Origin: a virus
Lineage: Duplodnaviria > Heunggongvirae > Uroviricota > Caudoviricetes
Strand: one strand, 5' to 3'
IMG/VR virus record: IMGVR_UViG_2690316068_000002
DNA length: 64,000 nt
A model generated the notes under the pieces. The model had not been told where the DNA came from, searched no databases, and saw only the letters and a list, made by a program, of their open reading frames with translations. This document shows, piece after piece, positions 1 to 64,000 of this stretch; within the stretch, counting starts at the first letter, position 1, and each line of letters begins with the position of its first letter. A program made the position numbers and the translations under genes.

Positions 1-937
1 TGCCTTCCAGCATGGCAGGCCAGAACAGGCTGTGGAAGTAAACAATATCTTTACCGATGAAGTGGTACAGCTCGGCGGTGGAGTCTTTCTTCCAGTATTC
101 ATCGAAGCTGGTGGTATCGCCGCGCTTGTCGCACAGATTCTTGAAGGAACCCATGTAGCCAATCGGCGCGTCCAGCCAGACGTAGAAATATTTGCCCGGC
201 GCGTTCGGAATTTCAAAACCGAAGTAAGGCGCATCTCGGGAGATATCCCACTGTTGCAGGCCGGATTCAAACCATTCCTGCATTTTGTTCGCCACCTGCT
301 CCTGCAACGCGCCGCTGCGGGTCCATGCCTGCAACATTTCGCTGAAAGAAGGCAGATCAAAGAAGAAGTGTTCGGAATCACGCATTACCGGGGTAGCGCC
401 AGAAACCACCGATTTCGGCTCGATCAATTCAGTCGGGCTATATGTTGCGCCGCAGACTTCACAGTTATCGCCGTATTGATCTGGCGCTTTACATTTCGGG
501 CAGGTGCCTTTTACAAAACGATCCGGCAGGAACATGCCTTTTTCCGGGTCGTACAACTGAGAGATAGTGCGGTTTTTAATAAAACCGTTCTCTTTCAGGC
601 GAGTATAGATAAGCTCAGACAACTGACGGTTCTCTTCGCTGTGCGTCGAGTGATAGTTGTCATAGCTGATGTTAAAGCCTGCGAAATCAGTCTGGTGTTC
701 CTGACTCATTTCGCCAATCATCTGCTCCGGTGTGATACCAAGCTGCTGTGCTTTCAGCATGATCGGCGTACCGTGGGCATCGTCGGCACAGATGAAATTA
801 ACCTCGTGGCCGCGCATTCGCTGGTAACGAACCCAGACATCAGCCTGGATGTGCTCCAGCATATGGCCGAGGTGGATTGAGCCGTTAGCGTACGGCAGCG
901 CGCACGTCACCAGAATTTTCTTCGCGACTTGGGTCAT
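1..937 (-). CDS. metG: Methionyl-tRNA synthetase, N-terminal part (3' end runs off the window start)
   Basis: Reverse-complement translation from ATG at 937 reads [19 protein letters not shown]..., matching the enterobacterial MetG N-terminus as recalled. Plus-strand ORF 32..880 is its antisense shadow. Divergent from mrp as in Enterobacteriaceae. Confidence 0.9.
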
Positions 938-1094
938 AGTAGGCATTACTTCTTTGTAGTGAAAAGGGGCTTGATAGTAACAAAATGGCCTTATGTCTGC
1001 CATGTGATAACAGCATTTCTCATAAATGATTAAATGTCGTAGCTGGAGTACACTACAAGGCGACAATTGCGCAAATTAAAATAAAGGAGACGGG

Positions 1095-2195
1095 ATGAGC
1101 GAGTCCAAATCGCCGGATGCCCTGAGAGCAATGGTAGCCGGTACGCTGGCTAATTTTCAGCACCCAACCCTGAAACACAACCTGACTACGCTTAAAGCGT
1201 TACACCATGTTGCGTTGATGGATGACACACTGCATGTCGAACTAATCATGCCTTTCGTGTGGAATAAGCCTTTTGAAGACCTGAAAGAGCAATGTAATGG
1301 TGATCTGCTCCGTATCACTGGCGCAAAGGCTATTGACTGGAAGCTGTCGTACAACATTGCCACGCTTAAGCGCGTCAAAAACCAACCAGGTATTAATGGC
1401 GTTAAGAACATTATCGCCGTCAGCTCAGGCAAGGGCGGCGTGGGTAAATCCTCCACGGCGGTAAACCTGGCACTGGCGTTGGCTGCTGAAGGTGCGAAAG
1501 TTGGTATTTTGGATGCCGATATCTATGGTCCATCAATTCCAACCATGCTGGGCGCGGAAAACCAACGTCCAACCTCACCTGACGGTACTCACATGGCACC
1601 TATCATGTCTCATGGCCTGGCAACCAACTCTATTGGTTATCTGGTCACCGACGACAATGCAATGGTGTGGCGTGGACCGATGGCCAGCAAGGCGCTGATG
1701 CAGATGTTGCAGGAAACTCTATGGCCTGATCTGGACTATCTCGTTCTCGATATGCCGCCGGGCACTGGTGATATTCAGTTGACGCTGGCGCAGAACATTC
1801 CTGTAACTGGTGCGGTTGTGGTAACTACGCCGCAAGACATCGCGCTGATCGATGCGAAGAAAGGCATTGTGATGTTCGAAAAAGTCGAAGTGCCGGTACT
1901 GGGTATCGTCGAAAACATGAGTGTGCATATTTGCAGTAACTGCGGTCATCACGAGCCAATTTTTGGCACCGGTGGCGCACAGAAACTGGCCGAGAAATAC
2001 AACACGCAGTTGTTAGGCCAAATGCCACTTCATATCTCTCTTCGTGAAGATCTGGATAACGGAACACCAACCGTTATTAGTCGTCCAGATAGCGAATTTA
2101 CGGCTATTTATCGTGACCTCGCAGATCGCGTTGCTGCCCAAATGTATTGGCAAGGTGAAGTAATACCTGGCGAAATCGCATTCCGCGCAGTGTGA
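1095..2195 (+). CDS. mrp: Fe-S cluster carrier ATPase Mrp/ApbC
   Basis: 366 aa; P-loop SSGKGGVGKSS; near-identical over most of its length to E. coli Mrp as recalled, with a different N-terminus. GGAG Shine-Dalgarno upstream. Confidence 0.93.
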   Translation: MSESKSPDALRAMVAGTLANFQHPTLKHNLTTLKALHHVALMDDTLHVELIMPFVWNKPFEDLKEQCNGDLLRITGAKAIDWKLSYNIATLKRVKNQPGINGVKNIIAVSSGKGGVGKSSTAVNLALALAAEGAKVGILDADIYGPSIPTMLGAENQRPTSPDGTHMAPIMSHGLATNSIGYLVTDDNAMVWRGPMASKALMQMLQETLWPDLDYLVLDMPPGTGDIQLTLAQNIPVTGAVVVTTPQDIALIDAKKGIVMFEKVEVPVLGIVENMSVHICSNCGHHEPIFGTGGAQKLAEKYNTQLLGQMPLHISLREDLDNGTPTVISRPDSEFTAIYRDLADRVAAQMYWQGEVIPGEIAFRAV

Positions 2196-2201
2196 TAAAA
2201 A

Positions 2202-2220
2202 GGCGGTGCATTGCACCGCC
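2202..2220. terminator. GC-rich hairpin between convergent mrp and the UmuD'-like gene; bidirectional terminator candidate
   Basis: ggcggtgcattgcaccgcc perfect stem-loop; T-run on the minus-strand side. Confidence 0.5.
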
Positions 2221-2232
2221 TAATCAGTTCTC

Positions 2233-2622
2233 CTACATCACGGGACAATCATCAAACTCGCCACTTCTTGCGTCGTTGATAATGTGAGTGATCACACCAA
2301 ACACGGCATTGCTGCCCGTGCATCCATCGTCATCCTTTGGCAATGCTTCCTTCTTACCGGTTCTTAAATCCTCCAGATGCTGACGTGGATACTTCCGGTA
2401 TCTTTTTACGCGATATTCCCCATCCAGAGCGCATACAAGCAGAGAACCATCAACCGGGGTAAGTGAGGAATCGACCACCAGCAATGCACCCTGTAATATT
2501 CCCTCACGATGATGACTATCAGCTGCCCTCATGAAGTAGGTCGCTGAAGGATGTCTAATTATCTGCTGATCAAGAGAAATACGGCTCTCAGCATAATCCG
2601 CCGCAGGAGAAGGGAAGCCCAT
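2233..2622 (-). CDS. UmuD'-like S24 peptidase (HumD-like, pre-truncated form)
   Basis: 129 aa; begins at GFPSPAADY, the position of the UmuD autocleavage site; Ser-Lys dyad context retained (DSH...VKRY). No umuC partner downstream. Confidence 0.8.
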   Translation of the reverse strand: MGFPSPAADYAESRISLDQQIIRHPSATYFMRAADSHHREGILQGALLVVDSSLTPVDGSLLVCALDGEYRVKRYRKYPRQHLEDLRTGKKEALPKDDDGCTGSNAVFGVITHIINDARSGEFDDCPVM

Positions 2623-2638
2623 AATACTCGCCTCTTAA

Positions 2639-2658
2639 TACTGTATATACATACAGTA
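2639..2658. promoter_or_regulatory. LexA (SOS) box upstream of the UmuD'-like gene
   Basis: TACTGTATATACATACAGTA: CTGT-N8-ACAG with AT-rich spacer, 17-36 nt upstream of the minus-strand ATG at 2622. Confidence 0.8.
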
Positions 2659-2958
2659 TATGTTGAAGCTATATATTTTTGAACTCTATCTCTTAAAAAA
2701 GATGTTAATAAGATGCTAACTATTGAAAGGCATAAATATATACAATTCCAACAAACGTTATTTTTAACAAATTTTTTCTCTCTGTTGACTTTTGCGAAAG
2801 CCTTGTCTGGCCTAAATTGCGCGGAAGCTACTTTTTCCTTCCTGAGTTATCCACAGAGTTATGCACTTGCATGCATAACCTATACACACTATCTTAATTC
2901 GCAAGACACTGATGTTGCGGTATTGAAGGTTCATTGGGTTAAAAATAGACATTAAAAA

Positions 2959-2984
2959 GCCCAGTTGACTAGGCTGGGCTTTTT
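2959..2984 (+). terminator. Rho-independent terminator-like hairpin
   Basis: gcccag-N-ctgggc stem followed by TTTTT; A-run on the other side. Confidence 0.45.
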
Positions 2985-3284
2985 AAAAGGAAACAGAGTT
3001 TGCGGCTCTGTTCCTGAGCCATAAGTATCTGGCGACTGAATTAAGATTAACCGAATGTACTGGATTCATCAAGAAACGTTGAGTGGTCATACCAGGTAAT
3101 AATGACCATTTACTAAACATCGTTGTTCTCAAAGAAGATTTAAGTCCAGGTTTTTGGTGACTCTAAAACCTTACCTTAACTCGAAATCGTGCCGTAAGTA
3201 TCTGGCGACTACAGATATTGCAACTGCAAAGGCAAGCCCAAAGGTATTTGCAGCTAGGCGCGATAAAACTAAGTGAGGCCTGTT

Positions 3285-3368
3285 ATGGTTAACTTACTGT
3301 TCAAAATCGTGCCGCCGATGTTCGCGATTATCAAAGCGATCATTGAGTACGTAAACCAGCGTCCATAA
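3285..3368 (+). CDS. Small hydrophobic peptide (27 aa), candidate membrane peptide
   Basis: ATG preceded by GAGG Shine-Dalgarno at about 6 nt; MVNLLFKIVPPMFAIIKAIIEYVNQRP; followed by a strong terminator hairpin. Below ORF-track size cutoff. Confidence 0.25.
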   Translation: MVNLLFKIVPPMFAIIKAIIEYVNQRP

Positions 3369-3381
3369 CGCTAGTTGCTAC

Positions 3382-3410
3382 AGGCCCCATCAAGAGCATG
3401 GGGCCTCTTT
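3382..3410 (+). terminator. Rho-independent terminator
   Basis: aggcccca/tggggcct 8-bp stem followed by CTTTAT. Confidence 0.5.
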
Positions 3411-3423
3411 ATCGTACTATTGC

Positions 3424-4050
3424 TTATTTTTTACGGACTGAGTTGTTCACTGCTCTGGCAATCTTCTCCCGCAATTGCTGCGTTCCGTGGTACTGAACCG
3501 CAATATCTCTCAACTCGTTCACCAGTTCTCGAATCTGGTGATCTTTAAGCTCATTATTTGGGTGATTGGTAACAACTCTGGTTAATTCACCCTTGTCTTT
3601 TGCTCTTACGTATGCAGCTCTTGTGCATTCGACCCATGTATTACCGCCTACATTAACTTCGTAGATTAGGCTGGACTTATCTGTCAATTCGGAACAAATA
3701 CGGGCCGTGGTCTGGCAACTAGAGCATTCGCAGTTATCGCGGAAACCGTGATCTACCGGTCGAGAAAGAGGTTTAACTTTTTCATCCAACTTCATCACAG
3801 CATCGTGATAAGCGTTCCAGCCGTCATCTTTACCAAGTTGATAAATCTCTGAAGGCTCCATGTAGTCTATATCGCAACCTTCTTCATCCGATCTATCTGG
3901 TCGCTTCCCTGGTAATCGCTCATAAAAACAATTTCTGTCTCGACGTTCGGCTCTCAGTGCTAACGCAAGAAGTTGCTCAAGCGAGGTATTTGCACCAGCA
4001 ATAATTTCATTGAGAATATCTTCTGTGAGATCTTTCGCTACCGTGCTCAT
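3424..4050 (-). CDS. Hypothetical protein (Cys-rich)
   Basis: 208-aa ORF; first of a tightly packed, overlapping minus-strand gene array. Confidence 0.5.
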   Translation of the reverse strand: MSTVAKDLTEDILNEIIAGANTSLEQLLALALRAERRDRNCFYERLPGKRPDRSDEEGCDIDYMEPSEIYQLGKDDGWNAYHDAVMKLDEKVKPLSRPVDHGFRDNCECSSCQTTARICSELTDKSSLIYEVNVGGNTWVECTRAAYVRAKDKGELTRVVTNHPNNELKDHQIRELVNELRDIAVQYHGTQQLREKIARAVNNSVRKK

Positions 4051-4430
4051 TTATCTCTCTCAGTATGTTGCGATGGCGTAAATTTGACGACATCAAATAT
4101 TTTGGATGGCATCAACTTTATCCGCGAGCTTAGTTCGGCTCTTCTCTGTAATGCGGTTAATAATGTTTTCGTTCTGACGCCTTCGTGTATCCTCATCCCT
4201 GGCACAAGAACTACATCGCAGGGGAGATGCTCAGGTGACAAATCATTTTGGGCATCGCTAATCAGTCGTGTAATCTCTCTTTCAAGCCGACCGCCTAGCT
4301 CTGTTTTAGTGCAATGTTCTGACCAATCGCCAGCCTCAAGCAGCGCGAGAATGCTTAAAATATCGTCCAATAGATCAGTGGTATTATCGACTTCCTTCTG
4401 AAACTCACCGGCTACTGATTTATGCATCAT
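4047..4430 (-). CDS. Hypothetical protein
   Basis: 127-aa ORF; 4-nt overlap with the downstream gene. Confidence 0.5.
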   Translation of the reverse strand: MMHKSVAGEFQKEVDNTTDLLDDILSILALLEAGDWSEHCTKTELGGRLEREITRLISDAQNDLSPEHLPCDVVLVPGMRIHEGVRTKTLLTALQRRAELSSRIKLMPSKIFDVVKFTPSQHTERDK

Positions 4431-5080
4431 TCGTCATCCTCATCCGAGTCATCCTCATCAAAGGATGAGAGTAGTGGGTTAGTCATTCGCCCTACTTGAG
4501 TGGCGTAGCCACGCCGACAGAGATTGCGCAGCACACTGTATATTTCGAACATCTCGGTTCGTTCATCGCCAACATCAAGCTCAGATGCTATAGCGTGGCA
4601 TTCAGTCGCGAGAGCCGATATTTTCTGAAATAACTCTGCATTATTCACTGTTCGACTCCTGCGGCGTTCTGGTAGTGGCATCCAGTGTGTGACATTGCTA
4701 ATCAGACCATATTCATTAGTTTGAGGATGGTTGCCGTTATCGTCTCCGTATTTAAGACTCTCCATAAAGCCATAATGCCTATCACCATTAACGCTCACAA
4801 AGCCGTAATAAGCAGGTATAACGCCGATCTCACACGTAACCAGTAAAGGAAAACTAGTTCTCCAATTTAGCTCGCCAATTACAGGCATTCGCTCACTACA
4901 GCTTATCCAACCATCCTTAGATGCGGCTGTATTGGCATAGGCCTTACGGTGCTTCTGTAGCTCTGCTGCAATCGCTCTCACGACTTCAACTGGTGCCCTT
5001 GCAGCAAACTCAATGTTGGTGATCAGCTCATTAAGATATTTCTCGCTTGGGTAGCATTTCTTATTGTTAACGGTGGTCAT
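4427..5080 (-). CDS. Hypothetical phage protein, DUF551-like
   Basis: 217 aa; ...THWMPLPE motif reminiscent of DUF551; acidic C-terminal tail. Confidence 0.45.
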   Translation of the reverse strand: MTTVNNKKCYPSEKYLNELITNIEFAARAPVEVVRAIAAELQKHRKAYANTAASKDGWISCSERMPVIGELNWRTSFPLLVTCEIGVIPAYYGFVSVNGDRHYGFMESLKYGDDNGNHPQTNEYGLISNVTHWMPLPERRRSRTVNNAELFQKISALATECHAIASELDVGDERTEMFEIYSVLRNLCRRGYATQVGRMTNPLLSSFDEDDSDEDDE

Positions 5081-5265
5081 TAGGCAGCTCTCTCAACAAC
5101 AAGCAATTCGTCGTAGTCATAATCAGTTTCGGAACCATCCGTACCGAACAGAGTCACTTTGTCATTTTCCATCCAAAAAGATTTAACCGCACATTGTTGA
5201 CCTTTAGATGTTATGAGCACATCACCAGGGATTACGTCTTCAGCGCGAACCTCTAGTGTTCTCAT
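5080..5265 (-). CDS. Hypothetical small protein
   Basis: 61-aa ORF, coupled to neighbours. Confidence 0.4.
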   Translation of the reverse strand: MRTLEVRAEDVIPGDVLITSKGQQCAVKSFWMENDKVTLFGTDGSETDYDYDELLVVERAA

Positions 5266-5792
5266 CGTGCTGCCCCCTCTTTGGTGAAAATGCCTGCTGC
5301 AATGCTGTTTATGATGCTGTCAGTGCATGGAGTAGAAAGCTGGGCATCTCCAGCAATTTTCATGACCTCAACATCCGCATATCGAATACCGAGGTGTATC
5401 AGACCGGCTATACCTGACTTAAGTCGAACATTTTCCATAAACAGATCTTTTTCCCGCTGTTTAGCGGCTTCCAACTCCATCGACAATTTTTCCAACTGCT
5501 CTTTATGCTTCTTGTATTCCTGATACGCGTGCCAAGACTGACCTTTGCGCACACTATCAGCGATATCAGCAACCTGCTCTGGTGTTAGCGTGGTCAGTGG
5601 CTGTGATGGAAAAATCATCACTTGCCCGGCATCCCAATCAAAACCCGCCTGAATTGACTGAACCTCAACTGATGGTGTTGAACCGATGCGACCAGGCGAA
5701 TGAACAACGATCGTTACATCCATATCGCGACGATGGCTGTGGTTGTTGGACAAAATACGATTCACCAACTCAGAAAATTTGGATAATTTCAT
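5262..5792 (-). CDS. Hypothetical protein
   Basis: ORF-track 5262..5921 trimmed to internal ATG at 5792, which overlaps the upstream stop (ATGA). Confidence 0.45.
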
Positions 5793-6112
5793 GCTGATCT
5801 CTCTTTCTCTCCCCGGATAATTCTGTTGCACACATCCACACACTCGTCGCAGATGAAAACGGCGTCCCCAGCAATTAACTTTTTGACGGCGTACTGGGAT
5901 TTGTTGCAGAAGCTGCAACAAAGTGTTCGCCTGACTGATAAGGATGGAGCGCCAGATGTCAGCCGCTCCATATCGTTCTTGCGACGCAATATCACACGGC
6001 TGAACTCAACCAGTTTCTCCGGGGATATCTCCTCCTCCGTAGCGAGCGTCTCTAGTCGTTCGAGTATGTTGAAGGCTTTTTCTTGGGTAATAGCAGAGTG
6101 CGATGTGGTCAT
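5789..6112 (-). CDS. ClpX-type zinc-finger domain protein
   Basis: 107 aa; C-terminus [35 protein letters not shown] matches the ClpX N-terminal C4 zinc-binding domain pattern. Confidence 0.55.
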
Positions 6113-6510
6113 TTTCTTTCACCTTCAATGTTCGTGGCGCTGGCAAGATTGTCCTTGCGAAGAAGAGCGGCTATGCGCTTACTTCCATCCGAGATAACGC
6201 CCTCGTAATACTCACGCTGCTCGTTGAGTTTTGATTTTGCCAACTCCAGTTGTTTTGTTAGTTCCGCAATACGGCAAACATCGTTGATACGCGTTTCCTC
6301 TAATGCGTTGATCTCATCCAGTAGTGCCAGCACGGTTTCTGGTCCGGCCAGAAATTTGAAGGCGTTGAGGGCATCAATATCAACACCGCTATCTTTAAGT
6401 TCCTGTTCGCATATCAGATCATCATCAACTGGCAACATTAACAGGCGTTCCATTGCCGGAATTGCACGCTCTGCCGCCTCACGCAGTGCCTGATAGTCAA
6501 TCTTGCTCAC
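6109..6510 (-). CDS. Hypothetical protein, Ead/Ea22-like
   Basis: 133 aa; N-terminus [14 protein letters not shown]... resembles lambdoid early-region Ea22-like proteins. Confidence 0.4.
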
Positions 6511-7007
6511 TGGATGACTCCTTTACGAAGCTGTTCAGCAATACTTACGCATATCTCTGCGCCTCTAATCAGCCCCGGAACGTTCTTGTTTGGCCCAACT
6601 TCACCATCAACAAAATCAATCATCGCGTTACGAGCCATATCCACGCCCTGCGCACGTACTTCAGCCAGAAAAGCATCGGTGGCTGGAGTCTCCGTTAATT
6701 CGCTAACCCAATTATCTCCGTGTTCCTCGGCACACATCGCATCGAATGCTCGCTCAGATTCTTTCAGGGCTGCATTCTCCGCCGCTAATGCGTCTCTCTG
6801 CGCTCGCAACTTCTCAATTTCGGCAGCCATGTAGTAACCAACCATAGCGAAAGTGGCGAAAGGGTAGTCAGAATCATCAGGAGATACGGAGGCCATTAGC
6901 AGACCATCGTGCATGTTCTGGCTTCCATCAGTGATGGATACCGCATAAGAATCGCTGGTTTCCCGTTTATACAATACGACGACCGGGTTCTTGATTTTCT
7001 CTCTCAT
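6507..7007 (-). CDS. Hypothetical protein
   Basis: 166-aa ORF, coupled. Confidence 0.45.
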   Translation of the reverse strand: MREKIKNPVVVLYKRETSDSYAVSITDGSQNMHDGLLMASVSPDDSDYPFATFAMVGYYMAAEIEKLRAQRDALAAENAALKESERAFDAMCAEEHGDNWVSELTETPATDAFLAEVRAQGVDMARNAMIDFVDGEVGPNKNVPGLIRGAEICVSIAEQLRKGVIQ

Positions 7008-7561
7008 TACGATGCCTCTAACTTATCTAACTCTTTCAGCCCTTCACGTACCGCGTTCACAATGCGTTCCAGATACTGGTATTTCGGGTTTGGTACCGTT
7101 GGCCAGTCGGCATACCACGGATCATCACCAAAGAGATTCAGCAGTTTGTTACCGACGCCGAAACAACAGCAGCTTTCTTTTACGTCATCGGTGTTTTCCG
7201 CCTCGTCCCACATTTCACGAGCCAGTACGGCGTCGATTTCTCTCTCTCTTCGTAACTTTATGATTTCTGACTTCACGAAAAGCAGATTTGCATCGTTGTC
7301 ATCGTCGACCGTGCTTCGCAGTTGAGAGTCGAAATAGCCGATTAGATACTCGTTGCTGACCCGCTTAATGAACGTCTGCACATCATCACCGCCCATAGCA
7401 AACCAAGCCGCAGTCCACGCTTTTCCGTAGCAGATGATGGTGATTCTTCCCTTACCAGGTTCGTAGTTTTCAATCATCACTCGAACCGGATCGAGGCGTT
7501 CCAGATCCGTCAGCACAAAGGAAAGAACATCTATTTTTTCGACCTTCATGCAGCCTCCCAC
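7007..7561 (-). CDS. Hypothetical protein
   Basis: 184-aa ORF. Confidence 0.45.
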   Translation of the reverse strand: MGGCMKVEKIDVLSFVLTDLERLDPVRVMIENYEPGKGRITIICYGKAWTAAWFAMGGDDVQTFIKRVSNEYLIGYFDSQLRSTVDDDNDANLLFVKSEIIKLRREREIDAVLAREMWDEAENTDDVKESCCCFGVGNKLLNLFGDDPWYADWPTVPNPKYQYLERIVNAVREGLKELDKLEAS

Positions 7562-8187
7562 GCGCTCCAGATCAGCGATTTGTGTTTTTCATAACGTTTG
7601 ATGTGTACCGGTTTCAGAAGCGCAATACCTTCAGTGACTTTCGCCATTGCGCTTAATAGCAACGGGTGTTCTATACCTATCCTCTCCATGTACTCGACAA
7701 CATCAGCGTTGGCACCAATCTCTTTGCCGTGAAAGAGTACGTCCAGCATCAGTTCTTTCTCTGCGAGGTAGACAGCTGAAAACTCGGGATCGCGACTCAC
7801 GATAGAAGAGGTATTGTCGAGCAGGTCAGCCAGCTTGATCATGCGCGTCTGCATGTCGAGATTTTGCTCCAGCTCCCGGACATTGATGATGAAACGCTGT
7901 ATTCGATTGCCGTCTTCTGGCCTTGCAATGTTGGTCAGAGCCTGAACCATTTCAGCTACGCGCTCACCGAAGTGATCACGAACCATCTCTATGGTTACAT
8001 GGGTGTCTTCGACCACATCATGCAGAAGCGCCGCGATTTGCATCTCCACGGTTCCGTCATGCAATGCAACAATCTCTCGGACAGCAACCGGGTGGTTGAT
8101 GTAGTCTTCGCCGGTATATTTTCTTTTCTGACCAACGCCACCATGAGCGCCAGCGGCGAACATATGAGCTTCGGAAATACTAGACAT
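7546..8187 (-). CDS. HD-domain phosphohydrolase, SpoT/Mesh1-like (p)ppGpp hydrolase family
   Basis: 213 aa; HPVAV...AALLHDVVEDT HD motif aligns with the SpoT hydrolase domain. Confidence 0.6.
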   Translation of the reverse strand: MSSISEAHMFAAGAHGGVGQKRKYTGEDYINHPVAVREIVALHDGTVEMQIAALLHDVVEDTHVTIEMVRDHFGERVAEMVQALTNIARPEDGNRIQRFIINVRELEQNLDMQTRMIKLADLLDNTSSIVSRDPEFSAVYLAEKELMLDVLFHGKEIGANADVVEYMERIGIEHPLLLSAMAKVTEGIALLKPVHIKRYEKHKSLIWSAWEAA

Positions 8188-8255
8188 TCTTAACTCCGTT
8201 GTTTTCTAGTTGTGGTTATTTTCACAAATAAGAAAAGGTAGAAAACAATTTATTT

Positions 8256-8280
8256 AAGGCCACAACTTATGGCCTTTATT
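8256..8280. terminator. Terminator-like hairpin
   Basis: aaggcc-N-ggcctt stem with T-rich 3' flank on the plus strand. Confidence 0.3.
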
Positions 8281-8306
8281 TATTCATGCCGAAGGATTTG
8301 TAGCGT

Positions 8307-8687
8307 CTAATTGCCGGATAAAATGGGGTGAGGTGCTTGCCAGTAGGCTCCACCGGTCCATGTGAACCCCATGCGAATAAGAGTGTTTATTGCGGCTTTG
8401 GTAGACTCCGATTCGACACTGGCTTTTCGAAACTCTTGAACCTCTTTCGCCAACTTGTATGTAATTGTGCAGGGGACGATTGCAGCCCAGCCTTTCTCAT
8501 GACTGTTAATGACCATCTGGATGTGACCATCCAGAATAGGTTGATTAGGCATGTTATTGAAAATGTCTGCCTGTTTTTGAATGTGAAGAAAAAGCCTTGC
8601 CAGCTCCATTTGCTCACTACGAGACAAGGGATTATCAAGAGGGCTTTTTGCAAAAGCGGCTATACGCTGTGCGTCAATGCCAAACAT
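8307..8687 (-). CDS. Hypothetical protein
   Basis: 126-aa ORF. Confidence 0.45.
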   Translation of the reverse strand: MFGIDAQRIAAFAKSPLDNPLSRSEQMELARLFLHIQKQADIFNNMPNQPILDGHIQMVINSHEKGWAAIVPCTITYKLAKEVQEFRKASVESESTKAAINTLIRMGFTWTGGAYWQAPHPILSGN

Positions 8688-9391
8688 CAGCGCACCTCAC
8701 CATCTTTATGGCTGGAGTTAACTTCCGCCATTAAATGTCTGACGTAATCGACAAGAGAGCCACCTGGTGGAATCTGGCATTCCTCAACTAACTGGAAGTA
8801 GATATCCGCTGCATTACGTGTATTGCTACCCGCACATATTCTTTCTTCCCGAAGTGCATGAAGCTCGTTGATCAAACGGTCACACTCTCCGTTACGCTGA
8901 TCCACAACGGCCTCAAGCTCTGCGACGCGTTCACCTGGCGTCTTACCTTCTTTGCGTTGGATGGTAACGACGAAATCGCCAATTGCAGGGACGTTGTAAT
9001 CCAGCTCAAGGTAGTTTTTGGCACCGCTGCGGACGAACTCACCCGCGAACATGGTGGCGAACATCGCAGAGGCCACTTCGCCGTTGAAAAGTGACTCCAG
9101 ATCTAACGGAGTCCCGGCATCAAGAGCCTCTTTTGCTGTATCCATTGCATCCATGAACCGATCAAACTCATTGGCGCGCTTTTCCAGGTTTTTCCATTGC
9201 TCGCTCCAACGTTTGGCAACGAAGTCTATGAATGTTTTCGCGGATTCATCAAAATCCCCCTCAAACTTAACGATGCCTTTATCAATAATGATCTGGCCTA
9301 CCGCATCCTCTGCATAACCTTTCAATGTAAACTTGAAAGGAAAATCAGAATGGCCTGTGACGTTAAAATGCTCTAACTGGAGGTTGTTCAT
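8687..9391 (-). CDS. Hypothetical protein
   Basis: 234-aa ORF; stereotyped ribosome-binding context upstream. Confidence 0.5.
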   Translation of the reverse strand: MNNLQLEHFNVTGHSDFPFKFTLKGYAEDAVGQIIIDKGIVKFEGDFDESAKTFIDFVAKRWSEQWKNLEKRANEFDRFMDAMDTAKEALDAGTPLDLESLFNGEVASAMFATMFAGEFVRSGAKNYLELDYNVPAIGDFVVTIQRKEGKTPGERVAELEAVVDQRNGECDRLINELHALREERICAGSNTRNAADIYFQLVEECQIPPGGSLVDYVRHLMAEVNSSHKDGEVR

Positions 9392-9452
9392 GTGTTTTTC
9401 TCTTATCGTTTAGTAACTACATTCTTACACAAATTAGGTAAGTATTTACCTA

Positions 9453-11138
9453 TCATTTAACGCGTTTGAAAACGTATACGCTGACTGTGATCCCTGTGTC
9501 TTCAAACTCGTTGGTAAACGACTTCCCTCTGGCATAAACGTAATTATCCATCGTCATCCAGTCCAGTATTGGCGCAGTGCCCGGCAATACTGCTACAAGA
9601 CGCCCGCCGACTTTCAGATGCCCCAGCGCAGCCAGCGTGTGCTCTCTATGACGACCAAGCGAGTACGGCGGGTTCATAACGATTTTGTCGAACTGATAAC
9701 CTACGTTGTCCTCAGACCACTTTATGAAGTCGCAGCAAATCGTGTTCGTATACCCTTTTCCGCGCAGGATATCAGCGAAGAGAGGTGCGATTTCTATGCA
9801 GGTAACATCTTCCAGATCGGCGTTGATATAGGCCAGAAGATCCCCACGTCCGGCTTGAGGCTCCAGCAGCTTCTCACCAGACTTCAATTCAGTGGCTCTG
9901 GCAACGTACTCAGCAATCAAGCGTGGGGTAGGGTAGAACTGGTGTGATTTTGTATCCGGTATTAATCCGGTAGCCACAATCGTATTTAGCGTATGGCCGA
10001 TCTCATACGGGAACTGCCAGTGCTTTTTCTCCTGCACGCCGCCAATGAAGCTCAGTGTGCGCTCAAGCTCTTCCACCTGCGACTTCTGGAGAGCTGAATC
10101 AGAGAAGTACCATACGCCTTTGTCTTTGCTTAATCGCCCGTCACGAAGCGCAGTGCGAACCGGCACGGAGATCGTCTTCTGGATTAACCCGAACTGCTTT
10201 GGTGCCCGTGTTTTTGGCGCGGTGCGACATGGCGCGGGGATTGCAGCAGGCATACTGTAAGCCAGCACCTCATTCAACTTCCAGGCCACGTCAGGATGTA
10301 TTTCAAAGTGAACGTTGCCGTTCTTGAACATCTTCACGCGCATTAGATTTCCATCGACGTTCATCCAGTCACCGGTCTGGCAGTCGTTTGCCCGATACGC
10401 AGCTGATAGCACCTCAGCAGTGCGGTTGATGGTAATAAATTCTTTGTGCGCGAAGAAATGAAGCAAGACACGCAGATCGTCGATATAGTCCTCTTTGCGA
10501 TAGTTCACACTAACGCTGTCCCGCCAGAAATCAGAAATGCAGTCAGCGATTATCAGACGTTCGCTGAAACCGTTTGTCTTATTTGTCTTGTGCGCAGGAC
10601 TCAGCGCCTTAAACAAGCCATACACGCGCTCAGAGAGATATTTGTGCCTGTCATTCAGCAAATTAAGCATCGTGGGTATGACCGTTTCTGCTTTGAACTC
10701 CGGTACACCAACGAACTCTTTAACCTTCATCTGGTAGCCGGTTCTGTCAGTTTTGATGACTTCCTGTTTGCCCTCTATAAACTGCTCGCGCCACTCATCT
10801 CGACGGGAAGCTGGCATGATCAGCAAAACGTTAGTCATGTCCGTGACCTTCCTCCAGTACTCGGCCCAAATATTCTGTTTCACCCATTCCAGATCGACTT
10901 TATCCAACCAACCTCGATTTAAACGCGAGCGATCTTCATCTGGTCGATGGTTTAGTCTCAGCAGGCGATTAATCATGTTGTGGCGTTCGTCGCCATAAAC
11001 GAAGTCGTGTACCTGATACATGAAGGCGATCTCTTTCTCGCACTCGGCCACAATTTCGTGGATGACGTTCATTTCCTGCCGATAGTCGATAGCAGTGTTT
11101 GAGTTGGCATCGTCGATGATGGAAAGGGCTGTATTCAT
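9453..11138 (-). CDS. DNA methyltransferase (N6A/N4C class) with large N-terminal domain of unknown function
   Basis: 561 aa; C-terminal FYPTP...LEPQAGRG...VMNPPY motifs. Confidence 0.65.
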   Translation of the reverse strand: MNTALSIIDDANSNTAIDYRQEMNVIHEIVAECEKEIAFMYQVHDFVYGDERHNMINRLLRLNHRPDEDRSRLNRGWLDKVDLEWVKQNIWAEYWRKVTDMTNVLLIMPASRRDEWREQFIEGKQEVIKTDRTGYQMKVKEFVGVPEFKAETVIPTMLNLLNDRHKYLSERVYGLFKALSPAHKTNKTNGFSERLIIADCISDFWRDSVSVNYRKEDYIDDLRVLLHFFAHKEFITINRTAEVLSAAYRANDCQTGDWMNVDGNLMRVKMFKNGNVHFEIHPDVAWKLNEVLAYSMPAAIPAPCRTAPKTRAPKQFGLIQKTISVPVRTALRDGRLSKDKGVWYFSDSALQKSQVEELERTLSFIGGVQEKKHWQFPYEIGHTLNTIVATGLIPDTKSHQFYPTPRLIAEYVARATELKSGEKLLEPQAGRGDLLAYINADLEDVTCIEIAPLFADILRGKGYTNTICCDFIKWSEDNVGYQFDKIVMNPPYSLGRHREHTLAALGHLKVGGRLVAVLPGTAPILDWMTMDNYVYARGKSFTNEFEDTGITVSVYVFKRVK

Positions 11139-11179
11139 AATTGCACCATTAAGAAGTGATTTGTTTAATGGTGCAATTA
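11139..11179. promoter_or_regulatory. Perfect 14-bp inverted repeat abutting the methyltransferase start codon
   Basis: aattgcaccattaa-N13-ttaatggtgcaatt. Confidence 0.4.
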
Positions 11180-11241
11180 TTTCAAAAATGAAAAGGTACT
11201 AAATAGAAATAAACAGGCAATCCTTCAAATAAAGGCATTGG

Positions 11242-11856
11242 CTAATCATACTTGGAGGTATTTATCACCAGAATTTTGTTTGTATAAATCTTCTTAATAT
11301 CCCATGTGACATTACCGGAATACCATTGACCGTTATATACTTGGTTTCCAGTTGCACCTGTCATTGTTACATAGACAGGTCTGTCGTAATCGGTTCGTCT
11401 ATAGTTATATACCCCAACCATAGCAGGCATTACCGCACATGGATACCCCATATCTATTGTAAATTGAGGGTCAGAAATAGTGATAAGTTTCGCATCAAGG
11501 GGCATCATCTCACCGTGATACACCATTGCGCCTGCGCTGTTATACATGGCAATGCCATAGCCAGAATGTGGTAACACCATATCAGAAAAAGCATAAACTG
11601 TTATTGTTCCGGGGCTACCATTTACCTGATGCAATCTGAGAGCATTGTATCCGTTACTATGCTCATGAATAAACATCATGTTCGCCTTATTACTGCTTTT
11701 TATGAAGAAAAAGCATGATTTGTTTGATGGGATTGATGTTTGAAAAACAGAACCTTTAGATGTAGACATTGTCCCTTTATTAATCAGATTTTGCGGAGTA
11801 AATTCTGGACTCATCCACAAACTTCCATCTGATTGAGTAATTGACATCCCGAACAT
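11242..11856 (-). CDS. Hypothetical protein (low-GC cassette, gene 2)
   Basis: ORF-track 11242..11913 trimmed to ATG at 11856, 2 nt after the upstream stop; AT-rich. Confidence 0.35.
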   Translation of the reverse strand: MFGMSITQSDGSLWMSPEFTPQNLINKGTMSTSKGSVFQTSIPSNKSCFFFIKSSNKANMMFIHEHSNGYNALRLHQVNGSPGTITVYAFSDMVLPHSGYGIAMYNSAGAMVYHGEMMPLDAKLITISDPQFTIDMGYPCAVMPAMVGVYNYRRTDYDRPVYVTMTGATGNQVYNGQWYSGNVTWDIKKIYTNKILVINTSKYD

Positions 11857-11858
11857 AA

Positions 11859-12140
11859 TTATCCCCAGTATGTGTATATGTAAGAACCAAGCCCCGTATA
11901 TAAATTTGACCAACTAACCGTATTTCCATTAATAGTAACTGTTGGAACAGGTAAATTAATGTAGTTGTCGTTGTTAAGAGGCATCAATGACCACACGGCA
12001 TGTAGCGATTTACCCGGTGGCGGATTGGAGTACGTCTTAGAGCCTGATGACGCAGTAAATCGATCAAGAAAAAAAATAGGAGTAAGGAAGCCAGTAACGT
12101 TAATTCCTTTATTGTTGTAAATCCCTGTACCGTATGCCAT
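11859..12140 (-). CDS. Hypothetical protein (low-GC cassette, gene 1)
   Basis: 93 aa; AAGGA Shine-Dalgarno before ATG at 12140. Confidence 0.35.
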   Translation of the reverse strand: MAYGTGIYNNKGINVTGFLTPIFFLDRFTASSGSKTYSNPPPGKSLHAVWSLMPLNNDNYINLPVPTVTINGNTVSWSNLYTGLGSYIYTYWG

Positions 12141-12195
12141 TTTTCATCCTTGTTTTTTATCAACACAATATGGCCGATCATGCGGCCATATCAGA

Positions 12196-12765
12196 TCAAT
12201 TAGAGCTTTGAAAGGCTTTGTGTGGCTGTGTTGCGAGGTTATGTCGATGGCTTAACTCACGCATCATGTCTTCAAGCCGACTCTTTGTGTCGTCGAGTTG
12301 GTCGGCCATTGCTCCCAAAAGCTGACGAACGGCCATCGGATCATCGCTGTTTAGTGATGGCATTTTATAACCCGCCTGAGAAGACATAAGATTGAACGCA
12401 GACATCAACATCGTTAGAGAGGATGTAAGCCCAGCAATTTCACGATCTTTGCTGGCAATAATCGCCTCACTCTTGTTAGTGTCATCAGTTCGTTGAGTCT
12501 CGCTCACCATATCCAAAGTCGCCTGCAACTTATCAGCGCGCTCTTTTTCAGCAAGATAATGAACACCGAAATGATGTGCTAAAGCTACAACCTGAGTTGG
12601 CTCTTCAAAGGTGGACTCAAAATTAAGTGCTGTAACCACTCTCTCAAATATGGAAACGTCTTCTATTCCTCGAAGAATGGCTAACATTTTGACCAGTTCA
12701 TTAGCATCCATTTCTTCGAATAAGGCGTTTTGTTCATCAGCTATCGCTTTGCATTTCTTGCACAT
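12196..12765 (-). CDS. Hypothetical protein
   Basis: 189-aa ORF; conserved upstream motif and ribosome-binding context. Confidence 0.5.
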   Translation of the reverse strand: MCKKCKAIADEQNALFEEMDANELVKMLAILRGIEDVSIFERVVTALNFESTFEEPTQVVALAHHFGVHYLAEKERADKLQATLDMVSETQRTDDTNKSEAIIASKDREIAGLTSSLTMLMSAFNLMSSQAGYKMPSLNSDDPMAVRQLLGAMADQLDDTKSRLEDMMRELSHRHNLATQPHKAFQSSN

Positions 12766-13062
12766 GTGTTTTTCCTAATGCTTAAACAAGTTGTTTTCTT
12801 ATTGGCTTTATTGTGATGTGGCATAAAAGGGGAGCAAGCTAAACGTAAAGGTGCAAACTCTCTATTTCGGTCAACGAAACACAAGGGCCATTTGGCCCTT
12901 GTCATTAACACGTTGCTTTACGGACTAGCGGATAAGCGAAGTAGATCGCCAGACCAATGAGGACGCCATCAGAAATGACAGACATCATCTTTCCCGTAAA
13001 ATCCACCAACACCGCCATCACCAGAAGAGCAATGACGGTCACAAGCCGGAATCTCTCAAGCA

Positions 13063-13488
13063 TTAGAGATAAGCATCCAGTGACAACTGAAGCGCCTGTG
13101 CGATCTTTTTCAGGGCCAGCTCTTCTTGTTCGCCAATACCGTCTTGGTCGGCAATATCAAGGCACAGACACAGTACATCTACTGCATCATTAGTCCCGGC
13201 CACATCAGCCAGCTCACGTAAAGCCTGGGCATTAGCGCGGCGCGGTGAGGCTTCGTATTGAGCACGGATATTGGCGCTCATTTGGGCAATCTCACCAGCA
13301 AACGGAGAAAACGCAGGCAGAGCTGCAATTGTTTTCTCAAGAATGGAAATTTCCTTTGCGTCGCATGTGCCATCGGCATAGGAGATCATGTACGCGCCCC
13401 ACACGGTGGCTTCAACCGCATCTCGGTTCTCCATTTTTTTGACCTCGATAACAGCTTTACGAGTTTTCTTTTTGAATAAACCTAACAT
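13063..13488 (-). CDS. Hypothetical protein, TerB-like fold suspected
   Basis: 141 aa; weak motif-level resemblance to TerB. Confidence 0.35.
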   Translation of the reverse strand: MLGLFKKKTRKAVIEVKKMENRDAVEATVWGAYMISYADGTCDAKEISILEKTIAALPAFSPFAGEIAQMSANIRAQYEASPRRANAQALRELADVAGTNDAVDVLCLCLDIADQDGIGEQEELALKKIAQALQLSLDAYL

Positions 13489-13581
13489 GTGCTTTCCTTT
13501 TGTTATTTGTTAAAACAAGTTGTTTTCTAGTTACATGAATTGCTTACGAAAAGACGGTCAATGCATATGCACTAACAACCG

Positions 13582-13779
13582 TCAGAAATAACCAAGTACC
13601 GAACCGACTGGAAAAACAAAAATCCCAACAACACGAGCCAAGGTCATACCAGCCTGAAACTGGAGATCACCAGAGCAAACGAGTTTTACAATGTTCGATA
13701 CCCAACCGGCGGCCATGAGAGCTATGAAAGCCAGAATCGCCAGCCAAGTTTTTCCAAAGTGATTTGAAAACCAGTTCAT
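13582..13779 (-). CDS. Small membrane protein (2 predicted TM helices)
   Basis: 65-aa hydrophobic ORF; 4-nt overlap with upstream ORF. Confidence 0.4.
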   Translation of the reverse strand: MNWFSNHFGKTWLAILAFIALMAAGWVSNIVKLVCSGDLQFQAGMTLARVVGIFVFPVGSVLGYF

Positions 13780-14027
13780 ACAACCGCCTTAGTCACAGCA
13801 TGATCCTGAGTAACTGGATGAACTTGAGGTATCGCATCCACCGTCATCCCATCCAGAGTGACAGGACGCTCTACTGGAGTGGTGGTAATTGTCGTCGACG
13901 GAGGTGTGGTGATGGATGAACCCGGCATCAAAAGGCTCTGGCCGGCTGGAACGGCTACCGTCGCCAGTGAAACTATAATGAGAACGTAGGCCATTGGTTT
14001 CAGCCTCTTTCTTTGAAAATTTTCCAT
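13776..14027 (-). CDS. Small Pro/Thr-rich protein with signal-peptide-like N-terminus (alternative frame)
   Basis: 83-aa ORF embedded out of frame in the 3' half of 13789..14283. Confidence 0.3.
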   Translation of the reverse strand: MENFQRKRLKPMAYVLIIVSLATVAVPAGQSLLMPGSSITTPPSTTITTTPVERPVTLDGMTVDAIPQVHPVTQDHAVTKAVV

Positions 14028-14283
14028 TCGAACTGTCCTTGTTGTTTTTCTCCTTCACTAAAGGCCGTGTACTTTTCGCTTCGCGTGAAGAACCAGAGGT
14101 AACAATCGCCCCCACGTTCGCAACAACTGACGCTTGCTTATCTAAACGTTCATTCAGCAACCGAACGGCAGTCTCTAGTTCATCAAGACGTGACAGAACA
14201 CGACCGCTAAATAATTCGGCCAAAATTTGACGTAGTGAACGAGGACGTTTAGTTGCAGAAGTGAAATAGGTTTGACGTGCCAT
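13789..14283 (-). CDS. Hypothetical protein (C-terminal half low-complexity)
   Basis: 164-aa ORF starting at ATG 14283; overlaps an alternative-frame ORF. Confidence 0.35.
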   Translation of the reverse strand: MARQTYFTSATKRPRSLRQILAELFSGRVLSRLDELETAVRLLNERLDKQASVVANVGAIVTSGSSREAKSTRPLVKEKNNKDSSNGKFSKKEAETNGLRSHYSFTGDGSRSSRPEPFDAGFIHHHTSVDDNYHHSSRASCHSGWDDGGCDTSSSSSYSGSCCD

Positions 14284-14428
14284 GTGGACTCCATCCAGTG
14301 TCAGAAAGAGTTGCGGCTGGCGATTGCCAGCCGCCTTTCTCGTTCCATCCTGGAACTGTGTCTTACCGACACATTGTCATCCTGACGCCGATAAGATACA
14401 TGATTTAAAATGATAGGTAAACACTTAC

Positions 14429-15073
14429 TTACTGCTTGTTGTAAACAAAACCAATATCTTTCTTGTGAGGCATATCTGCTGCGGAAAAAGCTGCGATCTT
14501 CGCGAGTCGATCACATATTTCATTTTCACGATGCCCGGCGTGACCTTTAACCCACTTCCAGCGAACATTATGTCGACTTGCAGCCTCATCCAGACGCTTC
14601 CACAGATCAACATTCTTTACCGGTTTTTTATCAGAAGTCATCCATCCATTACGTTTCCACCATTTCATCCACTGTGTCATGCCGTTTTTCAGATACTGGC
14701 TATCAGAGTACAAAATAACGTTGCATGGATATTTCAAACGCTCCAGCCCGATAAGTGCGCCCATCATCTCCATGCGGTTATTGGTGGTGCTATGAAAACC
14801 ATCTGAGAACTCGCGTTCCTCACCACGATACTGGAGAACGATACCGTAACCGCCCGGGCCACCCGGATTTTTAAGGCAAGAGCCATCACTAAAGATTTTC
14901 ACGGTTTTGAGCTGGGGATTGAACTCTACGACAGGCGTTGTGGGATTGGTGCGGGGAGATTTTTTGTTTTTGGCTTTTTTGCGAGTTTTTGCTTGCGATC
15001 GGGCTGGTGTCTTCGTCGTCATATAAACTCCTGAATCAAGCGCCGCGCCGATTTTTTCCTCGCGCGTGCGCAC
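14429..15073 (-). CDS. Ribonuclease HI with N-terminal basic extension
   Basis: [21 protein letters not shown]...[10 protein letters not shown]...[16 protein letters not shown] aligns to E. coli RNase HI catalytic residues. True start may be an internal Met. Confidence 0.8.
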
Positions 15074-15604
15074 ACGCGTGCGTGTTAATAATTATTAAAA
15101 TAAACAAATTACTTCCCAGAACAGGTTTTTATAAACCTGAACTGAACGAACGAAGTGAGTGAAGTTCACCTCGAACGAAGTGAGAGGTTGTCTTTTCAGG
15201 TAATACTCTCCCAGGGAGGTGAGTATAAAATTCCTCACCAACCTGGTCGTTTCATAACCTGAAAAGCTATGGTCTAAGTCTACTGCCAGCTTAGACTTGG
15301 GAAGTTATGGATGACAGCACCCCAGAACCGAGATCTTCCCACACTTTATGAAGGGGAGTACTGGATTCAACCTCTCGAAACACCCCAGACTCGACAATCA
15401 TAAAGTGACCCTTGTCTCTGCTCACTTTGGTTCCCCCTTCCCCGACACCTAAACGGCACCGGTTCTACGCTGGTAGTGAGCTTTTTTAAACCTGACGCCA
15501 GTGACGCTTACCCCCACCCATCAGGTCGAGTCTCCAGTCTACGACTGGAAACTATCAGATCTTAGCACTTACAATTCACTTTATAAATAGTTTGTACTTA
15601 TCTA

Positions 15605-15859
15605 TCATTGTGATTGATTATTTTCTCGACCATGTAGTTGAACATTCAAGGCAAACACCTCATTGATCAACTCACCTAAAAGCTGTTCAACAAGTTCGCG
15701 ATGCTCGCCAAGATGCAAGCACTTAATTGCCCACTCGTACAAGTTGAAAGCCTGCTCACGATCTTTCATCATTTCACGAGCCTGGGCCAGAAAATCGCTC
15801 TCTACGAGCGCAACGACATTAGTCGGGTATGACATGTTGGTTTCCTTAAAGTGGTTCAT
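15605..15859 (-). CDS. Hypothetical protein
   Basis: 84-aa ORF. Confidence 0.4.
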   Translation of the reverse strand: MNHFKETNMSYPTNVVALVESDFLAQAREMMKDREQAFNLYEWAIKCLHLGEHRELVEQLLGELINEVFALNVQLHGRENNQSQ

Positions 15860-15940
15860 AAAATCGATTTTAAAGCGTCTGGGAAGGGGTTCTAGTGGAT
15901 TCTGTAGTGATGTTCAGGTCTGGAGTCTCTGATACAAAAC

Positions 15941-15999
15941 AGCCTGCTTCCGTATATTAATAATTAATATGTAGTTATTTATATATACAGAAGCAGGCT
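15941..15999. repeat. Palindromic element, copy 1 (17-bp arms, AT-rich loop)
   Basis: agcctgcttccgtatat ... atatacagaagcaggct; near-identical arms recur at about 63013-63069. Confidence 0.6.
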
Positions 16000-16020
16000 A
16001 ATTACAGACGCCAGAACAAA

Positions 16021-16614
16021 CTAAGCAGCCTTCTTTGATGGTCTTTTTTTCCTGATCACATTCGCAGGATCATACCCTCCCAGACTTTTCATGACGTCCA
16101 AAGGGATCTTGCTTATAGAGTGCCCAGCGTCCTGACAGAATCCTCGAAAAACAACGAGCATACTGCCACCGGGGTTGATGTTTACTTCTACCTGACCCAA
16201 ATTGACGTCAGGCTCGACAAACGCTACGCGGCCACCAGACAGAATAATCGTCTCATTCGCATACTCTGTTGCACGCTCATACCACTTTGTATCGAGGGAT
16301 TGAGGAATTAGCATCACTGTTGTAACTCCGCGAGCCTGCTCACGTATAGCAGCATCAATCCAGGGGGAGATTTTGGAGTAGGGTGGATTGAGGAAGGCAA
16401 TTGTACCTGGCTGTCCCCATTCAGATTTCAAAGCATCACGCTCAATGCCTATGAAATTAGGCAGCTTTGCGTTGTCCTTGTTGCAGGCAACGTCAACATC
16501 AAATGTCACTCCAAGATAACGTTGAATGGCAGAAAACAGCCAATCAGGTGTTCTCCAGAGGTCACGAAGAGAGTTGTCGCGCTTTCGCTGTTTGATTTTT
16601 TCGGCTGCAATCAT
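16021..16614 (-). CDS. Phage Dam-family N6-adenine DNA methyltransferase
   Basis: 197 aa; NPPYS catalytic motif. Confidence 0.7.
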   Translation of the reverse strand: MIAAEKIKQRKRDNSLRDLWRTPDWLFSAIQRYLGVTFDVDVACNKDNAKLPNFIGIERDALKSEWGQPGTIAFLNPPYSKISPWIDAAIREQARGVTTVMLIPQSLDTKWYERATEYANETIILSGGRVAFVEPDVNLGQVEVNINPGGSMLVVFRGFCQDAGHSISKIPLDVMKSLGGYDPANVIRKKRPSKKAA

Positions 16615-16682
16615 CTTCTTTCTCGATAGGTAAGTGATTACCTATTTTTGCATTTGATTTTATGTCTGGCAATCAAATAAAA

Positions 16683-16723
16683 CGCGCCAGAAATGCAAAC
16701 GAGAAGCTCTCTGGCGCGTTTTT
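16683..16723. terminator. Rho-independent terminator (bidirectional candidate)
   Basis: cgcgccag-N20-ctggcgcg followed by TTTTT. Confidence 0.5.
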
Positions 16724-16797
16724 GTGGTGCTGGATATGTGATTGGCTTACCCAGCACTATAAAGCTCTCTATGGGCTTTATTTTCAGTAGGGGGACG

Positions 16798-17607
16798 TCA
16801 TCCAATAGTGTACTCCGCTACAAACTTCTTAACGATCGGTGATTCTTCGTTCAATGTTAGATTTCCACCGTCTCTAACGGCAACTCCTGTCGCTGGAAAT
16901 ACAGCCATCATTTGCCCAGCCTGAGTTGACGCAGTGTTAAGCGGATACGGTTTTTCTGGATTGCTCATTAAAGCAATCTTAATACTATTACTTGTAGCCT
17001 TCTTTTCTGTGAGAAGGTGTCTCATGGAAATTACCGTGTAAACACTAATATCTGGACCTCCGCTAAACCAATTAAGAAGGTTTAATATCTTATCCTTTGC
17101 TTTGACAGGCGCGTTTTCGTAAGCGTCTAAGAAAATATCTGTTTCTAATCCTGCTTTATTGAAAAACGAATCATCTTTATCACTTAAAGTAAAACGAGGA
17201 CCTCTTGCAGTACGCGCTTTTTTATTTGTGTTGCTATCATTTGACTGTTGAACTTTTAATTCATCATTAACATCAACACACTCTTCAACCTCAATCAATC
17301 CCAATTGTTCTGGCTCGTTTTCGGCAGATTCAACACTTTCAGCGTTAATTACGTTTATAGGCTCATGCGCTAACTCCAACTCATTTAAAGCAGAGCTGAA
17401 ATCACCTGCTTTTTCTTCATTGAACAGTTCTTCGGCAACATCATCAGAACTCATGGCTACGCCAGCATCGAGGCCGAGCAGCAGATCGTCAATATCATCA
17501 GTATTTTCAACCTGTGCGGCTTTTTTTACTGGTTCATCAAGTGATTGCAACATGGCTGTCAGCTCGTCCAGATCATCATTTGTCATTACATTTTCAACCG
17601 AACTCAT
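16798..17607 (-). CDS. Hypothetical acidic protein
   Basis: 269-aa ORF, Asp/Glu-rich. Confidence 0.5.
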   Translation of the reverse strand: MSSVENVMTNDDLDELTAMLQSLDEPVKKAAQVENTDDIDDLLLGLDAGVAMSSDDVAEELFNEEKAGDFSSALNELELAHEPINVINAESVESAENEPEQLGLIEVEECVDVNDELKVQQSNDSNTNKKARTARGPRFTLSDKDDSFFNKAGLETDIFLDAYENAPVKAKDKILNLLNWFSGGPDISVYTVISMRHLLTEKKATSNSIKIALMSNPEKPYPLNTASTQAGQMMAVFPATGVAVRDGGNLTLNEESPIVKKFVAEYTIG

Positions 17608-17767
17608 GTAAGTCTCCTTCTGCTTGGTTACATTTGCGTTTCGATAGCTACATTTTGACTAAACCTATCAGGCGGAAAAGTATTAAATACAGGCAGGAAA
17701 TGATTGAAAGGCGGCTGTTCTTTAAAAGAAAGCCTGCTTTAAACTCTCTTTAAAGCAGGCTTTTGTT

Positions 17768-18322
17768 TTACACAATTTCAGAGGGTAATTTAAAAAATCC
17801 GTACTTATTACGTGCCTTAAAGAAGCATTGCATCATTAAGTTTGTGTCATATAAGGCACTATGTGCTTTAGTATGATCGTACATAAAGCCAAGAGAGAAG
17901 GCCAACTCTTCAAGGCGGGGACGTTTACCGTCTTCTGTGGCCCACAGGGAAAATATAGTGTCAATCAATGGGATGTCTGGAAGCGAAAAACCGTAACTTT
18001 TCAGCTCATGCCTAATAAACGGAATATCGAACGCTTCGCCGTTGTGGGCTATCCAAATATCGGAAGAAGAGAGATACGAAGCGACAGATGAAGCGTGATC
18101 GGCTAGTAACGGCTCGGCGGCTAAATCTTCAAGACTGATGCCGTGTACCGCTTGCGCTTTCGGATCGATACTGCGACGCGGGTTGAACCGCATTACAAAA
18201 CTATCAACCATTGTCTGTGTCTCCAGTTCATAGCGGGTAATTGCGATTTCAATAATTTTATGACCAGCAAGGAAATCCAGTCCCGTAGACTCGATATCGA
18301 TGCCTGCAACAATCGTTGTCAT
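17768..18322 (-). CDS. DnaQ-like 3'-5' exonuclease (Pol III epsilon-like proofreader)
   Basis: 184 aa; GIDIESTG (Exo I), H-x4-D near C-terminus; DEDDh pattern. Confidence 0.75.
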   Translation of the reverse strand: MTTIVAGIDIESTGLDFLAGHKIIEIAITRYELETQTMVDSFVMRFNPRRSIDPKAQAVHGISLEDLAAEPLLADHASSVASYLSSSDIWIAHNGEAFDIPFIRHELKSYGFSLPDIPLIDTIFSLWATEDGKRPRLEELAFSLGFMYDHTKAHSALYDTNLMMQCFFKARNKYGFFKLPSEIV

Positions 18323-18331
18323 CAGAACTCC

Positions 18332-18751
18332 TTACAACTTCTTAGCGCCCTTAAGTAGTGCGCTACGTACAAATTGAGCCGCTTTTTTCAAAGTTTCTTC
18401 ACTGGTTTCACAGACAATCGGATCTTTCCACTTACCTGACGCAGTGTTGAGAATATTGATTTGGTTGCTATCCAGACAAACAGAGATATAAAGCACCGTG
18501 CCACCAGCCAGCATCAAATGCATAGGAAACAGAGGCTTTTTACTGTCTTCACTGAACTGAGACATGGCGATGTTAATGGCTTCACCTACTTGTGCGCCAA
18601 CAAGCCCTTGCGCAATTTCGAATACGGTACGAATAGCCAGACGAGCCTCTCGATCGCTCATAAGCGACCGGGAATGTTCGTCCGCTACACGAATCAAAGC
18701 CTCTGTTGTTTTCCGATCCAGTTCATCTTCAAGTAACATTTCACTAAACAT
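18332..18751 (-). CDS. Hypothetical protein
   Basis: 139-aa ORF. Confidence 0.5.
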   Translation of the reverse strand: MFSEMLLEDELDRKTTEALIRVADEHSRSLMSDREARLAIRTVFEIAQGLVGAQVGEAINIAMSQFSEDSKKPLFPMHLMLAGGTVLYISVCLDSNQINILNTASGKWKDPIVCETSEETLKKAAQFVRSALLKGAKKL

Positions 18752-18812
18752 TTTTTATCCTTAACCCATTTTGAGAGTTTTATTGTCGCAATGTCGAAGA
18801 GGCGAACAATTT

Positions 18813-19457
18813 CTAATGAACGGTTACTCGGCCACAGAACCGGTTTTCTATCTTTTCTACAGCGTTATCTAGCATTCTCATCACTGATCTGGCTCTTGCT
18901 TCAACCGTGCGATATCGGTTGGAAACGACGAAGGTTTGCAGATCTCCCCTTTGCGGATGCAGGTGAATTTTTGTCAGTTCCCCGCACATCAACGCATCAA
19001 TACGAGCGACATACAGACGGTCTAATGATGCTCGTTGTGATCGCAAGTAATCTCGCTCTGAGAGAGCGACCCCCGGGCGTAGGCCAGCAATGGCGTTAAA
19101 GTTTGAAATAGCAGTTTTGTGGCAAAACTTTTCGATATCGAGGGCTAACTCAATACACCGATCTTCATTTGTATGGCCAACCAAATCCAACGTGTAGGCC
19201 ATAACATCAGCAGGTGTGCGATCGATAACAAAGCCTTCAACACCACGTGTAAGTAGCTCTATATGCTTTGCTATTTCCATTTGAATCTGAAGCCGCTCAT
19301 ATAGAGGCATAGACTCACCTACTCGAACACCGAGGCGGCTCATCAAACTTCCGACACCAGCATCCACGTAAGGGATTCCGTAATGTTTGTCGATATATTT
19401 AGCCAGGGTTGTTTTCCCACTGCCCTGAGCACCAGTGATCCCAATCCGGTAATCCAT
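18813..19457 (-). CDS. P-loop nucleotide kinase, dNMP kinase-like
   Basis: 214 aa; Walker A GAQGSGKTT; 1-nt junction with DHFR gene. Confidence 0.5.
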   Translation of the reverse strand: MDYRIGITGAQGSGKTTLAKYIDKHYGIPYVDAGVGSLMSRLGVRVGESMPLYERLQIQMEIAKHIELLTRGVEGFVIDRTPADVMAYTLDLVGHTNEDRCIELALDIEKFCHKTAISNFNAIAGLRPGVALSERDYLRSQRASLDRLYVARIDALMCGELTKIHLHPQRGDLQTFVVSNRYRTVEARARSVMRMLDNAVEKIENRFCGRVTVH

Positions 19458-19933
19458 TACGACCTTCTGTATACGATCTGCGAAAAGCCAGGCTCTTCCT
19501 CGCTGGCTCGTTGGGTATAAGCTGTTTCAACAGGCACAAAGCCTAAGTTACGCATCATGCTTGCCGGGAAGAATGCATCGGCGTTTGGTACATCAACGCC
19601 GATGTGGGAGAGCCAAATCTCTTCAACATGCGGCATGAATAGCGAGTAAATTTGTTCCCCGCCAATCACCCACACAGGCTCTGGTAATCGCAACACATCA
19701 TCCACACCAGCAGGGTAGAATCCATTTGGTACAAAGCCATGAGAGCGCGTCAAAACGAGGTTATGACGCTCTGGAAGAGGGCGTTTGAGACTTTCCATCG
19801 TTTTACGCCCCATAACGACAGTGGCGTTTTTGGTGAGTCTCTTAAATAGCTTCAGATCGGTAGAACAACGCCAGGGCAGTTCGTTCGCTATGCCGATCTC
19901 ATAGTTACGGCCAACAGCAGCGATCATCTTCAT
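19457..19933 (-). CDS. Dihydrofolate reductase
   Basis: 158 aa; MIAAVGRNYEIG...LPW...VVMGRKT DHFR signature. Confidence 0.85.
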   Translation of the reverse strand: MKMIAAVGRNYEIGIANELPWRCSTDLKLFKRLTKNATVVMGRKTMESLKRPLPERHNLVLTRSHGFVPNGFYPAGVDDVLRLPEPVWVIGGEQIYSLFMPHVEEIWLSHIGVDVPNADAFFPASMMRNLGFVPVETAYTQRASEEEPGFSQIVYRRS

Positions 19934-20343
19934 TTGCTCACCTCATAGATGACCGGTCGATGGTGAGAGTCGGCTAAAGCGGCACGGAGTCGAGGATCGT
20001 GCACCAGCGCAGCGATAAGCAGATCGCCTTTATGCTCCGCTAATGTGCGCTTAATATGCTTCTCATAACTGGTGCCATTCGGTACGAGATGAAGCCAGTC
20101 ATAATCAACGCCAAAATCTTTCAGCCATCGTTTAGTTGGCGCTTCAAGAGTTTCAGAGCGGCTACTGATAAGCACCACTTCAGCCCCTGAGCGAGCAAAA
20201 CCACGCAACATACGGCTGGTGGGGAAAATGAGTTCATCACCGGCAATGAGCTGGCCTGCATCCGCGTCAGATACTGATTTACGATGGCTGGCATTTGCCA
20301 GCACACCTTCAATTTCGCATAAGACATACATACCTCTTGCCAT
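19930..20343 (-). CDS. Hypothetical protein
   Basis: ORF-track 19930..20391 trimmed to ATG 20343 to avoid overlap with thyA. Confidence 0.4.
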   Translation of the reverse strand: MARGMYVLCEIEGVLANASHRKSVSDADAGQLIAGDELIFPTSRMLRGFARSGAEVVLISSRSETLEAPTKRWLKDFGVDYDWLHLVPNGTSYEKHIKRTLAEHKGDLLIAALVHDPRLRAALADSHHRPVIYEVSK

Positions 20344-20344
20344 A

Positions 20345-21448
20345 TCACACCGCCACTGGAACCTTGATCCACGGTAGAGGGTCATAGCCAAGAATTAAAA
20401 CCTCGTCCCATTTGAAATCATCCAACTCTGACCATTCATGAGGGAAAATAACGACCGGATCTGAATGCTCTGGAGCCTGTCGTTTCATTAGCTCACACAC
20501 ACCTTCCATGTGGTTGTTGTACAAATGCACGTCAAAGCCAAAATGCACAAATGCACCGGCCATGTGACCCGTAATCTTCGCGAGAAAATGAGTGAGAATG
20601 CCATAGCCAGCAATATTGAATGGCATACCAACAAAAGTGTCTACGCTACGCTGTACGAGGCAGGAGTTGAGGATGCGTTTGGGGATTCCAAGTTCATCCA
20701 GTTCAGCTTCAGTAACACTGCCGTCCATCTCCAGATCGTATAGCATCTTGGTGTAGATAGACTCGTAACCGAGGCGACTGTGTTGAAGACCAATGTCAGT
20801 TGCCATCGTTAAACGGGTTTCAAAATCCAGCTCACGACTCCACAAAGAGAAGACAAAGTGGCAAGGTGGCAGTTTCATATCCTCAAGCTCGCCTACGTTC
20901 CATGCGTTAAGCATGATGCGACGATCGGTAGGGTTCGTGCGCAGTGTATCGACAATACGCTGTAGCTGATCGATTTCACGGGACAGCACTACGCGATCTT
21001 CACTGATACCCAGGTATCCCTCGACTTTGTACCCGCGTTCACGGAAAGTAGCGATCTTGCTCAGATATTCACTATGGCTCACGATGCGGGTATCTTCCCA
21101 TCGACGCCACTGCTTACCGTAAACCGGCCCCAAATCGCCATTCTCATCGGCCCATGCATCCCAAATCTTAACGCCGTTATCCTTGAGAAATTGGATGTTG
21201 CCCGTGCCTTTCAGATACCACTCAAGTTCGACAAGTAGTGGCTTAAGATTTACCGCCTTTCCAGAAATAAGCGGCACAGTCCCACCAGTAAGCATGTAGT
21301 AAGAGGGAACGTAGCAGGTGCTTAAAGTGCCAGTGCCTGTGCGATCATCAGCCTGCACGCCGCTTTTAAGCACCGTCTCAATAACTTTTGCATACGATGC
21401 GTTTGTTACCTGACCGTTCGTATGCTCTCGATTCAAAAGGAGTGACAC
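20345..21448 (-). CDS. thyA: Thymidylate synthase family protein with insertions
   Basis: 367 aa; DRTGTGT, WADENGDLGPVYGKQWR, LPPCH and PFNIAGY motifs. Confidence 0.8.
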   Translation of the reverse strand: MSLLLNREHTNGQVTNASYAKVIETVLKSGVQADDRTGTGTLSTCYVPSYYMLTGGTVPLISGKAVNLKPLLVELEWYLKGTGNIQFLKDNGVKIWDAWADENGDLGPVYGKQWRRWEDTRIVSHSEYLSKIATFRERGYKVEGYLGISEDRVVLSREIDQLQRIVDTLRTNPTDRRIMLNAWNVGELEDMKLPPCHFVFSLWSRELDFETRLTMATDIGLQHSRLGYESIYTKMLYDLEMDGSVTEAELDELGIPKRILNSCLVQRSVDTFVGMPFNIAGYGILTHFLAKITGHMAGAFVHFGFDVHLYNNHMEGVCELMKRQAPEHSDPVVIFPHEWSELDDFKWDEVLILGYDPLPWIKVPVAV

Positions 21449-21618
21449 AAAAACCTCACAAAGATAAGTAATTACTTATTCATCGTGTGAGTTTACATTC
21501 ATTGAGAGAACAAGACCAGACAGATAAAAAAATGGTGGCCATAGGCCACCAAAACGAATAGTCATTCCAGAGTTTTATTACGCATGTTAAATATACACAG
21601 ATAGATAACTACCTACAA

Positions 21619-22488
21619 TTATTTTTTGATCATTCCGTACATTGCTGAGGCTTTAGCTTGCTCAACAAAGGAGGATAAATCGACATCACTATAGGTTGGA
21701 GACTTCAGAATCTTTCCATCGGAAATTCGAAAACCGATCATCTTATCGGTGCCATCAGCATGGCGGAATCCCAGATCTGAAGAGTCGTATTTGCAGTTGG
21801 CCACAGCCTGGCGACGTTCCTCAACATCAGCAGGCCATAATTTTGTCATGTTAGACCGATGAATTTCGCCAACCAGCTCGACGACATTGATACCGAGGAA
21901 ATCAGCCAGTCGATAAGTCATCATGCACGCCACATAGATTTTGTTCATTACACGGCGCAGTTCCTGAATCAGCTCAGAATCCTTAACAGTCTTCTTCTCA
22001 AGTTTATCTGCCAGCTCTTCGAGCATACATGACGCCTCACGAGCTTCCTGAAATGGCATTGCCATATCATCGAAAACAGTGTTACCGGGCACAAAAATTG
22101 TCTGCATAAAGCGATCAATGCTCTGTTCCTGCGTGTAATAGGTCATGCCGGTAGAAATACCACCTTTGATGGAGACCATCGTACCAACACCAACGTATAA
22201 AAAGTCGGCCATTGCATCCAGCAGTTGCTCAATATCCCCATTCATTGCGGCTGGAATACCTTCCACTACAGCTTCTTCATGAATCAGGCTTGCACGGAGA
22301 CGAAGCAGCTCTGGTGTCGGCATAACGCGTCTCGGATGCTGGAAGAGTTCATGAAACTGATCGACCATCTTGTAAATACTTTCAGTGGCTACACCATGGC
22401 CTTCATGCAACTCATATGGTTCTGGCTTAAATCCAATGAGTCGATCGGTGGCAAGTTTCAGGTGGTCAGTCAGTTTGGTAAAGTTCAT
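21619..22488 (-). CDS. Hypothetical protein, possible MazG-like NTP pyrophosphohydrolase
   Basis: ORF trimmed to internal ATG 22488 with AAGGA Shine-Dalgarno; alpha-helical with EE-x-E-x-D-like acidic pattern. Confidence 0.35.
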   Translation of the reverse strand: MNFTKLTDHLKLATDRLIGFKPEPYELHEGHGVATESIYKMVDQFHELFQHPRRVMPTPELLRLRASLIHEEAVVEGIPAAMNGDIEQLLDAMADFLYVGVGTMVSIKGGISTGMTYYTQEQSIDRFMQTIFVPGNTVFDDMAMPFQEAREASCMLEELADKLEKKTVKDSELIQELRRVMNKIYVACMMTYRLADFLGINVVELVGEIHRSNMTKLWPADVEERRQAVANCKYDSSDLGFRHADGTDKMIGFRISDGKILKSPTYSDVDLSSFVEQAKASAMYGMIKK

Positions 22489-22565
22489 GCTAGTTTTGTT
22501 CCTTCTTAATTCTTGTGATCCATTGTGGCCCAGCGTTGCCAGGCCACATAATGCTTTGTATCGGT

Positions 22566-23708
22566 TTACAGGTCTGCAAACTGGCTTAGAGAAGCCTTGT
22601 CCACGGTAGAATCGATCTGACCTACCAGATATGTGCTTTGCTCTGCCTCTTGTGGTGCAATTTGCAGTGTGTCGGTTAACAACCACTTGTTCATCCAGAC
22701 CAGCGGATCAGTGGTAACTTCTGGAAATAAAGCCTTCAGGCCAAGACGATTCATAGCCAGATTGGTTCGGTATTTTACATAGGTCTTCAGAATATCCGCG
22801 TTTAAACCAATCATCGAACCGTCTTTGAAGAGATAGTCTGCCCAGTTCATTTCTTGTTCGGCGACTGATTTCATGGTGTCGTAAATGACGTTTTCTTCAT
22901 CAGCAGCAATCTCTTTCCACAATAAACCTTCGCGACCGGTACGCATGAAGCGGATCATGCGTTCAGTTCCTTCGCAATGCAGAGCTTCATCACGGGCAAT
23001 AAAGCGCATAATTTTGGTGTTACCCTCAAGCAACTTCCGTTCGCCAAAGGCAAACGTACATGCAAAACTTACATAGAAACGGATCGCCTCAAGCGCATTA
23101 ATGGACACTAACGTGCGGAAAAGCTGACGGTGCAAAGGATATGGCTCCCAGCCATATTCATTTACGTACAGACGCTCAAATTCCTTCTCGCCTAACGACT
23201 GGCGATCGCAGGTCATCCCATAAAGCCTGTCATATTCAGCAGAGATACTGATGGCTCGGTTGATGATTTCTTCATCCGTAACAATACCGTCAAAAACAAT
23301 ACTCGGATCGTCCACCATGCCACGAATAATGTGGGTGTAGCTGCGGCTATGGATAGTCTCAGAGAAAGACCACGTTTCAACCCACGTTTCCAGTTCAGGA
23401 ATAGAGATAAGCGGCAGCAGAGTTGCGTTTGGGCTACGTCCCTGAACTGAATCGAGCAACGTTTGATAACGGAGATTACTCAGGAAAATGTGGCGTTCGT
23501 GGTCCCGCAGCTTCGTATTGAAGTCGATGCGATCGCTCGAAATATCAACTTCTTCCGGCCGCCAGAAGAAAGACAATTGACGTTCAATCAACTTTTCAAA
23601 ATCACGGTATTTTTGTTGATCGTAACGAGCCACGTTGACAGATTGTCCGAGGAACATAGGCTCTTTGGTTGCATCATTAGCACCCAAACGGAACGTTGAA
23701 TATGACAT
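22566..23708 (-). CDS. nrdB: Ribonucleotide reductase class Ia beta subunit
   Basis: 380 aa; near-collinear with E. coli NrdB. Confidence 0.92.
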
Positions 23709-23808
23709 GTGTTTTTCCTTTTTTGATGTGTTTAAACAAGTTGTTATCTTATGTGTTTAAACAAGGCTTACAAATCAAAGATAAGGTGGGGATATACCCC
23801 ACCATATG

Positions 23809-26124
23809 TCAGATTTTGCAGGCTCCGTCGCACTCATCTTCTGGCTCGACGGCTACAGCTTGCGTAAGTGGATTCTGCGCTTCGTCGTCATCACGCTTTC
23901 CTGCACCATCTCTGGTGTTGTGGTAGTAAAGCGTTTTAACTCCCATCTTGTAGGCGAGAAGCAAATCTGACAGTAGCGTCATCATTGGGACTTTATCGCC
24001 TTCAAAGCGAGAAGGGTCATAGTTGGTATTAGCTGAAATAGCCTGGTCAAAGAACTTCTGGATGATCGCCACCTTTGTCAGATAGCCGCGGTTGTCCGGC
24101 ATATCCCACAGGTATTCATACTGTTCCTTCAGTTTTTCAAACTCAGGCACGACCATCTTAACGATGCCGTCCTTAGAAGATTTCACCGACACCGGGCCAC
24201 GAGGCGGTTCGATGCCGTTGGTGGAATTAGTGATCTGGCTGGAAGTCTCGCATGGCATTTGTGCCGTCAGAGTGGAGTTGCGAAGGCCGTATTTTGCAAT
24301 ACGTTCACGCAGTTCTTCCCACGGCATCTTTAACTCAAAGTTGGTTTCGCCGCTTTCGTCTAATGAAGAACGGTAATGGTCGATCGGCAACTGACCAATT
24401 GCGTATTTGGTCTGCTCAAACCAGTCACACTCACCTTTTGCTTCAGCAAGTCGGCAGCTGGCGTCAAGAAGGTAATACTGGATAGCTTCGAACGTTTCAT
24501 GCACCAGTTTATTGCCAGCGGTATCAGAATAACGAACGCCATTCTTTGCCAGGTAATAAGCAAAGTTGGTTACACCAATTCCCAGGCTACGACGAGCTTT
24601 GGCAGGCACTTCGGCTGCCTCCATCGGATAGTCTTGATAATCCAGTAACGAATCCAGTGCAGCAACGGCATAGAACGCCACCTCTTTAAGAGACTCCAGT
24701 GAACGGATGGCTCCGAGGTTAAAAGCGGATAAAGTGCATAGCGCGATCTCACCGTTCGGGTCGTCGGTAAATGCCAGTGGACGGGTGGGTAGAGTGATCT
24801 CCATGCACAGGTTTGACTGGCGAACAGGTGCAAGAGCAGGAATGAAAGCGCCATGCTCGTTAATATGATCGACGTTCGCAATATAAATTCGGCCCGTGGA
24901 CGCTCGTTCCTGCATCAGAGATGAGAACAGCTCAATGGCAGGTACTGACTTCTTGCGAATTGAATCATCGGCTTCGTATTTATGGTACAGCTTTTCAAAC
25001 AGATCCTGGTCTGTGAAGAAGGCTTCGTACATATCAGGCACATCATGCGGGCTGAACAGAGTGATGTTCTCGCTTCTGACGAGTCGACGGTACATTAGAC
25101 GGTTACTCATGACGCCGTAATCAAGATGGCGAACGCGGTTTTCATCAATACCACGGTTATTTTTCACCACCAGCAGACTTTCAACCTCAAGATGCCAAAT
25201 CGGGTAAAACGCTGTTGCTGCGCCACCACGAACACCACCTTGCGAACAAGATTTAACAGCCGTCTGGAAATGCTTCAGGAATGGAATAACTCCGGTATGG
25301 GTGGCTTCACCATTGCGGATCTCGCTGCCCAGCGCACGGATACGGCCAAAACCAATACCAATTCCAGCACGACGTGAAACGTAGTCGATAATTGCGGCTG
25401 AAGCTGCACTAATCCCTTTCAGACTATCGCCAGACTCAATCAGCACACAACTGGAGAACTGACGGGTTGGAGTACGGACGCCGGCCATGATTGGTGTGGG
25501 CAGAGACAGTTTGAACGTACTTGTAACGTCATAGAAACCTTTGACCATCTCCATACGTGTTTTGCCAGCGCAGTCGTCTTCCCAATTCTGGAACAGACAC
25601 ATGCCTACCAGCATATAGATATGTTGCGGCCCCTCATGAATCTCACCAGTAACACGGTTTTGAACGAGGTATTTGCTTTGCAACTGCACCGTAGCTGCAT
25701 AGCCAAAAAGATCGTCACGTTTCGGCTTAATGTAATTGCCGAGTTCTTCGATCTCTTCAAACGAATAATGTGTCAGCAAATCCTTGTCATAAACGCCCTT
25801 GTTAACGTTCTTGACAATGTGTTGGTAGAAGTTCGGATAGTCGTAACGACCGAAGGCATCTTTGCGGATTTTAAAAATGTTCAGGCGGGCAGCCACCTGT
25901 GAGTAATTTGGTGCTTCTGGTGAGATCAAATCAGCGGCAGATTTAACCAAAGCCTCATGCAACTGGCTGGTGGTAATCCCATCAAAAATGCTGGCCGCAG
26001 CTCCCATTGCTACAGCGGATGCGCTTACACCACGAATGCCTTCTACGCCATACATTACGACGCGGTTGTATTTTTCTTCGGATAACGGCTCTGTTTGGCC
26101 GTTACGTTTTACGATGCTTATCAT
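23809..26124 (-). CDS. nrdA: Ribonucleotide reductase class Ia alpha subunit
   Basis: 771 aa; collinear with E. coli NrdA including catalytic core. Confidence 0.95.
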   Translation of the reverse strand: MISIVKRNGQTEPLSEEKYNRVVMYGVEGIRGVSASAVAMGAAASIFDGITTSQLHEALVKSAADLISPEAPNYSQVAARLNIFKIRKDAFGRYDYPNFYQHIVKNVNKGVYDKDLLTHYSFEEIEELGNYIKPKRDDLFGYAATVQLQSKYLVQNRVTGEIHEGPQHIYMLVGMCLFQNWEDDCAGKTRMEMVKGFYDVTSTFKLSLPTPIMAGVRTPTRQFSSCVLIESGDSLKGISAASAAIIDYVSRRAGIGIGFGRIRALGSEIRNGEATHTGVIPFLKHFQTAVKSCSQGGVRGGAATAFYPIWHLEVESLLVVKNNRGIDENRVRHLDYGVMSNRLMYRRLVRSENITLFSPHDVPDMYEAFFTDQDLFEKLYHKYEADDSIRKKSVPAIELFSSLMQERASTGRIYIANVDHINEHGAFIPALAPVRQSNLCMEITLPTRPLAFTDDPNGEIALCTLSAFNLGAIRSLESLKEVAFYAVAALDSLLDYQDYPMEAAEVPAKARRSLGIGVTNFAYYLAKNGVRYSDTAGNKLVHETFEAIQYYLLDASCRLAEAKGECDWFEQTKYAIGQLPIDHYRSSLDESGETNFELKMPWEELRERIAKYGLRNSTLTAQMPCETSSQITNSTNGIEPPRGPVSVKSSKDGIVKMVVPEFEKLKEQYEYLWDMPDNRGYLTKVAIIQKFFDQAISANTNYDPSRFEGDKVPMMTLLSDLLLAYKMGVKTLYYHNTRDGAGKRDDDEAQNPLTQAVAVEPEDECDGACKI

Positions 26125-26197
26125 GTATCACCAAATAAAGAGGGCCACTAAATATAGTGGCCCATGTTAATAGATAAGCACTTACCTATCAATGAAA

Positions 26198-26767
26198 TCA
26201 AATGAGAGACTTAAGAACATCGCGCACCTGGCGGAACTGATCTGTTTGCATACCGGTATGGATGGCAGCCACCGCATCAGCCAAATGTTCGTTTTTGTTC
26301 ACGAGAACATCCTGTCCAGATTGCTTACGACGCAGCCACGGTGCTTTAGGGTGTTTTTTCGTAGCCCACTGGATAATCTCTTCTTTCGATGTAGTAAGTT
26401 TATTGCCGACAAAATGCTTGATTTCGTTTGGAGTAACCTGGATCAATGGCTTATCCACACACGCAAGTACACCGATACAAATACCGTAAGACGTCTGCGA
26501 ACGAGAGTTTTGGCTCCCAACCGGTAGCTCACAAAAAACCATATTTGCCTTATCAATGATTGGCTTCGCAACACGCCATATTTCACTGGCGCGGCGCAGA
26601 TCGTCACTGTTCACACGAACGGTCTTTTTGTTACTCCCCGCTTTAGTCTCAACAAGAGTAAGGCCGTGAATCTCAAGTTCGTCCGTCTCAAGGTCTAAAG
26701 TGCCCACAGCAAGCCCAAAGTTGCTCATTGAGGGATCAACACCAACTACGCTGATTTTTTTACTCAT
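26198..26767 (-). CDS. RuvC-like Holliday junction resolvase
   Basis: 189 aa; N-terminal VVGVDPS pattern typical of RuvC-fold resolvases. Confidence 0.5.
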   Translation of the reverse strand: MSKKISVVGVDPSMSNFGLAVGTLDLETDELEIHGLTLVETKAGSNKKTVRVNSDDLRRASEIWRVAKPIIDKANMVFCELPVGSQNSRSQTSYGICIGVLACVDKPLIQVTPNEIKHFVGNKLTTSKEEIIQWATKKHPKAPWLRRKQSGQDVLVNKNEHLADAVAAIHTGMQTDQFRQVRDVLKSLI

Positions 26768-26776
26768 ATAGTCTCC

Positions 26777-27520
26777 TTACCATGTTCCCCATATAGGGTT
26801 TTCCAATAATCTCGCCTCCAACGAATTGGCTACTATTGCCGTTTGCAACGTTGGTTGGGGATAGTTTGCAAAGTCTGAATACTCATTTTCCTGCGTGACA
26901 CGTTTATCTGCGGCATGTTTAACACCACTTGCTATGAAATGACGCATGATGCCCAATAGCCTCCGACTGTCTGCACTATCGTTTGCTAAAACATGAGGGA
27001 GCTGAAGTTCGATTTCTACCATTTCTCCATACTTACCAACAAACTGTAGTTTGTCCGCACTGTACTTTTTATCCCTCCTTTGGATAAGGAAACCAGTAAA
27101 AGCATCACCTGGCGATGCCAAACTATCCACCCGCTTATTGGCAAGTCGAATAAGGTTCGTGAAAGCCATACAGTGATGCGCACCCATTCCCCCAAAGAAC
27201 CCTTCGCTATTAATGTTAAGATCTTCAGTTTCATGGGATGCAATAAACCCAGGCCCGACGTTGGGAAGATATCCCCCCTCAACAAAAGGATTAATCAGGA
27301 TCGGCGCAATACATCCAGGTGGTAGTGATTTCAAACTTTGCATCAATGGCGTCTCGGATATTAGACCAAGCAACGCGGCGAATTGTACTCCGTCAATATT
27401 GTTGCTGCCCCACAGAATACGTGGAGCCGCACCATTGGAAGTATGCCCATTGATCAGTTTTATCGACTGCATCACTGCAAATACCTGCAAAAACTGCGAG
27501 CGGCTTAATTTAAACGACAT
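26777..27520 (-). CDS. Hypothetical protein
   Basis: 247-aa ORF. Confidence 0.5.
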   Translation of the reverse strand: MSFKLSRSQFLQVFAVMQSIKLINGHTSNGAAPRILWGSNNIDGVQFAALLGLISETPLMQSLKSLPPGCIAPILINPFVEGGYLPNVGPGFIASHETEDLNINSEGFFGGMGAHHCMAFTNLIRLANKRVDSLASPGDAFTGFLIQRRDKKYSADKLQFVGKYGEMVEIELQLPHVLANDSADSRRLLGIMRHFIASGVKHAADKRVTQENEYSDFANYPQPTLQTAIVANSLEARLLENPIWGTW

Positions 27521-29426
27521 AGCTGCGCCCCTCTTTAACTTCCAGCGTAATAGTTTCCCGGAACCATGACTTCATCTCTTTATGGGAGATAATCAGCACA
27601 GTACCTCGCTCGCGAGCTTTGGACTCCAGAATACCCATGAGACGTTCAAGACCGGCTGTATCGAGTGCATCGTCAATTTCGTCGCCGATAAACAAATCGA
27701 TGTTTTTACTCGCCCGGTTACTAACCAGATCCTGCAATGCCAAAGAACACGCAATGCGAACCTTCCGCTTCTCACCACCAGAGAGGGTTTGGAACGACTT
27801 ACTTGAACCTTTCTTCTGCACACTAATGTTGAATTTGTCGCGATACTCACCTTTTTTAGTGACATCCATCGTCGACCACTCAGCAGTAATATTCCCGTCA
27901 GACAACGTATTGAGATACTCGGCAGTGCGTGTATTCAGGAAAGGCGTAACAGACGTCAAAATATGAGAACGCACCCCGGCAGGAGAGTAGACCTGACGAG
28001 CTTTTTCCAATAGCAACGTTTGTTCCTGAATAGCCTTTAACTCATCTTTTAAGGACTTGAAGGTAGACTTACTGGATACCAAGTTATCTTCGTGTCTGGC
28101 GATAAGAGCAATAAACGGATTAATCTCTTTTGATATACGATCGACCTCAGTACGAGCACGAGTCACAAGAGACTCAATAGCAACAACCTCCTTCTCACGA
28201 TGACGCAAAGATGAGAGTTGTTTCGTAAGCTCTTCAATCCGGGCAATGATAGCCGTTACATCAGGTGTCGTTTTAACAAGGGCAGACTCAATGCTTAACG
28301 CTTTCTCAAGATTCGTTTTGTGTTTAGCCATTGCCTCTGCAAGTGTCTTCGCCTGACCAATTTCCTGACGTGCTTGTTCAATGAAATTCTCCTTCACCGT
28401 TGATAGATCTTCTTCGCAGTAGGCTTTGCCACAAGTAGGGCATGGTGATCCCACTTTAGTACCAACCTCTTCTGCTTTGGTCTTAAAATTACGCGCGCGG
28501 TTCATTGCATCAGCCTGACTATTTTCTGTAGCTTTGATGCTTGCCCGAATATCAGTTATCGCACCACGAACTTTGAGCAACTTGGCGTCATGTTCTTCTT
28601 TTGAGGCTAACTTTTTGCGCTCACTTTCGATTGCCTTCTCGGTATCACGTATCTGTTCGGGAAGAGTGCGGATCTCAAGTTCAACTTCCGTTAACTCAAC
28701 TTCGGCACTGGCCAGCCCAGCCAGGGCATCGTCATAACGTTTAGAACGCTCTTGCTCCCATGATTCAGAGGAGGCTTTCGCTGACTCAATTTCTGACTGT
28801 GTTGCCTCAATGGTCGAGATTGTCGACTCCAATTTGGTTTTAACCACATCCATACGTGCGGCAGCTGCATTAGCTCGCTCACGAGCAATAGCGTAGGCGC
28901 GTGTCAGTCTGTCAACGCCAGCGGCTTCTTCTACGATGGTTTTGAGGTTTTTGTCGGACATTCCAGGTAAATCTGGCATAGCTTCTTGGCTCGCATAGAT
29001 GGAAGCCATGAAAACCTCTTTAGATGCACCGATCAGACGCTCGACGAACTCCTGCGTCAGCGCATCTTTGCCTTTCGTCATATCGCCATCTTCACCACGA
29101 ACGATAAGACGATTTTTGAACTCTTTGTGTTTACGGTGACGAATGATTGCGTATCTCTTGCCTTCATCCTCGATGGTTACTGCAACACGACAGTTCTTTT
29201 CATGGTCGGTAGACAACACATCGTCACCCTTCACACCATGAGCTGTTTCGCCATAAAGACACCACATCAGGCTATTCATTAGAGTTGACTTTCCAGAGCC
29301 ATTACTTGATGCGGAACTATCATCACTATTAACACCCTGAATGAGCACTAAACCACGCTGATCTAACTCGACCTCCGCGCTGGCGATAGCCATAAAATTC
29401 TCAACCTGGAGTTTTAAAAACTTCAT
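27510..29426 (-). CDS. SbcC/Rad50-like ATPase (T4 gp46 analogue)
   Basis: 638 aa; N-terminal Walker A, long coiled-coil with CPTCG zinc hook, C-terminal signature/Walker B. Confidence 0.8.
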   Translation of the reverse strand: MKFLKLQVENFMAIASAEVELDQRGLVLIQGVNSDDSSASSNGSGKSTLMNSLMWCLYGETAHGVKGDDVLSTDHEKNCRVAVTIEDEGKRYAIIRHRKHKEFKNRLIVRGEDGDMTKGKDALTQEFVERLIGASKEVFMASIYASQEAMPDLPGMSDKNLKTIVEEAAGVDRLTRAYAIARERANAAAARMDVVKTKLESTISTIEATQSEIESAKASSESWEQERSKRYDDALAGLASAEVELTEVELEIRTLPEQIRDTEKAIESERKKLASKEEHDAKLLKVRGAITDIRASIKATENSQADAMNRARNFKTKAEEVGTKVGSPCPTCGKAYCEEDLSTVKENFIEQARQEIGQAKTLAEAMAKHKTNLEKALSIESALVKTTPDVTAIIARIEELTKQLSSLRHREKEVVAIESLVTRARTEVDRISKEINPFIALIARHEDNLVSSKSTFKSLKDELKAIQEQTLLLEKARQVYSPAGVRSHILTSVTPFLNTRTAEYLNTLSDGNITAEWSTMDVTKKGEYRDKFNISVQKKGSSKSFQTLSGGEKRKVRIACSLALQDLVSNRASKNIDLFIGDEIDDALDTAGLERLMGILESKARERGTVLIISHKEMKSWFRETITLEVKEGRSYVV

Positions 29427-29655
29427 ATAACACCTCTGATACCGTGTGTTAGTTTTTGGCCTTCTTTCAATCTGAACTCCGTATGCGCCGGGAAGGATCT
29501 GCGCCTCAATACGCCTTTTCTGGTTAACCTTCCAAGATAAAACGCTACGGGATTTCCTTGTGGCGGGTAGGGCTTGTGAAACATCACCGTCTGGCCTCGT
29601 TCAAGTCTTTTCATCGTGATGGCAAAGTCTCGAAAGCTCCCATAACGACTTTGCC

Positions 29656-30741
29656 TCACACAGCCTCCGAACTCTCCGCTTCGGTGAGGATTTCCTGACA
29701 CAAAATATCCAACTTGCTCAGATCAAATCCGCCGTCAGTATCGTGGACAATCTTGCAATAAGCAGATACCGACTCTCCCAGGCTATCGATTTTGCTGGTT
29801 TCCGTTGTGCTTGCTGTCCCTTCCATCATTGATGACTTACGGATGAAGTTGCACACAACACCTTTTGCACCCATTGTTTTGAGGATGTTCTGGTACTTAA
29901 TGCCTTCTTCGTCGTTCTCGATTACGGCGCGGAAACGCACGTAGTTGCCGCGAATTTGGTCATCAGCAACATAATCTTCCAGGTTAATGAATTTAGGCGC
30001 ACTAGTTTCGTAGTGACTAAAACTGCCGTCCGGGTTTACGATCATGTAACCAGCCAGAGAGCCAACATCCCCCCAATTTTGATGGGTCAGTGCACCGACA
30101 CTGATAACTCCAGGAATGACCTCTTTGTGGTTGTGGTAATGCCCACTAAGCACGAGACGAAAGCCGATATCCTTTAACTCCTGCGCATCAATACCGACGT
30201 CAGGCATTGTTGGAATGGCTTTGTTGATGGATGTATGGATAACAACGTCATGGTTATCACCTTCTACGCTCTTACGTAACGTTTTCAGATCGCTGATAAG
30301 CTCCGCATGATTGTTACGCCAGCTAATCAGGTGGACAGTGACATCACCAATTTTTATTGAGTGTGGGCGTTTTCCACATACGATTACCACGCCGATAGAA
30401 CTCAGCGATGCTGCTGCGTTGGCGCTATATACTGAATCGTTGGTTTCAAGATCGTGATTACCGGCCAGCATTACTACTGTCAGATCAAGCTCGTTGATAA
30501 TCCACTTGTACGTTTCAGTTACGTAATGCAGAACAGAAGGGGACACAGTTCCTCGGACGTGAAATGTATCACCGGCAACCAACATGTACTTACAACCAGC
30601 CTTCTTCATGGCGATGGCGGCTTCTTTCGTTGCTTCCAACTGTATTTCAAGTCTGGAGTTAAGCCCCTCAGCGTTCGTCGTGGAGAACGCATCCCATTTG
30701 TGGTAGTGGCAGTCAGAAATGACGCCGTATGGCAAAGTCAT
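29656..30741 (-). CDS. SbcD/Mre11-like nuclease (T4 gp47 analogue)
   Basis: Start moved to internal ATG 30741 with conserved ribosome-binding context; calcineurin-like phosphoesterase motifs. Confidence 0.8.
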   Translation of the reverse strand: MTLPYGVISDCHYHKWDAFSTTNAEGLNSRLEIQLEATKEAAIAMKKAGCKYMLVAGDTFHVRGTVSPSVLHYVTETYKWIINELDLTVVMLAGNHDLETNDSVYSANAAASLSSIGVVIVCGKRPHSIKIGDVTVHLISWRNNHAELISDLKTLRKSVEGDNHDVVIHTSINKAIPTMPDVGIDAQELKDIGFRLVLSGHYHNHKEVIPGVISVGALTHQNWGDVGSLAGYMIVNPDGSFSHYETSAPKFINLEDYVADDQIRGNYVRFRAVIENDEEGIKYQNILKTMGAKGVVCNFIRKSSMMEGTASTTETSKIDSLGESVSAYCKIVHDTDGGFDLSKLDILCQEILTEAESSEAV

Positions 30742-30967
30742 GTGTTTTTCCTTTGTGGTTATTTTGATACAGATATTAAGTGTGTTTGAGAGGCGAACAA
30801 TCCAGATAACACGGCCATTAAGAATGTTCACAGACACATGATTATGGCAAATTCATAGGTAAGTGAATACCTATTTTTATGGGCAGCAAAGATTTCTAGA
30901 TGTTACAAGCCACTCTATAATCGCAGTCACTTAATGATGACAACCAAACGAAAAAGGAGAACTGACG

Positions 30968-31471
30968 GTGAAACGCGTAATTATAGGGACGATGGCCATT
31001 GCTCTGATCGGATGCGTACCAAAACCACCTCAAGATGAAAAGTCAGCTGGCGGGTACGTTGATATTTACTCCACTTCAAGCGTAGCAATTGCCCAAGACA
31101 GAGCCGACAAATTGTGTGGAAGCCATGCCTATTATGTCTCTAACGACAATGATTTAACCAAAGTCATGGGTAGATACGCGCCTTCATTCCCAAAAATCAG
31201 GTTCAACTGTGATCTTGAAATGGCCGCTTATCTGGGCAGCAAAGAGGCAAAGGAGATCAAAATGAAACGCATAGAGGAAGCCTACAAGGAGATGTACAAG
31301 GCCCAATATGAGCTGAAAGAAGTGCGCCGTAAGAACGCTGATCCGAAGAAGCTGGAGTCTTACACAGAACGCGATCCGGACGGTACTATTCGCAGCTACA
31401 GCTTCTTGAATGGCAAGTCGTGCGAATCAATCGTGTACCCAGACGGCACGGGCAAAACGACTTGTGATTAA
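30968..31471 (+). CDS. Lipoprotein (plus-strand moron)
   Basis: 167 aa; GTG start after AGGAG; signal peptide with lipobox LIGC; terminator follows. Confidence 0.6.
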   Translation: MKRVIIGTMAIALIGCVPKPPQDEKSAGGYVDIYSTSSVAIAQDRADKLCGSHAYYVSNDNDLTKVMGRYAPSFPKIRFNCDLEMAAYLGSKEAKEIKMKRIEEAYKEMYKAQYELKEVRRKNADPKKLESYTERDPDGTIRSYSFLNGKSCESIVYPDGTGKTTCD

Positions 31472-31480
31472 TTCTTCAGG

Positions 31481-31509
31481 AGCACCTCGTATGGGGTGCT
31501 TTTTATTTT
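31481..31509 (+). terminator. Rho-independent terminator
   Basis: agcacc-N-ggtgct stem followed by TTTTATTTT. Confidence 0.6.
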
Positions 31510-31942
31510 GGGTCGCGAAACAGCATGTCGGCCATTTGCGAGGATTTGACGTAGCACTTTGCCATCATCGGCTGACTAGGGTTTGATGCGATCATGTCGG
31601 ACACCAGCATTGACCCATAGCCTTTTCCGCGAAGCTCTTTGACAATACTGACGGCACGGAGTTCAAGTCAAGGTGCGCCAGTCGGATCGAGTGCGGCACA
31701 GAACCAGATTAGTCCTACTTTTTGTCATCAGAACGATGCAGCAGGATGTAGATAAAATGCCCGGAGTATTGGCCCCGCTCGTTCGTCTTGATTGCCAGTC
31801 TGGTCTGCTGCTCAAAGGTTTTACCCCCCCTTTGATGTGAGGATCTCTTCGTAGAAGTGACCTTTGCGTGCGCCGTCCTCGAACTCAGCCATGATAAAAG
31901 GCATGTCTGTCACAGTTGCTGCCCTTGAATAAAATTCACTCA
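31505..31942 (-). pseudogene. Disrupted GNAT-like acetyltransferase remnant with poly-C tract
   Basis: ATG at about 31942; frame breaks at a C7 homopolymer (about 31824-31830); downstream fragment carries LRGKGYG motif in another frame. Confidence 0.35.
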
Positions 31943-32018
31943 TGTATTAATCCTAAAAGCCCTCAGTGTCTTTCTAATGCACCATATTTTATGCCTCGGT
32001 TAAACCCTGAGATTACGT

Positions 32019-32663
32019 TTAAAACGTCTCAGTGGGCTTTTTACGCGCTGCGTTTATGCTTATGACGCCAGCTTTTGGACGTGGGTCAACAAGGTTAAGC
32101 TCTTCTTCACTGTGGTATTCGAGGTCGAACTCACGTTTTACATGTCTGATGTAGATTGCGGTGAGCAGGCTATCTTTGGTCAGAAAGTGTCCGTAGGATT
32201 TGCGGATCACTTCTTCTACCTTCTCGATTTTCTCACCACCCATACAGAGATGATTAAACCGGCTGTGTTTCCGCAACATTTCGTCTACTGGGCCTGAGTA
32301 AACCTTGTCTACTTTCCCAAAACGGATGATTTTCCCTGTGTCTGCGGATACGAGGCAAATCAGCTTGTCTGGTGATAAACGATCTCGCCACGTCACACCT
32401 GAACGGAGTGTGTTGAAGTAGGGAGCATCCAATCCGATGATCGGTTTACGAAATGCGAGTAATGGAACGTACCTGATGCAACTGTTTAAATGAAAATTCA
32501 CACCAGCCTTATCAAGTTTAATTCTGGTTTCGTAGATCGGGCACTTCGCCGCTATACCGCAGATGTCACAAAGCAACTTCTGCTTATTCAGGTTGGAATT
32601 CGATTCGATAGTGTAGGAGCCGTCTTCAAGACGACGAACCCAGCGCGTGCGTTTTAGATCCAT
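32019..32663 (-). CDS. Hypothetical protein
   Basis: 214-aa ORF divergent from the rep gene. Confidence 0.5.
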   Translation of the reverse strand: MDLKRTRWVRRLEDGSYTIESNSNLNKQKLLCDICGIAAKCPIYETRIKLDKAGVNFHLNSCIRYVPLLAFRKPIIGLDAPYFNTLRSGVTWRDRLSPDKLICLVSADTGKIIRFGKVDKVYSGPVDEMLRKHSRFNHLCMGGEKIEKVEEVIRKSYGHFLTKDSLLTAIYIRHVKREFDLEYHSEEELNLVDPRPKAGVISINAARKKPTETF

Positions 32664-32750
32664 ATGTCATTTTTCTGTGATTGTTAGCCGAGGCAACGAT
32701 AACCCACCAGGTGCGCCGAAGGTAGTAAATGCCTGTTTTAATTATTCACA

Positions 32751-32759
32751 TTATCCACA
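32751..32759. promoter_or_regulatory. DnaA box (consensus 9-mer)
   Basis: TTATCCACA perfect match, just upstream of GATC cluster and iterons. Confidence 0.6.
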
Positions 32760-32764
32760 GGATA

Positions 32765-32823
32765 GATCCTAATAAAGAGATCCATAGATAGATCCTTGTA
32801 TAGATCAAATAAGATCCCCGATC
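32765..32823. promoter_or_regulatory. GATC (Dam-site) cluster in AT-rich origin region
   Basis: Six GATC sites within about 59 bp, several within AGATCC heptamers. Confidence 0.65.
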
Positions 32824-32864
32824 GCTGTAAGCCGCGCCACGACTGGTCTGAAGCCATGTTCATG

Positions 32865-32965
32865 TATGCTGTCAGCGGTAATTGATAGTCTGTCAGCGGT
32901 TCACCGTATGCTGCCAACTGTTTTTGGTATTCTGTCAGCGGCAAATCAAGTATGCTGTCAGCGGT
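32865..32965. repeat. Origin iterons, upstream set (5 direct repeats, about 21-bp periodicity)
   Basis: TATGCTGTCAGCGGT and variants starting at about 32865, 32886, 32907, 32928, 32951. Confidence 0.85.
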
Positions 32966-32985
32966 TGAATGACAAAGGTGTCCAC

Positions 32986-34080
32986 ATGTCCACAAAAAAT
33001 AAAAAAGGTAAAAATAACAAAGAAGTAGAAGATAACATCGACAACTTTGAAGAAGGTTCCCTTGAATTGTACACAGGGGAACTTGTCCCTAATAGCAACA
33101 ATACAGTCCAACCAATTGCGTTGATGCGACTGGGGTTGTTCGTCCCCACGCTTAAGGGAACAAAATACAGTAAACGTAACAAGCCAAATGAGATCGATGC
33201 TTCAAAGGAGCTTGTCCAGCTCGAAGTAGCCCGTTCTGAAGGCTATTCCGATATCAAGATAACCGGCCCTCGCCTGGACATGGATCATGATTTCAAAACG
33301 TGGGTGGGCGTTGTGCGTTCGCTGGCAGAATACGGCGAACCTAATGGTCGTGTCGAGTTAAGCATCACGAAATTTGCGAAGTTTTGTGGCTATCCATCGT
33401 CACAGATCCGCAAAACACTCCGCGACCGGCTTACAAACAGTCTTTTGAAGATCATGCGTACAACTCTGTCTTTCCAGAGAACGTATGAAGAAAAGAACGT
33501 CGACGGCTCTAACAAGATCTCGCTTCTGATGGTGCACCTCATCAATAGCGTGGACTACAACGAGCAGAAAGATACGGTGGTGTTCTATGCAGAACCGAAG
33601 CTGGCCGAACTATATCGCTTTGACCATAAGGTTCTTTTGCAGTTAAAGGTTATCAATAAGCTACCACGCAAAGAAACAGCACAGGCTCTGTACACCTTCA
33701 TCGAAAGTCTTCCAACCAAGCCTGCGCCGGTATCGCTTGCTCGATTGCGTGCGCGACTCAATTTGAGTAGCAGGAATGTCAGCTCGCAGAATCAGACTAT
33801 ACGTAACGGCTTAAAAGCTCTCCAAGATTTGGGCTATCTCGAATACAGCGAGATTAAGCGTGGGCGGTCGATCTATATCCAGATTCACAGCCGCAATCCA
33901 AAACTCAAAGTCGCACCGCCAAAACCTGAAGACATCGAACCCAAAAAACCAGATGAGAAAGCTGGGGAAATTGATGCCAAACAGAACATTATCAACAAGA
34001 TAACCGAACTTTCGCAGAATTTGACGCCTGAAAATATCAAGATGATTGAGATCCTTTCCAATAGTCTCAAACTGCTTTGA
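32986..34080 (+). CDS. repA: Plasmid-type replication initiator (iteron-binding Rep)
   Basis: 364 aa from internal ATG 32986; flanked by iteron sets, DnaA box and GATC cluster. Family assignment by architecture and recalled similarity. Confidence 0.75.
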   Translation: MSTKNKKGKNNKEVEDNIDNFEEGSLELYTGELVPNSNNTVQPIALMRLGLFVPTLKGTKYSKRNKPNEIDASKELVQLEVARSEGYSDIKITGPRLDMDHDFKTWVGVVRSLAEYGEPNGRVELSITKFAKFCGYPSSQIRKTLRDRLTNSLLKIMRTTLSFQRTYEEKNVDGSNKISLLMVHLINSVDYNEQKDTVVFYAEPKLAELYRFDHKVLLQLKVINKLPRKETAQALYTFIESLPTKPAPVSLARLRARLNLSSRNVSSQNQTIRNGLKALQDLGYLEYSEIKRGRSIYIQIHSRNPKLKVAPPKPEDIEPKKPDEKAGEIDAKQNIINKITELSQNLTPENIKMIEILSNSLKLL

Positions 34081-34197
34081 TATGCTGTCAGCGGTGAAAT
34101 GTATGCTATCAGCGGCTATTTTTCTGAAAAGTATGCTGTGAACGGTTAAAGATATGCTACCAGCGGTATAGTGAGATAAACGTATGCTGTGAGCGGT
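34081..34197. repeat. Iterons, downstream set A (5 copies)
   Basis: TATGCT(G/A)(T/C)(C/G)A(G/A)CGG(T/C) at about 34081, 34102, 34132, 34154, 34183. Confidence 0.85.
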
Positions 34198-34358
34198 AAA
34201 TCATCTATCACCACTCAATGCTCTGGCATACCTCCCCAGTGGTTACTAACCTCGAAGAGTGCATTCCATATAGGTTTGCGCTCACTAACATTCTATTGCC
34301 GTTGCGCTGATTGCTTGTAGTGAAAGGCATTTATTGCCTGCTGCTCCCTGATAGAACG

Positions 34359-34612
34359 TATGCTGTCAGCGGTGTTTTATTGAGGAATTTTTGTTTGGAT
34401 ATGCTATCAGCGGTAATTAATGGTATATGTCAGACCTTCGTATGCTGCCAGCGGTAATTTTGTTCTGGTTATACCCATACCGGTACACATTATTCATGCA
34501 ATGTCTTAAGTATGCTGTCAGCGGTAAAAAATCGAGTAAAGTATGCTGTGAGCGGTGAGATAAACTCTCGATATGCTATCAGCGGTAATTGATTGTGTAT
34601 GCTGTCAGCGGT
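34359..34612. repeat. Iterons, downstream set B (7-8 copies)
   Basis: Copies at about 34359, 34400, 34441, 34511, 34542, 34572, 34598 plus a degenerate copy near 34425. Confidence 0.85.
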
Positions 34613-34628
34613 GACGACTATGAAATAT

Positions 34629-34650
34629 GACTGCGGCACGTGCCGCAGTC
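34629..34650. promoter_or_regulatory. Perfect 22-bp palindrome bordering the iteron array
   Basis: gactgcggcac|gtgccgcagtc. Confidence 0.4.
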
Positions 34651-34659
34651 AGTTTGCAT

Positions 34660-34872
34660 TTAGTGTATTTTCTTTAACAGACCCCAAAGTGTTCCGGCTT
34701 TTGTAGTCAGTTTTCCTGTTTCTGGATCGTACATACGCCATTCACGCCGCTGGTGGACGATATACCCATCTTCACGTTCCAGACGCTCAAGAATGCCAGG
34801 CTGCTTGAAACCCTTAGCACGCCAGTAGCCGCTTGTTTTCTCGATTTCCAGACCTGCCAGTGTTAATGCCAT
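34660..34872 (-). CDS. Hypothetical protein
   Basis: 70-aa ORF. Confidence 0.4.
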   Translation of the reverse strand: MALTLAGLEIEKTSGYWRAKGFKQPGILERLEREDGYIVHQRREWRMYDPETGKLTTKAGTLWGLLKKIH

Positions 34873-35207
34873 TATCCAACCTCCTTGCAGTCATCGAAAA
34901 GGTAGCTTTGCTGAGAAGCGTGAACGCCATAGAAGCCCTTGTATTTGTTGTATACGAAGTGGTCTTCTCCTACGCCGGTTAATTTGCCATTACGGTTTGT
35001 GAGATATGGGGATGACAATACTCGATCGTCACGCACTACATAGAACTGGTCGCCGCTGTCTACGACCATCGCGCCATATGGTGCTTTTATGACGTCGGTA
35101 AAAGCGCCATTCTTAATGTCGGCTACAGACATTTCACACTGATAAACAGTGGTGTCGGCCACAACGATCGAAGAAAGGAACAACAGAGCGAATGGGATGG
35201 CCTTCAT
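34872..35207 (-). CDS. Secreted or periplasmic protein
   Basis: 111 aa; N-terminal signal peptide. Confidence 0.5.
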   Translation of the reverse strand: MKAIPFALLFLSSIVVADTTVYQCEMSVADIKNGAFTDVIKAPYGAMVVDSGDQFYVVRDDRVLSSPYLTNRNGKLTGVGEDHFVYNKYKGFYGVHASQQSYLFDDCKEVG

Positions 35208-35383
35208 GCTGCCACCTCTTTGATTACATCAAATGCTGAATTAAATACGAGCACGATAGCCAAAGCGTTTATGACTACTTCGTTCACCGGGGAAAAGACT
35301 TTACGAATGACACCAGTGAAAATGCAGTCGATGACAAAAGCTATTGACACGATGAGTAACAAGTATTCAATAAAAATCTTCAT
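35204..35383 (-). CDS. Small membrane protein (59 aa)
   Basis: Hand-translated; ATGA overlap with downstream gene; two hydrophobic segments. Below ORF-track cutoff. Confidence 0.3.
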   Translation of the reverse strand: MKIFIEYLLLIVSIAFVIDCIFTGVIRKVFSPVNEVVINALAIVLVFNSAFDVIKEVAA

Positions 35384-35422
35384 GATAGGTAGATACTAAC
35401 TTATATAAATTTTACTGTAAAC

Positions 35423-35698
35423 TCACTCAAAAGTGCTGATGCTTAAAATACGCTCAAGATGTGCGGCATCTTCATCACTGATTTGTTGAGTCTCTTCTAC
35501 GTACCAACAGTTGCCGTTATGCCAACAAACACCATCATCATCAACCATCACTGAATCAGCGTCATGACCTGTATATTCAACGAGAATGCGCTGGATCAGC
35601 GCGTCAGTTTCTTCGTCGTTAAGGCCATCGGCTTTGACCATAAAAAGCGGAAACACGTCATAGACAGTGCTGGTAACGATTCGAACTAAAACTCTCAT
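35423..35698 (-). CDS. Hypothetical protein
   Basis: 91-aa ORF with conserved ribosome-binding context. Confidence 0.45.
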   Translation of the reverse strand: MRVLVRIVTSTVYDVFPLFMVKADGLNDEETDALIQRILVEYTGHDADSVMVDDDGVCWHNGNCWYVEETQQISDEDAAHLERILSISTFE

Positions 35699-35753
35699 GT
35701 GTTTTTCCTTTTGTGGTTAGTGTTTACTTATTTTGTTAGTTATGAATAGGCGA

Positions 35754-36179
35754 TCAATCTTCTTGTTTAGGGAAAAACTGTTCAATAACTCTGTCAACGG
35801 CTGTGTCTATATGGAGTAGATGCCACACAACCATATCTTTGCTTCCCATGCCTTGTGTGAATATCACGTCATACTTACGCCATGCGCAGTGGAACCAATA
35901 TGCTGAGTCATCAATTGGTAAATCCTCTCCCGCCTCTTTGAAGTATTTCAGCAGCATTGCCTGCTCTGCCGTTGGCGTTGGACCTATTTCCTGAGCGTAC
36001 ATACGGATGAATCGCTGCCAGTCTGTCTCGTCGGGGGTTGGATCTGGTGGGGTCATTTCTGCGATAGCGTTTCGTAGCTGATGCGCCCAATCAGGTTCAG
36101 GAAAGCCTTTTGCTACTTCATCATCAATAACATCCAGAGCCACGTTTGCGGCATCGTAGAGTTTCTTAATAGCTGTCAT
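35754..36179 (-). CDS. Hypothetical protein
   Basis: 141-aa ORF with conserved upstream motif. Confidence 0.5.
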   Translation of the reverse strand: MTAIKKLYDAANVALDVIDDEVAKGFPEPDWAHQLRNAIAEMTPPDPTPDETDWQRFIRMYAQEIGPTPTAEQAMLLKYFKEAGEDLPIDDSAYWFHCAWRKYDVIFTQGMGSKDMVVWHLLHIDTAVDRVIEQFFPKQED

Positions 36180-36270
36180 GTTTTCTTATCCTTTTAAACA
36201 AATTGTTTTCTTAATAAGATAATTGCGATAAAAAAGGCGTCCAACTGGACGCCTGAACTTTTTAGGGGAG

Positions 36271-37101
36271 TTATTTCACTGTAATGAAAGGAGTGTTAGC
36301 CCCTTGAGTCATGTACTGCGGTAACTGGCCATTCCATTTATTGATGGCTTCCAGTTCCATAACGTTCGGGTTTTGACGCAGAGCTTCACCGCGCAGACGA
36401 ATGGCGTCTGCTTCTGCTTGCGCACGAGCACGGATAGCATCAGCTTCACCATTAGCCTGTTCACGTAGCATATTCGCCTCAGCTTTACGCTGTTCAACTT
36501 CCTGCTGACGTTGCAGAGTACGCTGGTTAGCCGTTACTTTGGCGTTAATAGATTCAATGACGGTTTTTGGGTAATCAGGCTTTCCAACCCATGACAGGCT
36601 CAGTACCTCAATACCAACCGGAGACATCTCTTTCTGAATATCTTTCAGTGCGTTGTCCAGCAATTGTGCCTTACCACCGTCGATAAATGAGTCAGTGGTC
36701 ATACGGCTGGCCAAACGGTTTAGAGAGTCGGCAATTTTCTGACGCAGATCTGATTCGGTGATATCGTCTACGCCTTTGCGATAGGTCTGGAACACCGTCG
36801 TTACCTTGTCACGATTAACCAGATACGCAACGCCAATTTTGTGACCAATAGCAGTACCGTCACTCATCTGGAATGTGAACGGCTCGTCGTAGGTCTTCAT
36901 TTGTTTGAAGGTCGGGAATACGTAAAGTTCGGTGTTAAGACCTGTCCATTGGCGACCAACGCCAACCACTTCACCAATCCCTTTGTCTTCACCTAATTTG
37001 TTTACTTTGATGCCAACGTATCCAGGCTCCACGCGATCACAGCCAGTAAGACCCATTGTGCAAATAGCCGCCAGAGCAACTGCAAGTAAACCTTTCTTCA
37101 T
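36271..37101 (-). CDS. SPFH/band-7 domain lipoprotein
   Basis: 276 aa; lipobox LTGC; Ala/Glu-rich coiled-coil C-terminus. Confidence 0.65.
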   Translation of the reverse strand: MKKGLLAVALAAICTMGLTGCDRVEPGYVGIKVNKLGEDKGIGEVVGVGRQWTGLNTELYVFPTFKQMKTYDEPFTFQMSDGTAIGHKIGVAYLVNRDKVTTVFQTYRKGVDDITESDLRQKIADSLNRLASRMTTDSFIDGGKAQLLDNALKDIQKEMSPVGIEVLSLSWVGKPDYPKTVIESINAKVTANQRTLQRQQEVEQRKAEANMLREQANGEADAIRARAQAEADAIRLRGEALRQNPNVMELEAINKWNGQLPQYMTQGANTPFITVK

Positions 37102-37104
37102 TAC

Positions 37105-37305
37105 TTATTTCCCCTTTGCTTTGATTAATGAGTTGATAAACTTACGACCAGCAATAAGACCGATTACAGGAGCACCAAAACCAACGATAACTCCAAACAT
37201 GACGGCTAAATCACTCTTGGTAGAAATCAGCGACGGAACCAGTAAACCGTAGATGAGAGCCACTGAAAGGCCTGTGGCTACTGCCAATAGATAGATTTTG
37301 ATCAT
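37105..37305 (-). CDS. Small membrane protein (2 TM)
   Basis: 66 aa, hydrophobic; 3-nt gap to SPFH gene. Confidence 0.5.
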   Translation of the reverse strand: MIKIYLLAVATGLSVALIYGLLVPSLISTKSDLAVMFGVIVGFGAPVIGLIAGRKFINSLIKAKGK

Positions 37306-37397
37306 GTGTTTTCCTATGTGGTTGTTATGCGAAAATAATAAGTAAGTGCTTATATATTTTCAAGAGATAAAAAAGGCGTCCTGTGGACGCCTTGTGT

Positions 37398-38471
37398 TTA
37401 CTCTTCTACTGACTCGGTGGGGTTGTCTTTTGCTCTTCGGTCGTCGATTGCCTGCAAAGCCGCAATGATTTCAGCCAGTGGCTTCTCCCGATACATCTCG
37501 ACGATCTGCGATTTGGTGTATTTCTTGTCACCAATTTCAACTCGCCCGCTGGCGTTCTTTGGCAGGTATCCTTCTTCCAGCATGTACTCGACGAGCGATT
37601 CGATAACGTCGAGGCCACGAGTAGGATCGAAGTAGAATTTCCAGGTGCATTTGCCATACGGTGGTGCAACTTTGTTTTTGATGCATTCTGCGCCTACGTC
37701 CTGGCCGATCTTCTCTTTACCATCCTTCATCACCGATGCACCAAGACGGATACGTACAGAAGCGTAGAACTTCGGTGAATCTCCACCTGGCGACGTAGTA
37801 GGGTCGCCAAACATTACACCGATTTTTGTGCGAACCTGATTCAAGAAGATGATGCAGGCGTTGTATTTGCGTGCCCACAAAGCCAGAGTAGGGAAGTTCG
37901 CACTCGTCGCACGAGCCAGTGCCGTATTGTCGTTCATGTTTAGCTGATCTTTGTCTTTGGCAGTGCCTTCAGCCATCTTTTCGAACTTCTCGGCTTTGGA
38001 GTTCGGAACCATAGACGCAAGAGAGTCAGCCACGATACAGATTGGTGCTGATTCGGGGATAAGCTCTTCATCACGAACCAATTTAAGTATTGTGCCGATC
38101 AACTCTACAGAGTCTTCGAAGGTATCTGGCTGCTTGTATACCCACTGACCGTCATCCTCATCTGCGTTCAGGCCATTGGCGACAGCCAGGCCAACGTCAA
38201 AACTGTTTTCATGATCGAGGAATACCGCCAGACCATCTTGTTTTTGAGCGGAGATCATCGCTGCTGTTGCAAGGAACGTTTTCCCTGCACTTGGAGGACC
38301 GAATACTTCGACGATACGACCACATGGGAAGCCGCCATCGTAACGACCAGAAATAGCTTTGTTTAACGGTGGAAAGCCTGTATCAATCCAATGAGTTACT
38401 TTCTGAATTTCGTCGTTGCTACCGATTTTCTTTTTCAGAGCAAGTGCCAGTGCGGATTTTCCTTTTGCCAT
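37398..38471 (-). CDS. RecA-family recombinase
   Basis: 357 aa; Walker A GPPSAGKT; FLNQVRTKIGVMFGDP...KFYASVRI aligns to the RecA core. Confidence 0.85.
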   Translation of the reverse strand: MAKGKSALALALKKKIGSNDEIQKVTHWIDTGFPPLNKAISGRYDGGFPCGRIVEVFGPPSAGKTFLATAAMISAQKQDGLAVFLDHENSFDVGLAVANGLNADEDDGQWVYKQPDTFEDSVELIGTILKLVRDEELIPESAPICIVADSLASMVPNSKAEKFEKMAEGTAKDKDQLNMNDNTALARATSANFPTLALWARKYNACIIFLNQVRTKIGVMFGDPTTSPGGDSPKFYASVRIRLGASVMKDGKEKIGQDVGAECIKNKVAPPYGKCTWKFYFDPTRGLDVIESLVEYMLEEGYLPKNASGRVEIGDKKYTKSQIVEMYREKPLAEIIAALQAIDDRRAKDNPTESVEE

Positions 38472-38473
38472 GA

Positions 38474-38746
38474 TCAGGCTCCTTTTGTTTCGTTGATTCG
38501 TTTTAAAGCGGCGGATTCATCGAATACAATCGCATCGTGGTTAAGGAGTCTGGATACACGAGCGAGGATTTTTACGACCTGCTCGCTGACTAATCCAAAC
38601 TCGCGATCTGTCGCTTTCATTCCGGCAGCGCCTAGAATTGACGGCAGTGCGATGACAGCGTACTCACCGTGATAAAAGACAATCTCTTTTGCCAGTTGGG
38701 CAGGGGTGGTTGTAGCGCCATTGATAATCGATTTAAGCATTAGCAA
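38474..38746 (-). CDS. Hypothetical protein
   Basis: 90-aa ORF. Confidence 0.45.
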   Translation of the reverse strand: MLMLKSIINGATTTPAQLAKEIVFYHGEYAVIALPSILGAAGMKATDREFGLVSEQVVKILARVSRLLNHDAIVFDESAALKRINETKGA

Positions 38747-39735
38747 TACCTTTCGAATGGAAGAACAAACACTTCAAGGTCTTCAAGGAACGAACGGAAA
38801 TTCAGCTCGTAGCACAGTTGCTCGAATGCTTTCACGTCACGATTGCCTTTGATTGTTTCGATTTCGGTAGGCGGAAACTTCGTCTCAATCAGGTTCATTA
38901 GCGTGATGTTTCTCTTGAACGCTTCGAGCATTCGACAGCCTGTTTTCTCGTTGAAGGCATTCTTCGCTAGTTTGTTGAAGGCGGTCTTATGACGCCCTTT
39001 ATTAACCACGATTGAGCCGTCGTTGATGCCGCGTACCATCGTTGCGACACTTCCCCATTCATGCAGCAGCTCTTTCGCACCGCCAGCACCAATGCCACCA
39101 ACACCGCTAATGTTGTCCGAGTTATCGCCTTGTAATGCTTTTGCTTCCAAAAATGCGCGAGGCGTGGCGAATCCTGTCAGCTCCGCAAATTGCTCAAAAT
39201 TAACCTGCTTGTTTTTGGCGTCTTCACGCAGGCTTACCCAGCTTACGTTTTCACGAACTAACTGAAGCCAGTCGCTATCGCCTGTTAACAGATAGATGTG
39301 TTCAACGGTTGGCTGCGGTGCCATGCGGGATACCAGCAGCCCGGCCAGATCATCCGCTTCTGCATCTTTTGCAATGAGTTGGGTAACTCCAAGCGCGGTC
39401 ATCATTTTGAGGATGTATGGCTTCTGGATAGCAAAGCCTTCCTTCATCTTTTTCATATCAGGATCGTCGTCGCGATTTGCTTTGTAGTCCGGGTAAAAGT
39501 CGCGACGCTTGTCACTAAATCCATCCCAAAGAATCATAGGTCGGGCATGGAGGATGGAGGCATAACGACGGACGTTCTTAACAAAGCCGAAAGCAGCCTG
39601 TACTTCCATTTCGCCGTTGTGCAATTTGTCAGATTGTTGATGGTAATAACCCAGGCTATTGCCATCTACGAAGAGATAATTCACCGGTACATTCCTTCCA
39701 AAAAGTAAGGCGTCCGTAGACGCCTTACTGGTCAC
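38740..39735 (-). CDS. 5'-3' exonuclease / flap endonuclease (T4 RNase H-like)
   Basis: 331 aa; N-terminal YLFVDGNSLGY motif and acidic clusters. Confidence 0.75.
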   Translation of the reverse strand: MTSKASTDALLFGRNVPVNYLFVDGNSLGYYHQQSDKLHNGEMEVQAAFGFVKNVRRYASILHARPMILWDGFSDKRRDFYPDYKANRDDDPDMKKMKEGFAIQKPYILKMMTALGVTQLIAKDAEADDLAGLLVSRMAPQPTVEHIYLLTGDSDWLQLVRENVSWVSLREDAKNKQVNFEQFAELTGFATPRAFLEAKALQGDNSDNISGVGGIGAGGAKELLHEWGSVATMVRGINDGSIVVNKGRHKTAFNKLAKNAFNEKTGCRMLEAFKRNITLMNLIETKFPPTEIETIKGNRDVKAFEQLCYELNFRSFLEDLEVFVLPFERYC

Positions 39736-39744
39736 GTAATGGGA

Positions 39745-40773
39745 TTACAGAGAGTCCAGCTCTCTCAGTAGGTCATCCAGACCTTCATCTTCCGTCGCAG
39801 ATGCGGTTGCTACAGATGTCGCTGCGACTGCTTCAGACTCTTTGACTGATACGGCAACGGCAGCGGAACTTGCCTCTGGTTTAAATTCAGTTTCAACGGC
39901 ACGGAGGATTTCTTCATCAACCAGACTGGTTGGTTCAGAAGCCGGTGTGTGCGCGGTTGCTACAGCCGTCGCTCCTTCTGTATGACCAGTGACAGAGCCA
40001 AATCCAGGTAGTGCCGCAGCCGATGTTTTCGCGGTTGAGGAAATTGCTGGTGCAGATGCTGCGGCAGTTGGTGCAGCGATGCCAATCAGACGACCCATAG
40101 TGCGAACTGTCGACAGAAGACGAGTTTCATCAGCCTGATTTGCGTATGCGATCAGATCATGCTGGGTGTTCCAGAATTTATCTTCGATATCGCCTTTGTA
40201 GACTTTACGCTTAGGCGAGACGTCATATTTGGTATCGCGACCAGAGCCAGTACGTTTAATCAGGAATGCGTAGCCTTCCTCTTTGCTCAGTGGATTGCCG
40301 ATATCATCAGCGATGTCTTCGGTGATTGCTTTGCAGATATCATCGAATACAGTAGACGGCAGCTCGATTAACTGGCATTTCTCAGCATCTGCGAAATCCT
40401 CACGAGCAGAAAGAATGCCGTTGACCAGGTAGCGAGGAGTGGCACGCATTTGACCGATGCGTTCTTCCATTGCTTTGTTACCCTTGTGACGAGCGCGACC
40501 TTCCATAACCATTTCGCATAGCTGACAAGCGCGACCGTGAGTATGTTGCTCACAAATATAAGCGTTGGTTGCTTCTTTACCTTCCTCGTTCTGATACTTA
40601 ACGTAGTGCATACCGAAAGTCTGGAAGAACTTACCGTTTGGGTCGTCTTTATTCGGGAAGATGCGGATATAGTTGACGCCGTCTTTTAAGCGAGTCAGAT
40701 CAACGTTGTTGCCACGTTTGGCGGCAATGTCTTCACGAGTTTTGTTAAGCAAATCAAGTAATGTCTTAGACAT
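39745..40773 (-). CDS. Single-stranded DNA-binding protein, gp32-like
   Basis: 342 aa; H-x-C-x-C-x2-C zinc site (HTHGRACQLCE), Ala/Ser-rich linker, acidic C-terminal tail DDLLRELDSL. Confidence 0.7.
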   Translation of the reverse strand: MSKTLLDLLNKTREDIAAKRGNNVDLTRLKDGVNYIRIFPNKDDPNGKFFQTFGMHYVKYQNEEGKEATNAYICEQHTHGRACQLCEMVMEGRARHKGNKAMEERIGQMRATPRYLVNGILSAREDFADAEKCQLIELPSTVFDDICKAITEDIADDIGNPLSKEEGYAFLIKRTGSGRDTKYDVSPKRKVYKGDIEDKFWNTQHDLIAYANQADETRLLSTVRTMGRLIGIAAPTAAASAPAISSTAKTSAAALPGFGSVTGHTEGATAVATAHTPASEPTSLVDEEILRAVETEFKPEASSAAVAVSVKESEAVAATSVATASATEDEGLDDLLRELDSL

Positions 40774-40890
40774 GTGTTTCTCCTTGTTGTGATTTGGCCG
40801 ATGGCGCTATGCGCGTTGGGCTTTCGTTCATTCGTGGCTCTTTCGAGCTGTTAAATGATAGATCAGTACTTACTTATTATCTATCAAAAA

Positions 40891-41322
40891 TCAACGGGGA
40901 GTAATAAAGCGTTCAGAGCCTAATCGCTCTAATTCAACGATGGCCATCTTTGACGCCTGAACGATCATGTCTCGGCGATGCGAAAAGGCGGCGACAGCAT
41001 GTTTGTATATGTCTGCGATGTGCCGTGCTTCATCCAACTTCTGCCGTTTAGACAGATACTGTGGGTTTGTTTTAACCTTAGCGTCCAGTACAGACTCGTT
41101 GAACTTAATGCCGTTCATACTCAAGTTCTTACGCTCTGTGTCGTATAGCTTTGCTTCAACAGCTTCAAGGTTAAGTTTTGCCTCTGCGACATCTCGATCT
41201 GCCTGCGCTAGTTTTGACCCATACTCCATTAAAAGCCGTGGCTGTTTACGCCATACTTCCTCAAGGTTGTCGCGGTCGAACTCCAGATCGGCCATGATTT
41301 TAGAAAAAATATCAGTGTTCAC
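40891..41322 (-). CDS. Hypothetical coiled-coil protein (UvsY-like mediator possible)
   Basis: 143 aa; adjacent to SSB and RecA-like genes. Confidence 0.35.
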   Translation of the reverse strand: MNTDIFSKIMADLEFDRDNLEEVWRKQPRLLMEYGSKLAQADRDVAEAKLNLEAVEAKLYDTERKNLSMNGIKFNESVLDAKVKTNPQYLSKRQKLDEARHIADIYKHAVAAFSHRRDMIVQASKMAIVELERLGSERFITPR

Positions 41323-41529
41323 TCTAATAGGTTCCTACTTATAAAATCTGTATCAATTATATCAAACAGAGAACGGGTTTATGGCGTCATGTCAACTTTG
41401 TTCAGGGGAAAATATTGAGATCACCGAAGATAATTAGTTGTCTTATTTTGGTAAGCTGTGCTGACCATCTTTAGGTCACATACATGAGATGGATGGGGGT
41501 GTGGCATGAACGGATGAAATTCAGTCGCC

Positions 41530-41559
41530 GTTGACAGATGTCAACACTGTGAATAGAAT
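41530..41559 (+). promoter_or_regulatory. Sigma70-type promoter with overlapping palindromic operator
   Basis: TTGACA-N17-TAGAAT; -35 lies inside palindrome GTTGACAGATGTCAAC; AGGCG Shine-Dalgarno and ATG at 41577 follow. Confidence 0.6.
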
Positions 41560-41576
41560 ACTATTATCGGAGGCGA

Positions 41577-41801
41577 ATGAAGCAACATCCGAATAAGCAT
41601 ATTCAAGCAGCCATTGACTATGCATTAAGTAAAGGCTGGATCTGGGTAGCTGCTGGTGGTGCTGCACATTGTTTTTGCAGACTGCGATGCGGTAATCCAG
41701 AAGGTGAACACAAAACTCACCAAATGAGCGTATGGTCGACTCCGGGTAATCCCGAAAACCATGCCAAACAGATCAAACGAATGGTTGATCGTTGTAAATG
41801 A
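41577..41801 (+). CDS. Small protein, possible HicA-like toxin
   Basis: 74 aa; GW...G-AH...IKRMV pattern loosely HicA-like; Cys-rich. Confidence 0.3.
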   Translation: MKQHPNKHIQAAIDYALSKGWIWVAAGGAAHCFCRLRCGNPEGEHKTHQMSVWSTPGNPENHAKQIKRMVDRCK

Positions 41802-41861
41802 TTTCAAGGCGGCATTAGCCGCCTTTTGCAGAAACTGTCCAACTATCTTCAAAGGAAAACT

Positions 41862-42425
41862 ATGGCGCTTTATAACTTCACTCTGACGCTCTCAGGCGTA
41901 TCGTATGAGACGGAAGGACTGGAAGACGCGCTGTACCAAAACGGCTGTGACGATGCGCTAATTTGCGCATATGGAAACTCCGTCTATGTAGAATTTGACC
42001 GCGAAGCACAATCACTTGATGCAGCTATCGCATCTGCGGTCGACAATATTGAATCAGCCGGTATCGGTGCAATTGTTGAATCCGTCGACTCGGCTCTTGT
42101 GGGCTTAAGCGATATCGCGGAACTGACAGACCTGTCTCGCCAGGCAGTGGCGTTGCTCAAAGACGGTAAGCGCGGAAGCGGCGACTTCCCTTGCCCTGTA
42201 CAACGCATAAAAGGCCAGTCTCCTCTCTGGGATTGGGCTGATGTGGCTGAATGGCTCATGAATAACGGACGACTTAAAGAGGGCGATCAAATTGTCCAAA
42301 ATGCCCGAACTTTGAGTAAATGGAATCTGGCGCTTCGAAACAGCGTCTCGAAAGATTTCAACGAAATAGAGCAAATTGCGGAGAAACTGATTAAACGCCG
42401 CAAAGATATTGCGAAATGCGCATAA
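41862..42425 (+). CDS. HTH-containing protein, possible antitoxin or regulator
   Basis: ATG at 41862 with AAGGA Shine-Dalgarno; C-terminal LSDIAELTDLSRQAVALL HTH-like segment. Confidence 0.4.
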   Translation: MALYNFTLTLSGVSYETEGLEDALYQNGCDDALICAYGNSVYVEFDREAQSLDAAIASAVDNIESAGIGAIVESVDSALVGLSDIAELTDLSRQAVALLKDGKRGSGDFPCPVQRIKGQSPLWDWADVAEWLMNNGRLKEGDQIVQNARTLSKWNLALRNSVSKDFNEIEQIAEKLIKRRKDIAKCA

Positions 42426-42428
42426 TGA

Positions 42429-42448
42429 TGCCCGCCAATTGGCGGGCA
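42429..42448 (+). terminator. Terminator-like hairpin
   Basis: gcccgcc-aatt-ggcgggc. Confidence 0.4.
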
Positions 42449-42754
42449 TCTGTTCTCTGTAAAGGTGTCTGGCATCGTCTGGTTCGTTAACGTTTACTAA
42501 ACCAATGGTGACAAAAATTAGTTATCTTTGAAAAATAAAGGTTGCATGAAAAGAAGGGGTATGCGTTAATAGCATCGTTGGTTTGCAAGACAGACCTTAT
42601 GTAAGCAGTTTTAGTAAAGCAGTCTCAGTTCAGTGTTATCTTCTGATTTCCCTTCTTCGTGAGTCTCCTCCTTAAGTGCCTAAGTAAGTCCCAATCTATA
42701 CAGATCAAATTCTCGCCGCACTATGTGGCTCACAAAATTAAGAAGGTAATATCT

Positions 42755-42970
42755 ATGTCTAATAAAATGACTGGTTTAGTAAAATGGTTTAACTCTGATA
42801 AAGGCTTTGGCTTTATTTCTCCTGCTGATGGCAGTAAAGATGTTTTTGTACATTTTTCGGCAATTCAGAGTAATAATTTCCGCACTTTGGAAGAAGGCCA
42901 GCAGGTCGAATTCTCTATCGAGAATGGGGCTAAAGGCCCAGCAGCAGCAAATGTCGTTGCTCTAAGTTGA
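42755..42970 (+). CDS. Cold-shock protein, CspA family
   Basis: 71 aa from ATG 42755; [13 protein letters not shown]...[13 protein letters not shown]-track start 42659 lies in the long leader. Confidence 0.9.
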
Positions 42971-43245
42971 TTCAACGCTGATGATCCTCATTTCTACAAT
43001 AACGAAGACGGTGTAAGCCTGAGTGGATAGATTTGTAGGATTGTACAAGTTGAATAAATTAGCATGGTAAGGCCATGCTAATTAAATCGACACAACGGCC
43101 AGTTTATTCCATAAAAGTGAATTGCCCATTGTGGCGAAATGCGGGGTTGCCGCATGAATAGTCAAAGGCAGAAGCTAACTGCCGGCATGGCAAAACAAAG
43201 TGCGTAAGAGGAGTGACTTCCTCAACAAGCGCCATAATTCTTTAT

Positions 43246-43272
43246 AAACCCGCCAACAGGCGGGTTTTCTTT
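43246..43272. terminator. Rho-independent terminator (bidirectional)
   Basis: aaacccgcc-aacag-gcgggtttt. Confidence 0.6.
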
Positions 43273-43273
43273 A

Positions 43274-46200
43274 TTACTTATTTATTGTCTCCGCGATATC
43301 AGCCAGAATGGCCTCCAGTCGCTCTCCTTCTTCCGGTCGGAAGTACAGGATATTCGGGTTAAATCCGTAGAAGACGGTTGCATCAAGCTCTGGGAAGTAC
43401 TCCTTACGACCAATCAGATCTGATGGTTTACTCTTATTGTTAAATAGTGCGGTTGAACGACTACCACACGTCAAAATGTAGGTCGGACGCACCAGATTGA
43501 TCTCTTCACGCATAAAGTCGGTGAACTGGCCGATCTCGTCTTTGGTGTAGTCTTTTTCTTTGTCTTTAACCTTCTTGCAAACGCCTGTGACATAGAGATC
43601 GCCCATGCGTAAATCTCCAGCCGTCAATAGCTTGGCCTTAAAGTCGTCGTATCCGTTCTCCATGAAGTAACCGGTTCGAGCATCATTGCCGTTCGCATTG
43701 TCCAGAATGATCATGATTTTCGGCTTAATACCAATGTTGGGGCGGATTAGTTCATCACCTAAGCCCATTTCAGCCGCCATCCGTGTCATGAGCACGTTAA
43801 TCTCAGCCGAACGTTTGGGGTTCATCTCAAACGGACGTGAGGCTTTAACTGCGTCTATGACAAGGTTTCCCATCAATTCAGCCTGGTCGCGTAGGCGCTC
43901 TGGATCAGTTGCTGGCAGACTACCTGGCTCGATGGATGCAAACGCCCCTACTTTTTGCAGCGATTCGCGCACTCGACTATTACAGGCACGTTTCTCGACA
44001 GCTTCTTCGAATTGCGCCAGTGACTCGAATTTGCCGCCAACTTTTTCTCGCGCTCTCATGATGGCTTGGCAGCCATTCTCAGAACACCCCTTCACAGCAG
44101 AGAAGGGCGCATACAGCACCTGGCTGCCATCTTCAAGCGTGCGGATCTCGATTCGGTTAGATGACACGTTAACGTCTGGTGGCAATACGCGAATACCATA
44201 GGTCAGCGCATCTTTAACCAGCCCCTGGTGTTTATCTTCGCCAAGAATAGTGAGAGCAGCAGCGAAAAACTCTGCGGGATAATGAGTTTTCAACCACATA
44301 GATTGATAACTGATTAAGGAGTAGGCAACAGAGTGTGATTTATTGAACTGGTAGGCACCATTTTTTTCGAATGCGGTCCAGATCTCCTTCGCTTTCATCT
44401 CTGATAGCCCTGGATGTGACGCTGTAACGCGTACTGCGTTTATAGGTAGTTTTGCGCCGTGCTCAAGTGCCTCTTCGACAGTTTTCAGAGTTCCGTCTTC
44501 GCATTTAAAATGTTCCGCACGGTGAATGCGCTGTGTAGTGCCATCTTCCAGCTCAACGTCTATCCAGCCAGCTTGAGCCTGAACGATGAACTTCTCGCCC
44601 ATGCTCTTCATTTTTTCCATGTTCTTCTTACCGATTGCGGAACGCACACCGTCAGCTTCAGCCATTGTGAAGCCGGCAAGCAATCGAGTCGCGTTCATCG
44701 TCTGTTCCTGATAGAGAATCACGCCATTTGTTTCCGCGGTAAGTTCATCAAGAACGGGGTGTAATGATTCCGGCGTCATAAAGCCTTTGGCGACAGAAAC
44801 ATAGTCGTCCAACATGCCGGATTGGATCGGGCCAGGTCGGAAGAGTGCGGTCGTGGCGACAACGGTTTTAAAGCTCATTGGCTCAATGCCACCGCCTAGA
44901 TCTTTAAGCAGCTTGCGCATGGGGCCGGACTCCAGCTGGAATACGCCCTGTGTATACCCTGCAGCAAAACCATCCAGCACCTTGCGATCTTCAAGAGAAA
45001 TGGCATCAAGATTGATATCTTCACCTGTGTTCTCTTTTATGTAGCGTTTTGCACTATCGAGCAAATCGAGAGTTGCCAGGCCAAGCACGTCCAGCTTAAT
45101 TAGGCCCATAGCCTCGCAGTAACGCTTGTCAAATGCGATACAACGCGCGTCACCACGGCGCTCAACCGGTGTACGTTCTGTCAGAGGAACACCTGCTACA
45201 ATCATCCCTGCCGCATGTCTACCAAAGCCACGCATAAGGCTTTGTAACTTGCAGGCTGCATTGAATGCATCAGGATATTTTGTTGCGTATTTGTCGAGAC
45301 TTGCCAGTTGTTCGCGCAGCTCTTCCAATGGAAGGCTATCATCCTCGACGTTCTTCAGTTCTTTTGATACCGCCATATCTGCGGACTCCACACCATAAAT
45401 ACGAGCGGTGTCACGTAGTGCAGAGGCTGCGCCCAGGTAGGTGAAGTTCGGAATGCCTGCAACGTAATCTTCGCCGTAGCGTTCATTCAGATACTCGATC
45501 ACCTCATGGCGACGTGCCTGGCTGAAGTCCAAGTCCGCATCCGGCAAGTCGAGACGCTCAGGGTTGATGAAACGCTCAAACAGAAGACCGTGACGGATTG
45601 GGTCGACGTTGGTTATGCCTATGCACCACGCCACCAGAGAACCGGCAGAGGAACCACGACCAGGCCCGACAGGAATGCCAGTTTCACGGCTGTGATTCAT
45701 CAGATCGCGTACCATCAGGAAGTAACCACAAAATCCCAGGCGAGTCAGCGTGTTCATTTCGTACTTTAGCCGCTCAACATAAACCCTGTTCTCAGAAGCA
45801 GGTGGTGTGTATCCAAACTCTTTTGTGGTAAGACGTTTACGCAGCCCTGCAACAGCCAGTTTCATCAGCGTTGCAGGTTCGTCGTCTGCCATCTTGGGCA
45901 GTGCTGGTGGCAATTCATGCCAGCGCCATGTGCAGGCATCGATAATGGAGTCCTGCGTTGTTGAGGCCATTGCAGCTGTTACCGGCACATCCATGCGAAC
46001 GGAGAAGGCTTTAAGCGCCTCAAGGAGATGGCGACGACCATTGATGGCGTTATCTCGCTGGTGGGGGATACGCAGACGATGCGGCTGGTCGATTTTTATG
46101 TTGTTCGTAACCATGTGCGCAATGTCTTTAATGTCTGCATCGTCGATCGATTCGTAATAAGCGGGATAGAACGCTACTGGCTCTATTTTCAGTGCGCTGG

Positions 46201-46792
46201 CTACTTTCATCGCTCGGACGTTAATCTGGTCGTAGAATGGGGTAGGGTGCGGATAAACCACGCTATAGAAGTTGTCTTTCCCGCCCGCTGTAATCAGTGA
46301 GCTTATGATTTTTGCAAAATCGTTGCGTTGGAACACGCTACCGATGTCGGAAGTGAGCAGGATGATGTTGCCTTTGGCATATGTAGAAACCAACTGTTCG
46401 AGCGAGAGACGCGGTACAAAGTAGAACTGTTCTCGTGTGTTGGCCACCGTCATTAGTTCGCAGATGTCGCGATATCCTTGCTCATTTTTAATTAGAGCGG
46501 TAAACGAGTAGTTACGTCCCCGCTCTAATGATTCCATACATCTCATAGATTCTTTAGCAAGTTTAGCCCGGTGCTCGTATGTGGGATCATCAACGATATT
46601 TAGTTTCACACCACAAATAACCGCCATGTCGTCACCAGCGGCACGTTGTAGTGGAATAACGCTCGCAATATTCATGCTATCTGCTGAAATTACAGCGGTG
46701 TAGCCAGCTTCTCTGGCAATCTTCACCGCGTTTTCTGCTTTTAGAGCCGACTCCCCAAGTGAGAAGTCAGTTCGAACCATCAGTGCCTTCAT
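43274..46792 (-). CDS. DNA polymerase III alpha-type (DnaE family) replicative polymerase
   Basis: 1172 aa; N-terminal PHP domain; GPGRGSSAGSLVAWCIGITNVDP motif; conserved ribosome-binding context. Confidence 0.9.
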   Translation of the reverse strand: MKALMVRTDFSLGESALKAENAVKIAREAGYTAVISADSMNIASVIPLQRAAGDDMAVICGVKLNIVDDPTYEHRAKLAKESMRCMESLERGRNYSFTALIKNEQGYRDICELMTVANTREQFYFVPRLSLEQLVSTYAKGNIILLTSDIGSVFQRNDFAKIISSLITAGGKDNFYSVVYPHPTPFYDQINVRAMKVASALKIEPVAFYPAYYESIDDADIKDIAHMVTNNIKIDQPHRLRIPHQRDNAINGRRHLLEALKAFSVRMDVPVTAAMASTTQDSIIDACTWRWHELPPALPKMADDEPATLMKLAVAGLRKRLTTKEFGYTPPASENRVYVERLKYEMNTLTRLGFCGYFLMVRDLMNHSRETGIPVGPGRGSSAGSLVAWCIGITNVDPIRHGLLFERFINPERLDLPDADLDFSQARRHEVIEYLNERYGEDYVAGIPNFTYLGAASALRDTARIYGVESADMAVSKELKNVEDDSLPLEELREQLASLDKYATKYPDAFNAACKLQSLMRGFGRHAAGMIVAGVPLTERTPVERRGDARCIAFDKRYCEAMGLIKLDVLGLATLDLLDSAKRYIKENTGEDINLDAISLEDRKVLDGFAAGYTQGVFQLESGPMRKLLKDLGGGIEPMSFKTVVATTALFRPGPIQSGMLDDYVSVAKGFMTPESLHPVLDELTAETNGVILYQEQTMNATRLLAGFTMAEADGVRSAIGKKNMEKMKSMGEKFIVQAQAGWIDVELEDGTTQRIHRAEHFKCEDGTLKTVEEALEHGAKLPINAVRVTASHPGLSEMKAKEIWTAFEKNGAYQFNKSHSVAYSLISYQSMWLKTHYPAEFFAAALTILGEDKHQGLVKDALTYGIRVLPPDVNVSSNRIEIRTLEDGSQVLYAPFSAVKGCSENGCQAIMRAREKVGGKFESLAQFEEAVEKRACNSRVRESLQKVGAFASIEPGSLPATDPERLRDQAELMGNLVIDAVKASRPFEMNPKRSAEINVLMTRMAAEMGLGDELIRPNIGIKPKIMIILDNANGNDARTGYFMENGYDDFKAKLLTAGDLRMGDLYVTGVCKKVKDKEKDYTKDEIGQFTDFMREEINLVRPTYILTCGSRSTALFNNKSKPSDLIGRKEYFPELDATVFYGFNPNILYFRPEEGERLEAILADIAETINK

Positions 46793-46976
46793 GTGTTTTT
46801 ACCTTTCTGGTTTTTTTGATTTTGTCATTTGGGAAGCCTACGAACTTCCCATGCATCGAAATCGCAACTTCTTTTGCTGATTGGTGACAATCGGGCTTGT
46901 CTGGACACACCAGACAAGCCTTACCAGTTTCAGAAGCAGCGATAAGAGAGCCGAAACATCCTTTACGCACGATCAA
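46767..46976 (-). CDS. Small Cys-containing protein (possible zinc ribbon)
   Basis: 69-aa ORF between CobS-like and DnaE genes; overlaps DnaE start by 26 nt. Confidence 0.25.
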   Translation of the reverse strand: MIVRKGCFGSLIAASETGKACLVCPDKPDCHQSAKEVAISMHGKFVGFPNDKIKKTRKVKTHEGTDGSN

Positions 46977-48208
46977 CCAAATATTTTTTGAACAACTTCA
47001 CGAGCCGCTTGTGCAGAAGCTGAAGGGAGTTTGTTAATGAAAGAACGCTCAATACCTGTCACAAAGTCGCCTCGCATCATTCCAATCTTGGCCGACAACA
47101 AAAGTTCACGAGGGCCAATTGGCTGACTGATAAGGTGTTCTTCGTATCCATCGCGAACGATACCGGCAAACTTAACCATCTTTTCTGCGTATTCATCCAC
47201 GATACCGGCATTTATCAACATGTTGATCTCTGCCTCTTTGCTCATGTATTTCACATTCGAAACGATGCCAAAACGCGAAAAGTTCGCGGCGTTCTGGATG
47301 TTTGTACCCTGGTACAAGCCGGTTTCATCACCAGATCCGTTCGTGTTGCCAGTGCCAATGAAAGCAAACCGTTCATGCGGAGTAATGCGACGCCATTCTG
47401 GAGTCGCCTCTTTGATGACCAACGCTTCACCTTCCAGCACTGGCTGATACACGCCAAGAATCTGTGGAAACGCAAAGTCGTATTCATCCGCGAGGTAAAC
47501 CCAGCCATGCTTCATTGCGAGCGCAAGCAAGCCAGGCTCGAAATACGTAGAGCCATCACGCGCCAGAATTTGTCCCGTAACATGAGCCTCTTCCATTGAT
47601 GCTGTATGTTGGGCACGGATTAACGGACGATTGAGCAAAGCACATAGTTGTGTAGGCAATGAAGATTTGCCTGTTCCTGCATGACCCCACAAATAGCCAG
47701 GTATGCCAAGTTCAAGCATCATGAAAATGTCTTTGATCAGTTCGAAGTCGCCATATACGTATCCCTTCTTCACTTCTGGAACGAACTCTGGAAACGGCGT
47801 ATTGACGTTGACGCTAACCATGAGCGGCGTCCCACGTTTTGTTCCGAGTTCTTTCACCGTTACATTTAGCAGTTCGTGAGCTGCGACCAGATCTGTCTTG
47901 TACTCAACTGTGCCTGTGTAGCCTGGGCTACTGGTCACGCCAGATGATTTGGCCATTTCGCTTTTTTGCTCGGCACGTTTAGCTTGAATTGCATCAAGTG
48001 CCTTTTTCGATAGCGTTGGCTCATCTGGAAACTGTGTTGTGTACATTTTCAGTACGGTGTCAGGATCGGCATCTTTTACTGACTCAGGAATGCCCTCGCA
48101 ATTACCATTGGCAACATGGGACTTAAAATAGTGAAATGATTTTCCGCACCACTTGCAAACAAGGTAATCAGAAGGATTTTTTTCATTTTGCAGTGCAGTA
48201 GTAGTCAT
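46973..48208 (-). CDS. AAA+ ATPase, CobS/MoxR-like
   Basis: 411 aa; Walker A GHAGTGKSS; FAFIGTGNTNGSGDETGLYQGT CobS-like motif. Confidence 0.6.
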   Translation of the reverse strand: MTTTALQNEKNPSDYLVCKWCGKSFHYFKSHVANGNCEGIPESVKDADPDTVLKMYTTQFPDEPTLSKKALDAIQAKRAEQKSEMAKSSGVTSSPGYTGTVEYKTDLVAAHELLNVTVKELGTKRGTPLMVSVNVNTPFPEFVPEVKKGYVYGDFELIKDIFMMLELGIPGYLWGHAGTGKSSLPTQLCALLNRPLIRAQHTASMEEAHVTGQILARDGSTYFEPGLLALAMKHGWVYLADEYDFAFPQILGVYQPVLEGEALVIKEATPEWRRITPHERFAFIGTGNTNGSGDETGLYQGTNIQNAANFSRFGIVSNVKYMSKEAEINMLINAGIVDEYAEKMVKFAGIVRDGYEEHLISQPIGPRELLLSAKIGMMRGDFVTGIERSFINKLPSASAQAAREVVQKIFG

Positions 48209-48303
48209 GCGTTTTTCCTTTGTTTTCTAATGAGCGTTCAACTTCTTATATAAATATATCATTATCTATCGTAAGTGGTTACTTATCATTAAGGCTGTTT
48301 TAT

Positions 48304-50412
48304 TCACTTCAAAATGATACGAGATAGTTCAGTAACTACAGATGAACCAAGACTATCAACGCTCGTTACCAGGGCATGATTTGAGTAAAATCTCTCCGGT
48401 GCGTCAGTCATGATGCCAATTGCCATCAAATCAATGTCAGTCTGCGTTTCAATTTGCTTCGCAACCGAACGCAAATGAGCGTCAAAACCTCTCCCAACAG
48501 CCCACGGCTCGCCATCGCTCAGAACAAGCATGATCTTCCTGTCCTCCATGCGACCGGAAAATAACGATGCAAGGCTGGCTATGCTTTCACCATCCACGTT
48601 ATTAAGAAGTGGGAATGTGTAGCCTACGCACCCCATACGTGAGCGAACTTCGCGAGAATTTACCTTTTCATTCCAATTTTTGATGATAGGTAGCATTAAA
48701 GATTCAAAGCGAGAGAACTCATACTTGACAGCCTTAAGTTCTCCTGCCGCCATATGACTACCAAATGTAGTGAAGCCGGTGATAATGTTGGGAACATTTA
48801 TTCGATCAAGGGCATCGGCGATGGTATATGCACTTGCAAGAGCCAATTGTATCGTTATACCCCTCATTGAACCTGATAAATCAATCACTTGTTGAACACA
48901 GGCGTTAACGGCTTTAGATTCTTCTTTTTTACGAAACACGCGATCATCATTCATTGCTAATCTGTAGATACTAGAACCATGAATGCGCCCCCGACGCTGG
49001 CCCGGTATAAACTGAACTCTGTTTCTGCTTGCTATTGCTCGCTCCAGGTCTTTTGCCAGCGTCGACGAAACACCTGACGAAAGATGCTTTTCAATATATT
49101 TGTCGAAGAGCTGGTTGCCTTCAGGAACGATGCGATAGCGGCTGATTGGACATCCTCCTAAATCAATATCGGAGAATGTTTTAATAAGCCGTTTGATATG
49201 GGCTTCTGCCTGATCAATCGAGCCGATGAAGTCGTATGAGCGATTGTATGGCCTGTATTCGCTTTTCGAGCTTTCTGTTAACTCGCTTTTAATCGTTTCG
49301 GATAGAGCATCTTCTGTCATGCCTCCGACTTCATCTTCTATGCTATCCAGCTCCTCTAAAGCCTCTTCCAGACTCATTTTTGACGGAGTTGGAATATCTG
49401 AAGAGCCGTCTTCTGTCGTTTTTCTTTTTTCGTGGTCAGCGGTTAATGATTCTGACGCCGCGTTATCAGAAGCATCAGAATCTGATACCTCTTTATCATT
49501 TTCTGTATCATCGAATATTGTTTCTGATGATTCAGAATTATCTGAATCATCACTGTCGTTATTATCATGTTTGTGCTTACTGTGTGATTCTGATTTGATA
49601 GATTTGTGATTATCTAACGATGAGGGTGTCTCATGATCTTCGTTGTCTTCATTGTTTTCTCCAGAGGCATCCGTCTGGTCAGCGTCTGAAGGATCGGAAG
49701 TTTTTCCCGGAGCTGACTCCTTACCTTTGCTTTCACTTTCAGTGTCTTTGAGGATCTTAGCTATGGTCGCAGCCACCTTTACACAATCCTCGGTGCAAGA
49801 CATGTTACGCACGGCCACATCGATACCATGTTCTTTTAATAATGAAATTGGTTTCTCAATGACAGGCCAGTATTCATCCATGAAATCTACGAACGGTGCT
49901 TGGCCATCCCAGGCTCTTACAACCGGACAGAGAAAGAAGTTTAGAAAAAGCGCGCGCTGATCTTTGCCACAATAAGCAATAGCCTCTGAAGCCTTTGGTT
50001 TAAAGACTTTTTCGATTATAAGGCGCTGAGTTGCCATCAGATTACGTCTTGTTCCGTTAAAGACCTGACCCATTTTTCGCTCGATGAACACGTCTTCTAA
50101 GGCATTCCATAGCGACCAGGAAGGAACGCGTCCTTTTTCTCTCATTTTGTTGGACACACGAATATCGGTAAACAAAATGTGAGCAACCTCATGATCGAGA
50201 AATCCGCGCACAGCATTCATCAATGCCGGTGTTGCGTTATCCGGGATTGATGGGATGTTTACGAGAATTGGCTCTCCATCATCGTTATAGCGTACATAAG
50301 CGTCGTCCCCTCGTTCTGCAACAGGGATGTTTTTACCTGAAAGGAGAGCGACTACTCGTTTTACACTGTCACGGAAGTCCTGAACCTCTTTGATGGAACG
50401 TTTTTTAGACAT
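48304..50412 (-). CDS. von Willebrand factor A domain protein, CobT-like
   Basis: 702 aa; MIDAS motif DLSGSM; long Asp/Ser/Glu-rich region. Confidence 0.6.
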   Translation of the reverse strand: MSKKRSIKEVQDFRDSVKRVVALLSGKNIPVAERGDDAYVRYNDDGEPILVNIPSIPDNATPALMNAVRGFLDHEVAHILFTDIRVSNKMREKGRVPSWSLWNALEDVFIERKMGQVFNGTRRNLMATQRLIIEKVFKPKASEAIAYCGKDQRALFLNFFLCPVVRAWDGQAPFVDFMDEYWPVIEKPISLLKEHGIDVAVRNMSCTEDCVKVAATIAKILKDTESESKGKESAPGKTSDPSDADQTDASGENNEDNEDHETPSSLDNHKSIKSESHSKHKHDNNDSDDSDNSESSETIFDDTENDKEVSDSDASDNAASESLTADHEKRKTTEDGSSDIPTPSKMSLEEALEELDSIEDEVGGMTEDALSETIKSELTESSKSEYRPYNRSYDFIGSIDQAEAHIKRLIKTFSDIDLGGCPISRYRIVPEGNQLFDKYIEKHLSSGVSSTLAKDLERAIASRNRVQFIPGQRRGRIHGSSIYRLAMNDDRVFRKKEESKAVNACVQQVIDLSGSMRGITIQLALASAYTIADALDRINVPNIITGFTTFGSHMAAGELKAVKYEFSRFESLMLPIIKNWNEKVNSREVRSRMGCVGYTFPLLNNVDGESIASLASLFSGRMEDRKIMLVLSDGEPWAVGRGFDAHLRSVAKQIETQTDIDLMAIGIMTDAPERFYSNHALVTSVDSLGSSVVTELSRIILK

Positions 50413-50510
50413 GGCTAATCCTTTGTTATGAAAACAAATTATTTACTAGTGTGTTTAATGTAGCACTGCGCGAACAGGGAACTAAGCCATTCGCGCAGGG
50501 AGAAGAGGGG

Positions 50511-50723
50511 TTAACAGATTCTGACGGCTAAAGACCAGGAGCCGGTATTGAGAAGCGTGAAGCGTTTGTTGTTAAGTTCGAATATAAAGCCAGTTGTGTC
50601 ATTCACACCAACCTGAATCTGCTCATTCGGTAGATCGGTGAGGATGTCAGCTACACACTCATCAGCTAATTTCTGTACGTGTCCGATCTCAAGAGCGATT
50701 AGGCTGGAAATAGTGGTGTTCAT
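50511..50723 (-). CDS. Hypothetical protein
   Basis: 70-aa ORF. Confidence 0.4.
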   Translation of the reverse strand: MNTTISSLIALEIGHVQKLADECVADILTDLPNEQIQVGVNDTTGFIFELNNKRFTLLNTGSWSLAVRIC

Positions 50724-50974
50724 TCAATCAATCCATTCTAACTTATACTATGGTAAGGAATACTACTAAAATTTGTATCAATACTGAATACATTCATATC
50801 ATATGCAAGTTGATTTTCTTACCTGTTTTGGGCTAATTTTTCTCCGTGCAATGGCCTTTAACCGGTCTTTTAAGTGCCTATCGAAAAAAATGATAATAGC
50901 TTTACAACCCTAACCTTTGATGTAATATCGGTAAGCACTTACCAGAGAGAATTGAACGCGCAAAGGTTGTAACC

Positions 50975-51361
50975 ATGTCTGATAACAAGATTGAATTTAT
51001 AGAAAGTCGCTACGCTGCTTTTATCGCAGGGTTGATTGAATCCTCACCTATGAGCCAGGCCCAGATAGCCAAAACAATTGGGTATAAAAACGCCAACAAC
51101 CTTTCTTTAATTAAAAGCGGCAAAATTCCTTTGCCTATCGATAAGGTTCGTCCGCTGGCGCTGGCACTGGGCATTGAGCCAAGTCGTCTTATGATGATGG
51201 TGCTGGAAGAACGCCAACCCGAACTCGCAGCATTTTTATACAAAGAAGGCACTGCTCCTCTTAACGAGGACGAAAAACAGGTTCTTGCTGCATATAACGA
51301 GCGATTCGGTAAAGAGAAAGGCGCATCACAAAAGGTTGTTGAGGCCATAAAGTCTCTATGA
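50975..51361 (+). CDS. HTH (XRE/Cro-CI family) transcriptional regulator
   Basis: 128 aa; SQAQIAKTIGYKNANNLSLIKSGK HTH; convergent with integrase. Confidence 0.6.
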   Translation: MSDNKIEFIESRYAAFIAGLIESSPMSQAQIAKTIGYKNANNLSLIKSGKIPLPIDKVRPLALALGIEPSRLMMMVLEERQPELAAFLYKEGTAPLNEDEKQVLAAYNERFGKEKGASQKVVEAIKSL

Positions 51362-52459
51362 AAAATTTACACGAATAAGCTCTGTTGATAGACGATCTCC
51401 CTTAAATTTGTGGTCAATTTCGTCTAAATCCGGTTGCTCTACGATTGATGCGATGTACGTCGAGAAACTTTCTAAGGCGTCTCGCATCTCGTCCATATAA
51501 TCGTGCCGGTCGTAGACCCGATCTATCCCCTCAAGACTGTGGTTCATGATTTTACGTGATACCTCCTGGCTTATGCCTAATGCTGGGAAGTAACTACGCG
51601 CAGTACGGCGCAAATCTCGGGGTGTAAATGGCTCAAGCTCCATCAGTTCTGGTCGTTCCAGAATACGACGTAATGCCTGGGCTATTGCCACTTTAGACAT
51701 AGGAAGGTCTTTCCCGATTTTTTTATTCGAAGGCACGAGCCACTGGCTGTCTTTACCATATTCGAACAACTCTTCAATACAAGTGCGCATTAATGAGCTT
51801 AAAGGCAGAGAATGCTCACGGGCAGATTTGTTCCTCTTGCCTTGATTCCAAACCCCACGCTTAAGATTGAACTCACTTTTTTTAGCCCGCAGTACTTCGT
51901 CAGGTCGTCTTGCGGATACAAGACATAGCCTGGCCGCCCATTTTGTACCAGCACACACATTGAAGTAGTCCCATATATTCCAGAACACCCATACCTCTGC
52001 GTCGGTCAGCTTCCGCTCGCGAGGTGTGGGCTTTGCGCCACCGGCAACTTTGTTAAGTGACATATCGTTTAACGGTGACACGTCTATCATCCCCTGGAAG
52101 GCGCACCAGCTAAGGAACTGCTTCATCAGAGAGAAAACGCGGCGGCCCATAACAATTTTGCCATCCAGTATTAGTGGGTTGACCAGTTGGTTCACCATGA
52201 ACCTATTAATGTCACTTACTTTTACATCGGCAATGTGCGGCAAAACATGTATCAAAATACAATGAACAGCGATCTCTGGCCGACGTCTGGTTATCAGCAG
52301 AGATAAGCGAGTGAATAACATGAATGCGTCCGAGAATCTCATGTCATTGCTGACCTGGGAGATCATAACGGCCTGCATTTGAGATGCTCTTTCGAGATAC
52401 TCTATCGCCTCTTTTGAGGTGTTCTCCGCAGCGCGTGCTCTGTCAAAGCTATTTTTCAT
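51356..52459 (-). CDS. Tyrosine recombinase / phage integrase family
   Basis: 367 aa; C-terminal RDLRRTARSY...NHS...VYDRHDY catalytic motifs. Confidence 0.8.
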   Translation of the reverse strand: MKNSFDRARAAENTSKEAIEYLERASQMQAVMISQVSNDMRFSDAFMLFTRLSLLITRRRPEIAVHCILIHVLPHIADVKVSDINRFMVNQLVNPLILDGKIVMGRRVFSLMKQFLSWCAFQGMIDVSPLNDMSLNKVAGGAKPTPRERKLTDAEVWVFWNIWDYFNVCAGTKWAARLCLVSARRPDEVLRAKKSEFNLKRGVWNQGKRNKSAREHSLPLSSLMRTCIEELFEYGKDSQWLVPSNKKIGKDLPMSKVAIAQALRRILERPELMELEPFTPRDLRRTARSYFPALGISQEVSRKIMNHSLEGIDRVYDRHDYMDEMRDALESFSTYIASIVEQPDLDEIDHKFKGDRLSTELIRVNFS

Positions 52460-52557
52460 ATGACAATCACCGAGTTACGCCGATGCACTGTATAAGTAAA
52501 CAGTATATTAGGCATAGATTCTTATAGGATCAAGAGTAAAAGTAACTCATTTTCAGC

Positions 52558-52590
52558 AATGATTCCATACATAGTAGGTATGGAATCATT
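52558..52590. promoter_or_regulatory. Palindrome upstream of integrase: inverted GTATGGAATCATT
   Basis: aatgattccatac-N7-gtatggaatcatt; single copies of the 13-mer recur near 55402 and 56414. Confidence 0.5.
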
Positions 52591-52671
52591 TAGACGTCGT
52601 TTTTTAAATTTTAAGGTAAACAGGAGTGAGTTTGGTGGGGAATAAAAAACGGCTCCTGTGAGCCGTTAAAA

Positions 52672-52920
52672 TCAGAGGGTGCTGACGTATGCAGCCAGTT
52701 CTGTGTATCCGCCAATCGGCTGGCCATCGATCAGCACCTGGGGGATAGTCTCTACCGGTTTATCAACAATTTCACTTAGTTTTTCCTTGTCGATACCGGC
52801 AGTGGTGATGTCGATGTACTCATAATCACCGTAGCCATGTCCCTTTAGTTGCTTCGCCAGCTCAACCGCACGTTTGCAGTATGAGCAGTTATCTCGTCCG
52901 TAGATAACGACTTTCATCAC
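52672..52920 (-). CDS. Glutaredoxin (Grx1-like)
   Basis: 82 aa; VVIYGRDNCSYCKRA CxxC site; aligns with E. coli GrxA. Confidence 0.85.
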   Translation of the reverse strand: MMKVVIYGRDNCSYCKRAVELAKQLKGHGYGDYEYIDITTAGIDKEKLSEIVDKPVETIPQVLIDGQPIGGYTELAAYVSTL

Positions 52921-53102
52921 TTCACCTCGTGCAACTGCTGTTCATTAACGATGATTGTGTCAATTTCGTAGCCGTGGATGCGTGGCTTTGGCTTCACTGC
53001 CTGACGAGCTGCGCGACGCGCCTGTTTACGTTTGTTTCCCATATAGAGTCCTTTCAAGTGAGTAAGTGTCGTGACTATAGCTAAAATGAATAGGTGAGTC
53101 AT
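52917..53102 (-). CDS. Hypothetical small basic protein
   Basis: 61-aa ORF, 4-nt overlap with grx. Confidence 0.3.
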   Translation of the reverse strand: MTHLFILAIVTTLTHLKGLYMGNKRKQARRAARQAVKPKPRIHGYEIDTIIVNEQQLHEVK

Positions 53103-53191
53103 TACCTATTTAATGTGTTTGGTTACTAAGCAGAAATGGCTTTGTGAGGTTGACACATTAGAAACGGCAAGACAGCTTTAAACTAGCTGAA

Positions 53192-54481
53192 ATGGTATGG
53201 TCGATTAGGTATCATTCAGTTTCAAAATTAACCAAAGACACTGATAAAATGCCTGTTTTGTTAATCCTCATACTTGGGACAGTGATGATTATTTTCTGGG
53301 ATACCGTCAAGGAAAACGTAGAGGTCATAGGTACACTTGCCACTTCACTTGCATTTTTCGCCACAGCATGGGCCGCTTACGAGGCAAGGCATAGTGCAAA
53401 GGCAGCAATGAGGGCCACTAGGCTGACGGCAGCTTCACTCCTTGAAATGAAAAAAGCCTCTTTTAAGGAATGGTACGGCATATTACTTGAACAGCATAAT
53501 AGATTACTTGAGGATGTTAACAAGACCTTGCAGGATGATAGGGAACTTAATGCAAAACTGGGAACGAATCTCATCAAGGCTATTTATTACCATGTAACCA
53601 AAAACTCCGTTTACATTAAATATATTAACCACATAGTTTTAATTCTTGATTATTTAGATAAAGACTTCTATTCGCCGTCATCAGCCGATTATGAAAAGAG
53701 AGCTTACATAGAACAGCTGCGCAACAGCATTAGTCCTAATGTAAGCCTGCTGATAGCTACATTCGGCCTTAATATTGACACTAATAAAACCTATGACGCA
53801 AAGAGGCTTTACAGCCTGCTAAGCAAGTATAACTTCTTCGAAGGCCAACTTTTTTTTGAAGAAGCAATATCGAAAGTTCATTATTTGGACTCTTATGCTG
53901 CTGTGATATTTGATAACGAATACCGAAAAGATGTAGAGTTTTATGTTGAAGAAATGGTTCGAGGTCGTGAGACCCCTAAAATCGATTCAAGATATCGTCA
54001 TTTAAGGGCTACGTTCGCAATTCTGTGGTCTTACAACAACCCCTGCCGACAACATTTGCTTCAAAGATTTAATGACCTACCTATGCATATGCGAAACAGC
54101 ATTGAGCTGAGGATGGAAAATGCAGCCGATAAAGTAGCTGAGTTCAACTCTTTGTTACTTGGTTTTATAGGCTGGGAGCTTAGAATCGCAGGTAATAAAG
54201 TGAGGGTGATCAAGGATGAAAAACATTTAAAGAGGCTAATAAAACTCAACGATAAGTATCCAATTCCCCCCCGAGAGAAAGGTATTCTGTTAACCAATGG
54301 TTTCACCAATAGATTCGCTGATGAGATTAAAAATAGTCTGTCTATGTATAAGTTAGAAAATGCCTATTTAGCACTCAACTCTAATCAACACAAAGAAAAG
54401 GTGATTGATGAAATTGTTGTTGAAGTTGAGAAAATTGTCGATAAATTTAAAGCAGAACTTGATTCTTTGGATTTCAACTAA
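53192..54481 (+). CDS. Hypothetical membrane-anchored protein (AT-rich, plus strand)
   Basis: 429 aa; N-terminal hydrophobic helix; lower GC than neighbours; own terminator. Confidence 0.5.
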   Translation: MVWSIRYHSVSKLTKDTDKMPVLLILILGTVMIIFWDTVKENVEVIGTLATSLAFFATAWAAYEARHSAKAAMRATRLTAASLLEMKKASFKEWYGILLEQHNRLLEDVNKTLQDDRELNAKLGTNLIKAIYYHVTKNSVYIKYINHIVLILDYLDKDFYSPSSADYEKRAYIEQLRNSISPNVSLLIATFGLNIDTNKTYDAKRLYSLLSKYNFFEGQLFFEEAISKVHYLDSYAAVIFDNEYRKDVEFYVEEMVRGRETPKIDSRYRHLRATFAILWSYNNPCRQHLLQRFNDLPMHMRNSIELRMENAADKVAEFNSLLLGFIGWELRIAGNKVRVIKDEKHLKRLIKLNDKYPIPPREKGILLTNGFTNRFADEIKNSLSMYKLENAYLALNSNQHKEKVIDEIVVEVEKIVDKFKAELDSLDFN

Positions 54482-54485
54482 GCAA

Positions 54486-54510
54486 AAAGGGGCCGAAGCC
54501 CCTTTAATTA
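54486..54510 (+). terminator. Rho-independent terminator
   Basis: aaaggggc-cgaa-gcccctt followed by T-rich tract. Confidence 0.6.
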
Positions 54511-54580
54511 TTTGCGCTGAAAAAAGTGTTGCTAGGATGTTAGCAAGCTATGGTTAAGAACGTCTGCCGCAATTGTCTAT

Positions 54581-54658
54581 CACAGCGTTGAGCGGTCTGG
54601 TTTATGTTAGCGGAGTCTTAATCTGGGTGATTAAAAGGCCAAACCGCTCAACGCTGTG
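54581..54658. repeat. Long inverted repeat (20-bp arms, 1 mismatch) abutting the 3' end of tRNA-Ser
   Basis: cacagcgttgagcggtctgg ... ccaaaccgctcaacgctgtg. Confidence 0.6.
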
Positions 54659-54660
54659 TC

Positions 54661-54747
54661 TGGCGGAGAGTAATGGAATCGAACCATCATCGCTTGCGCA
54701 ATGGGACGGTTTTCAAGACCGCTTGAGCACCATGCTCCCTACTCTCC
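54661..54747 (-). tRNA. tRNA-Ser (anticodon UGA), type II
   Basis: Hand-folded: GGAGAGT/ACTCTCC acceptor, G discriminator, encoded CCA, anticodon loop CUUGAAA, long variable arm, TTCGATT T-loop. Confidence 0.75.
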
Positions 54748-54960
54748 AGTTGTTGTGGTGCCGGGGGCTTCCCGGTGTCCTTTGGCTGGTTATCCACCGT
54801 GGACGGAGCCAATAGTCATCACAAAGGATCAATATAACCATTTCCCCGCGTGCGCTTAGCCGCATTCACCACAACGAAAAGAGCACTGTATGACGTTTGC
54901 ACGGACTTACGCTTAAAACAGGGCAGTCTCGGCGGTTCTCAATGCTCTTTCCTGTTGTGT

Positions 54961-55036
54961 TGGTGCCGGTTAACGGATTCGAACCGCCGACCATTCGCTT
55001 ACAAGGCGACTGCTCTACCAACTGAGCTAAACCGGC
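54961..55036 (-). tRNA. tRNA-Thr (anticodon UGU)
   Basis: GCCGGTT/AACCGGC acceptor, encoded CCA, anticodon loop CUUGUAA, TTCGAAT T-loop. Confidence 0.75.
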
Positions 55037-55040
55037 AATT

Positions 55041-55127
55041 TGGTGGGGAGTGATGGAGTCGAACCACCCGAGTCGCAATGACAGTAGATTTACAGTCTAC
55101 ACCGCTACCTCTACGGACTAACTCCCC
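55041..55127 (-). tRNA. tRNA-Tyr (anticodon GUA), type II
   Basis: GGGGAGT/ACTCCCC acceptor, encoded CCA, anticodon stem-loop GACUGUAAAUC, long variable arm. Confidence 0.75.
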
Positions 55128-55132
55128 TAAAT

Positions 55133-55207
55133 TGGCGATGGTGGGTGGATTCGAACCACCGACCAGTTGGTTAACAGCCAACTGCTCTACCGCTGAGCTA
55201 CACCATC
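55133..55207 (-). tRNA. tRNA-Asn (anticodon GUU)
   Basis: GATGGTG/CACCATC acceptor, encoded CCA, anticodon loop CUGUUAA, TTCGAAT T-loop. Confidence 0.75.
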
Positions 55208-55473
55208 AATTCGGCACTGCCAGTATTTATTACTCAACAGTGCCAATCGCGACGGTTTAGTTTCTGCCAGGAAACGCACCGCTACTTGCACTTTTCGTTA
55301 GTGCCAGACGCTTTCGACTTCGCTCAATAGTAGAAGGCAAAATCTTTAAGTAGATGATGTTTCTGAGGACAGCACCTACTTTGTAATTTATACAATGTGA
55401 TGTATGGAATCATTTGTTGTGAAAACAGGCACCAATGGCAACAGTGGTTAAACCTACACAACAATCCTGTCTT

Positions 55474-55595
55474 CACAACGTTGAGGCCACTACTCCGATT
55501 GAATGTTTGCCCAACATGTTACATATCAACGCTCGCCGGTATCTCTGTGAATAGAACCTTAGAATTGATAAAAATGTAATGGCCTCAACGTTGTG
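55474..55595. repeat. Long inverted repeat (15-bp perfect arms, about 92-bp loop) upstream of the tRNA cluster
   Basis: cacaacgttgaggcc ... ggcctcaacgttgtg; arm related to the 54581 repeat. Confidence 0.55.
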
Positions 55596-55985
55596 TGCTG
55601 GCTAACCATACCAGCCGGGCTACGTCGCCGCTTTTTAACCCAGTATAAACGACATAATTGAACAAAATGACGTAACAGGATGGGCGGTCAGTGGCTAAGA
55701 ATCCGGGAGTCATATGGAGTTGAAAATATACCAACCGCCCATTCTGTTACTTCATCGGAGGGAACATGAATGTTCCCTCCTGCGTTCTGCAATCACACTC
55801 GCTCAGTGTGTCCCATTTCGGTAACGAGGCTGGAAACTGACCTCGCTGGTGTTTGGCTTATTAGGCTACTGCCAGATAGACTTCTTCGTTTGCACTTGTA
55901 TTTAAGTTCAAACAGTCGCGTCTCAACGAAAACAAAGTCATCTTATACATAAAAGATAAGTAAGTAAATACTTATTATTGTATTT

Positions 55986-56276
55986 TTATTCGGTTGTGAC
56001 TTTTTTGATCAAGGCCACTCTACGACTAGGTGTTCTTGTGATGGTGGCAGTGAATCGTTTCGCTTGGATAGTAATGGTTTCGTTCTCCTTAAGTTGCCCG
56101 TAGCGAGTTTCCACCAGGGTGCCAAGACGCCACAGACCATCATCGATACGTTTATGACTAGCAAATTTAATCAGCAACAGTTTTACGACTAACTGACCTA
56201 CGTAAAAGGCGAATGCGACTCCGGCCGCTAAGCAATAGGTGGCCAACCACCAGTCCCAAGAAGTTAAATTGCTCAT
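55986..56276 (-). CDS. Hypothetical membrane protein
   Basis: 96 aa; N-terminal TM segment. Confidence 0.4.
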   Translation of the reverse strand: MSNLTSWDWWLATYCLAAGVAFAFYVGQLVVKLLLIKFASHKRIDDGLWRLGTLVETRYGQLKENETITIQAKRFTATITRTPSRRVALIKKVTTE

Positions 56277-56421
56277 TTTCTAACCTTTGTTTCATGAACT
56301 ACCCGATACACACGCTTTCCGATGCACAGTGTTTTGGTTTTAAGTTCCTGCTTAATTAAATCACGACAGATGCCGAAGCCGATAAGGAAGCCACTCATAA
56401 AAGCTAATGAGATGTATGGAA

Positions 56422-56637
56422 TCATTTTAACACTCCTGATTCTACTAATTGCTGTAGCAATACTTTCCCTTTATCAGTTAACTGGTAGTTGGCCGAACAC
56501 TTCGTTTCAGAAACGTTTGCAACCAACCCTAACCGCTCTAACTTAGCCCGCGTTTTAGGCTTCCAGTACTCAGGGAACTCTGACCACTTACTGATTTCAT
56601 GAAGCGTTTCCTTCTCCCGCTTACTTAATACGATCAT
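56422..56637 (-). CDS. Hypothetical protein
   Basis: 71-aa ORF overlapping the stop of the upstream small ORF. Confidence 0.4.
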   Translation of the reverse strand: MIVLSKREKETLHEISKWSEFPEYWKPKTRAKLERLGLVANVSETKCSANYQLTDKGKVLLQQLVESGVLK

Positions 56638-56800
56638 CCTTAATCTCCTTCACTGTGTGGGTTATTTCTACAATGCGATAAATACGACCGCGTCGTTCTA
56701 TAACACCGCTTTTAATGTAGTCATTGATGCAACTGGACATCACCACAATACCGATTAAAAAACCAACCGCTAAAAATGCAATCATCCAGCCGAGCATCAT
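56621..56800 (-). CDS. Small membrane peptide (59 aa)
   Basis: Hand-translated; ATGA overlap with ligase stop; single TM. Below ORF-track cutoff. Confidence 0.3.
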   Translation of the reverse strand: MMLGWMIAFLAVGFLIGIVVMSSCINDYIKSGVIERRGRIYRIVEITHTVKEIKDDRIK

Positions 56801-58119
56801 TCTTTATCTCCGATTCGATCTTCTGTATCGCGTAAGCAACGCGGCCATTTCAGTCGTGGGTGGCGTAAGCTGCCGTCCGGTGTTTTCTCGTGACAATGAA
56901 CCTCGACAATACGACCACGGTACTTCTCTTTGTTGTTCCAGATCTCGTCCAGATATTTATGCTTAATGCCGCTCGCACGAACGATGACGCCGTTTTCAAG
57001 ACGAATAACAATTTTTCCAAGTGTGTTGGCAAAACCAGAGTCCGGGTCGCCCGGCTCAAAGTCGATAATTTCACCATCTTCTGAATCTTCGTCTTTTAAC
57101 TTCCACCAGCTGCGGGTACGTTTAAACTCGTAAACAGAGTTCGGATCTTTGCCCATCTCCCCTTCTTCGTTATCGTCCAGGCGTTTCATGAAGCGTTCGA
57201 TGAAGTCTTCGTGGCTATGGATGATGTAGAACGGATGTAGGTGAATGTCTTGCGCGTAGTCTTCACTGCGATCGTTTTTGAACAACGCCACGAGAATAGC
57301 CAGGCGCTCTTTCAGCTTCATACCTGTCTTTGCATACTCTTTGGATTTAGCCTGTGCCCGCCATTCCGGTAGGAAGAAGTCGAAAACATGATAAATAGCG
57401 CCAATTGCCTGCACGTTCTTTTTGCGCAATGCAGATACGGACTGGTTAAATGAACCGGCTGTTCCTTCACCATCGAAGAAGATGTGTTTGTGGCCTGAAA
57501 GTTTGCCTAATTCGAGCATGGCTGGCTTTAGGTGATCGAGAGACGTGATTGGATTACCAGTACGAGAAAGGAAGTTCACCTCTTCCTCGTCAACAATAAC
57601 CTCACAAATTACTCGCAAACCATCGAGCTTAAGGCTGCCAATCATCGGCCATTTGGCTTTAGGATTTGGCTTGAAGGGGTATTTGTCGCCTTTTTCTTTA
57701 TACGGTGACGCCAGCTGCACCTCAAATTTCGGAATGGGATTTTCAAAAACCTTGTTGCATAGGCTAATCCCAACGCCAGCTTTCGGATCTTTTAAGAGGA
57801 AACGACGGAACACGTCCTGCCCATCGGCGCACATTGACGCCACGATAGACTCAACAGCAGCTATTGCTGCGTTCCCCGTCAGCTCGCGAGAGGCCAGCTT
57901 ATTCAGTATATCAATGGCTTTTTCGTCACTTGGGACGGACTCACTAAGCGGCTCTGCCACTTTGTATTTCTTTACCCCAAAACGGATGAAAGGGTTGAGC
58001 ATCAATGAAACCATGCTTTGCTCGAAGTCATCCATGTTGGCCAATGCCTCTTTTTTTGCATTGGTTCCCATAGCTTTCATTTCGTCCAGCTTATGCTTAA
58101 GTGCGATCAACTTTTTCAT
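56797..58119 (-). CDS. ATP-dependent DNA ligase
   Basis: 440 aa; adenylation motif I KLDGLR. Confidence 0.8.
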   Translation of the reverse strand: MKKLIALKHKLDEMKAMGTNAKKEALANMDDFEQSMVSLMLNPFIRFGVKKYKVAEPLSESVPSDEKAIDILNKLASRELTGNAAIAAVESIVASMCADGQDVFRRFLLKDPKAGVGISLCNKVFENPIPKFEVQLASPYKEKGDKYPFKPNPKAKWPMIGSLKLDGLRVICEVIVDEEEVNFLSRTGNPITSLDHLKPAMLELGKLSGHKHIFFDGEGTAGSFNQSVSALRKKNVQAIGAIYHVFDFFLPEWRAQAKSKEYAKTGMKLKERLAILVALFKNDRSEDYAQDIHLHPFYIIHSHEDFIERFMKRLDDNEEGEMGKDPNSVYEFKRTRSWWKLKDEDSEDGEIIDFEPGDPDSGFANTLGKIVIRLENGVIVRASGIKHKYLDEIWNNKEKYRGRIVEVHCHEKTPDGSLRHPRLKWPRCLRDTEDRIGDKE

Positions 58120-58598
58120 TGTTGTTTTGCCTCCATATGTTGATCGATTTGCTCATGTGTTTCTTTTGTTGTTTCTTCAAGCAACGCCGCATACACGTCA
58201 GTGATCGCTGTTTGTGATGTGGTGCTCTTCTTAACCATGCCATTAATCGTTACACTGTCACGTTTTCGTTTTATAGTTCTGGCTTGTTTATTCCGTTCTT
58301 CAACCTCCTTAATGAGCGCGGTCATATCTTCGAAATACAGAGATTCTCCTTTACGAATCTCTTCAACCATCATTTTTAACGCCTTGCATTTGCCTGCTTT
58401 GATAGCGGTTGCGCACGACTGGAATGAAGTTCGAGGAAGACGGTTTTCTTTGAAGGCAAGAATGGTGTGCTGGCAAACGGAGTAGCTGCAATATGCCGAC
58501 TCACCGTTTATCTTTACTTCCTCACAACGAAGTGAATAACCATTATTTCCTGAAATAGAGGGGATTTTTGACAAATCAGCTTTCACAACTACCGCCAT
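58116..58598 (-). CDS. Hypothetical protein
   Basis: 160-aa ORF, 4-nt overlap with ligase. Confidence 0.5.
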   Translation of the reverse strand: MAVVVKADLSKIPSISGNNGYSLRCEEVKINGESAYCSYSVCQHTILAFKENRLPRTSFQSCATAIKAGKCKALKMMVEEIRKGESLYFEDMTALIKEVEERNKQARTIKRKRDSVTINGMVKKSTTSQTAITDVYAALLEETTKETHEQIDQHMEAKQQ

Positions 58599-58652
58599 AA
58601 ATAATCTTGTACTTACCTATCGTTATTTGCGTAAAAACGACGCACGGAGAGA

Positions 58653-59435
58653 TTACCAACTTCCCCAGCTAACCATCTTGCGCTGATTGCTTTCTAAGCG
58701 ATAGGGGACAAGAAGCTCTGTGACATGATTGGTGGCGTATGATTTAGCCTCTTGCTCTATCATCGGTAATTCGTTAGCAATCCTGACCATCTTCCCAGCA
58801 AATTCCGCCATTACGCCATCACATGCCTTCCCAGCATCAATAACGATATGCACCAGATCCAACTGGCTTTTGCACATGTCGCAAAGAGACGCATACTCAC
58901 TCTCTCTGATTACATTTACGGCATCATTAGCCCCTTTATTAAGCAAGACTTCCAACAGGTTTGTCGGGGTAACGAAATCGGCTTTAAGTGACAATGTTCT
59001 CTCACCTTTTATCGACCGTAAGTACTCTTCGTAGTTTTGCTTGTCTTCCAGCAAAACTAAGCTATGCATAGTTAGAAGTGATTCCTGAATAGCCTCTTCA
59101 ATAATACTGTCGTTTGGCGCACAAAAAACGGTATTTGTGTAGATCACTTTGCCATCCATCCATGCACCAACCTGCACTTTAAGACTGAGCGGGTTTTCTT
59201 TGCTAATAAAAACAACTAATGCAGAACGCCGTGCACAAGAAGGTTCACCCCATACGTGTAACTCAACTTTCAGATAAGGTAGCCCTGGTAGCGGGATCTC
59301 AACCAAACGAGTGGCGATATGATCCATTGCTGTTTTTACCGCTTTTTCAATGATGTCTAGTCGATTGCTCTCGCTGATTTCTAAACCAGTTTTATCAATG
59401 ATGTCGCAGGCTAATTTCTGAATTTCGTCTTTCAT
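58653..59435 (-). CDS. Hypothetical protein
   Basis: 260-aa ORF. Confidence 0.5.
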   Translation of the reverse strand: MKDEIQKLACDIIDKTGLEISESNRLDIIEKAVKTAMDHIATRLVEIPLPGLPYLKVELHVWGEPSCARRSALVVFISKENPLSLKVQVGAWMDGKVIYTNTVFCAPNDSIIEEAIQESLLTMHSLVLLEDKQNYEEYLRSIKGERTLSLKADFVTPTNLLEVLLNKGANDAVNVIRESEYASLCDMCKSQLDLVHIVIDAGKACDGVMAEFAGKMVRIANELPMIEQEAKSYATNHVTELLVPYRLESNQRKMVSWGSW

Positions 59436-59510
59436 ACCAACTCCTAGCTAACAGATGAAAGTATTCTCACAGAAAGATAAGTAATCATCTACTTATTTTA
59501 AAGGTGATTG

Positions 59511-60692
59511 TTATGATAGAGCCTTAATGCCCAAAACCTTGCTTTGCAACTCCAACTGTTTGGTATACGGTTTTGCCCGATAATAGGCTTTGATAATTTG
59601 TTCTGGCGTTGCACCGCCCGGGTCGAGTCCTTCCTCACCCAAACACGCAACTTTGACATTAAGACCGATACTGGTCAGTCGCCTGGCTGCGGCCATAGTG
59701 TTGCGTATAGCTTGCTTTTCACTATCCCACATCATGATCACATTACGTAACCCACGCGCCTTGAGCGTCAGGAACGCGCCTAACTGATCTTCTGCATCCT
59801 GAGTGGTGTTACCAGATAGATGCATCCCGAACGTTCCTATTGGTTCCACGTAATCACGTAATGTTTCTTCGTCAAAAATAGCTCGTTTAACCCCCATAAC
59901 ATCGAACGCCCCCTCACAGACAACTACAGTCTGTTTGCCGACTGCATTATGGCCGTTGTAGAGAAACTTACCTGAAGCTGGAAGTTGCATAGGAAAGAGG
60001 TAGCGGCGTTCTGCTGTACCGGTAATGTCTCGTCCCTGAAATGTCTTCATTACCCCATCCAGATCGTAAACCGGTATCAGTATTCGCATATCGAATATCT
60101 GTCCTTTAACCTGATCTGTATACGGATCTACATAAGCGTGCTTGCCTTCGACGCAGTATCGTAGGTCAAAATACTTTGCCATTTCAGGTGATATGTTTCG
60201 TTCAACCAGATAGTCTGGAAGACGGCCATCTATAGGAAGTTCGTAATGACGAGGGAGTGCAAGTGGTCCCTCTAACTCGACTGTGCTTGCAAGCACTATC
60301 TCTTCTTTCTTTGGTGCCCACCCCTGGGAAAGAAGGGCGTTCTGCACATATTCCTCGAACTGTCGTCGTGATTTGCCGCTGTAGTGCTTGAGGAAGACCA
60401 GCTTATTGAACTGAATCTCTTCGGGATGATCACCAGCAAAGCATTTGCCGACGCCACTGGTCAGATTGAAATATACCTTCCAGTTGGAGCTGCCGCATAC
60501 CGGACATTCCTTGATATTCACTTCACGACCGCGAGCACTCACGCCTCCACGTCGATAAACGATACCTTCAGTATCCAACCATTGTTCAAAATCTAATTCG
60601 GCAATTAGCTCTTTCAGCTCGCTCACGATAATTCCACTTTTAACAGGCAATATTGTGACCAACCTAAATGTTGATATAACATAAAGGCTCAT
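59511..60692 (-). CDS. DNA primase (zinc ribbon + TOPRIM)
   Basis: Start moved to ATG 60692 with conserved ribosome-binding context; CPVCGSS...C zinc ribbon; VVVCEGAFDVMG TOPRIM. Confidence 0.8.
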   Translation of the reverse strand: MSLYVISTFRLVTILPVKSGIIVSELKELIAELDFEQWLDTEGIVYRRGGVSARGREVNIKECPVCGSSNWKVYFNLTSGVGKCFAGDHPEEIQFNKLVFLKHYSGKSRRQFEEYVQNALLSQGWAPKKEEIVLASTVELEGPLALPRHYELPIDGRLPDYLVERNISPEMAKYFDLRYCVEGKHAYVDPYTDQVKGQIFDMRILIPVYDLDGVMKTFQGRDITGTAERRYLFPMQLPASGKFLYNGHNAVGKQTVVVCEGAFDVMGVKRAIFDEETLRDYVEPIGTFGMHLSGNTTQDAEDQLGAFLTLKARGLRNVIMMWDSEKQAIRNTMAAARRLTSIGLNVKVACLGEEGLDPGGATPEQIIKAYYRAKPYTKQLELQSKVLGIKALS

Positions 60693-60773
60693 GTGTTTTT
60701 CTTTTGTGGTTTGGCAAAAGAAAAGTTGTTTCACAAATGAATCAAGCGTGGAGGTGTTCTCCACGCTTATTTT

Positions 60774-62114
60774 TTAGGTAACGTCTAAGATTCGCTCAAT
60801 GAAACGCATTTGTTCGAGGTTTTGTTTAACGCGAATGCTGATCCCACCCTGCTGGTTACGTGAACCAGCAAAGTAGAGACGAGCCTCTCCTTTCGCTTCT
60901 TCTTCTTCGGTTTTGTTGATCGTTATTACCAGGTCAGCAATACGTACTTTTTCGATGTTATCGGCGGCGTGCATCATTGTGGCAACTTCTGACGCGCCAC
61001 CTTCACGGTTTGTCTGCGATGCCGTGATCCCAGCAACGTTATGCTTGTCATAAAGAGCACGTAAATCGGTGTAGATACTACGAATGTTGGCGCGATCATC
61101 ACGAAGGTCATAACTGGCACGCATCAAATCTGCGTAGTCGACAACAACCATGTCAGGCACCATGCCGTTGGCTTTCATGCTGTTAAGCATACGGTCCAGA
61201 TCTGCCGGTGACATACTTCCTGACGGACGCTCAACAACCCACAAACTACCAATCCCCTTAGAGGCTCCCAACTCTGCCAACTTACGATGAACTTCATCGC
61301 GCCGTTCCACCAACTTGGACATTTCCGTCTCCGACAATCTTGCATCAAAACGGTCGGACAAAATGTTGGTGTGAACCTCCAGCGAGAGATACAGAACATT
61401 GTAGCCAGCAAGCGTTGCGTTTATGGAAAACTCACCCATTGCGGTCGATTTACCGGATTTAGCGAACCCCATGAAGAGCACCATTTCACGCTTCGCCCAG
61501 CCTTTTTGGTACAGCAACCTATCGAGCAGAGGGAGTCCAGTTGTAATGCTGTTTGGCACATACTCCTCTGAGGCCTCATATTCACGCGCTTTCAGTCGCT
61601 CACTTGCTGAGGTGTAGTAGTCATAGATTCCGGTTGCTTCGTTCGAGCCTATCTGCTGAACCTTGGCCATGATTGCCATCGCCCCCTGAAAGTCGCCCTT
61701 CTCTTTCAGTTCAGCAGCCTTAATCAGAGCATCATCAAACGCTACGCTTTTTGCGAAGGTTGATACCTGGTCAACCATGTACGAGGTATCGGACAATTTT
61801 TCTGCAAGGATGCGCTTAAACGCAGCAACAACATCGGCGAATAGTTCCTCACGGATAGTCTTATCGCGTTTCGCACGCTTAAGCATATCCAGAATTGCAG
61901 ATGAAGAGGGCGCGCTCTTGTACATACGGTAATAGCCCGAAACCATATTAACCAATATGGCATTGGCCGCATTGGCAAATTGGTTAGGCACAACCAGATC
62001 TCCCGCACGAGTAAGAAACTCGTGATCACGACAAAAATATGCCGTCAGTCTGTTCTGGAAATCTTCATCAAACTCTTCGGACAGCCCGCGTCCTGTATGG
62101 CAAAGTTCGGTCAT
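60774..62114 (-). CDS. DnaB-like replicative helicase
   Basis: 446 aa; Walker A GFAKSGKS, Walker B VVVDY, ASQTNREG H3 motif. Confidence 0.85.
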   Translation of the reverse strand: MTELCHTGRGLSEEFDEDFQNRLTAYFCRDHEFLTRAGDLVVPNQFANAANAILVNMVSGYYRMYKSAPSSSAILDMLKRAKRDKTIREELFADVVAAFKRILAEKLSDTSYMVDQVSTFAKSVAFDDALIKAAELKEKGDFQGAMAIMAKVQQIGSNEATGIYDYYTSASERLKAREYEASEEYVPNSITTGLPLLDRLLYQKGWAKREMVLFMGFAKSGKSTAMGEFSINATLAGYNVLYLSLEVHTNILSDRFDARLSETEMSKLVERRDEVHRKLAELGASKGIGSLWVVERPSGSMSPADLDRMLNSMKANGMVPDMVVVDYADLMRASYDLRDDRANIRSIYTDLRALYDKHNVAGITASQTNREGGASEVATMMHAADNIEKVRIADLVITINKTEEEEAKGEARLYFAGSRNQQGGISIRVKQNLEQMRFIERILDVT

Positions 62115-62157
62115 GTGCTTTCCTTTGTTTTTTAAACAAATTGTTTTCTAGTATTAG

Positions 62158-62907
62158 TTAATTAGATAGGGGATCAATAAACCGCCGTGCTTCTTCCAGT
62201 TCTTCTGGAAAGTGGGCGGAAATAAGGCGTTCTGGAACGATTTCCATTAGCCAGATAGCGGAGAAAATTGCGCGTATGCGCTTGCTGCGAGGGATGGTGC
62301 GCAAACGCTCCAGAATCCACTCAAAATAGCTTTCCTGAATCGGGTTGAACTGCATGTCTCCCATATGCTTAAAGCTAACCAGAGAGTCATCCAGACGGGT
62401 TGTTGCGCGTCTGGCTAATTTCTCTTCAAATATCTCAATCAGTTCTGGCTGCCACAAATGCTGTGGGCGCGGCAGCTTGTCCCACAGCCGTCGTGCAGCT
62501 GCGGAAAGAACGGTGGAGATAAAGTAGTCGTATGAGCAGCAATAGCGATCCGCAAACTGGCGTGCTTTCCATAGCGACGTTTTATTGGCAGTCGACAACT
62601 CCTGATAAGGCAGGCGTTTTAACCCGGTGGTGAACGGAGCTGTTTCAAAGTGTTCGCGACCGTGCGTCAGCATGATATTTGAGTACTGACGTTTGTATGC
62701 CTCCGTAAAAAGACAGGTGGCCATGAGAGGATGCATGTCGCGGTAATCAAACCACTTCGTCTCGAAGAGTTCAGCCTCGTCTTTACAGCGCGACAAACCA
62801 ATGTTTTCAGCGACCCACTTGTCCATAACAGCGGTATTCCACTCTGTCATGAAGTCGTACTGGTCGTTGTCGATGGTATCGAAAAAGATTTGGCTCATGT
62901 GGCTCAC
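62158..62907 (-). CDS. Hypothetical protein
   Basis: 249-aa ORF with GTG start. Confidence 0.5.
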   Translation of the reverse strand: MSHMSQIFFDTIDNDQYDFMTEWNTAVMDKWVAENIGLSRCKDEAELFETKWFDYRDMHPLMATCLFTEAYKRQYSNIMLTHGREHFETAPFTTGLKRLPYQELSTANKTSLWKARQFADRYCCSYDYFISTVLSAAARRLWDKLPRPQHLWQPELIEIFEEKLARRATTRLDDSLVSFKHMGDMQFNPIQESYFEWILERLRTIPRSKRIRAIFSAIWLMEIVPERLISAHFPEELEEARRFIDPLSN

Positions 62908-63012
62908 CTGGTAGGTAGTTACTTACTTATCACAATGAGCGGATGATAGCGACTGGTGGCAGTTTTTGGAAGTGGAAACGGAAGGGACTTGTTCTGGTGG
63001 GTGTCTTTAAAA

Positions 63013-63069
63013 GACCTGCTTCTGTATATATATAAATACTAATTTACTTATTATATACAGAAGCAGGTC
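63013..63069. repeat. Palindromic element, copy 2 (18-bp perfect arms)
   Basis: gacctgcttctgtatata ... tatatacagaagcaggtc; related to copy at about 15941-15999. Confidence 0.6.
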
Positions 63070-63091
63070 ATAATTGTTGATACTACCAATA

Positions 63092-63847
63092 CTAGTATCC
63101 AAGAAAATCAGTATCTTTCTCTAATCTTATTTTTTCCAGCTTATACGATCCTGGAGGGCACTTCATTTTGTAGATTTCGATACCTGAATCAAATAGTTGA
63201 TGAACATAATTTTGAAGTTGACTGCTAGCCTTACAACCTATTGTTATTTCCTTAATTAAGGATTTATCAAATAATTTCACGCCACAATTCTCGGTTACGA
63301 TTCTAACCTCCTCTTCATATTCCCAGACATCGCTTTTATTTAGGCAAAGAGCCGCTGCAATCTCTTTATCTGAGTCGGTAAAAAAATTTACAACCGGAAC
63401 ATCAGAGGAATATTTGACCTCACCGCGAACAAAAAAACCATCATCAAACGCATTTATAAAACCATCATCAAATCCGATGCAAAAACCAGAGTGAGAATGC
63501 GCATAATGCGACCACATAAGATAATTATCTGGTCTTTTTGTCAAACAAATAACTCCCCGACACTGCAGAAAAGTTGTTCTAATCATATAGTTATCAAAAC
63601 TGCGACTATGTTCTGTTTGACTCAATAACCAGCGTTCAAATTCATCATTGTGATGATTAGGCCAAAGCTCAAAAAATCTTTTCTTAATGGCGTCTATATC
63701 AGCATCATAATCAAAATTAACTTTAAACTCGGCAGGATCGTTGAAATCATTCGGACGAGTTGCTCGAATTTTCCCATCTTCTAAGTAATACTTTAAATAC
63801 TTTATTGTGTCTTCCGGGACGCTACTTCCAACATATTTGTAAAGCAT
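63092..63847 (-). CDS. DUF2971-like protein (AT-rich accessory gene)
   Basis: Start moved to ATG 63847 (MLYKYVGS...); LYKY...FNDP.EF N-terminal pattern and MWSHYA..HSGFCIGF core resemble DUF2971 as recalled. Confidence 0.45.
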   Translation of the reverse strand: MLYKYVGSSVPEDTIKYLKYYLEDGKIRATRPNDFNDPAEFKVNFDYDADIDAIKKRFFELWPNHHNDEFERWLLSQTEHSRSFDNYMIRTTFLQCRGVICLTKRPDNYLMWSHYAHSHSGFCIGFDDGFINAFDDGFFVRGEVKYSSDVPVVNFFTDSDKEIAAALCLNKSDVWEYEEEVRIVTENCGVKLFDKSLIKEITIGCKASSQLQNYVHQLFDSGIEIYKMKCPPGSYKLEKIRLEKDTDFLGY

Positions 63848-63891
63848 AAATATACCTTTTAAGAGAAGGCGTCTAATCACGCCTTCTCTTA

Positions 63892-64000
63892 TCAACCTTT
63901 CTTCATCAACTCGCGTTTGATTTCATCGGTACGCATCGTTACGTCGGCAGCTGTGATCGCCTCGTTAAGTTTCACGATGTCCTCGATTTCCTGCGGTGAC
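63892..64000 (-). CDS. Hypothetical protein, C-terminal fragment (5' end beyond window)
   Basis: Open frame to window edge ending ...IKRELMKKG-stop. Confidence 0.35.
   Translation of the reverse strand, partial: SPQEIEDIVKLNEAITAADVTMRTDEIKRELMKKG

Follow-up and report, generated by a model that had tools for sequence, protein, structure and literature searches.

A 17-base near-palindrome ahead of early, replication and maintenance genes of SSU5-like phage-plasmids as a putative DNA operator

A 17-base near-palindrome (motif 2; GAAAACAAYTTGTTTAA on the gene, i.e., minus, strand, with the palindromic core AAACAAnTTGTTT) and a stereotyped ribosome-binding block precede about 20 genes of SSU5-type phage-plasmids that serve early functions, replication, or maintenance. 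The analysed window of 64 kb belongs to an E. coli element of this type and is 97% identical to phage Cyrano. We give even chances to motif 2 being a DNA operator just downstream of sigma-70-type promoters that is cooperatively bound by a putative phage repressor. The original prediction had proposed coordinated control of a class of replication genes by a dedicated promoter or a translational operator, and is partly supported.

Motif 2 was counted in the window with the query TTAAACAARTTGTTTTC at up to 2 mismatches and with 100 shuffles as control, and in the whole Cyrano and SSU5 genomes at up to 3 mismatches. SSU5 (about 76% DNA identity to the window) was picked by overall similarity, independently of motif 2. 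The window holds 6 matches versus 0.04 expected, a number reached in none of the 100 shuffles. Distinct sites amounted to 18 in Cyrano and 20 in SSU5, the latter with 23 strand-hits versus 0.6 in shuffles. The arms are exact reverse complements flanking a free central base (position 9: A10 C9 G10 T9 across 38 sites); positions 4, 5, 11, and 14 are invariant and the others nearly so. The flanks diverge between SSU5 and the window, and the consensus is identical in elements of E. coli, Salmonella, Klebsiella, and other hosts. Exact matches in IMG/VR outside SSU5-like contigs were scattered, within genes, and chance-like. The copies in the window are:

12782..12798, minus strand: motif 2 copy GAAAACAACTTGTTTAA, 3' end 16 nt ahead of the ATG at 12765 of a 189-aa CxxC gene (12196-12765); orthologous copies retained at Cyrano 81276 and SSU5 81743
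13511..13527, minus strand: motif 2 copy GAAAACAACTTGTTTTA, 22 nt ahead of the ATG of a TciA-like gene (13063-13488)
23732..23748, minus strand: motif 2 copy GATAACAACTTGTTTAA, 23 nt ahead of the ATG of RNR-beta (22566-23708); SSU5 orthologue at position 70217
36194..36210, minus strand: motif 2 copy GAAAACAATTTGTTTAA, 14 nt ahead of the ATG of a DUF7238 gene (35754-36179)
62132..62148, minus strand: motif 2 copy GAAAACAATTTGTTTAA, 17 nt ahead of the ATG of a DnaB-like helicase (60774-62114) and 10 nt past the stop codon of the upstream gene
23757..23764, minus strand: additional right half-site TTGTTTAA at a distance of 25 bp upstream from the corresponding half of the 23732 copy, kept in SSU5
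8190..8206, minus strand: degenerate proximal copy (O2) ahead of an Eae-like gene (start 8187), left half GAAAACAAC intact, Shine-Dalgarno GGAG in place of the right half
8241..8257, plus strand: upstream copy (O1) in opposite orientation, abutting a terminator hairpin and beginning 51 bp before the 8190-8206 copy
50430..50446, plus strand: weak copy ahead of cobT (start 50412)

The first five had been predicted 15-35 nt upstream of minus-strand starts and were confirmed. The weaker copy anticipated near 50431 is real but poor, with 3 mismatches and its best match in the opposite orientation; the orthologous SSU5 site is a strong sense copy. The copy at 8241-8257 had not been listed before. 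Coordinated control is well supported, as the motif is kept at orthologous intergenic sites in SSU5, namely ahead of the helicase, RNR-beta, parA, terS, the CxxC gene, cobT, and small early genes. The class of replication genes proved too narrow: the set also takes in parA, the terminase operon (with a site directly upstream of terS), the SSU5 cobT, and a DUF4942/methylase gene, as well as about 10 small early genes outside the window.

Gene-proximal copies lie in sense orientation 6 to 38 nt ahead of the ATG. Their spacing is loose to the start codon and tight to an upstream T with A-A before it; of 38 sites, 34 have this T 12 nt upstream of motif G1 (36 of 42 rows in a wider tally that includes wrap-around duplicates). 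At about 10 sites the upstream hexamer reads GATAAT (11-12 nt upstream in the best cases), GAAAAT, or CACAAT, sometimes with TG two bases ahead; the family pattern is RCC-TTTT-N9-hexamer. A strict sigma-70 scan called no promoter at motif 2 sites, and not all sites keep the base that would be the hexamer's -11 A. The motif itself is not the dedicated promoter that had been suggested, being too near the ATG for a -35 or -10 and sitting downstream of the -10-like element; some copies stand upstream of it.

Copies also occur in fixed pairs. In about 12 contexts among the relatives, including 8241/8190 in the window, a reversed upstream copy starts exactly 51 bp ahead of the proximal one, and these inverted pairs bracket a -10-like GATAAT. 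The 51-bp modules are visibly homologous to each other, and their constant spacing may partly stem from common descent. Tandem pairs 25 bp apart were found ahead of terS, in the split-dnaE gap, and in degenerate form ahead of RNR-beta, where the half-site at 23757..23764 looks like the degenerate partner of the 23732 copy; in some relatives, two motif copies and the stereotyped ribosome-binding block lie within the split dnaE, inside the operon. A conserved GAYAAT follows motif 2 by 3 nt at parA, where the copy would thus cover the -35 region, and the SSU5 copy at 87623 adjoins a convergent terminator. Further promoter- and terminator-like elements near the copies are:

62168..62177, minus strand: -35-like TTGATCCCCT, followed by 16 bp and AATACT ending 1 nt before the helicase motif copy
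35748-35757, 30791-30800, and 18800-18809: sister copies of the -35-like TTGATCCCCT
23785..23803, minus strand: terminator-like hairpin that separates RNR-alpha from the 23732 motif copy
36230..36254, minus strand: terminator-like hairpin GGCGTCCAGTTGGACGCC with a T6 run after it, some 20 nt ahead of the 36194 copy and conserved in relatives
12881..12902, minus strand: terminator-like hairpin, some 85 nt ahead of the 12782 copy

The element at 62168..62177 may be read as part of a promoter. As terminator-like hairpins stand directly upstream of the copies at 8241, 12782, 13511, 23732, and 36194, new transcription units probably begin there.

From this arrangement we infer a promoter in the upstream hexamer, a protein dimer as the ligand of motif 2, and repression as its effect. 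The operator, 17 bp long with core AAACAAnTTGTTT, would lie downstream of weak-to-moderate sigma-70-type promoters heading about 20 transcription units, and the proximal copy would span about +5 to +22 if the hexamer ending 12 nt upstream is the true -10. A putative dimeric phage-encoded DNA-binding protein on motif 2 would then block initiation or promoter escape. Tight repression would come from two cooperating copies, arranged as an inverted pair 51 bp apart around the -10/-35 region or as a tandem pair with a repeat distance of 25 bp, in which 17-bp sites alternate with 8-bp spacers, comparable to lambda OR.

The significance of the motif and its conservation in SSU5 count for this operator reading. 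Action on DNA is further favoured by symmetric arms in leaders devoid of stable RNA structure (MFE -1.5 to -4.9 kcal/mol, z -0.5 to +1.3 versus shuffles), where site variants such as A3>T, G12>A, and A7>T disrupt arm pairing without compensation. The tight register to the upstream T with variable ATG distance, the copies outside any plausible leader (51-bp and 25-bp pairs, parA), and the terminator-like hairpins argue in the same direction. So does near-background expression of motif genes in the Cyrano lysogen (e.g., helicase 21, CYRAN_58 5.7, CYRAN_85 7.0, CYRAN_87 7.1; median 9.8; PMC9928086, supplementary table). Against a DNA operator count the null result of the sigma-70 scan together with the unconserved -11 A, and the orientation of the sites: the ends differ (GAAAAC on one side, GTTTAA on the other), which makes the 17-mer intrinsically asymmetric, and the G end is 5' on the coding strand in all of about 14 independent gene-proximal contexts, a uniformity not predicted for a symmetric dimer on DNA. 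Many copies also touch the Shine-Dalgarno sequence (e.g., ...GTTTAAggag), a contact that fits control of translation. Motif 2 could not be linked to any DNA-binding protein. The window has a single HTH match, at 50975-51361 (HTH_19, E = 8e-4, short of the Pfam cut-off), and no copy of the motif is close to it; the one characterised conserved regulator-like protein, of the FljA family, models as tandem Hfq/Sm-like domains, an RNA-binding fold, with no HTH.

This conserved Sm-like protein, encoded outside the window (CYRAN_114 / SSU5_121), makes the translational operator a concrete and live rival that ranks below the DNA operator; we regard it as possible but doubtful. It would bind the A-rich and U-rich 17-mer in the 5' leader and block ribosome loading as FljA does on fliC, and the surface it recognises could include the GGAAAAACAC-AUG block. 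The full length of CYRAN_114 is covered by a match to Pfam Flag1_repress (FljA; E = 1e-80). Among 50,697 phage-collection records, homologues are essentially confined to the SSU5-like ones, all 12 of which carry them; most of 86 homologues are on 105-112 kb contigs, and chromosomal FljA is just about 40% identical. Six Klebsiella elements carry homologues with 65-75% identity, and Klebsiella lacks flagella, so fliC is not the target there. The only relative studied so far acts on fliC as a translational repressor: according to published reports, FljA-type proteins keep fliC mRNA from being translated (PMC2652032; bioRxiv 10.1101/2025.10.27.684867), as the title of Yamamoto and Kutsukake 2006 also states, although part of the literature continues to class FljA as a repressor of transcription. 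The verified fliC leader of Salmonella/Citrobacter (...CCCAATAACATCAAGTTGTAATTGATAAGGAAAAGATC-ATG) has the core CAAGTTGT in common with motif 2, as well as an AU-rich 17-nt dyad, a core-to-ATG distance of about 19 nt, and a AAGGAAAA Shine-Dalgarno context. However, this common 8-mer was found post hoc, and the core-aligned leader differs from the consensus at 8 of 17 positions (7 excluding the free centre) and is thus not callable as a motif 2 site. Proximity to the Shine-Dalgarno sequence (0-15 nt), sense orientation in every gene-proximal context, unstructured and hence accessible leaders, and use between the halves of the split dnaE within an operon all fit mRNA binding. Exact arm complementarity, on the other hand, has no obvious use in single-stranded RNA, where the only possible hairpin has 5-6 weak pairs, a 3-nt loop, and no covariation. 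Reversed copies at 51 bp, a parA copy upstream of a -10-like hexamer, and the SSU5 87623 copy are likewise unexpected in a leader element, the register is tight to the upstream T rather than to the ATG, and no motif copy lies near the FljA-like gene. We infer action at the DNA rather than the RNA level from sequence patterns.

It is improbable that motif 2 is a positive promoter element of a temporal (middle) class, close to the dedicated promoter of the original prediction, in which a phage activator or phage-modified RNA polymerase would recognise the -10-like hexamer and the downstream palindrome, plus the upstream copy where present. The fixed register of the upstream T/AAT to the motif, weak core promoter elements missed by the strict scan (as fits activator dependence), an upstream copy whose centre would fall near -38, about where a class II activator binds, and silence of motif genes in the lysogen would suit such an element. 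Yet most sites have the downstream copy alone, at about +5 to +22, where activators normally do not act; neither the annotations of Cyrano and SSU5 nor limited Pfam scans show a sigma factor, an RNA polymerase, or a MotA/AsiA-type factor; and parA is expressed in the lysogen (about 50 versus a median of 9.8; PMC9928086), a misfit with a lytic-only class. Binding by a host protein common to Enterobacteriaceae, e.g., an IHF-like nucleoid protein that would couple phage-plasmid expression to host physiology, is very unlikely. It would explain one consensus across E. coli, Salmonella, Klebsiella, and other hosts, and AAACAAnTTGTTT loosely resembles the IHF consensus WATCAANNNNTTR, a comparison that is a lead and not a test; two mismatches fall at the most informative IHF positions, we know of no enterobacterial factor with this palindrome, and the exact IMG/VR matches outside SSU5-like contigs look like chance hits in genes. 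Equally little credence is given to motif and initiation block being a module boundary or mobile promoter-RBS cassette spread by recombination like T4 PeSL, with no dedicated trans-acting factor. The mutually homologous 51-bp modules, the copies with ribosome-binding block inside the split dnaE of some relatives, and a 12-mer GAAAAACACATG repeated exactly six times favour it, but purifying selection on the 17-mer itself while its flanks diverge points to a sequence-specific ligand, and recombination would explain the origin of the copies, not their maintenance.

The initiation block is separable from the putative operator because many genes carry one without the other. A near-identical initiation region had been proposed for nine starts, all of which check out, but several match only the 3' two-thirds of the string. 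The full 17-mer CCACAAAGGAAAAACAC has its only exact match in the window at 30741, and 5 matches at up to 3 mismatches (0.30 expected), each directly ahead of a start codon. A sharper unit, GAAAAACAC-ATG, occurs 6 times exactly and 4 times with one mismatch (10 versus 0.74 expected):

30739..30758, minus strand: full-length region AACCACAAAGGAAAAACAC-ATG of an SbcD-like gene, start 30741, conserved in SSU5 and containing the sixth exact GAAAAACAC-ATG
9389..9400, minus strand: exact GAAAAACAC-ATG, start 9391
12763..12774, minus strand: exact GAAAAACAC-ATG, start 12765
23706..23717, minus strand: exact GAAAAACAC-ATG, start 23708
35696..35707, minus strand: exact GAAAAACAC-ATG, start 35698
60690..60701, minus strand: exact GAAAAACAC-ATG, primase, start 60692
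37303..37314, minus strand: one-mismatch GGAAAACAC-ATG, start 37305
40771..40782, minus strand: one-mismatch GAGAAACAC-ATG, gp32-like SSB, start 40773
46790..46801, minus strand: one-mismatch TAAAAACAC-ATG, Pol III alpha, start 46792
48206..48217, minus strand: one-mismatch GAAAAACGC-ATG, cobS-like gene, start 48208

Starts 13488 and 62114 carry GGAAAGCAC-ATG, and CAC stands at -3 to -1 in 13 of 69 minus-strand starts versus 0.88 expected. The block is conserved in SSU5, and GGAAAAACAC-ATG is read as a shared, unstructured, presumably high-efficiency translation-initiation cassette of the first genes of these units.

Several known systems share parts of this arrangement. SAS (GGGATAGGAGCCC) and ESAS (two 17-bp arms with a 4-13 bp spacer) are elements whose function was still unverified in 2025 (PMC3203893; PMC12699233). 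Like the initiation block, SAS contains a Shine-Dalgarno sequence directly before the start codons of a gene subset, nearly all in one orientation; ESAS, carried by about half of the SAS genes, resembles motif 2 in placing 17-bp inverted repeats immediately upstream, and both are conserved at orthologous genes across their cluster, as here. Sequence, host, and phage lineage are unrelated, and motif 2 is a single 17-bp site with 6-8 bp arms and a one-base centre that, unlike ESAS, also occurs in fixed 25-bp and 51-bp pairs around a -10-like hexamer. The C1 repressor of P1, a phage-plasmid as well, has 15-20 dispersed 17-bp operators over a genome of about 100 kb, some paired, which precede lytic genes, those for replication and a DnaB-type helicase (ban) among them; the many scattered 17-bp sites are alike, with the operator role of motif 2 being putative, but the C1 operator (ATTGCTCTAATAAATTT) is asymmetric and unrelated in sequence. 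Lambda CI/Cro operators are 17 bp long with dyad symmetry, an odd centre, and promoter overlap, and their tandem spacing is 23-24 bp centre to centre versus 25 bp here; they are concentrated at one switch, whereas motif 2 is spread genome-wide with no CI/Cro-type protein linked to it. KorB of RK2/RP4, of the ParB family, exerts global co-repression from 12 dispersed OB sites, 13-bp palindromes around one central base (TTTAGCSGCTAAA), of which some lie directly upstream of -35; SSU5-like elements likewise have dispersed palindromic sites, encode two ParB-like proteins, and carry a motif copy ahead of parA, with no sequence similarity of the sites.

The RNA-level parallels are Salmonella FljA-fliC and T4 RegA. 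The former has the same protein family, an AU-rich dyad 5' of the AAGGAAAA Shine-Dalgarno sequence, and the core CAAGTTGT, but differs by the divergence of proteins and leader given above and by one known target versus about 20 putative ones. RegA, one phage protein, lowers translation of at least 12 early, replication, and nucleotide-metabolism genes, as the mRNA-operator reading would have it, from AU-rich sites at initiation regions that overlap the AUG and, unlike motif 2, are not palindromic; no RegA homologue was annotated or detected here. The co-regulated gene set is conserved in SSU5-type phage-plasmids and apparently undescribed so far. With motif 2 as a DNA operator, the whole set would be shut off at once, either while the element persists as a plasmid (the lysogenic state) or once the early phase is over.

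A 12-kb piece of the window gave a 97% match to Cyrano, an Escherichia phage also known as the SSU5-like phage-plasmid pLF82, and a match of ~77% to Salmonella phage SSU5. The window spans roughly Cyrano 94,000 to 30,000 in descending order, which places nearly all of its genes on the minus strand, and it carries a replication, recombination, and nucleotide-metabolism module. Two further features of its content were recorded:

42577-42994, plus strand: complete Rfam cspA thermoregulator (187 bits) accompanied by a CspA-like ORF, i.e., a cold-shock gene with its own regulatory leader aboard the phage-plasmid
54964-55207, minus strand: three clustered tRNA genes, annotated in Cyrano as Asn, Thr, and Ser

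The 17-bp near-palindromic site recurring before minus-strand starts (motif 2) was searched as TTAAACAARTTGTTTTC with up to two mismatches, which gave six matches in the window versus 0.04 expected. The five sites originally predicted upstream of minus-strand starts were all among them; the sixth match (8241-8257) is oppositely oriented and was absent from those five. The gene-strand sequence of motif 2 is GAAAACAAYTTGTTTAA, whose 3' end falls 14-23 nt ahead of the ATG. When the whole genomes were scanned with up to three mismatches, Cyrano had 18 distinct sites and SSU5 had 20, the latter amounting to 23 strand-matches versus 0.6 in shuffles. SSU5 served as an unbiased comparator because it had been retrieved by overall similarity, and it keeps the motif, with diverged flanks, before the helicase, RNR-beta, CxxC, parA, and cobT genes, as well as twice immediately before terS and ahead of a series of small early genes. 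The predicted coordinated gene class thus stood insofar as many genes share the site, but its description as replication genes proved too narrow, since parA, cobT, terS, and the small early genes make the set much wider. In IMG/VR, over 120 loci matched the motif exactly, most of them on SSU5-family contigs of ~100-112 kb; these were used for context and spacing only, and their perfect conservation was not counted as evidence because they had been chosen by exact motif match. Two local differences were observed between the genomes:

Window ~11141-11180, leader of the gene starting at 11138: 12-bp hairpin TTGCACCATTAA...TTAATGGTGCAA where SSU5 has a perfect motif-2 copy at the same position; the half-site TTAAACAA is all that remains
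Cyrano 58593-58640: the DUF7238 gene, preceded by a perfect motif-2 copy, has ATA in place of its ATG, which the window retains at 36179

The claim of a shared initiation region was borne out, as GAAAAACAC-ATG occurred in six exact and four one-mismatch copies versus 0.74 expected, every copy being located at a gene start, and 13 of the 69 starts are immediately preceded by CAC (positions -3 to -1), versus 0.88 expected. At SSU5 orthologues, the block reads, for example, ...aaggaaaagacac-ATG, ...agggaaacac-ATG, or ...aggtaaacac-ATG, i.e., it is retained even with an altered Shine-Dalgarno part. A canonical aaagaaaaacac-ATG, corresponding to the window start 60692, lies in SSU5 (~35840) about 65 nt upstream of the annotated primase start at 35905, which, judged by this sequence, is probably wrong.

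Across 38 sites, positions 2-8 and 10-15 of motif 2 were almost invariant and position 9 was free. The two arms, AAACAA and TTGTTT, complement each other exactly, and the core is a 13-bp palindrome with arms of 6-8 bp and a 1-bp centre; the ends are asymmetric, with a G at position 1 (G1) on one side and A16 plus a weaker position 17 on the other. A T stands 12 nt before G1 in 34 of the 38 sites and is preceded by A-A; the would-be -11 A of an upstream hexamer is not conserved overall. At about ten sites, this T closes GATAAT, GAAAAT, or CACAAT when read by eye, with a TG two bases earlier in some, and the layout RCC-TTTT-N9-hexamer-N11/12-motif recurs there. By eye, candidate promoters were read at four window sites that carry TTGWTC(S)CCT-N-hexamer with 16-bp spacing, including one ahead of the helicase; a strict sigma-70 scan called a promoter at none of the motif-2 sites. 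Several copies are preceded by terminator-like hairpins and some lie upstream of a -10-like hexamer. The distance from motif 2 to the ATG is variable (6-38 nt), and the gap to the Shine-Dalgarno sequence is 0-15 nt. Motif 2 was rejected as the -35 or -10 element of the downstream gene given the 14-23 nt to the ATG with a Shine-Dalgarno sequence in between. Resemblances by eye to the T4 MotA box, sigma-28 promoters, and the PhoP box were likewise discarded for unfit spacing or sequence and the lack of an annotated cognate factor. Reading the CCTTTT before the hexamer as a terminator tail holds for some sites (36194) and is not a general explanation because Cyrano 93130 and others do not fit.

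Copies also occur in pairs of fixed spacing. In about 12 contexts, a reversed copy begins exactly 51 bp ahead of the proximal copy with the hexamer in between, for example:

Window 8241/8190
Cyrano 93112/93163
SSU5 88317/88368

Tandem copies spaced by 25 bp were found in three contexts, i.e., before terS, in the split-dnaE gap of some relatives, and before RNR-beta (degenerate). Some relatives further showed the following arrangements:

L010 119-3383 (also L025, L067, L121): Pol III alpha gene split into ORFs of 677 aa and 386 aa, with a 70-nt gap holding a tandem pair of motif-2 copies (25-bp spacing) and aaaggaaaacac-ATG; in the window, Pol III alpha is unsplit (43274-46792, a single 1172-aa ORF)
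L003 3640-3710, minus strand: non-coding, one motif-2 copy and, after it, three additional GAAAACAA half-sites; such a copy with extra half-sites, which could be iteron-like or decoy-like, also occurs in L005, L011, L015, L044, and L058 and is absent from the window

Folding of six window leaders gave minimum free energies of -1.5 to -15 kcal/mol (z -1.1 to +1.3 versus shuffles), and the best hairpin of motif 2 alone comprised 5-6 A-U pairs with a 3-nt loop. Leader energies are also given as -1.5 to -4.9 kcal/mol, likewise no better than in shuffles. Variants among the sites break pairs and do not compensate, and Rfam returned zero matches to known RNA families at any motif-2 site. A structured RNA operator was therefore excluded, folding and the non-compensatory variants ruling out both a stable hairpin and a riboswitch-like alternative pairing with the initiation block.

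Candidate ligands were sought by scanning 20 proteins against Pfam, half of them small early proteins and half regulator candidates; this revealed no clear DNA-binding regulator and no cognate repressor. The scans yielded a sub-threshold HTH_19, an S24 peptidase, and the FljA family (Flag1_repress), none of them tied to motif 2. Candidates also include CYRAN_123 (88 aa, with its gene immediately ahead of the terS pair), CYRAN_45, and two ParB-like proteins. The full-length FljA-family member (PF03614, E = 1e-80) is CYRAN_114, encoded outside the window on the minus strand (Cyrano 100780-101301, equal to L124 5781-6302). Homologues were present in 12 of 12 SSU5-like phage records, six of them from Klebsiella, and almost nowhere else among 50,697 records; the FljA-family protein is a core gene of SSU5-like elements. 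Most of 86 homologues lie on contigs of 105-112 kb, and chromosomal FljA is only ~40% identical. In the predicted structure, the protein consists of two tandem Hfq/Sm-like domains without an HTH, a model that suggests RNA binding for the whole Flag1_repress family. The Salmonella/Citrobacter fliC leader has an AU-rich dyad adjoining AAGGAAAA; it shares with motif 2 the 8-mer CAAGTTGT and the Shine-Dalgarno context, and differs at 8 of 17 positions (7 leaving out the free centre). According to published reports (PMC2652032; bioRxiv 10.1101/2025.10.27.684867), FljA-type proteins keep fliC mRNA from being translated; some papers still name FljA a transcriptional repressor.

Motif 2 was weighed as a DNA operator and as an RNA operator. 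We give about an even chance to a putative DNA operator, for which the exact dyad symmetry without RNA structure, a register that is tight on the promoter side and loose toward the ATG, and copies sitting outside any plausible leader all argue. The dyad, the 18-20 copies per genome, and the fixed 25-bp and 51-bp pairs, which resemble lambda tandem operators and promoter-bracketing pairs, are those of a dimeric-repressor operator of the lambda/P1 type. By analogy, the likely mechanism resembles that of the operators dispersed over phage-plasmid P1, of 17-bp lambda-type operators, and of the RK2 KorB sites; the defining protein of none of the three was found. Silence of the motif-2 genes in the lysogen also fits a DNA operator; as they are simply silent in LF82/Cyrano lysogen RNA-seq (PMC9928086), those data say nothing on mechanism.

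An FljA-type RNA operator is a putative reading that we hold only tentatively. It would account for an intrinsically asymmetric site that is always in sense in ~14 independent contexts, touches the Shine-Dalgarno sequence, would lie in unstructured leaders, and is used inside operons, alongside a conserved protein with an RNA-binding fold from a translational-repressor family. Under an RNA operator, the tandem Hfq/Sm-like FljA-family protein would bind GAAAACAAYUUGUUUAA in ~20 leaders and perhaps also the GGAAAAACAC-AUG block, and early, replication, partition, and packaging genes would stay translationally silent. The probability left by the two operator readings goes to an activator-dependent promoter element, to binding by a host factor, and to a recombination cassette and nothing more.

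Other putative regulatory elements of the window include a second, 20-bp palindrome family (ATAGGTAAnnnnCTTACCTAT), which is unrelated to motif 2, also conserved in SSU5, and probably the first motif of the original prediction:

Copies of ATAGGTAAnnnnCTTACCTAT: 9434-9453, 14413-14432, 16626-16645, 30855-30874, 55956-55975, 59477-59496, 62911-62930
Looser copies: before starts 21448, 26124, 37305, 48208, 58598
Just upstream of a TGn-extended -10-like hexamer: at 9391 and 59435
Abutting the Shine-Dalgarno sequence: at 16614 and 62898
2641-2656, minus strand: consensus LexA box (CTGT-N8-ACAG) directly upstream of a 129-aa S24-peptidase gene (2233-2622)
52488-52503, minus strand: consensus LexA box directly upstream of the integrase (51356-52459)
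41342-41357 and 50767-50782, minus strand: 16-nt repeat ATTGATACAnATTTTA upstream of starts 41295 and 50723, the latter divergent from a putative HTH repressor gene (50975-51361)

The placement of the LexA boxes suggests that SOS induction enters via the S24-peptidase and integrase genes, and the ATTGATACAnATTTTA repeat may be an immunity-repressor operator.

The nearest counterpart in form is the Cluster K mycobacteriophage SAS/ESAS pair, which likewise combines a stereotyped start block with upstream inverted repeats at a gene subset. SAS comprises 13 nt (GGGATAGGAGCCC, up to two mismatches) located 3-8 nt before start codons, and ESAS, directly upstream of it, is an imperfect 17-bp inverted-repeat pair with a 4-13 bp spacer (PMC3203893; PMC12699233). 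The block described here, (A)AAGGAAAAACAC-ATG, is of other sequence and alike in architecture alone, and motif 2 is one 17-bp site with arms of 6-8 bp and a 1-bp centre; because sequences and repeat geometry differ, the system is not a member of the SAS/ESAS class. No description of regulatory motifs or circuitry of SSU5, pHCM2, or phage-plasmids was found in the searchable literature. Motif 2 and the initiation block together constitute a predicted phage operator of the dispersed type that comes with a common initiation cassette.

Phage-plasmids of the SSU5/pHCM2 type occur widely, with E. coli, Salmonella (Typhi among them), Klebsiella, and Enterobacter as hosts, and some carry resistance genes. 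The 17-bp site common to ~20 transcription units defines their first candidate regulon and offers direct access to the choice between being maintained as a plasmid and growing lytically. It is conceivable, though less likely than a DNA operator, that SSU5-type phage-plasmids, including those like S. Typhi pHCM2, run a post-transcriptional regulon, in which case the Salmonella phase-variation repressor FljA, with fliC as its single target, would be a domesticated offshoot of a phage system. Should the FljA-like Sm protein prove to be the ligand, a role of the FljA family beyond flagellar phase variation would be explained, and the system would offer a genetically tractable enterobacterial counterpart to the unexplained SAS/ESAS of mycobacteriophages.

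Follow-up and report, generated by a model that had tools for sequence, protein, structure and literature searches.

The window analysed here, a stretch of 64 kb, contains a non-coding region at 15023-15604, and all genes around it are located on the minus strand. In the order of their transcription, these are a Dam-like methylase gene, the gene of a 76-aa protein, the gap, an RNase HI gene and TciA/TciB-like genes. The 1.7 kb around the gap show 98% identity to the Escherichia phages CMS-2020a, Cyrano and PhiR41_1 and about 80% identity to Salmonella phage SSU5. To judge from these matches, the window therefore belongs to a phage-plasmid of the SSU5/pHCM2 type. An earlier note on this DNA had described positions 15074-15604 as free of ORFs of 60 aa or more. 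This is nearly correct, the exception being a 74-aa TTG ORF on the plus strand (14938-15162), which overlaps the first 89 nt of that region; the remaining ORFs are all shorter than 50 aa. That the region is non-coding was confirmed, and its two neighbours are RNase HI and the 76-aa ORF. The conserved element itself extends from about 15096 to 15587 and is thus slightly offset from the region described there. The coordinates of all features are listed below.

Features of the RNA locus, with coordinates in the window
Feature	Position	Strand	Remarks
Dam-like methylase gene	16021-16614	minus	
Gene of 76-aa protein, helical (phrog_5343)	15605-15835	minus	phrog match; directly upstream of RNA
-35 box (predicted)	15582-15587	minus	TTTATA here; TTnAnn in all relatives; TT[TC]A.. 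in 57/57 unique sequences
Extended -10 box (predicted)	15559-15567	minus	TG 15567-15566 and TAAGAT 15564-15559
Putative structured ncRNA, about 455 nt	15096-15553	minus	RNAalifold 128 pairs, covariation, strand bias, conservation, Cyrano RNA-seq
H1, 5'-terminal hairpin	15529-15553	minus	lineage-specific sequence, stem always retained; both sides changed in 4/5 pairs
H2, long hairpin with invariant GGGUGG.GG run	15489-15527	minus	5/15 pairs compensatory
H3-closed domain (GCUCAC/GUGAGC)	15420-15481	minus	encloses H4 and the invariant G-rich motif GGGGAAGGGGGAACC (15441-15427)
Central multi-helix domain, H8-H15	15193-15418	minus	includes invariant internal loop GAUCUCGGUUCU
H8	15407-15398 with 15351-15342	minus	7 compensatory pairs
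H11, UGGGAAG/CUUCCCA	15341-15335 with 15304-15298	minus	3 compensatory pairs
H13	15296-15272	minus	5 compensatory pairs
H14/H15	15265-15193	minus	H15 2 compensatory pairs, H14 none (17-sequence alignment)
Motif CCUCUCACUUCGUUCGAGG	15172-15190	minus	near-unchanged in all type-1 sequences, most divergent included
Second copy of 13-nt repeat	15147-15159	minus	exact repeat; main clade only; 7 nt deleted in L248 and L256
RNA 3' end	15096-15145	minus	hairpin H18 (15145-15116), conserved CUGGGAAGUAA, U-rich tail (15108-15097)
Spacer between RNA and RNase H	15023-15095	none	AT-rich variable stretch, palindrome, GC-rich hairpin, RNase H ribosome-binding site
RNase HI gene, 197 aa, Lys-rich N-terminal tail	14429-15022	minus	Pfam RNase_H 1.2e-45; phrog_531

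In all phage-plasmid loci whose upstream side could be checked, the RNA is directly preceded by the gene of the phrog_5343 protein. AlphaFold predicts a three-helix fold of this protein (pLDDT 80), for which a Foldseek comparison with the PDB returned nothing with E < 6; a Pfam search gave no match. A role as Rop-like RNA binder was considered and dropped, as both searches were empty and no supporting evidence was found.

The RNase HI gene is a neighbour of the RNA and no part of the RNA element. A query with RNase H over the genome collection returned only host rnhA genes. At other phage RNase H loci (L074-L082), the upstream gap measures 68 nt or less in 8 of 9 cases; in L080 it comprises 363 nt and follows an opposite-strand ORF. 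A large, RNA-sized gap in front of RNase H therefore looks specific to these phage-plasmids. The spacer between the RNA and RNase H is the least conserved part of the gap and contains insertions and deletions. The GC-rich palindrome reported earlier is present in this spacer as a 24-nt, perfectly alternating pyrimidine-purine tract (15061-15084), whose length differs between lineages. On the RNA-sense strand, the spacer folds no better than shuffled sequences in 3 of 4 lineages.

Promoter, ends and predicted structure of the RNA

The minus strand of the gap very probably carries a gene for an independent structured RNA. Conservation across 57 unique sequences shows that the element has its own predicted sigma-70 promoter, located shortly behind the end of the 76-aa gene. 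The -10 hexamer follows the pattern TA[AGC][AG]AT in all 57 sequences and is preceded by TG at -15/-14 in 48 of them. The promoter spacer is exactly 17 nt long in every sequence, despite 18 different versions of its sequence. From this promoter and the U-rich tail at the other end, we infer an RNA of about 455 nt which occupies the minus strand between about 15552 and 15096, in the same sense as the neighbouring genes. Its start would coincide with the 5' hairpin H1.

At the 3' end, hairpin H18 shows compensatory changes from UU/AA to GG/CC. The tail behind it is U-rich in nearly all lineages though its sequence varies, and is weakest in the L059/L258 lineage. Both parts together are a probable, atypical terminator. 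The 3' element was not called by a simple terminator scan, and this end of the RNA is therefore one that we infer. Transcription would stop at the hairpin and the U-rich tail, short of RNase H.

The nested stem-loops of the earlier note are borne out by 23 inverted-repeat pairs, and both strands of the region fold better than shuffled sequences (z = -3.7 and -3.5, with 0 of 100 shuffles as good). For a detailed structure, an alignment of 28 sequences was used to calculate a consensus with RNAalifold. It predicts 128 pairs, in which 99.4% of the cells are paired and 12 pairs are compensatory. The covariation score was reached by none of 500 shuffles, and controls with slid partners were paired to 37-49%. 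More divergent homologues of the RNA (L248, L256, L250 and L251, down to about 68% identity) were reached via homologues of the 76-aa protein in other assemblies. L257 was left out and treated as a data artefact, since C-to-T changes abound in this contig and its translation does not yield the query protein. In a second alignment of 17 sequences, which includes the divergent homologues of about 68% identity, 36 of the 128 pairs are changed in both partners. Whichever of five measures was used, the observed value was matched by none of 500 shuffles, and the slid controls gave at most 10 compensatory pairs. Covariation in the alignments shows a predicted fold of about 18 helices, with compensatory substitutions in support of 11 of them.

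The substitutions exchange whole helix sequences in several cases. H3 has three compensatory pairs and changes from CUCAC/GUGAG to CCUGC/GCAGG in L256 and L248. In H11, UGGGAAG:CUUCCCA is replaced by AGGAAGG:CCUUCCU, and in H13 GUCUAAGCUG:UAGCUUAGAC is replaced by GCAGAGACUG:UGGUCUCUGC. H4 alternates between GU, GC and AU across the sequences. No variation is seen within the main clade for the long-range helices H6/H7 and the 3' helices H16/H17, which break down in the divergent homologues and are unsupported.

The pairing is specific for the strand. The predicted structure is canonical to 99.3% on the minus strand versus 88% for its plus-strand mirror image, with 410 G-U cells on the minus strand versus 6 in the mirror. 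Intermediates such as UA -> UG -> CG pair in the minus-strand RNA only. This also bears on the plus-strand hairpin with a T-run near 15480 which had been noticed before. The letters are real (GCTCAC at 15420-15425, GTGAGC at 15476-15481 and T6 at 15482-15487), but they represent the minus-strand helix H3 with an A-run linker, which is located at 15482-15487 just upstream of the H3 domain on the RNA. The U-G intermediates of H3 can pair on the minus strand only.

Tandem CGAACGAAGTGAG repeats had been described as well. Two exact direct copies do exist (15147-15159 and 15172-15184), but they lie 25 nt apart and are hence not tandem; Tandem Repeats Finder reported no repeat in the region. The copy at 15172-15184 is included in the motif CCUCUCACUUCGUUCGAGG. 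In the alignment with the divergent homologues, all but three positions of this motif are invariant, as the run CTCTCACT.CGTTCGAG. The variants found are ACUC at the start and GAGA at the end in L250, and CACUCC at the start in L248. According to the folding model, the motif may form a hairpin of 4 bp which presents a loop of 11 nt. An alternative hairpin, CCUC/GAGG, is kept in L248 and L256. For L250 a related CUCUC/GAGAG pairing exists, which is absent from its minimum-free-energy fold. Between the G-rich motif and the CCUCUCACUUC motif, 9 of 11 pairs are possible, with no clear covariation.

A covariance-model scan had been proposed in the earlier note. Rfam 15, with 4227 models including GOLLD, ROOL, C4, 6S, RNase P, tmRNA, group I/II introns and riboswitches, gave no match at the gathering score. 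The best matches at E values up to 10 are spurious short hairpins with 12.8-21.4 bits, compared to gathering scores of 37-79.

Conservation and expression in Cyrano lysogens

The core of the element (15110-15531) shows 90-100% identity to seven lineages in a sliding comparison, while the flanking coding sequences mostly reach 70-83%. Compared to the Klebsiella plasmid pKPHS1, positions 15101-15500 are 95% identical and the best 200-nt windows 97%. In this comparison, which covers the aligned half of the 64-kb window with a mean identity of 75%, the core ranks first among all windows of 200 nt and of 400 nt. The next-best stretch, at 45.4-45.9 kb, reaches 86-88%. By this measure, no protein gene of the 64-kb window is under purifying selection as strong as that on the putative RNA. 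Part of the extreme conservation could stem from recombination where the element borders on a variable gene region.

Published RNA-seq data of Cyrano lysogens contain a gene at the homologous spot. CYRAN_81 maps to 15425-15291 on the minus strand of the window, inside the RNA element. Its log2(fpkm+5) values are 6.8-10.35 over five conditions, with the paper silent on strand-specific counting (PMC9928086, S1 Table). The flanking genes reach 3.1-5.8 (CYRAN_80, the small-protein gene) and 2.6-5.0 (CYRAN_82, the RNase H gene), and the putative repressor CYRAN_45, with 6.4-10.35, is expressed similarly to CYRAN_81 (PMC9928086, S1 Table). In lysogens, the CYRAN_81 spot lies 12-fold over the local background (PMC9928086, Table 1 and S1 Table). 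These data, of the kind which the earlier note had called for, show a build-up of RNA from the homologous spot in lysogens, in which the flanking lytic genes are silent.

CYRAN_81 was annotated as a 44-aa ORF. As a protein gene it was rejected, since L034 and L059 have a shifted frame, and L069 and L068 a stop within it. No three-base periodicity was found in the conservation, and insertions or deletions of 1-2 nt are tolerated. The published "moron" CYRAN_81 is probably the RNA described here rather than a protein. Of the two candidates named in the earlier note, the structured ncRNA is strongly supported by covariation, strand-specific G-U pairs, the promoter, conservation above the flanking genes and the published RNA-seq data. 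The other one, a lytic origin, is taken up below.

Downstream genes and a second RNA type

RNase H follows the RNA in most lineages, and this is the case for both types of RNA described in this section. There is still room for a functional link between the RNA and RNase H. In L251, a Buttiauxella plasmid, an opposite-strand gene lies within about 150 nt after the RNA instead of RNase H. It belongs to a pair with Gabija-like Pfam domains, an OLD-type TOPRIM ATPase and a UvrD-type helicase, of which the helicase gene is nearest to the RNA. L261 has an opposite-strand gene for 189 aa directly after the RNA, and its contig stops at the edge of the locus. The downstream genes vary with the lineage and were found to be opposite-strand Gabija-like genes, Ant, Rha, or a weak Tad2-like Pfam match.

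Sister phage-plasmids hold a second predicted structured RNA in the same slot, which is unrelated in sequence to that of the window (type-1) and is referred to here as type-2. Its carriers are pKpn/pCAV-type phage-plasmids of Klebsiella, with L164, L165 and about 30 plasmids as examples. Their gene order is methylase, small protein, gap, RNase H and TerB/TciA, and the small protein is 46-51% identical to the 76-aa protein of the window. The gap of 500-600 nt shows no similarity to the RNA of the window, and a type-1 profile run with nhmmer at maximum sensitivity against the type-2 loci L164, L165 and L253 gave no match. On the gene-sense strand, an alignment of eight type-2 sequences has 15 compensatory pairs out of 142, with 124 G-U cells compared to 6 A-C cells. 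The promoter layout after the small gene looks similar in both types. Rfam 15 gave no match in the RNA region of the type-2 RNAs or of the divergent type-1 homologues. L253 encodes a small protein 70% identical to that of the window and yet carries a type-2 RNA. The ancestry of the flanking genes therefore does not determine which RNA type is present.

The presence of unrelated structured RNAs in the same slot of sister elements suggests that the slot encodes a type-specific function, e.g., immunity, incompatibility or anti-defence. A more far-reaching idea is that the SSU5-type and pKpn/pCAV-type elements each carry one of two large structured RNAs in a fixed slot, without sequence relationship and swappable regardless of the genes next to them, which would represent a new class of RNA machine setting the element-specific behaviour in the carrier state. 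We regard this as speculative and rather unlikely. If it were true, RNA-based immunity or incompatibility, the capture of a host factor or a self-assembling particle similar to ROOL and GOLLD would come into question, and such RNA machines would sit in E. coli, Klebsiella and Salmonella, hosts with easy genetics.

Possible modes of action and related systems

Taken as a whole, the best explanation is a free-standing RNA gene of SSU5/pHCM2-type phage-plasmids whose product would act in trans in the plasmid-prophage state (probability about 0.6). The RNA would work through its fold together with invariant exposed segments, for which GGGUGG.GG, GGGGAAGGGGGAACC, GAUCUCGGUUCU and the CUCACUUCGUUC loop are proposed. 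The partner, near-identical across Enterobacteriaceae, could be either a factor of the host or a conserved protein of the phage-plasmids. Each of the RNA types would be a type-specific version of one role. The RNA would not act through base-pairing to a message of the phage-plasmid. A k-mer complement scan of the 64-kb window, outside of which about 44 kb of the phage-plasmid are located, found antisense targets at chance level only, with no more complementarity than shuffled RNA shows. Of the perfect complements in the remainder of the window, the longest has 12 nt and occurs three times, compared to a mean of 3.5 for shuffled RNA. The trans-acting, partner-binding mode as such was reached by exclusion and is tentative, with chances slightly below even. 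Four rival explanations were ranked behind the trans-acting RNA, in the order of a cis attenuator, a ColE1-like primer, a DNA-level site and a type III-like antitoxin.

A leader or attenuator acting in cis appears unlikely, although it comes first among the rivals. The terminator would then silence RNase H and the downstream genes in lysogeny, with read-through on induction, like in phage P4 immunity or riboswitch-type control. Such a leader agrees with a lysogen-active promoter followed by silent co-directional genes (CYRAN_82 is at background), with the hairpin and U-rich tail at the 3' end of the RNA and with RNase H directly downstream in most type-1 and type-2 loci. However, the same-strand linkage is not constant. 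Opposite-strand genes follow the RNA in L251 and in L261, the latter with a contig that stops at the locus edge, and no co-directional gene is left for the RNA to regulate there. The spacer in front of RNase H is poorly conserved and of varying length, and the RNA shows no complementarity to the downstream sequence. The sole candidate for a switch, CUUCCCA pairing with either of two UGGGAAG copies, fails, as H11 covaries and the 3' copy does not change along with it.

The lytic origin proposed in the earlier note from the adjacent RNase H is not supported, and a ColE1-like R-loop primer is considered quite improbable. In the latter case the RNA would hybridise to its template near the AT- and GC-rich spacer, and a cut by RNase H would prime lytic or plasmid replication. 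The element is indeed located among genes of replication and nucleotide metabolism, RNase H is usually next to it, and an AT-rich stretch lies just beyond the 3' end of the RNA. A promoter active throughout lysogeny which yields a structured RNA of about 455 nt, with G runs on the RNA strand, would also fit. On the other hand, lytic replication is off in lysogens, in which the RNA is made, and the RNA is kept without adjacent RNase H in L251 and probably in L261. The DNA presumed to be the origin (15023-15095) is the least conserved part of the gap. No GC-skew inflection is present at 15 kb, and neither DnaA boxes nor iterons support an origin. The plasmid replicon is found at 32.7-34.1 kb, with repA at 32866-34077 and a cluster of DnaA boxes at 32742-32759, 17.5 kb from the RNA gene. 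There is no antisense promoter inside the RNA like that of RNA I, as promoter-like sites on the plus strand occur only at 15546 or higher and point away. The plus-strand hairpin with T-run (15420-15487) has A-C mismatches at those positions where the minus strand pairs G-U.

A DNA-level element, i.e., an iteron origin or a partition or packaging site with the RNA being incidental, is very improbable. Direct repeats of 13 nt, the GC-rich palindrome and an AT-rich stretch are present, but there are only two repeat copies, compared to three or more in an iteron array, and one of the two is lost in the divergent homologues L248 and L256. The region 15000-15650 contains no DnaA box with up to one mismatch. 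Moreover, the substitutions keep RNA pairs with G-U intermediates on one strand only, and the conserved block is bounded by the promoter and the U-rich tail. Least credible of all is an RNA antitoxin or nuclease partner in the layout of a type III toxin-antitoxin system (promoter, RNA, leaky terminator and nuclease gene), for which the gene order and the abundance of the RNA over the downstream gene in RNA-seq would fit, but Tandem Repeats Finder detected no tandem repeat array, the downstream protein is an ordinary RNase HI and no ToxN-type RNase, and in L251, and probably in L261, the RNA is retained although RNase H is not the next gene. Antitoxin RNAs of type III systems have tandem repeats of about 34-36 nt in front of an RNase gene of the ToxN, AbiQ or CptN type.

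Among known systems, the phage-plasmid RNA is closest in kind to GOLLD and ROOL, although it is a member of neither family. GOLLD and ROOL are large structured RNAs which are often borne by phages or prophages (PMC5737381, PMC12286853), and closed multi-copy cages are reported for both from cryo-EM (PMC12286853). The phage-plasmid RNA resembles them by a size of more than 400 nt, many predicted helices, a free-standing gene between phage protein genes and its recognition by covariation rather than by a phenotype. It differs in that it has no sequence or structure match to either family, originates from Enterobacteriaceae and is made in the lysogenic plasmid state. GOLLD and ROOL occur in Lactobacillales and in rumen and lake bacteria. 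With roughly 580 and 800 nt, they are also larger than the phage-plasmid RNA of about 455 nt.

ColE1 RNA II is likewise a plasmid-borne structured RNA of about 450-550 nt with an always-on promoter, and RNase H is involved in the ColE1 system. In contrast, the phage-plasmid RNA has no counterpart of RNA I, no conserved adjacency to RNase H and no sign of a replication start, and the plasmid replicon (IncFIB repA) is located elsewhere in the window. The c4 RNA of P1/P7, the CI RNA of P4 and the CA RNA of N15 are made from their own promoter in the lysogen, upstream of silent lytic genes. They have type-specific sequences between related elements, comparable to the type-1 and type-2 RNAs. These RNAs comprise 70-90 nt and have short complementarity to nearby target sites. 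The phage-plasmid RNA differs from them by its length of about 455 nt, has no complementary target in the 64-kb window and no match to the Rfam C4 model, and persists without a downstream operon in L251 and probably in L261.

In the searchable literature on SSU5/pHCM2 in combination with ncRNA, sRNA or origin, no description of the RNA was found. The gene tables of RefSeq and PLSDB have nothing annotated at the RNA locus, and the Cyrano record alone has the hypothetical 44-aa protein. In E. coli, Salmonella and Klebsiella, which count among the best-studied bacteria, a large RNA that has escaped description is a rarity. The strongest selection in the window together with expression in the carrier state makes the RNA a strong candidate for a key function in persistence, and Cyrano in LF82 and PhiR41_1 in K-12 are experimental systems at hand.

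A distant-mode blastn search in other phage groups returned SSU5-like records only, besides chance matches of 20-40 nt. The element was found on 687 PLSDB plasmids from Klebsiella, Escherichia, Enterobacter, Salmonella, Citrobacter, Cronobacter and others. It is present in 232 of 5426 complete E. coli genomes, where it is never annotated. The matching records include Salmonella plasmids of about 106.7 kb, equal in size to pHCM2, and phage-plasmids of Klebsiella, among them pKPHS1 with blaCTX-M-14.

Structured RNA of the sister Klebsiella phage-plasmids

In the pKpn/pCAV-type sister Klebsiella phage-plasmids, the slot equivalent to that of the window's RNA is occupied by a structured RNA of another kind, about 500 nt long (type 2). 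No sequence similarity was found between the type-2 RNA and the window's RNA (type 1), and a comparison of type 2 with Rfam gave no match. Covariation within the type-2 RNA is strong, and an internal hairpin that covaries has a U7 terminator directly after it. A covarying hairpin at the 5' end was found in L164 and its type-2 relatives directly after the -10 box and is followed by AAAUUUUUU. This arrangement looks like an intrinsic terminator at the extreme start of the transcript, which may block read-through from upstream and yet spare RNA initiated within the stem.

The RNA of the relative L253 matches the type-2 profile (nhmmer, 1e-21) and gave no nhmmer match to type 1, and it is paired with a small protein 70% identical to that of the window. 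Therefore, the movement of the RNA cassette seems not to be tied to that of the genes on either side. The L257 contig (logan SRR8137545) carries C-to-T changes along its whole length and, when translated, does not yield the protein used as its query; the contig is a probable artefact that stems from bisulfite-like or damaged data within the public assembly.

Locations of the features in the window, in loci of its relatives (L-handles) and in Escherichia phage Cyrano
Feature	Location	Strand	Remarks
Perfectly alternating pyrimidine-purine tract, 24 nt	window 15061-15084		between RNA 3' end and RNase H ribosome-binding site
IncFIB-type repA with its DnaA boxes	window 32742-34077		two adjacent DnaA boxes ahead of gene; protein shares 83% of its amino acids with RepA of pKPHS1
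cspA thermoregulator	window 42577-42994	+	strong Rfam match, 187 bits
Four-tRNA gene cluster	window 54661-55207	-	Ser-TGA, Thr-TGT, Tyr-GTA, Asn-GTT
Type-2 RNA	L164:2348-2900; L165:2359-2900; also L240-L246		between small protein and RNase H
Type-2 5' hairpin	L164:2390-2420
Small protein with divergent type-2 RNA	L253:1426-2137
Opposite-strand gene pair	L251:2895-4231		Gabija-like Pfam domains; downstream of RNA
Possible Tad2-like gene	L248:3605-3916		weak Pfam match; downstream of RNA
Ant anti-repressor	L002:4266-5000 (SSU5)		downstream of RNA
Rha	L164:4831-5619		downstream of RNA
CYRAN_43	OV696614 40268-40822		PMC9928086, S1 Table
CYRAN_40	OV696614 39144-39356		PMC9928086, S1 Table

Sequence downstream of the RNA

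The alternating tract is prone to form Z-DNA or a hairpin, and its length differs among lineages, L068 having 6 nt more and L039 16 nt fewer. With the T-rich run that comes after it on the plus strand, the tract could act as a terminator of antisense transcription. Since the genes downstream of the RNA differ from lineage to lineage (L251, L248, SSU5 and L164), the RNA is located at the border of a variable region, which may be a home of defence or anti-defence genes.

Further elements of the phage-plasmids

In Cyrano lysogens, two genes annotated as hypothetical proteins, CYRAN_43 and CYRAN_40, were reported at 723-fold and 15-fold over background, respectively (PMC9928086, S1 Table). They may be RNAs that were likewise mis-annotated, or else genes of importance in the carrier state. 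The repA segment of the window is the origin region for replication of the element in its plasmid state. The cspA thermoregulator match shows that the phage-plasmid encodes a gene of the cold-shock type, along with the 5' leader that regulates it. The region 45400-45900, with 86-88% identity, ranks second in conservation between the window and pKPHS1.

Follow-up and report, generated by a model that had tools for sequence, protein, structure and literature searches.

What keeps one palindrome at two distant intergenic sites of a mobile element? The 64-kb stretch of DNA analysed here (the window) belongs to the SSU5/pHCM2 type of phage-plasmid and shares ~99% identity with Escherichia phage Cyrano. 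An earlier note had described two palindromic copies in it, at 15941–15999 and 63013–63069, each just downstream of a minus-strand gene, and both points were borne out. The arms are 17 and 18 nt long and 94% and 100% complementary, and the copies, here called sites A and B, begin 22 nt past the stop codon of dam (reading frame ending at 16021) and 23 nt past that of a DUF2971/PDC-S31 gene (ending at 63092), respectively (Table 1). The remark that CTGT and ACAG are not at LexA-box spacing was also correct, as the two motifs are in different arms, with >30 nt between them against a LexA spacing of 8. A conserved terminator family, a recombination site and a protein-binding element had been put forward as possible functions.

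Table 1. Palindromes and surrounding features, with positions counted from the first nucleotide of the window
Feature	Position	Strand	Description
Further box	~15875–15883		CCCAGACGC; adjoins -10-like TAAAAT, downstream of site A
Outer box	15918–15925	minus	CTCCAGAC; downstream of site A (sense direction)
T-tract after site A	15930–15940	minus	sense strand CUGUUUUGUAUC; UUUU at 15939–15936
Palindrome, site A	15941–15999	minus	17-nt arms AGCCTGCTTCYGTATAT at 15941–15957 and 15983–15999, 25 nt apart; AT-rich, partly self-pairing centre
Outer box TTCTGG	16011–16016	minus	upstream of site A (sense direction); can pair with downstream CCAGA box
dam-like N6-adenine methyltransferase gene	16021–16614	minus	unit closed by site A
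Operator-like palindrome	16626–16641		AGGTAATCACTTACCT; upstream of dam
Promoter-like site	16672–16644		upstream of dam
Canonical terminator	16679–16722		upstream of dam
RepA iteron arrays	32860–32965 and 34076–34612		GTATGCTGTCAGCGGT repeats around repA
First gene of replication block	62158–62907	minus	conserved; homologue of Cyrano CYRAN_31, then dnaB-like helicase
Box	62990–62998	minus	CACCAGAAC; downstream of site B
T-tract after site B	63003–63012	minus	sense strand (stem)UUUUAAAGAC; UUUU at 63012–63009
Palindrome, site B	63013–63069	minus	perfect 18-nt arms GACCTGCTTCTGTATATA at 63013–63030 and 63052–63069, 21 nt apart
DUF2971/PADLOC PDC-S31 candidate-defence cargo gene	63092–63895	minus	unit closed by site B

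Copy number and distribution of the palindrome

Only two copies of the ~57-nt palindrome were found in the window. The 15-mer common to their arms, CCTGCTTCYGTATAT, occurs exactly four times, once in each arm, where ~2e-4 exact occurrences would be expected by chance (an estimate for the 128 kb of both strands), and the next-best match (16335–16349, within dam) has three mismatches. When the whole window was scanned, with filters off, using a covariance model built from 18 members of the palindrome family, site A scored 76.5 bits and site B 68.2 bits (E ~1e-14 and ~1e-12); the third-ranked match (17731–17761; 18.6 bits, E 0.13) is an ordinary terminator. The count of two, which the earlier note gave as grounds for refutation, applies to the window alone and fails for the element as a whole. 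In complete genomes there are three copies, each at a fixed locus, downstream of dam (A), downstream of the par operon or its cargo (B) and before terS (C), the last of which lies outside the window, and homologues extend across the phage-plasmid family.

The palindrome is confined to the SSU5/pHCM2-type plasmid family. It was found in 218 of 5426 complete E. coli genomes, on plasmids every time (219 plasmid places against 0 chromosomal places), and the absence of chromosomal copies from this set ruled out host-genome repetitive palindromes and MITEs such as REP and ERIC. Among species-representative genomes only 10 stretches matched; seven are Enterobacterales records (Kluyvera, Buttiauxella, Y. 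pestis), three of these being contigs of ~108 kb. No match in Rfam 15 reached the gathering threshold, and neither Rfam nor the literature searched describes the family; the papers likewise gave no RNA 3' ends or termination activity for the sites.

Hairpin structure and transcription termination

The AT-rich 'loops' of both copies mostly self-pair, and each element folds into one long imperfect hairpin with a GC-rich base (CCUGC/GCAGG), an outer stem of 16–18 bp, an internal loop or bulge, and then 6–8 bp more. The sense-strand RNA folds have energies of -30.6 kcal/mol (z -5.2) at site A and -33.2 kcal/mol (z -8.8) at site B, and the lone arm position at site A without a Watson–Crick pair is a U·G on the minus (gene-sense) strand. 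Across 18 elements from five lineages, 234 of 252 arm positions pair, compared with 176 ± 12.5 when the right arms were shuffled among the elements, and the observed value was reached in 0 of 2000 shuffles. Several arm positions show two to four Watson–Crick pair types, with compensatory changes such as CTTCCG/CGGAAG versus CTTTCG/CGAAAG and CCTAG/CTAGG versus CCGCG/CGCGG. The alignments thus indicate that conservation acts on the structure of the palindrome, not on its sequence. Loop length varies freely among relatives, from a few nt to >100 nt (50 to >100 nt in the distant ones), and the Moellerella and Pectobacterium copies retain a stem of ~21–24 bp despite long loops. RNAalifold analysis of 12 site-A sequences kept an outer helix, UCUGG/CCAGA, around the inner hairpin; in the window the TCTGG partner is absent upstream of site B because the cargo junction lies between box and palindrome.

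In both window copies the stable GC-rich stem-loop is followed at once by UUUU, inside the 0–2 nt required of an intrinsic terminator. Among relatives, a T-run of at least four was found directly after the stem in 11 of the 17 distinct flank types at locus A and in 26 of 30 at locus B, whereas at locus C the same hairpin has a T-run in 0 of 16. The tail beyond the T-tract diverges (TCTTTTAAAAGA, TCTTTTTCTATG, TCTTTTACGACC and others), and a T-run kept beside a diverging tail is expected if the U-tract itself is under selection. The site-B tail is T-rich in Moellerella (CATTCTTTTTCTTT) and Pectobacterium as well. The third copy has no T-tract, so the hairpin is kept for a reason other than, or beyond, canonical termination.

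The unit structure of the surroundings agrees with this, dam having its own canonical terminator, promoter-like site and operator-like palindrome upstream. Both window copies leave >80 nt before the next co-directional gene, and the 105 nt between site B and the CYRAN_31 homologue contain a -10-like TATCAT and an operator-like AAGTAAGTAACTACCTACC. Collectively, these features make it somewhat probable that the window palindromes are intrinsic (Rho-independent) terminators acting as insulators on the minus, gene-sense strand. Of the functions proposed earlier, a conserved terminator family thus gains support for the window copies from their proximity to stop codons, GC-rich stem base, retained UUUU and position at the 3' ends of units. 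The last stretch of transcript from each discrete unit (that of dam at site A, that of the par operon plus defence cargo at site B) would contain the palindrome and fold into a highly stable hairpin, GC-rich at its base and with UUUU directly after it. RNA polymerase would then be released before it reached the lytic block that follows, which has a promoter of its own and is probably under repressor control.

A similar arrangement is seen in the intrinsic terminators that close 'moron'-type units of temperate phages, in which a GC-based hairpin and U-tract stand just past the stop codon of a small, independently promoted unit (here dam or the defence cargo) amid co-directional phage genes. Unlike those terminators, which have stems of 5–12 bp and loops of 3–8 nt, the elements described here have stems of 17–25 bp with an AU-rich top, the same sequence at three loci, an extra outer helix and one member without a U-tract. 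Functional replacement also speaks for termination: in dam relatives of 68–72% identity the left arm is lost, and a canonical short GC hairpin with T5 occupies the same place.

Other features tell against a plain terminator. Both window copies fall outside the compact-hairpin format (stem ~5–14 bp, loop 3–8 nt), and a simple terminator scan called neither site because the loops exceed its 3–8 nt rule. The stems are far longer than is typical, and loops of 50 to >100 nt in distant relatives are poor terminator design. The wobble asymmetry was inconsistent between the two sites: G·U on the sense strand outnumbered A·C by 32 to 3 at site B, compared with 8 to 11 at site A. Some lineages keep no more than the right arm and TTTAAATA, beside a canonical terminator, which hints at a function of the sequence rather than the structure.

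The length of the stem bears on another reading, which we consider unlikely, namely that the palindrome is an RNA processing or stability element. The ~22-bp stem would be an RNase III substrate, like the T7 intergenic sites; cutting there would divide the upstream message from the downstream one, with a hairpin left to protect the 3' end, and termination at A and B would be an added feature. The elements do have the structure characteristic of such substrates (at least 20 bp of double-stranded RNA, or two helical turns, often with an internal loop), including an internal loop or bulge in the fold, and stem length stays at ~21–24 bp while the loop ranges from a few nt to >100 nt. The third locus retains the hairpin although it has no T-tract, only transcripts that read through would form the outer helix (UCUGG/CCAGA, or CCGCAG/CUGCGG in other lineages), and the sole Rfam similarities, all sub-threshold, are to microRNA precursors, that is, generic long hairpins. 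Phages T7 and T3 reportedly carry intergenic RNase III processing sites, and these too are sequence-related hairpins of ~50–60 nt with internal loops between co-directional genes of one genome. Here, however, there are only three copies, two of which have terminator-type U-tracts, and the arms vary in sequence from lineage to lineage although RNase III is conserved among the hosts. A conserved host enzyme leaves lineage-specific arms common to three copies unexplained, and processing would not call for the T-tracts conserved at A and B.

The exchange slot at site B

In cargo-less relatives, the site-B palindrome lies 29–30 nt past the stop codon of the last gene of the par operon, which encodes a parB-like RHH protein. 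Where cargo is present, that place is taken in nearly all relatives by another GC hairpin, and the palindrome then closes the cargo unit. The slot spans the parB-like stop codon to the palindrome, its fixed right-hand edge, where anti-phage defence genes swap in and out. Candidate or known defence genes exchanged there are PD-T7-5, PDC-S49 and PDC-S31, the last being the DUF2971 gene of the window (Pfam DUF2971, E 2.6e-10; PADLOC PDC-S31, E 3e-41), whose true start is likely the ATG at ~63845 (MLYKYVG...). At least 12 unrelated upstream sequences join conserved DNA at, or no more than ~30 nt from, the left arm. Variation of the genes beside the palindrome, a point raised earlier, was thus seen in the swapped cargo of site B, whereas sites A and C have stable surroundings.

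If the palindrome terminates transcription, the site-B copy would have to stay in order to shield the replication genes, and would in this way become the invariant right border of the exchange slot. P2-like phages and P4-like satellites are said to carry defence-gene hotspots. These resemble the slot at site B in being a fixed position between conserved genes of a temperate element, with different anti-phage systems in different isolates; the slot described here differs in belonging to an SSU5-type phage-plasmid, in being ~30 nt when empty and in being bounded by a parB-like stop codon and a palindrome.

Cargo exchange could also mean that the palindrome is itself a DNA recombination element, although we regard this as quite improbable. 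Hairpin or cruciform extrusion would make it a preferred site of breakage and joining that drives cassette exchange, for example through the SbcCD-like, RuvC-like and UvsX/UvsY-type proteins of the phage-plasmid or a site-specific recombinase, and it would perhaps also drive recombination-dependent replication. Extrusion is favoured by an AT-rich centre between GC-clamped arms. The ends of many unrelated cargos fall at the left arm or no more than ~30 nt from it, homology of the window with relatives stops at the site-B palindrome, and the whole element is inverted between close relatives with homologous cargo (L187 versus L220; the window versus SSU5 at the same locus). Assembly contigs break inside the palindrome (L195, L199), and the SSU5 and Cyrano records begin inside the third copy. 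Contig breaks at palindromes are, however, a common assembly artefact, and the fixed border is equally well explained by selection for a terminator before the replication genes. Furthermore, no variable DNA adjoins sites A and C, and no tandem cassette arrays or second sites were found in 80 site-B loci, 78 of which have exactly one palindrome; the other two have none, and their contigs end inside the palindrome. The recombination site suggested by the earlier note thus gains partial support from the homology break, the cargo junctions and the inversion at site B.

Integron attC sites were considered separately. Like the palindrome at site B, they are imperfect palindromes with conserved ends and a variable centre that follow each cargo reading frame and mark its boundary. 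They were rejected, as the CCTGCTTCYGTATAT arms contain no GTTRRRY and 78 of the 80 site-B loci carry a single palindrome. The palindromes also differ from attC in having no RYYYAAC core sites, no cassette arrays and no identified IntI-type integrase, and two of the three copies are not beside variable genes.

Lineage-specific arms common to three loci

The distant relatives Moellerella and Pectobacterium carry palindromes at the same three loci, with arms and flanking boxes specific to each lineage, a pattern that shows compensatory change together with concerted evolution. The copies form a three-member family fixed at operon boundaries of SSU5/pHCM2-type phage-plasmids, and in the terminator interpretation their common sequence would most simply be maintained by gene conversion between them. 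Independent terminators need neither arms nor outer boxes in common.

Arms and boxes changing together might instead suggest that the palindrome is the recognition site of a dedicated trans-acting factor, either as a regulated terminator overridden by a phage antiterminator or as an operator- or centromere-like DNA site, like the dispersed N15 centromeres or the KorB/ParB operators, for a plasmid DNA-binding protein; this seems to us rather improbable. The three dispersed copies share lineage-specific arms and outer boxes in the E. coli/Salmonella, Moellerella and Pectobacterium lineages alike. The basal site B, 29–30 nt past the parB-like RHH gene, is where some par centromeres sit, and no repeat array was found upstream of parA. 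Immediately upstream of the third copy are genes for two ParB_N proteins and for an 88-aa winged-helix-like protein, and right-arm-only remnants are conserved in some lineages. The candidate proteins do not follow the sites, however: their presumed recognition elements, namely the RHH beta-strand, the helix of the 88-aa protein and the HTH of TerS, are nearly unchanged where arms and boxes differ. A dimer would not easily span half-sites ~20 to >100 bp apart on duplex DNA, the arms often differ in ways that keep wobble pairing rather than identical half-sites, and the main repressor seems to use another palindrome, GGTAAG-NN-CTTACC. The repeats of the RepA iterons were rejected as relatives, being unrelated to the palindrome arms or CCAGA boxes.

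Dispersed centromere or operator palindromes are known from N15 (sopC-like sites), RK2 (KorB operators) and pSM19035 (omega sites). The palindrome resembles them as an inverted repeat dispersed in a small number of copies over a plasmid-prophage, one copy being right after the par operon and all of them changing together between lineages. It differs in its variable spacer (~20 to >100 bp), in the conservation of complementarity, wobble included, rather than of identical half-sites, and in the failure of candidate binding proteins to co-vary, the RHH beta-strand hardly changing between lineages whose arms and boxes differ.

The location of the third copy bears on packaging. The pac or cos region would consist of this copy and the boxes downstream of it, ~117 nt before terS, with the window copies as extra or decoy sites, a proposal we find very hard to credit. 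The SSU5 and Cyrano records are linearised in the loop of the third copy, 134–135 nt before terS, in a layout that recalls lambda cosN-cosB-Nu1, and TerL, which is of the T4/headful type, would tolerate several initiation sites. The common record start may, however, be an assembly break later copied by synteny; other records start elsewhere, contigs break in the site-B copy too, and packaging gives no role to the T-tracts conserved at A and B.

A broader proposal, which we offer tentatively and think improbable on present evidence, is that the three hairpin modules are cis targets of one dedicated phage-plasmid factor, protein or RNA. As nested inverted repeats of outer boxes, GC-clamped arms and an AT-rich core, they may act together across the genome as a switch made up of regulated terminators or processing sites. 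If so, the switch would insulate the lytic blocks (the replication genes, the block downstream of dam, and the packaging and structural genes) from units expressed in lysogeny for as long as the plasmid state lasts and would open on induction, and the same module would serve as a portable 3' border of defence-gene cassettes. The joint change of arms and boxes at the three loci would then follow from coevolution with the factor.

Anatomy and setting of the two palindromes

The window represents a phage-plasmid of the SSU5/pHCM2 type, with 98.9-99.3% identity to Escherichia phage Cyrano (two loci compared), and nearly all of its genes lie on the minus strand. An earlier note had described a palindrome recurring at two distant intergenic sites. 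Both copies were found to be real, at 15941-15999 after a dam-like methyltransferase gene (copy 1, locus A) and at 63013-63069 after a DUF2971 gene (copy 2, locus B). A 15-mer common to the two sites, CCTGCTTCYGTATAT, was present in the window four times and no more, once in each arm. The search for more copies that the note had proposed was run; a family covariance model with filters off found only these two sites in the window (76.5 and 68.2 bits; next-best match 18.6 bits, E 0.13), and complete genomes held three. That next-best match was a canonical bidirectional terminator with an A-tract, a 15-bp stem, a 5-nt loop and a T-tract; the stem begins with AGCCTGCTT, the same nine nucleotides as the palindrome arms; the likeness may be chance, or the terminator may be a short relative. 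Two extra half-sites (Table) were treated as chance or remnants.

The AT-rich centres were largely self-pairing, making each element a single long imperfect hairpin. On the sense (minus) strand, site 1 folded at -30.6 kcal/mol (z -5.2) and site 2 at -33.2 kcal/mol (z -8.8), with UUUU directly after each stem. A T4-type late promoter, TATAAATA, was considered within the palindrome and set aside: it was present many times, but not in a consistent orientation with respect to the genes, and it simply forms part of the AU-rich stem. The dam unit, running from a canonical terminator through a promoter-like site, an operator-like palindrome and dam to copy 1, is self-contained.

Table. Coordinates of the palindromes and of associated features (window unless another record is named)
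Feature	Position	Remarks
Copy 1 arms	15941-15957 and 15983-15999	17 nt, one non-Watson-Crick position, 25 nt in between; begins 22 nt past dam-like stop
Copy 2 arms	63013-63030 and 63052-63069	18 nt, perfect, 21 nt in between; begins 23 nt past DUF2971 stop
Copy C at record start	Cyrano OV696614 108340..17; SSU5 NC_018843 103261..18	134-135 nt before terS
dam-like methyltransferase gene	16021-16614
Canonical terminator upstream in dam unit	16679-16722
Promoter-like site of dam unit	16672-16644
Operator-like palindrome of dam unit	16626-16641	AGGTAATCACTTACCT; resembles GGTAAGCACTTACC of the immunity region
Bidirectional terminator	17724-17768	after epsilon-like exonuclease gene
repA	32866-34080
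Iterons flanking repA	32860-32965 and 34076-34612	at least 13, GTATGCTGTCAGCGGT
cspA thermoregulator match	42577-42994 (+)	full-length Rfam match, 187 bits
Extra half-site	46926-46940	4 mismatches
Extra half-site	SSU5 43714-43728	1 mismatch, but inside a CDS
Repressor/cro-like intergenic palindrome	50931-50944	GGTAAG-NN-CTTACC type
Inverted repeats near tRNA cluster	54581-54658, 55474-55595, 55667-55755	arms 20-22 nt, 38-82 nt apart
tRNA-like T-arm repeat	54657-54688	not called as tRNA
Three tRNAs	54964-55207	minus strand
First replication-block gene	62158-62907	105 nt from copy 2; then dnaB-like helicase and primase
Operator-like palindrome before replication block	~62915-62935	AAGTAAGTAACTACCTACC, GGTAAG-NN-CTTACC type
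DUF2971 gene	63092-63895	PADLOC candidate PDC-S31, E 3e-41
Direct repeats between copy C and terS	Cyrano 60-130; SSU5 60-130	AAACAAGTTGGTTAG, two
Fourth, single-arm copy	Moellerella plasmid NZ_CP093251, ~555-585	GCCTAGCTCCCATA plus GTATTTATATAG

A three-copy hairpin family

The complete genomes of Cyrano and SSU5 each carried three copies: copy A after dam; copy B between the par operon (or its cargo) and the replication block; and copy C, outside the window, which follows an 88-aa gene and precedes terS by about 117 nt. In viral contigs the exact two-arm pattern matched 94 stretches, with at most three copies per contig. Species-representative genomes gave only 10 matching stretches. Seven came from records of Enterobacterales (Kluyvera, Buttiauxella, Y. 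pestis), and three of these seven were contigs of about 108 kb. The unit at site B was present in 218 of 5,426 complete E. coli genomes, on plasmids every time. The family is confined to the SSU5/pHCM2 plasmid type. Rfam has no such family (sub-threshold generic-hairpin matches only), and the papers searched on SSU5, pHCM2 or phage-plasmids described neither these palindromes nor the hotspot treated below.

Relatives revealed how the hairpin has changed. Within the E. coli/Salmonella/Klebsiella clade, arms differed by compensatory changes from CTTCCG/CGGAAG to CTTTCG/CGAAAG and from CTGCTTC/GAAGCAG to CTGCGTC/GACGCAG. Distant relatives, compared as whole Moellerella and Pectobacterium plasmids, retained palindromes at all three loci, though with arms that differ (GCCTAGCTCCCATA in Moellerella, GCCGCGCTCYCATA in Pectobacterium, GCCTTGCTCCCATA and GCCGTGTTCCCATA in two viral contigs) and loops of 50 to more than 100 nt. 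In viral contigs, the divergent-lineage two-arm pattern found dam-site copies only, and one 14-nt arm of that lineage gave chance matches only. In 18 elements taken together, pairing held at 234 of 252 arm positions, compared with 176 +/- 12.5 when right arms were shuffled among elements; the observed value was reached in none of 2,000 shuffles, a significance that is overstated because the 18 sequences are related. The family conserves structure and not sequence, and the occurrence of several Watson-Crick pair types at single positions is direct evidence all the same.

A second, outer inverted repeat surrounds the hairpin. In the SSU5 clade it reads TCTGGGAG ... CTCCCAGA, with extensions that covary (GAGTT/AACTC versus GAGTG/CACTC), and in Moellerella and Pectobacterium CCGCAG(TG) ... 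(C/T)ACTG(C/T)GG, including G.U-compatible differences; RNAalifold retained both helices. The fourth, single-arm copy in the Moellerella plasmid sits within another hairpin just after a cobT-like gene.

Proposed termination and competing readings

With moderate confidence, the window copies are best explained as sequence-related intrinsic terminators or insulators of a conserved three-copy hairpin family, with a mechanism that is probably ordinary. Of 30 distinct flank types at locus B, 26 had a T-run of at least four after the stem, as did 11 of 17 at locus A, and the tail beyond it diverged among relatives at both loci; at locus B the T-rich tail was retained even in the Moellerella and Pectobacterium plasmids. 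Where dam relatives had only 68-72% identity, the left arm was gone and a canonical short hairpin with T5 stood in the same spot, which would be a functional replacement of the palindrome. Relatives that lack cargo have the locus-B palindrome 29-30 nt past the stop of the last gene of the par operon, a parB-like gene for an RHH-like protein of 119 aa (the RHH gene). Nearly all cargo-bearing relatives have a different GC hairpin after that stop, and the palindrome then closes the cargo unit; the par operon thus appears always to end in a hairpin. Between a constitutive par/defence unit and a repressed lytic block a strong terminator would be expected. If the elements are simple terminators, they would account for co-directional lytic genes staying silent beside constitutive maintenance and defence genes in the plasmid-prophage. 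An RNase III-type processing element is unlikely. As a test of RNA versus DNA, the excess of sense-strand G.U over A.C gave opposite answers at the two sites, being strong at site B (32 to 3) and absent at site A (8 to 11).

A plain terminator leaves four features unexplained: concerted evolution, the lack of a T-tract at copy C, right-arm-only remnants in some lineages, and inversions. The T-tract was present in 0 of 16 flank types at copy C, and the E. coli and SSU5 lineages have a separate canonical hairpin and T-run just before terS. The whole palindrome was inverted between close relatives (site-B loci L184 versus L187 and L187 versus L220; window versus SSU5), and L187 and L220, with opposite orientations, carry homologous cargo. 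The three copies within one genome have common lineage-specific arms and boxes, a case of concerted evolution, and gene conversion between copies would be the simplest account. The annotation of Cyrano includes UvsX/RecA-, UvsY-, gp32-, SbcCD- and RuvC-like proteins.

The concerted change could alternatively reflect coevolution with a trans factor, but three nearby DNA binders have presumed recognition elements that are almost the same between lineages whose arms differ: the RHH beta-strand (KSRTMSLEDEY versus KSRTVSMEDEY), helix TTKQSMQFSIRAL of the 88-aa protein and TerS helix RRETLSRHFKKR; the RepA iterons are unrelated. Neither Pfam nor PHROGs assigned a function to the 88-aa protein, the RHH-like protein or the Cyrano genes CYRAN_31 and CYRAN_80. 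Recognition of the palindrome by a dedicated factor, whether as a regulated terminator or as a site on the DNA, is unlikely, to the same degree as RNase III processing; if so read, it would add a new regulatory layer to the lysogeny-lysis decision in phage-plasmids.

The GenBank records of Cyrano and SSU5 both start inside the copy-C loop, offset by 1 nt, and TerL is of the T4/headful type. Since metagenome contigs (L195, L199) likewise break off within copy B, an assembly break at the palindrome, later copied by synteny, is likelier for these starts than a real packaging terminus, and we hold a packaging-related site to be very improbable. The record of Klebsiella phage p4727 starts near site A, at a gene's ATG outside the palindrome. 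In Cyrano and SSU5, a canonical GC hairpin and T-run (AGAGCGC...GCGCTCTGTGTGTTTT) come after the two direct repeats that follow copy C, ~20 nt ahead of the start codon of terS, a layout that recalls late-operon control by antitermination.

The cargo slot at locus B and neighbouring elements

At locus B, DNA upstream of the palindrome was hypervariable, and the palindrome and the ~105-110 nt to the next gene were conserved. The variation of flanked genes raised in the earlier note was seen at locus B and not at locus A. The hotspot runs from the RHH stop codon to the palindrome, or to at most ~30 nt before it; an empty slot measures ~30 nt. Its cargo included PD-T7-5 (E 4e-139), a PDC-S49-like protein, small membrane proteins and the DUF2971 protein of the window, and almost all cargo types opened with a GC hairpin of their own immediately past the RHH stop codon. 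Some of the homologous loci (L183-L262) held non-coding filler. A DNA-level recombination element is improbable, more so than RNase III processing: loci A and C are not beside variable genes, so the palindrome is in itself not a cassette-exchange site, and its fixed position at B may reflect only the need to retain a terminator there.

SSU5/pHCM2-type elements carry resistance and defence genes, and a survey reported PD-T7-5 and other defence systems in them, mentioning neither hotspot nor palindrome (bioRxiv 10.1101/2025.09.12.675607). These phage-plasmids are common in clinical Enterobacteriaceae. The palindrome family provides a precise, sequence-searchable landmark for their three main unit boundaries and marks the slot where PD-T7-5 and the candidates PDC-S31 and PDC-S49 are exchanged. 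Concerted evolution, nested architecture and the link to a defence slot in a clinically common element are grounds for experimental interest.

The replication block has a control region to itself: downstream of copy B, ahead of the replication genes, lie a -10-like TATCAT and the operator-like AAGTAAGTAACTACCTACC. The repressor/cro-like intergenic region and the stretch just past the promoter-like site of dam have palindromes of the same type. All are likely to serve the main repressor as operators, in which case dam and the replication genes would belong to one regulon. CCAGWCGC with a -10 element, considered as a promoter motif used across the genome, was seen only downstream of sites A and B and does not form a class. 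The iteron region around repA is the plasmid origin and copy-control region; the iterons were rejected as the origin of the CCAGA boxes, the sequences being unrelated. The cspA thermoregulator match spans both the leader and the ORF of a gene resembling those for cold-shock proteins. Around the tRNA cluster lies another family of long inverted repeats, reading CACARCGTTGAG... / ...CTCAACGYTGTG.
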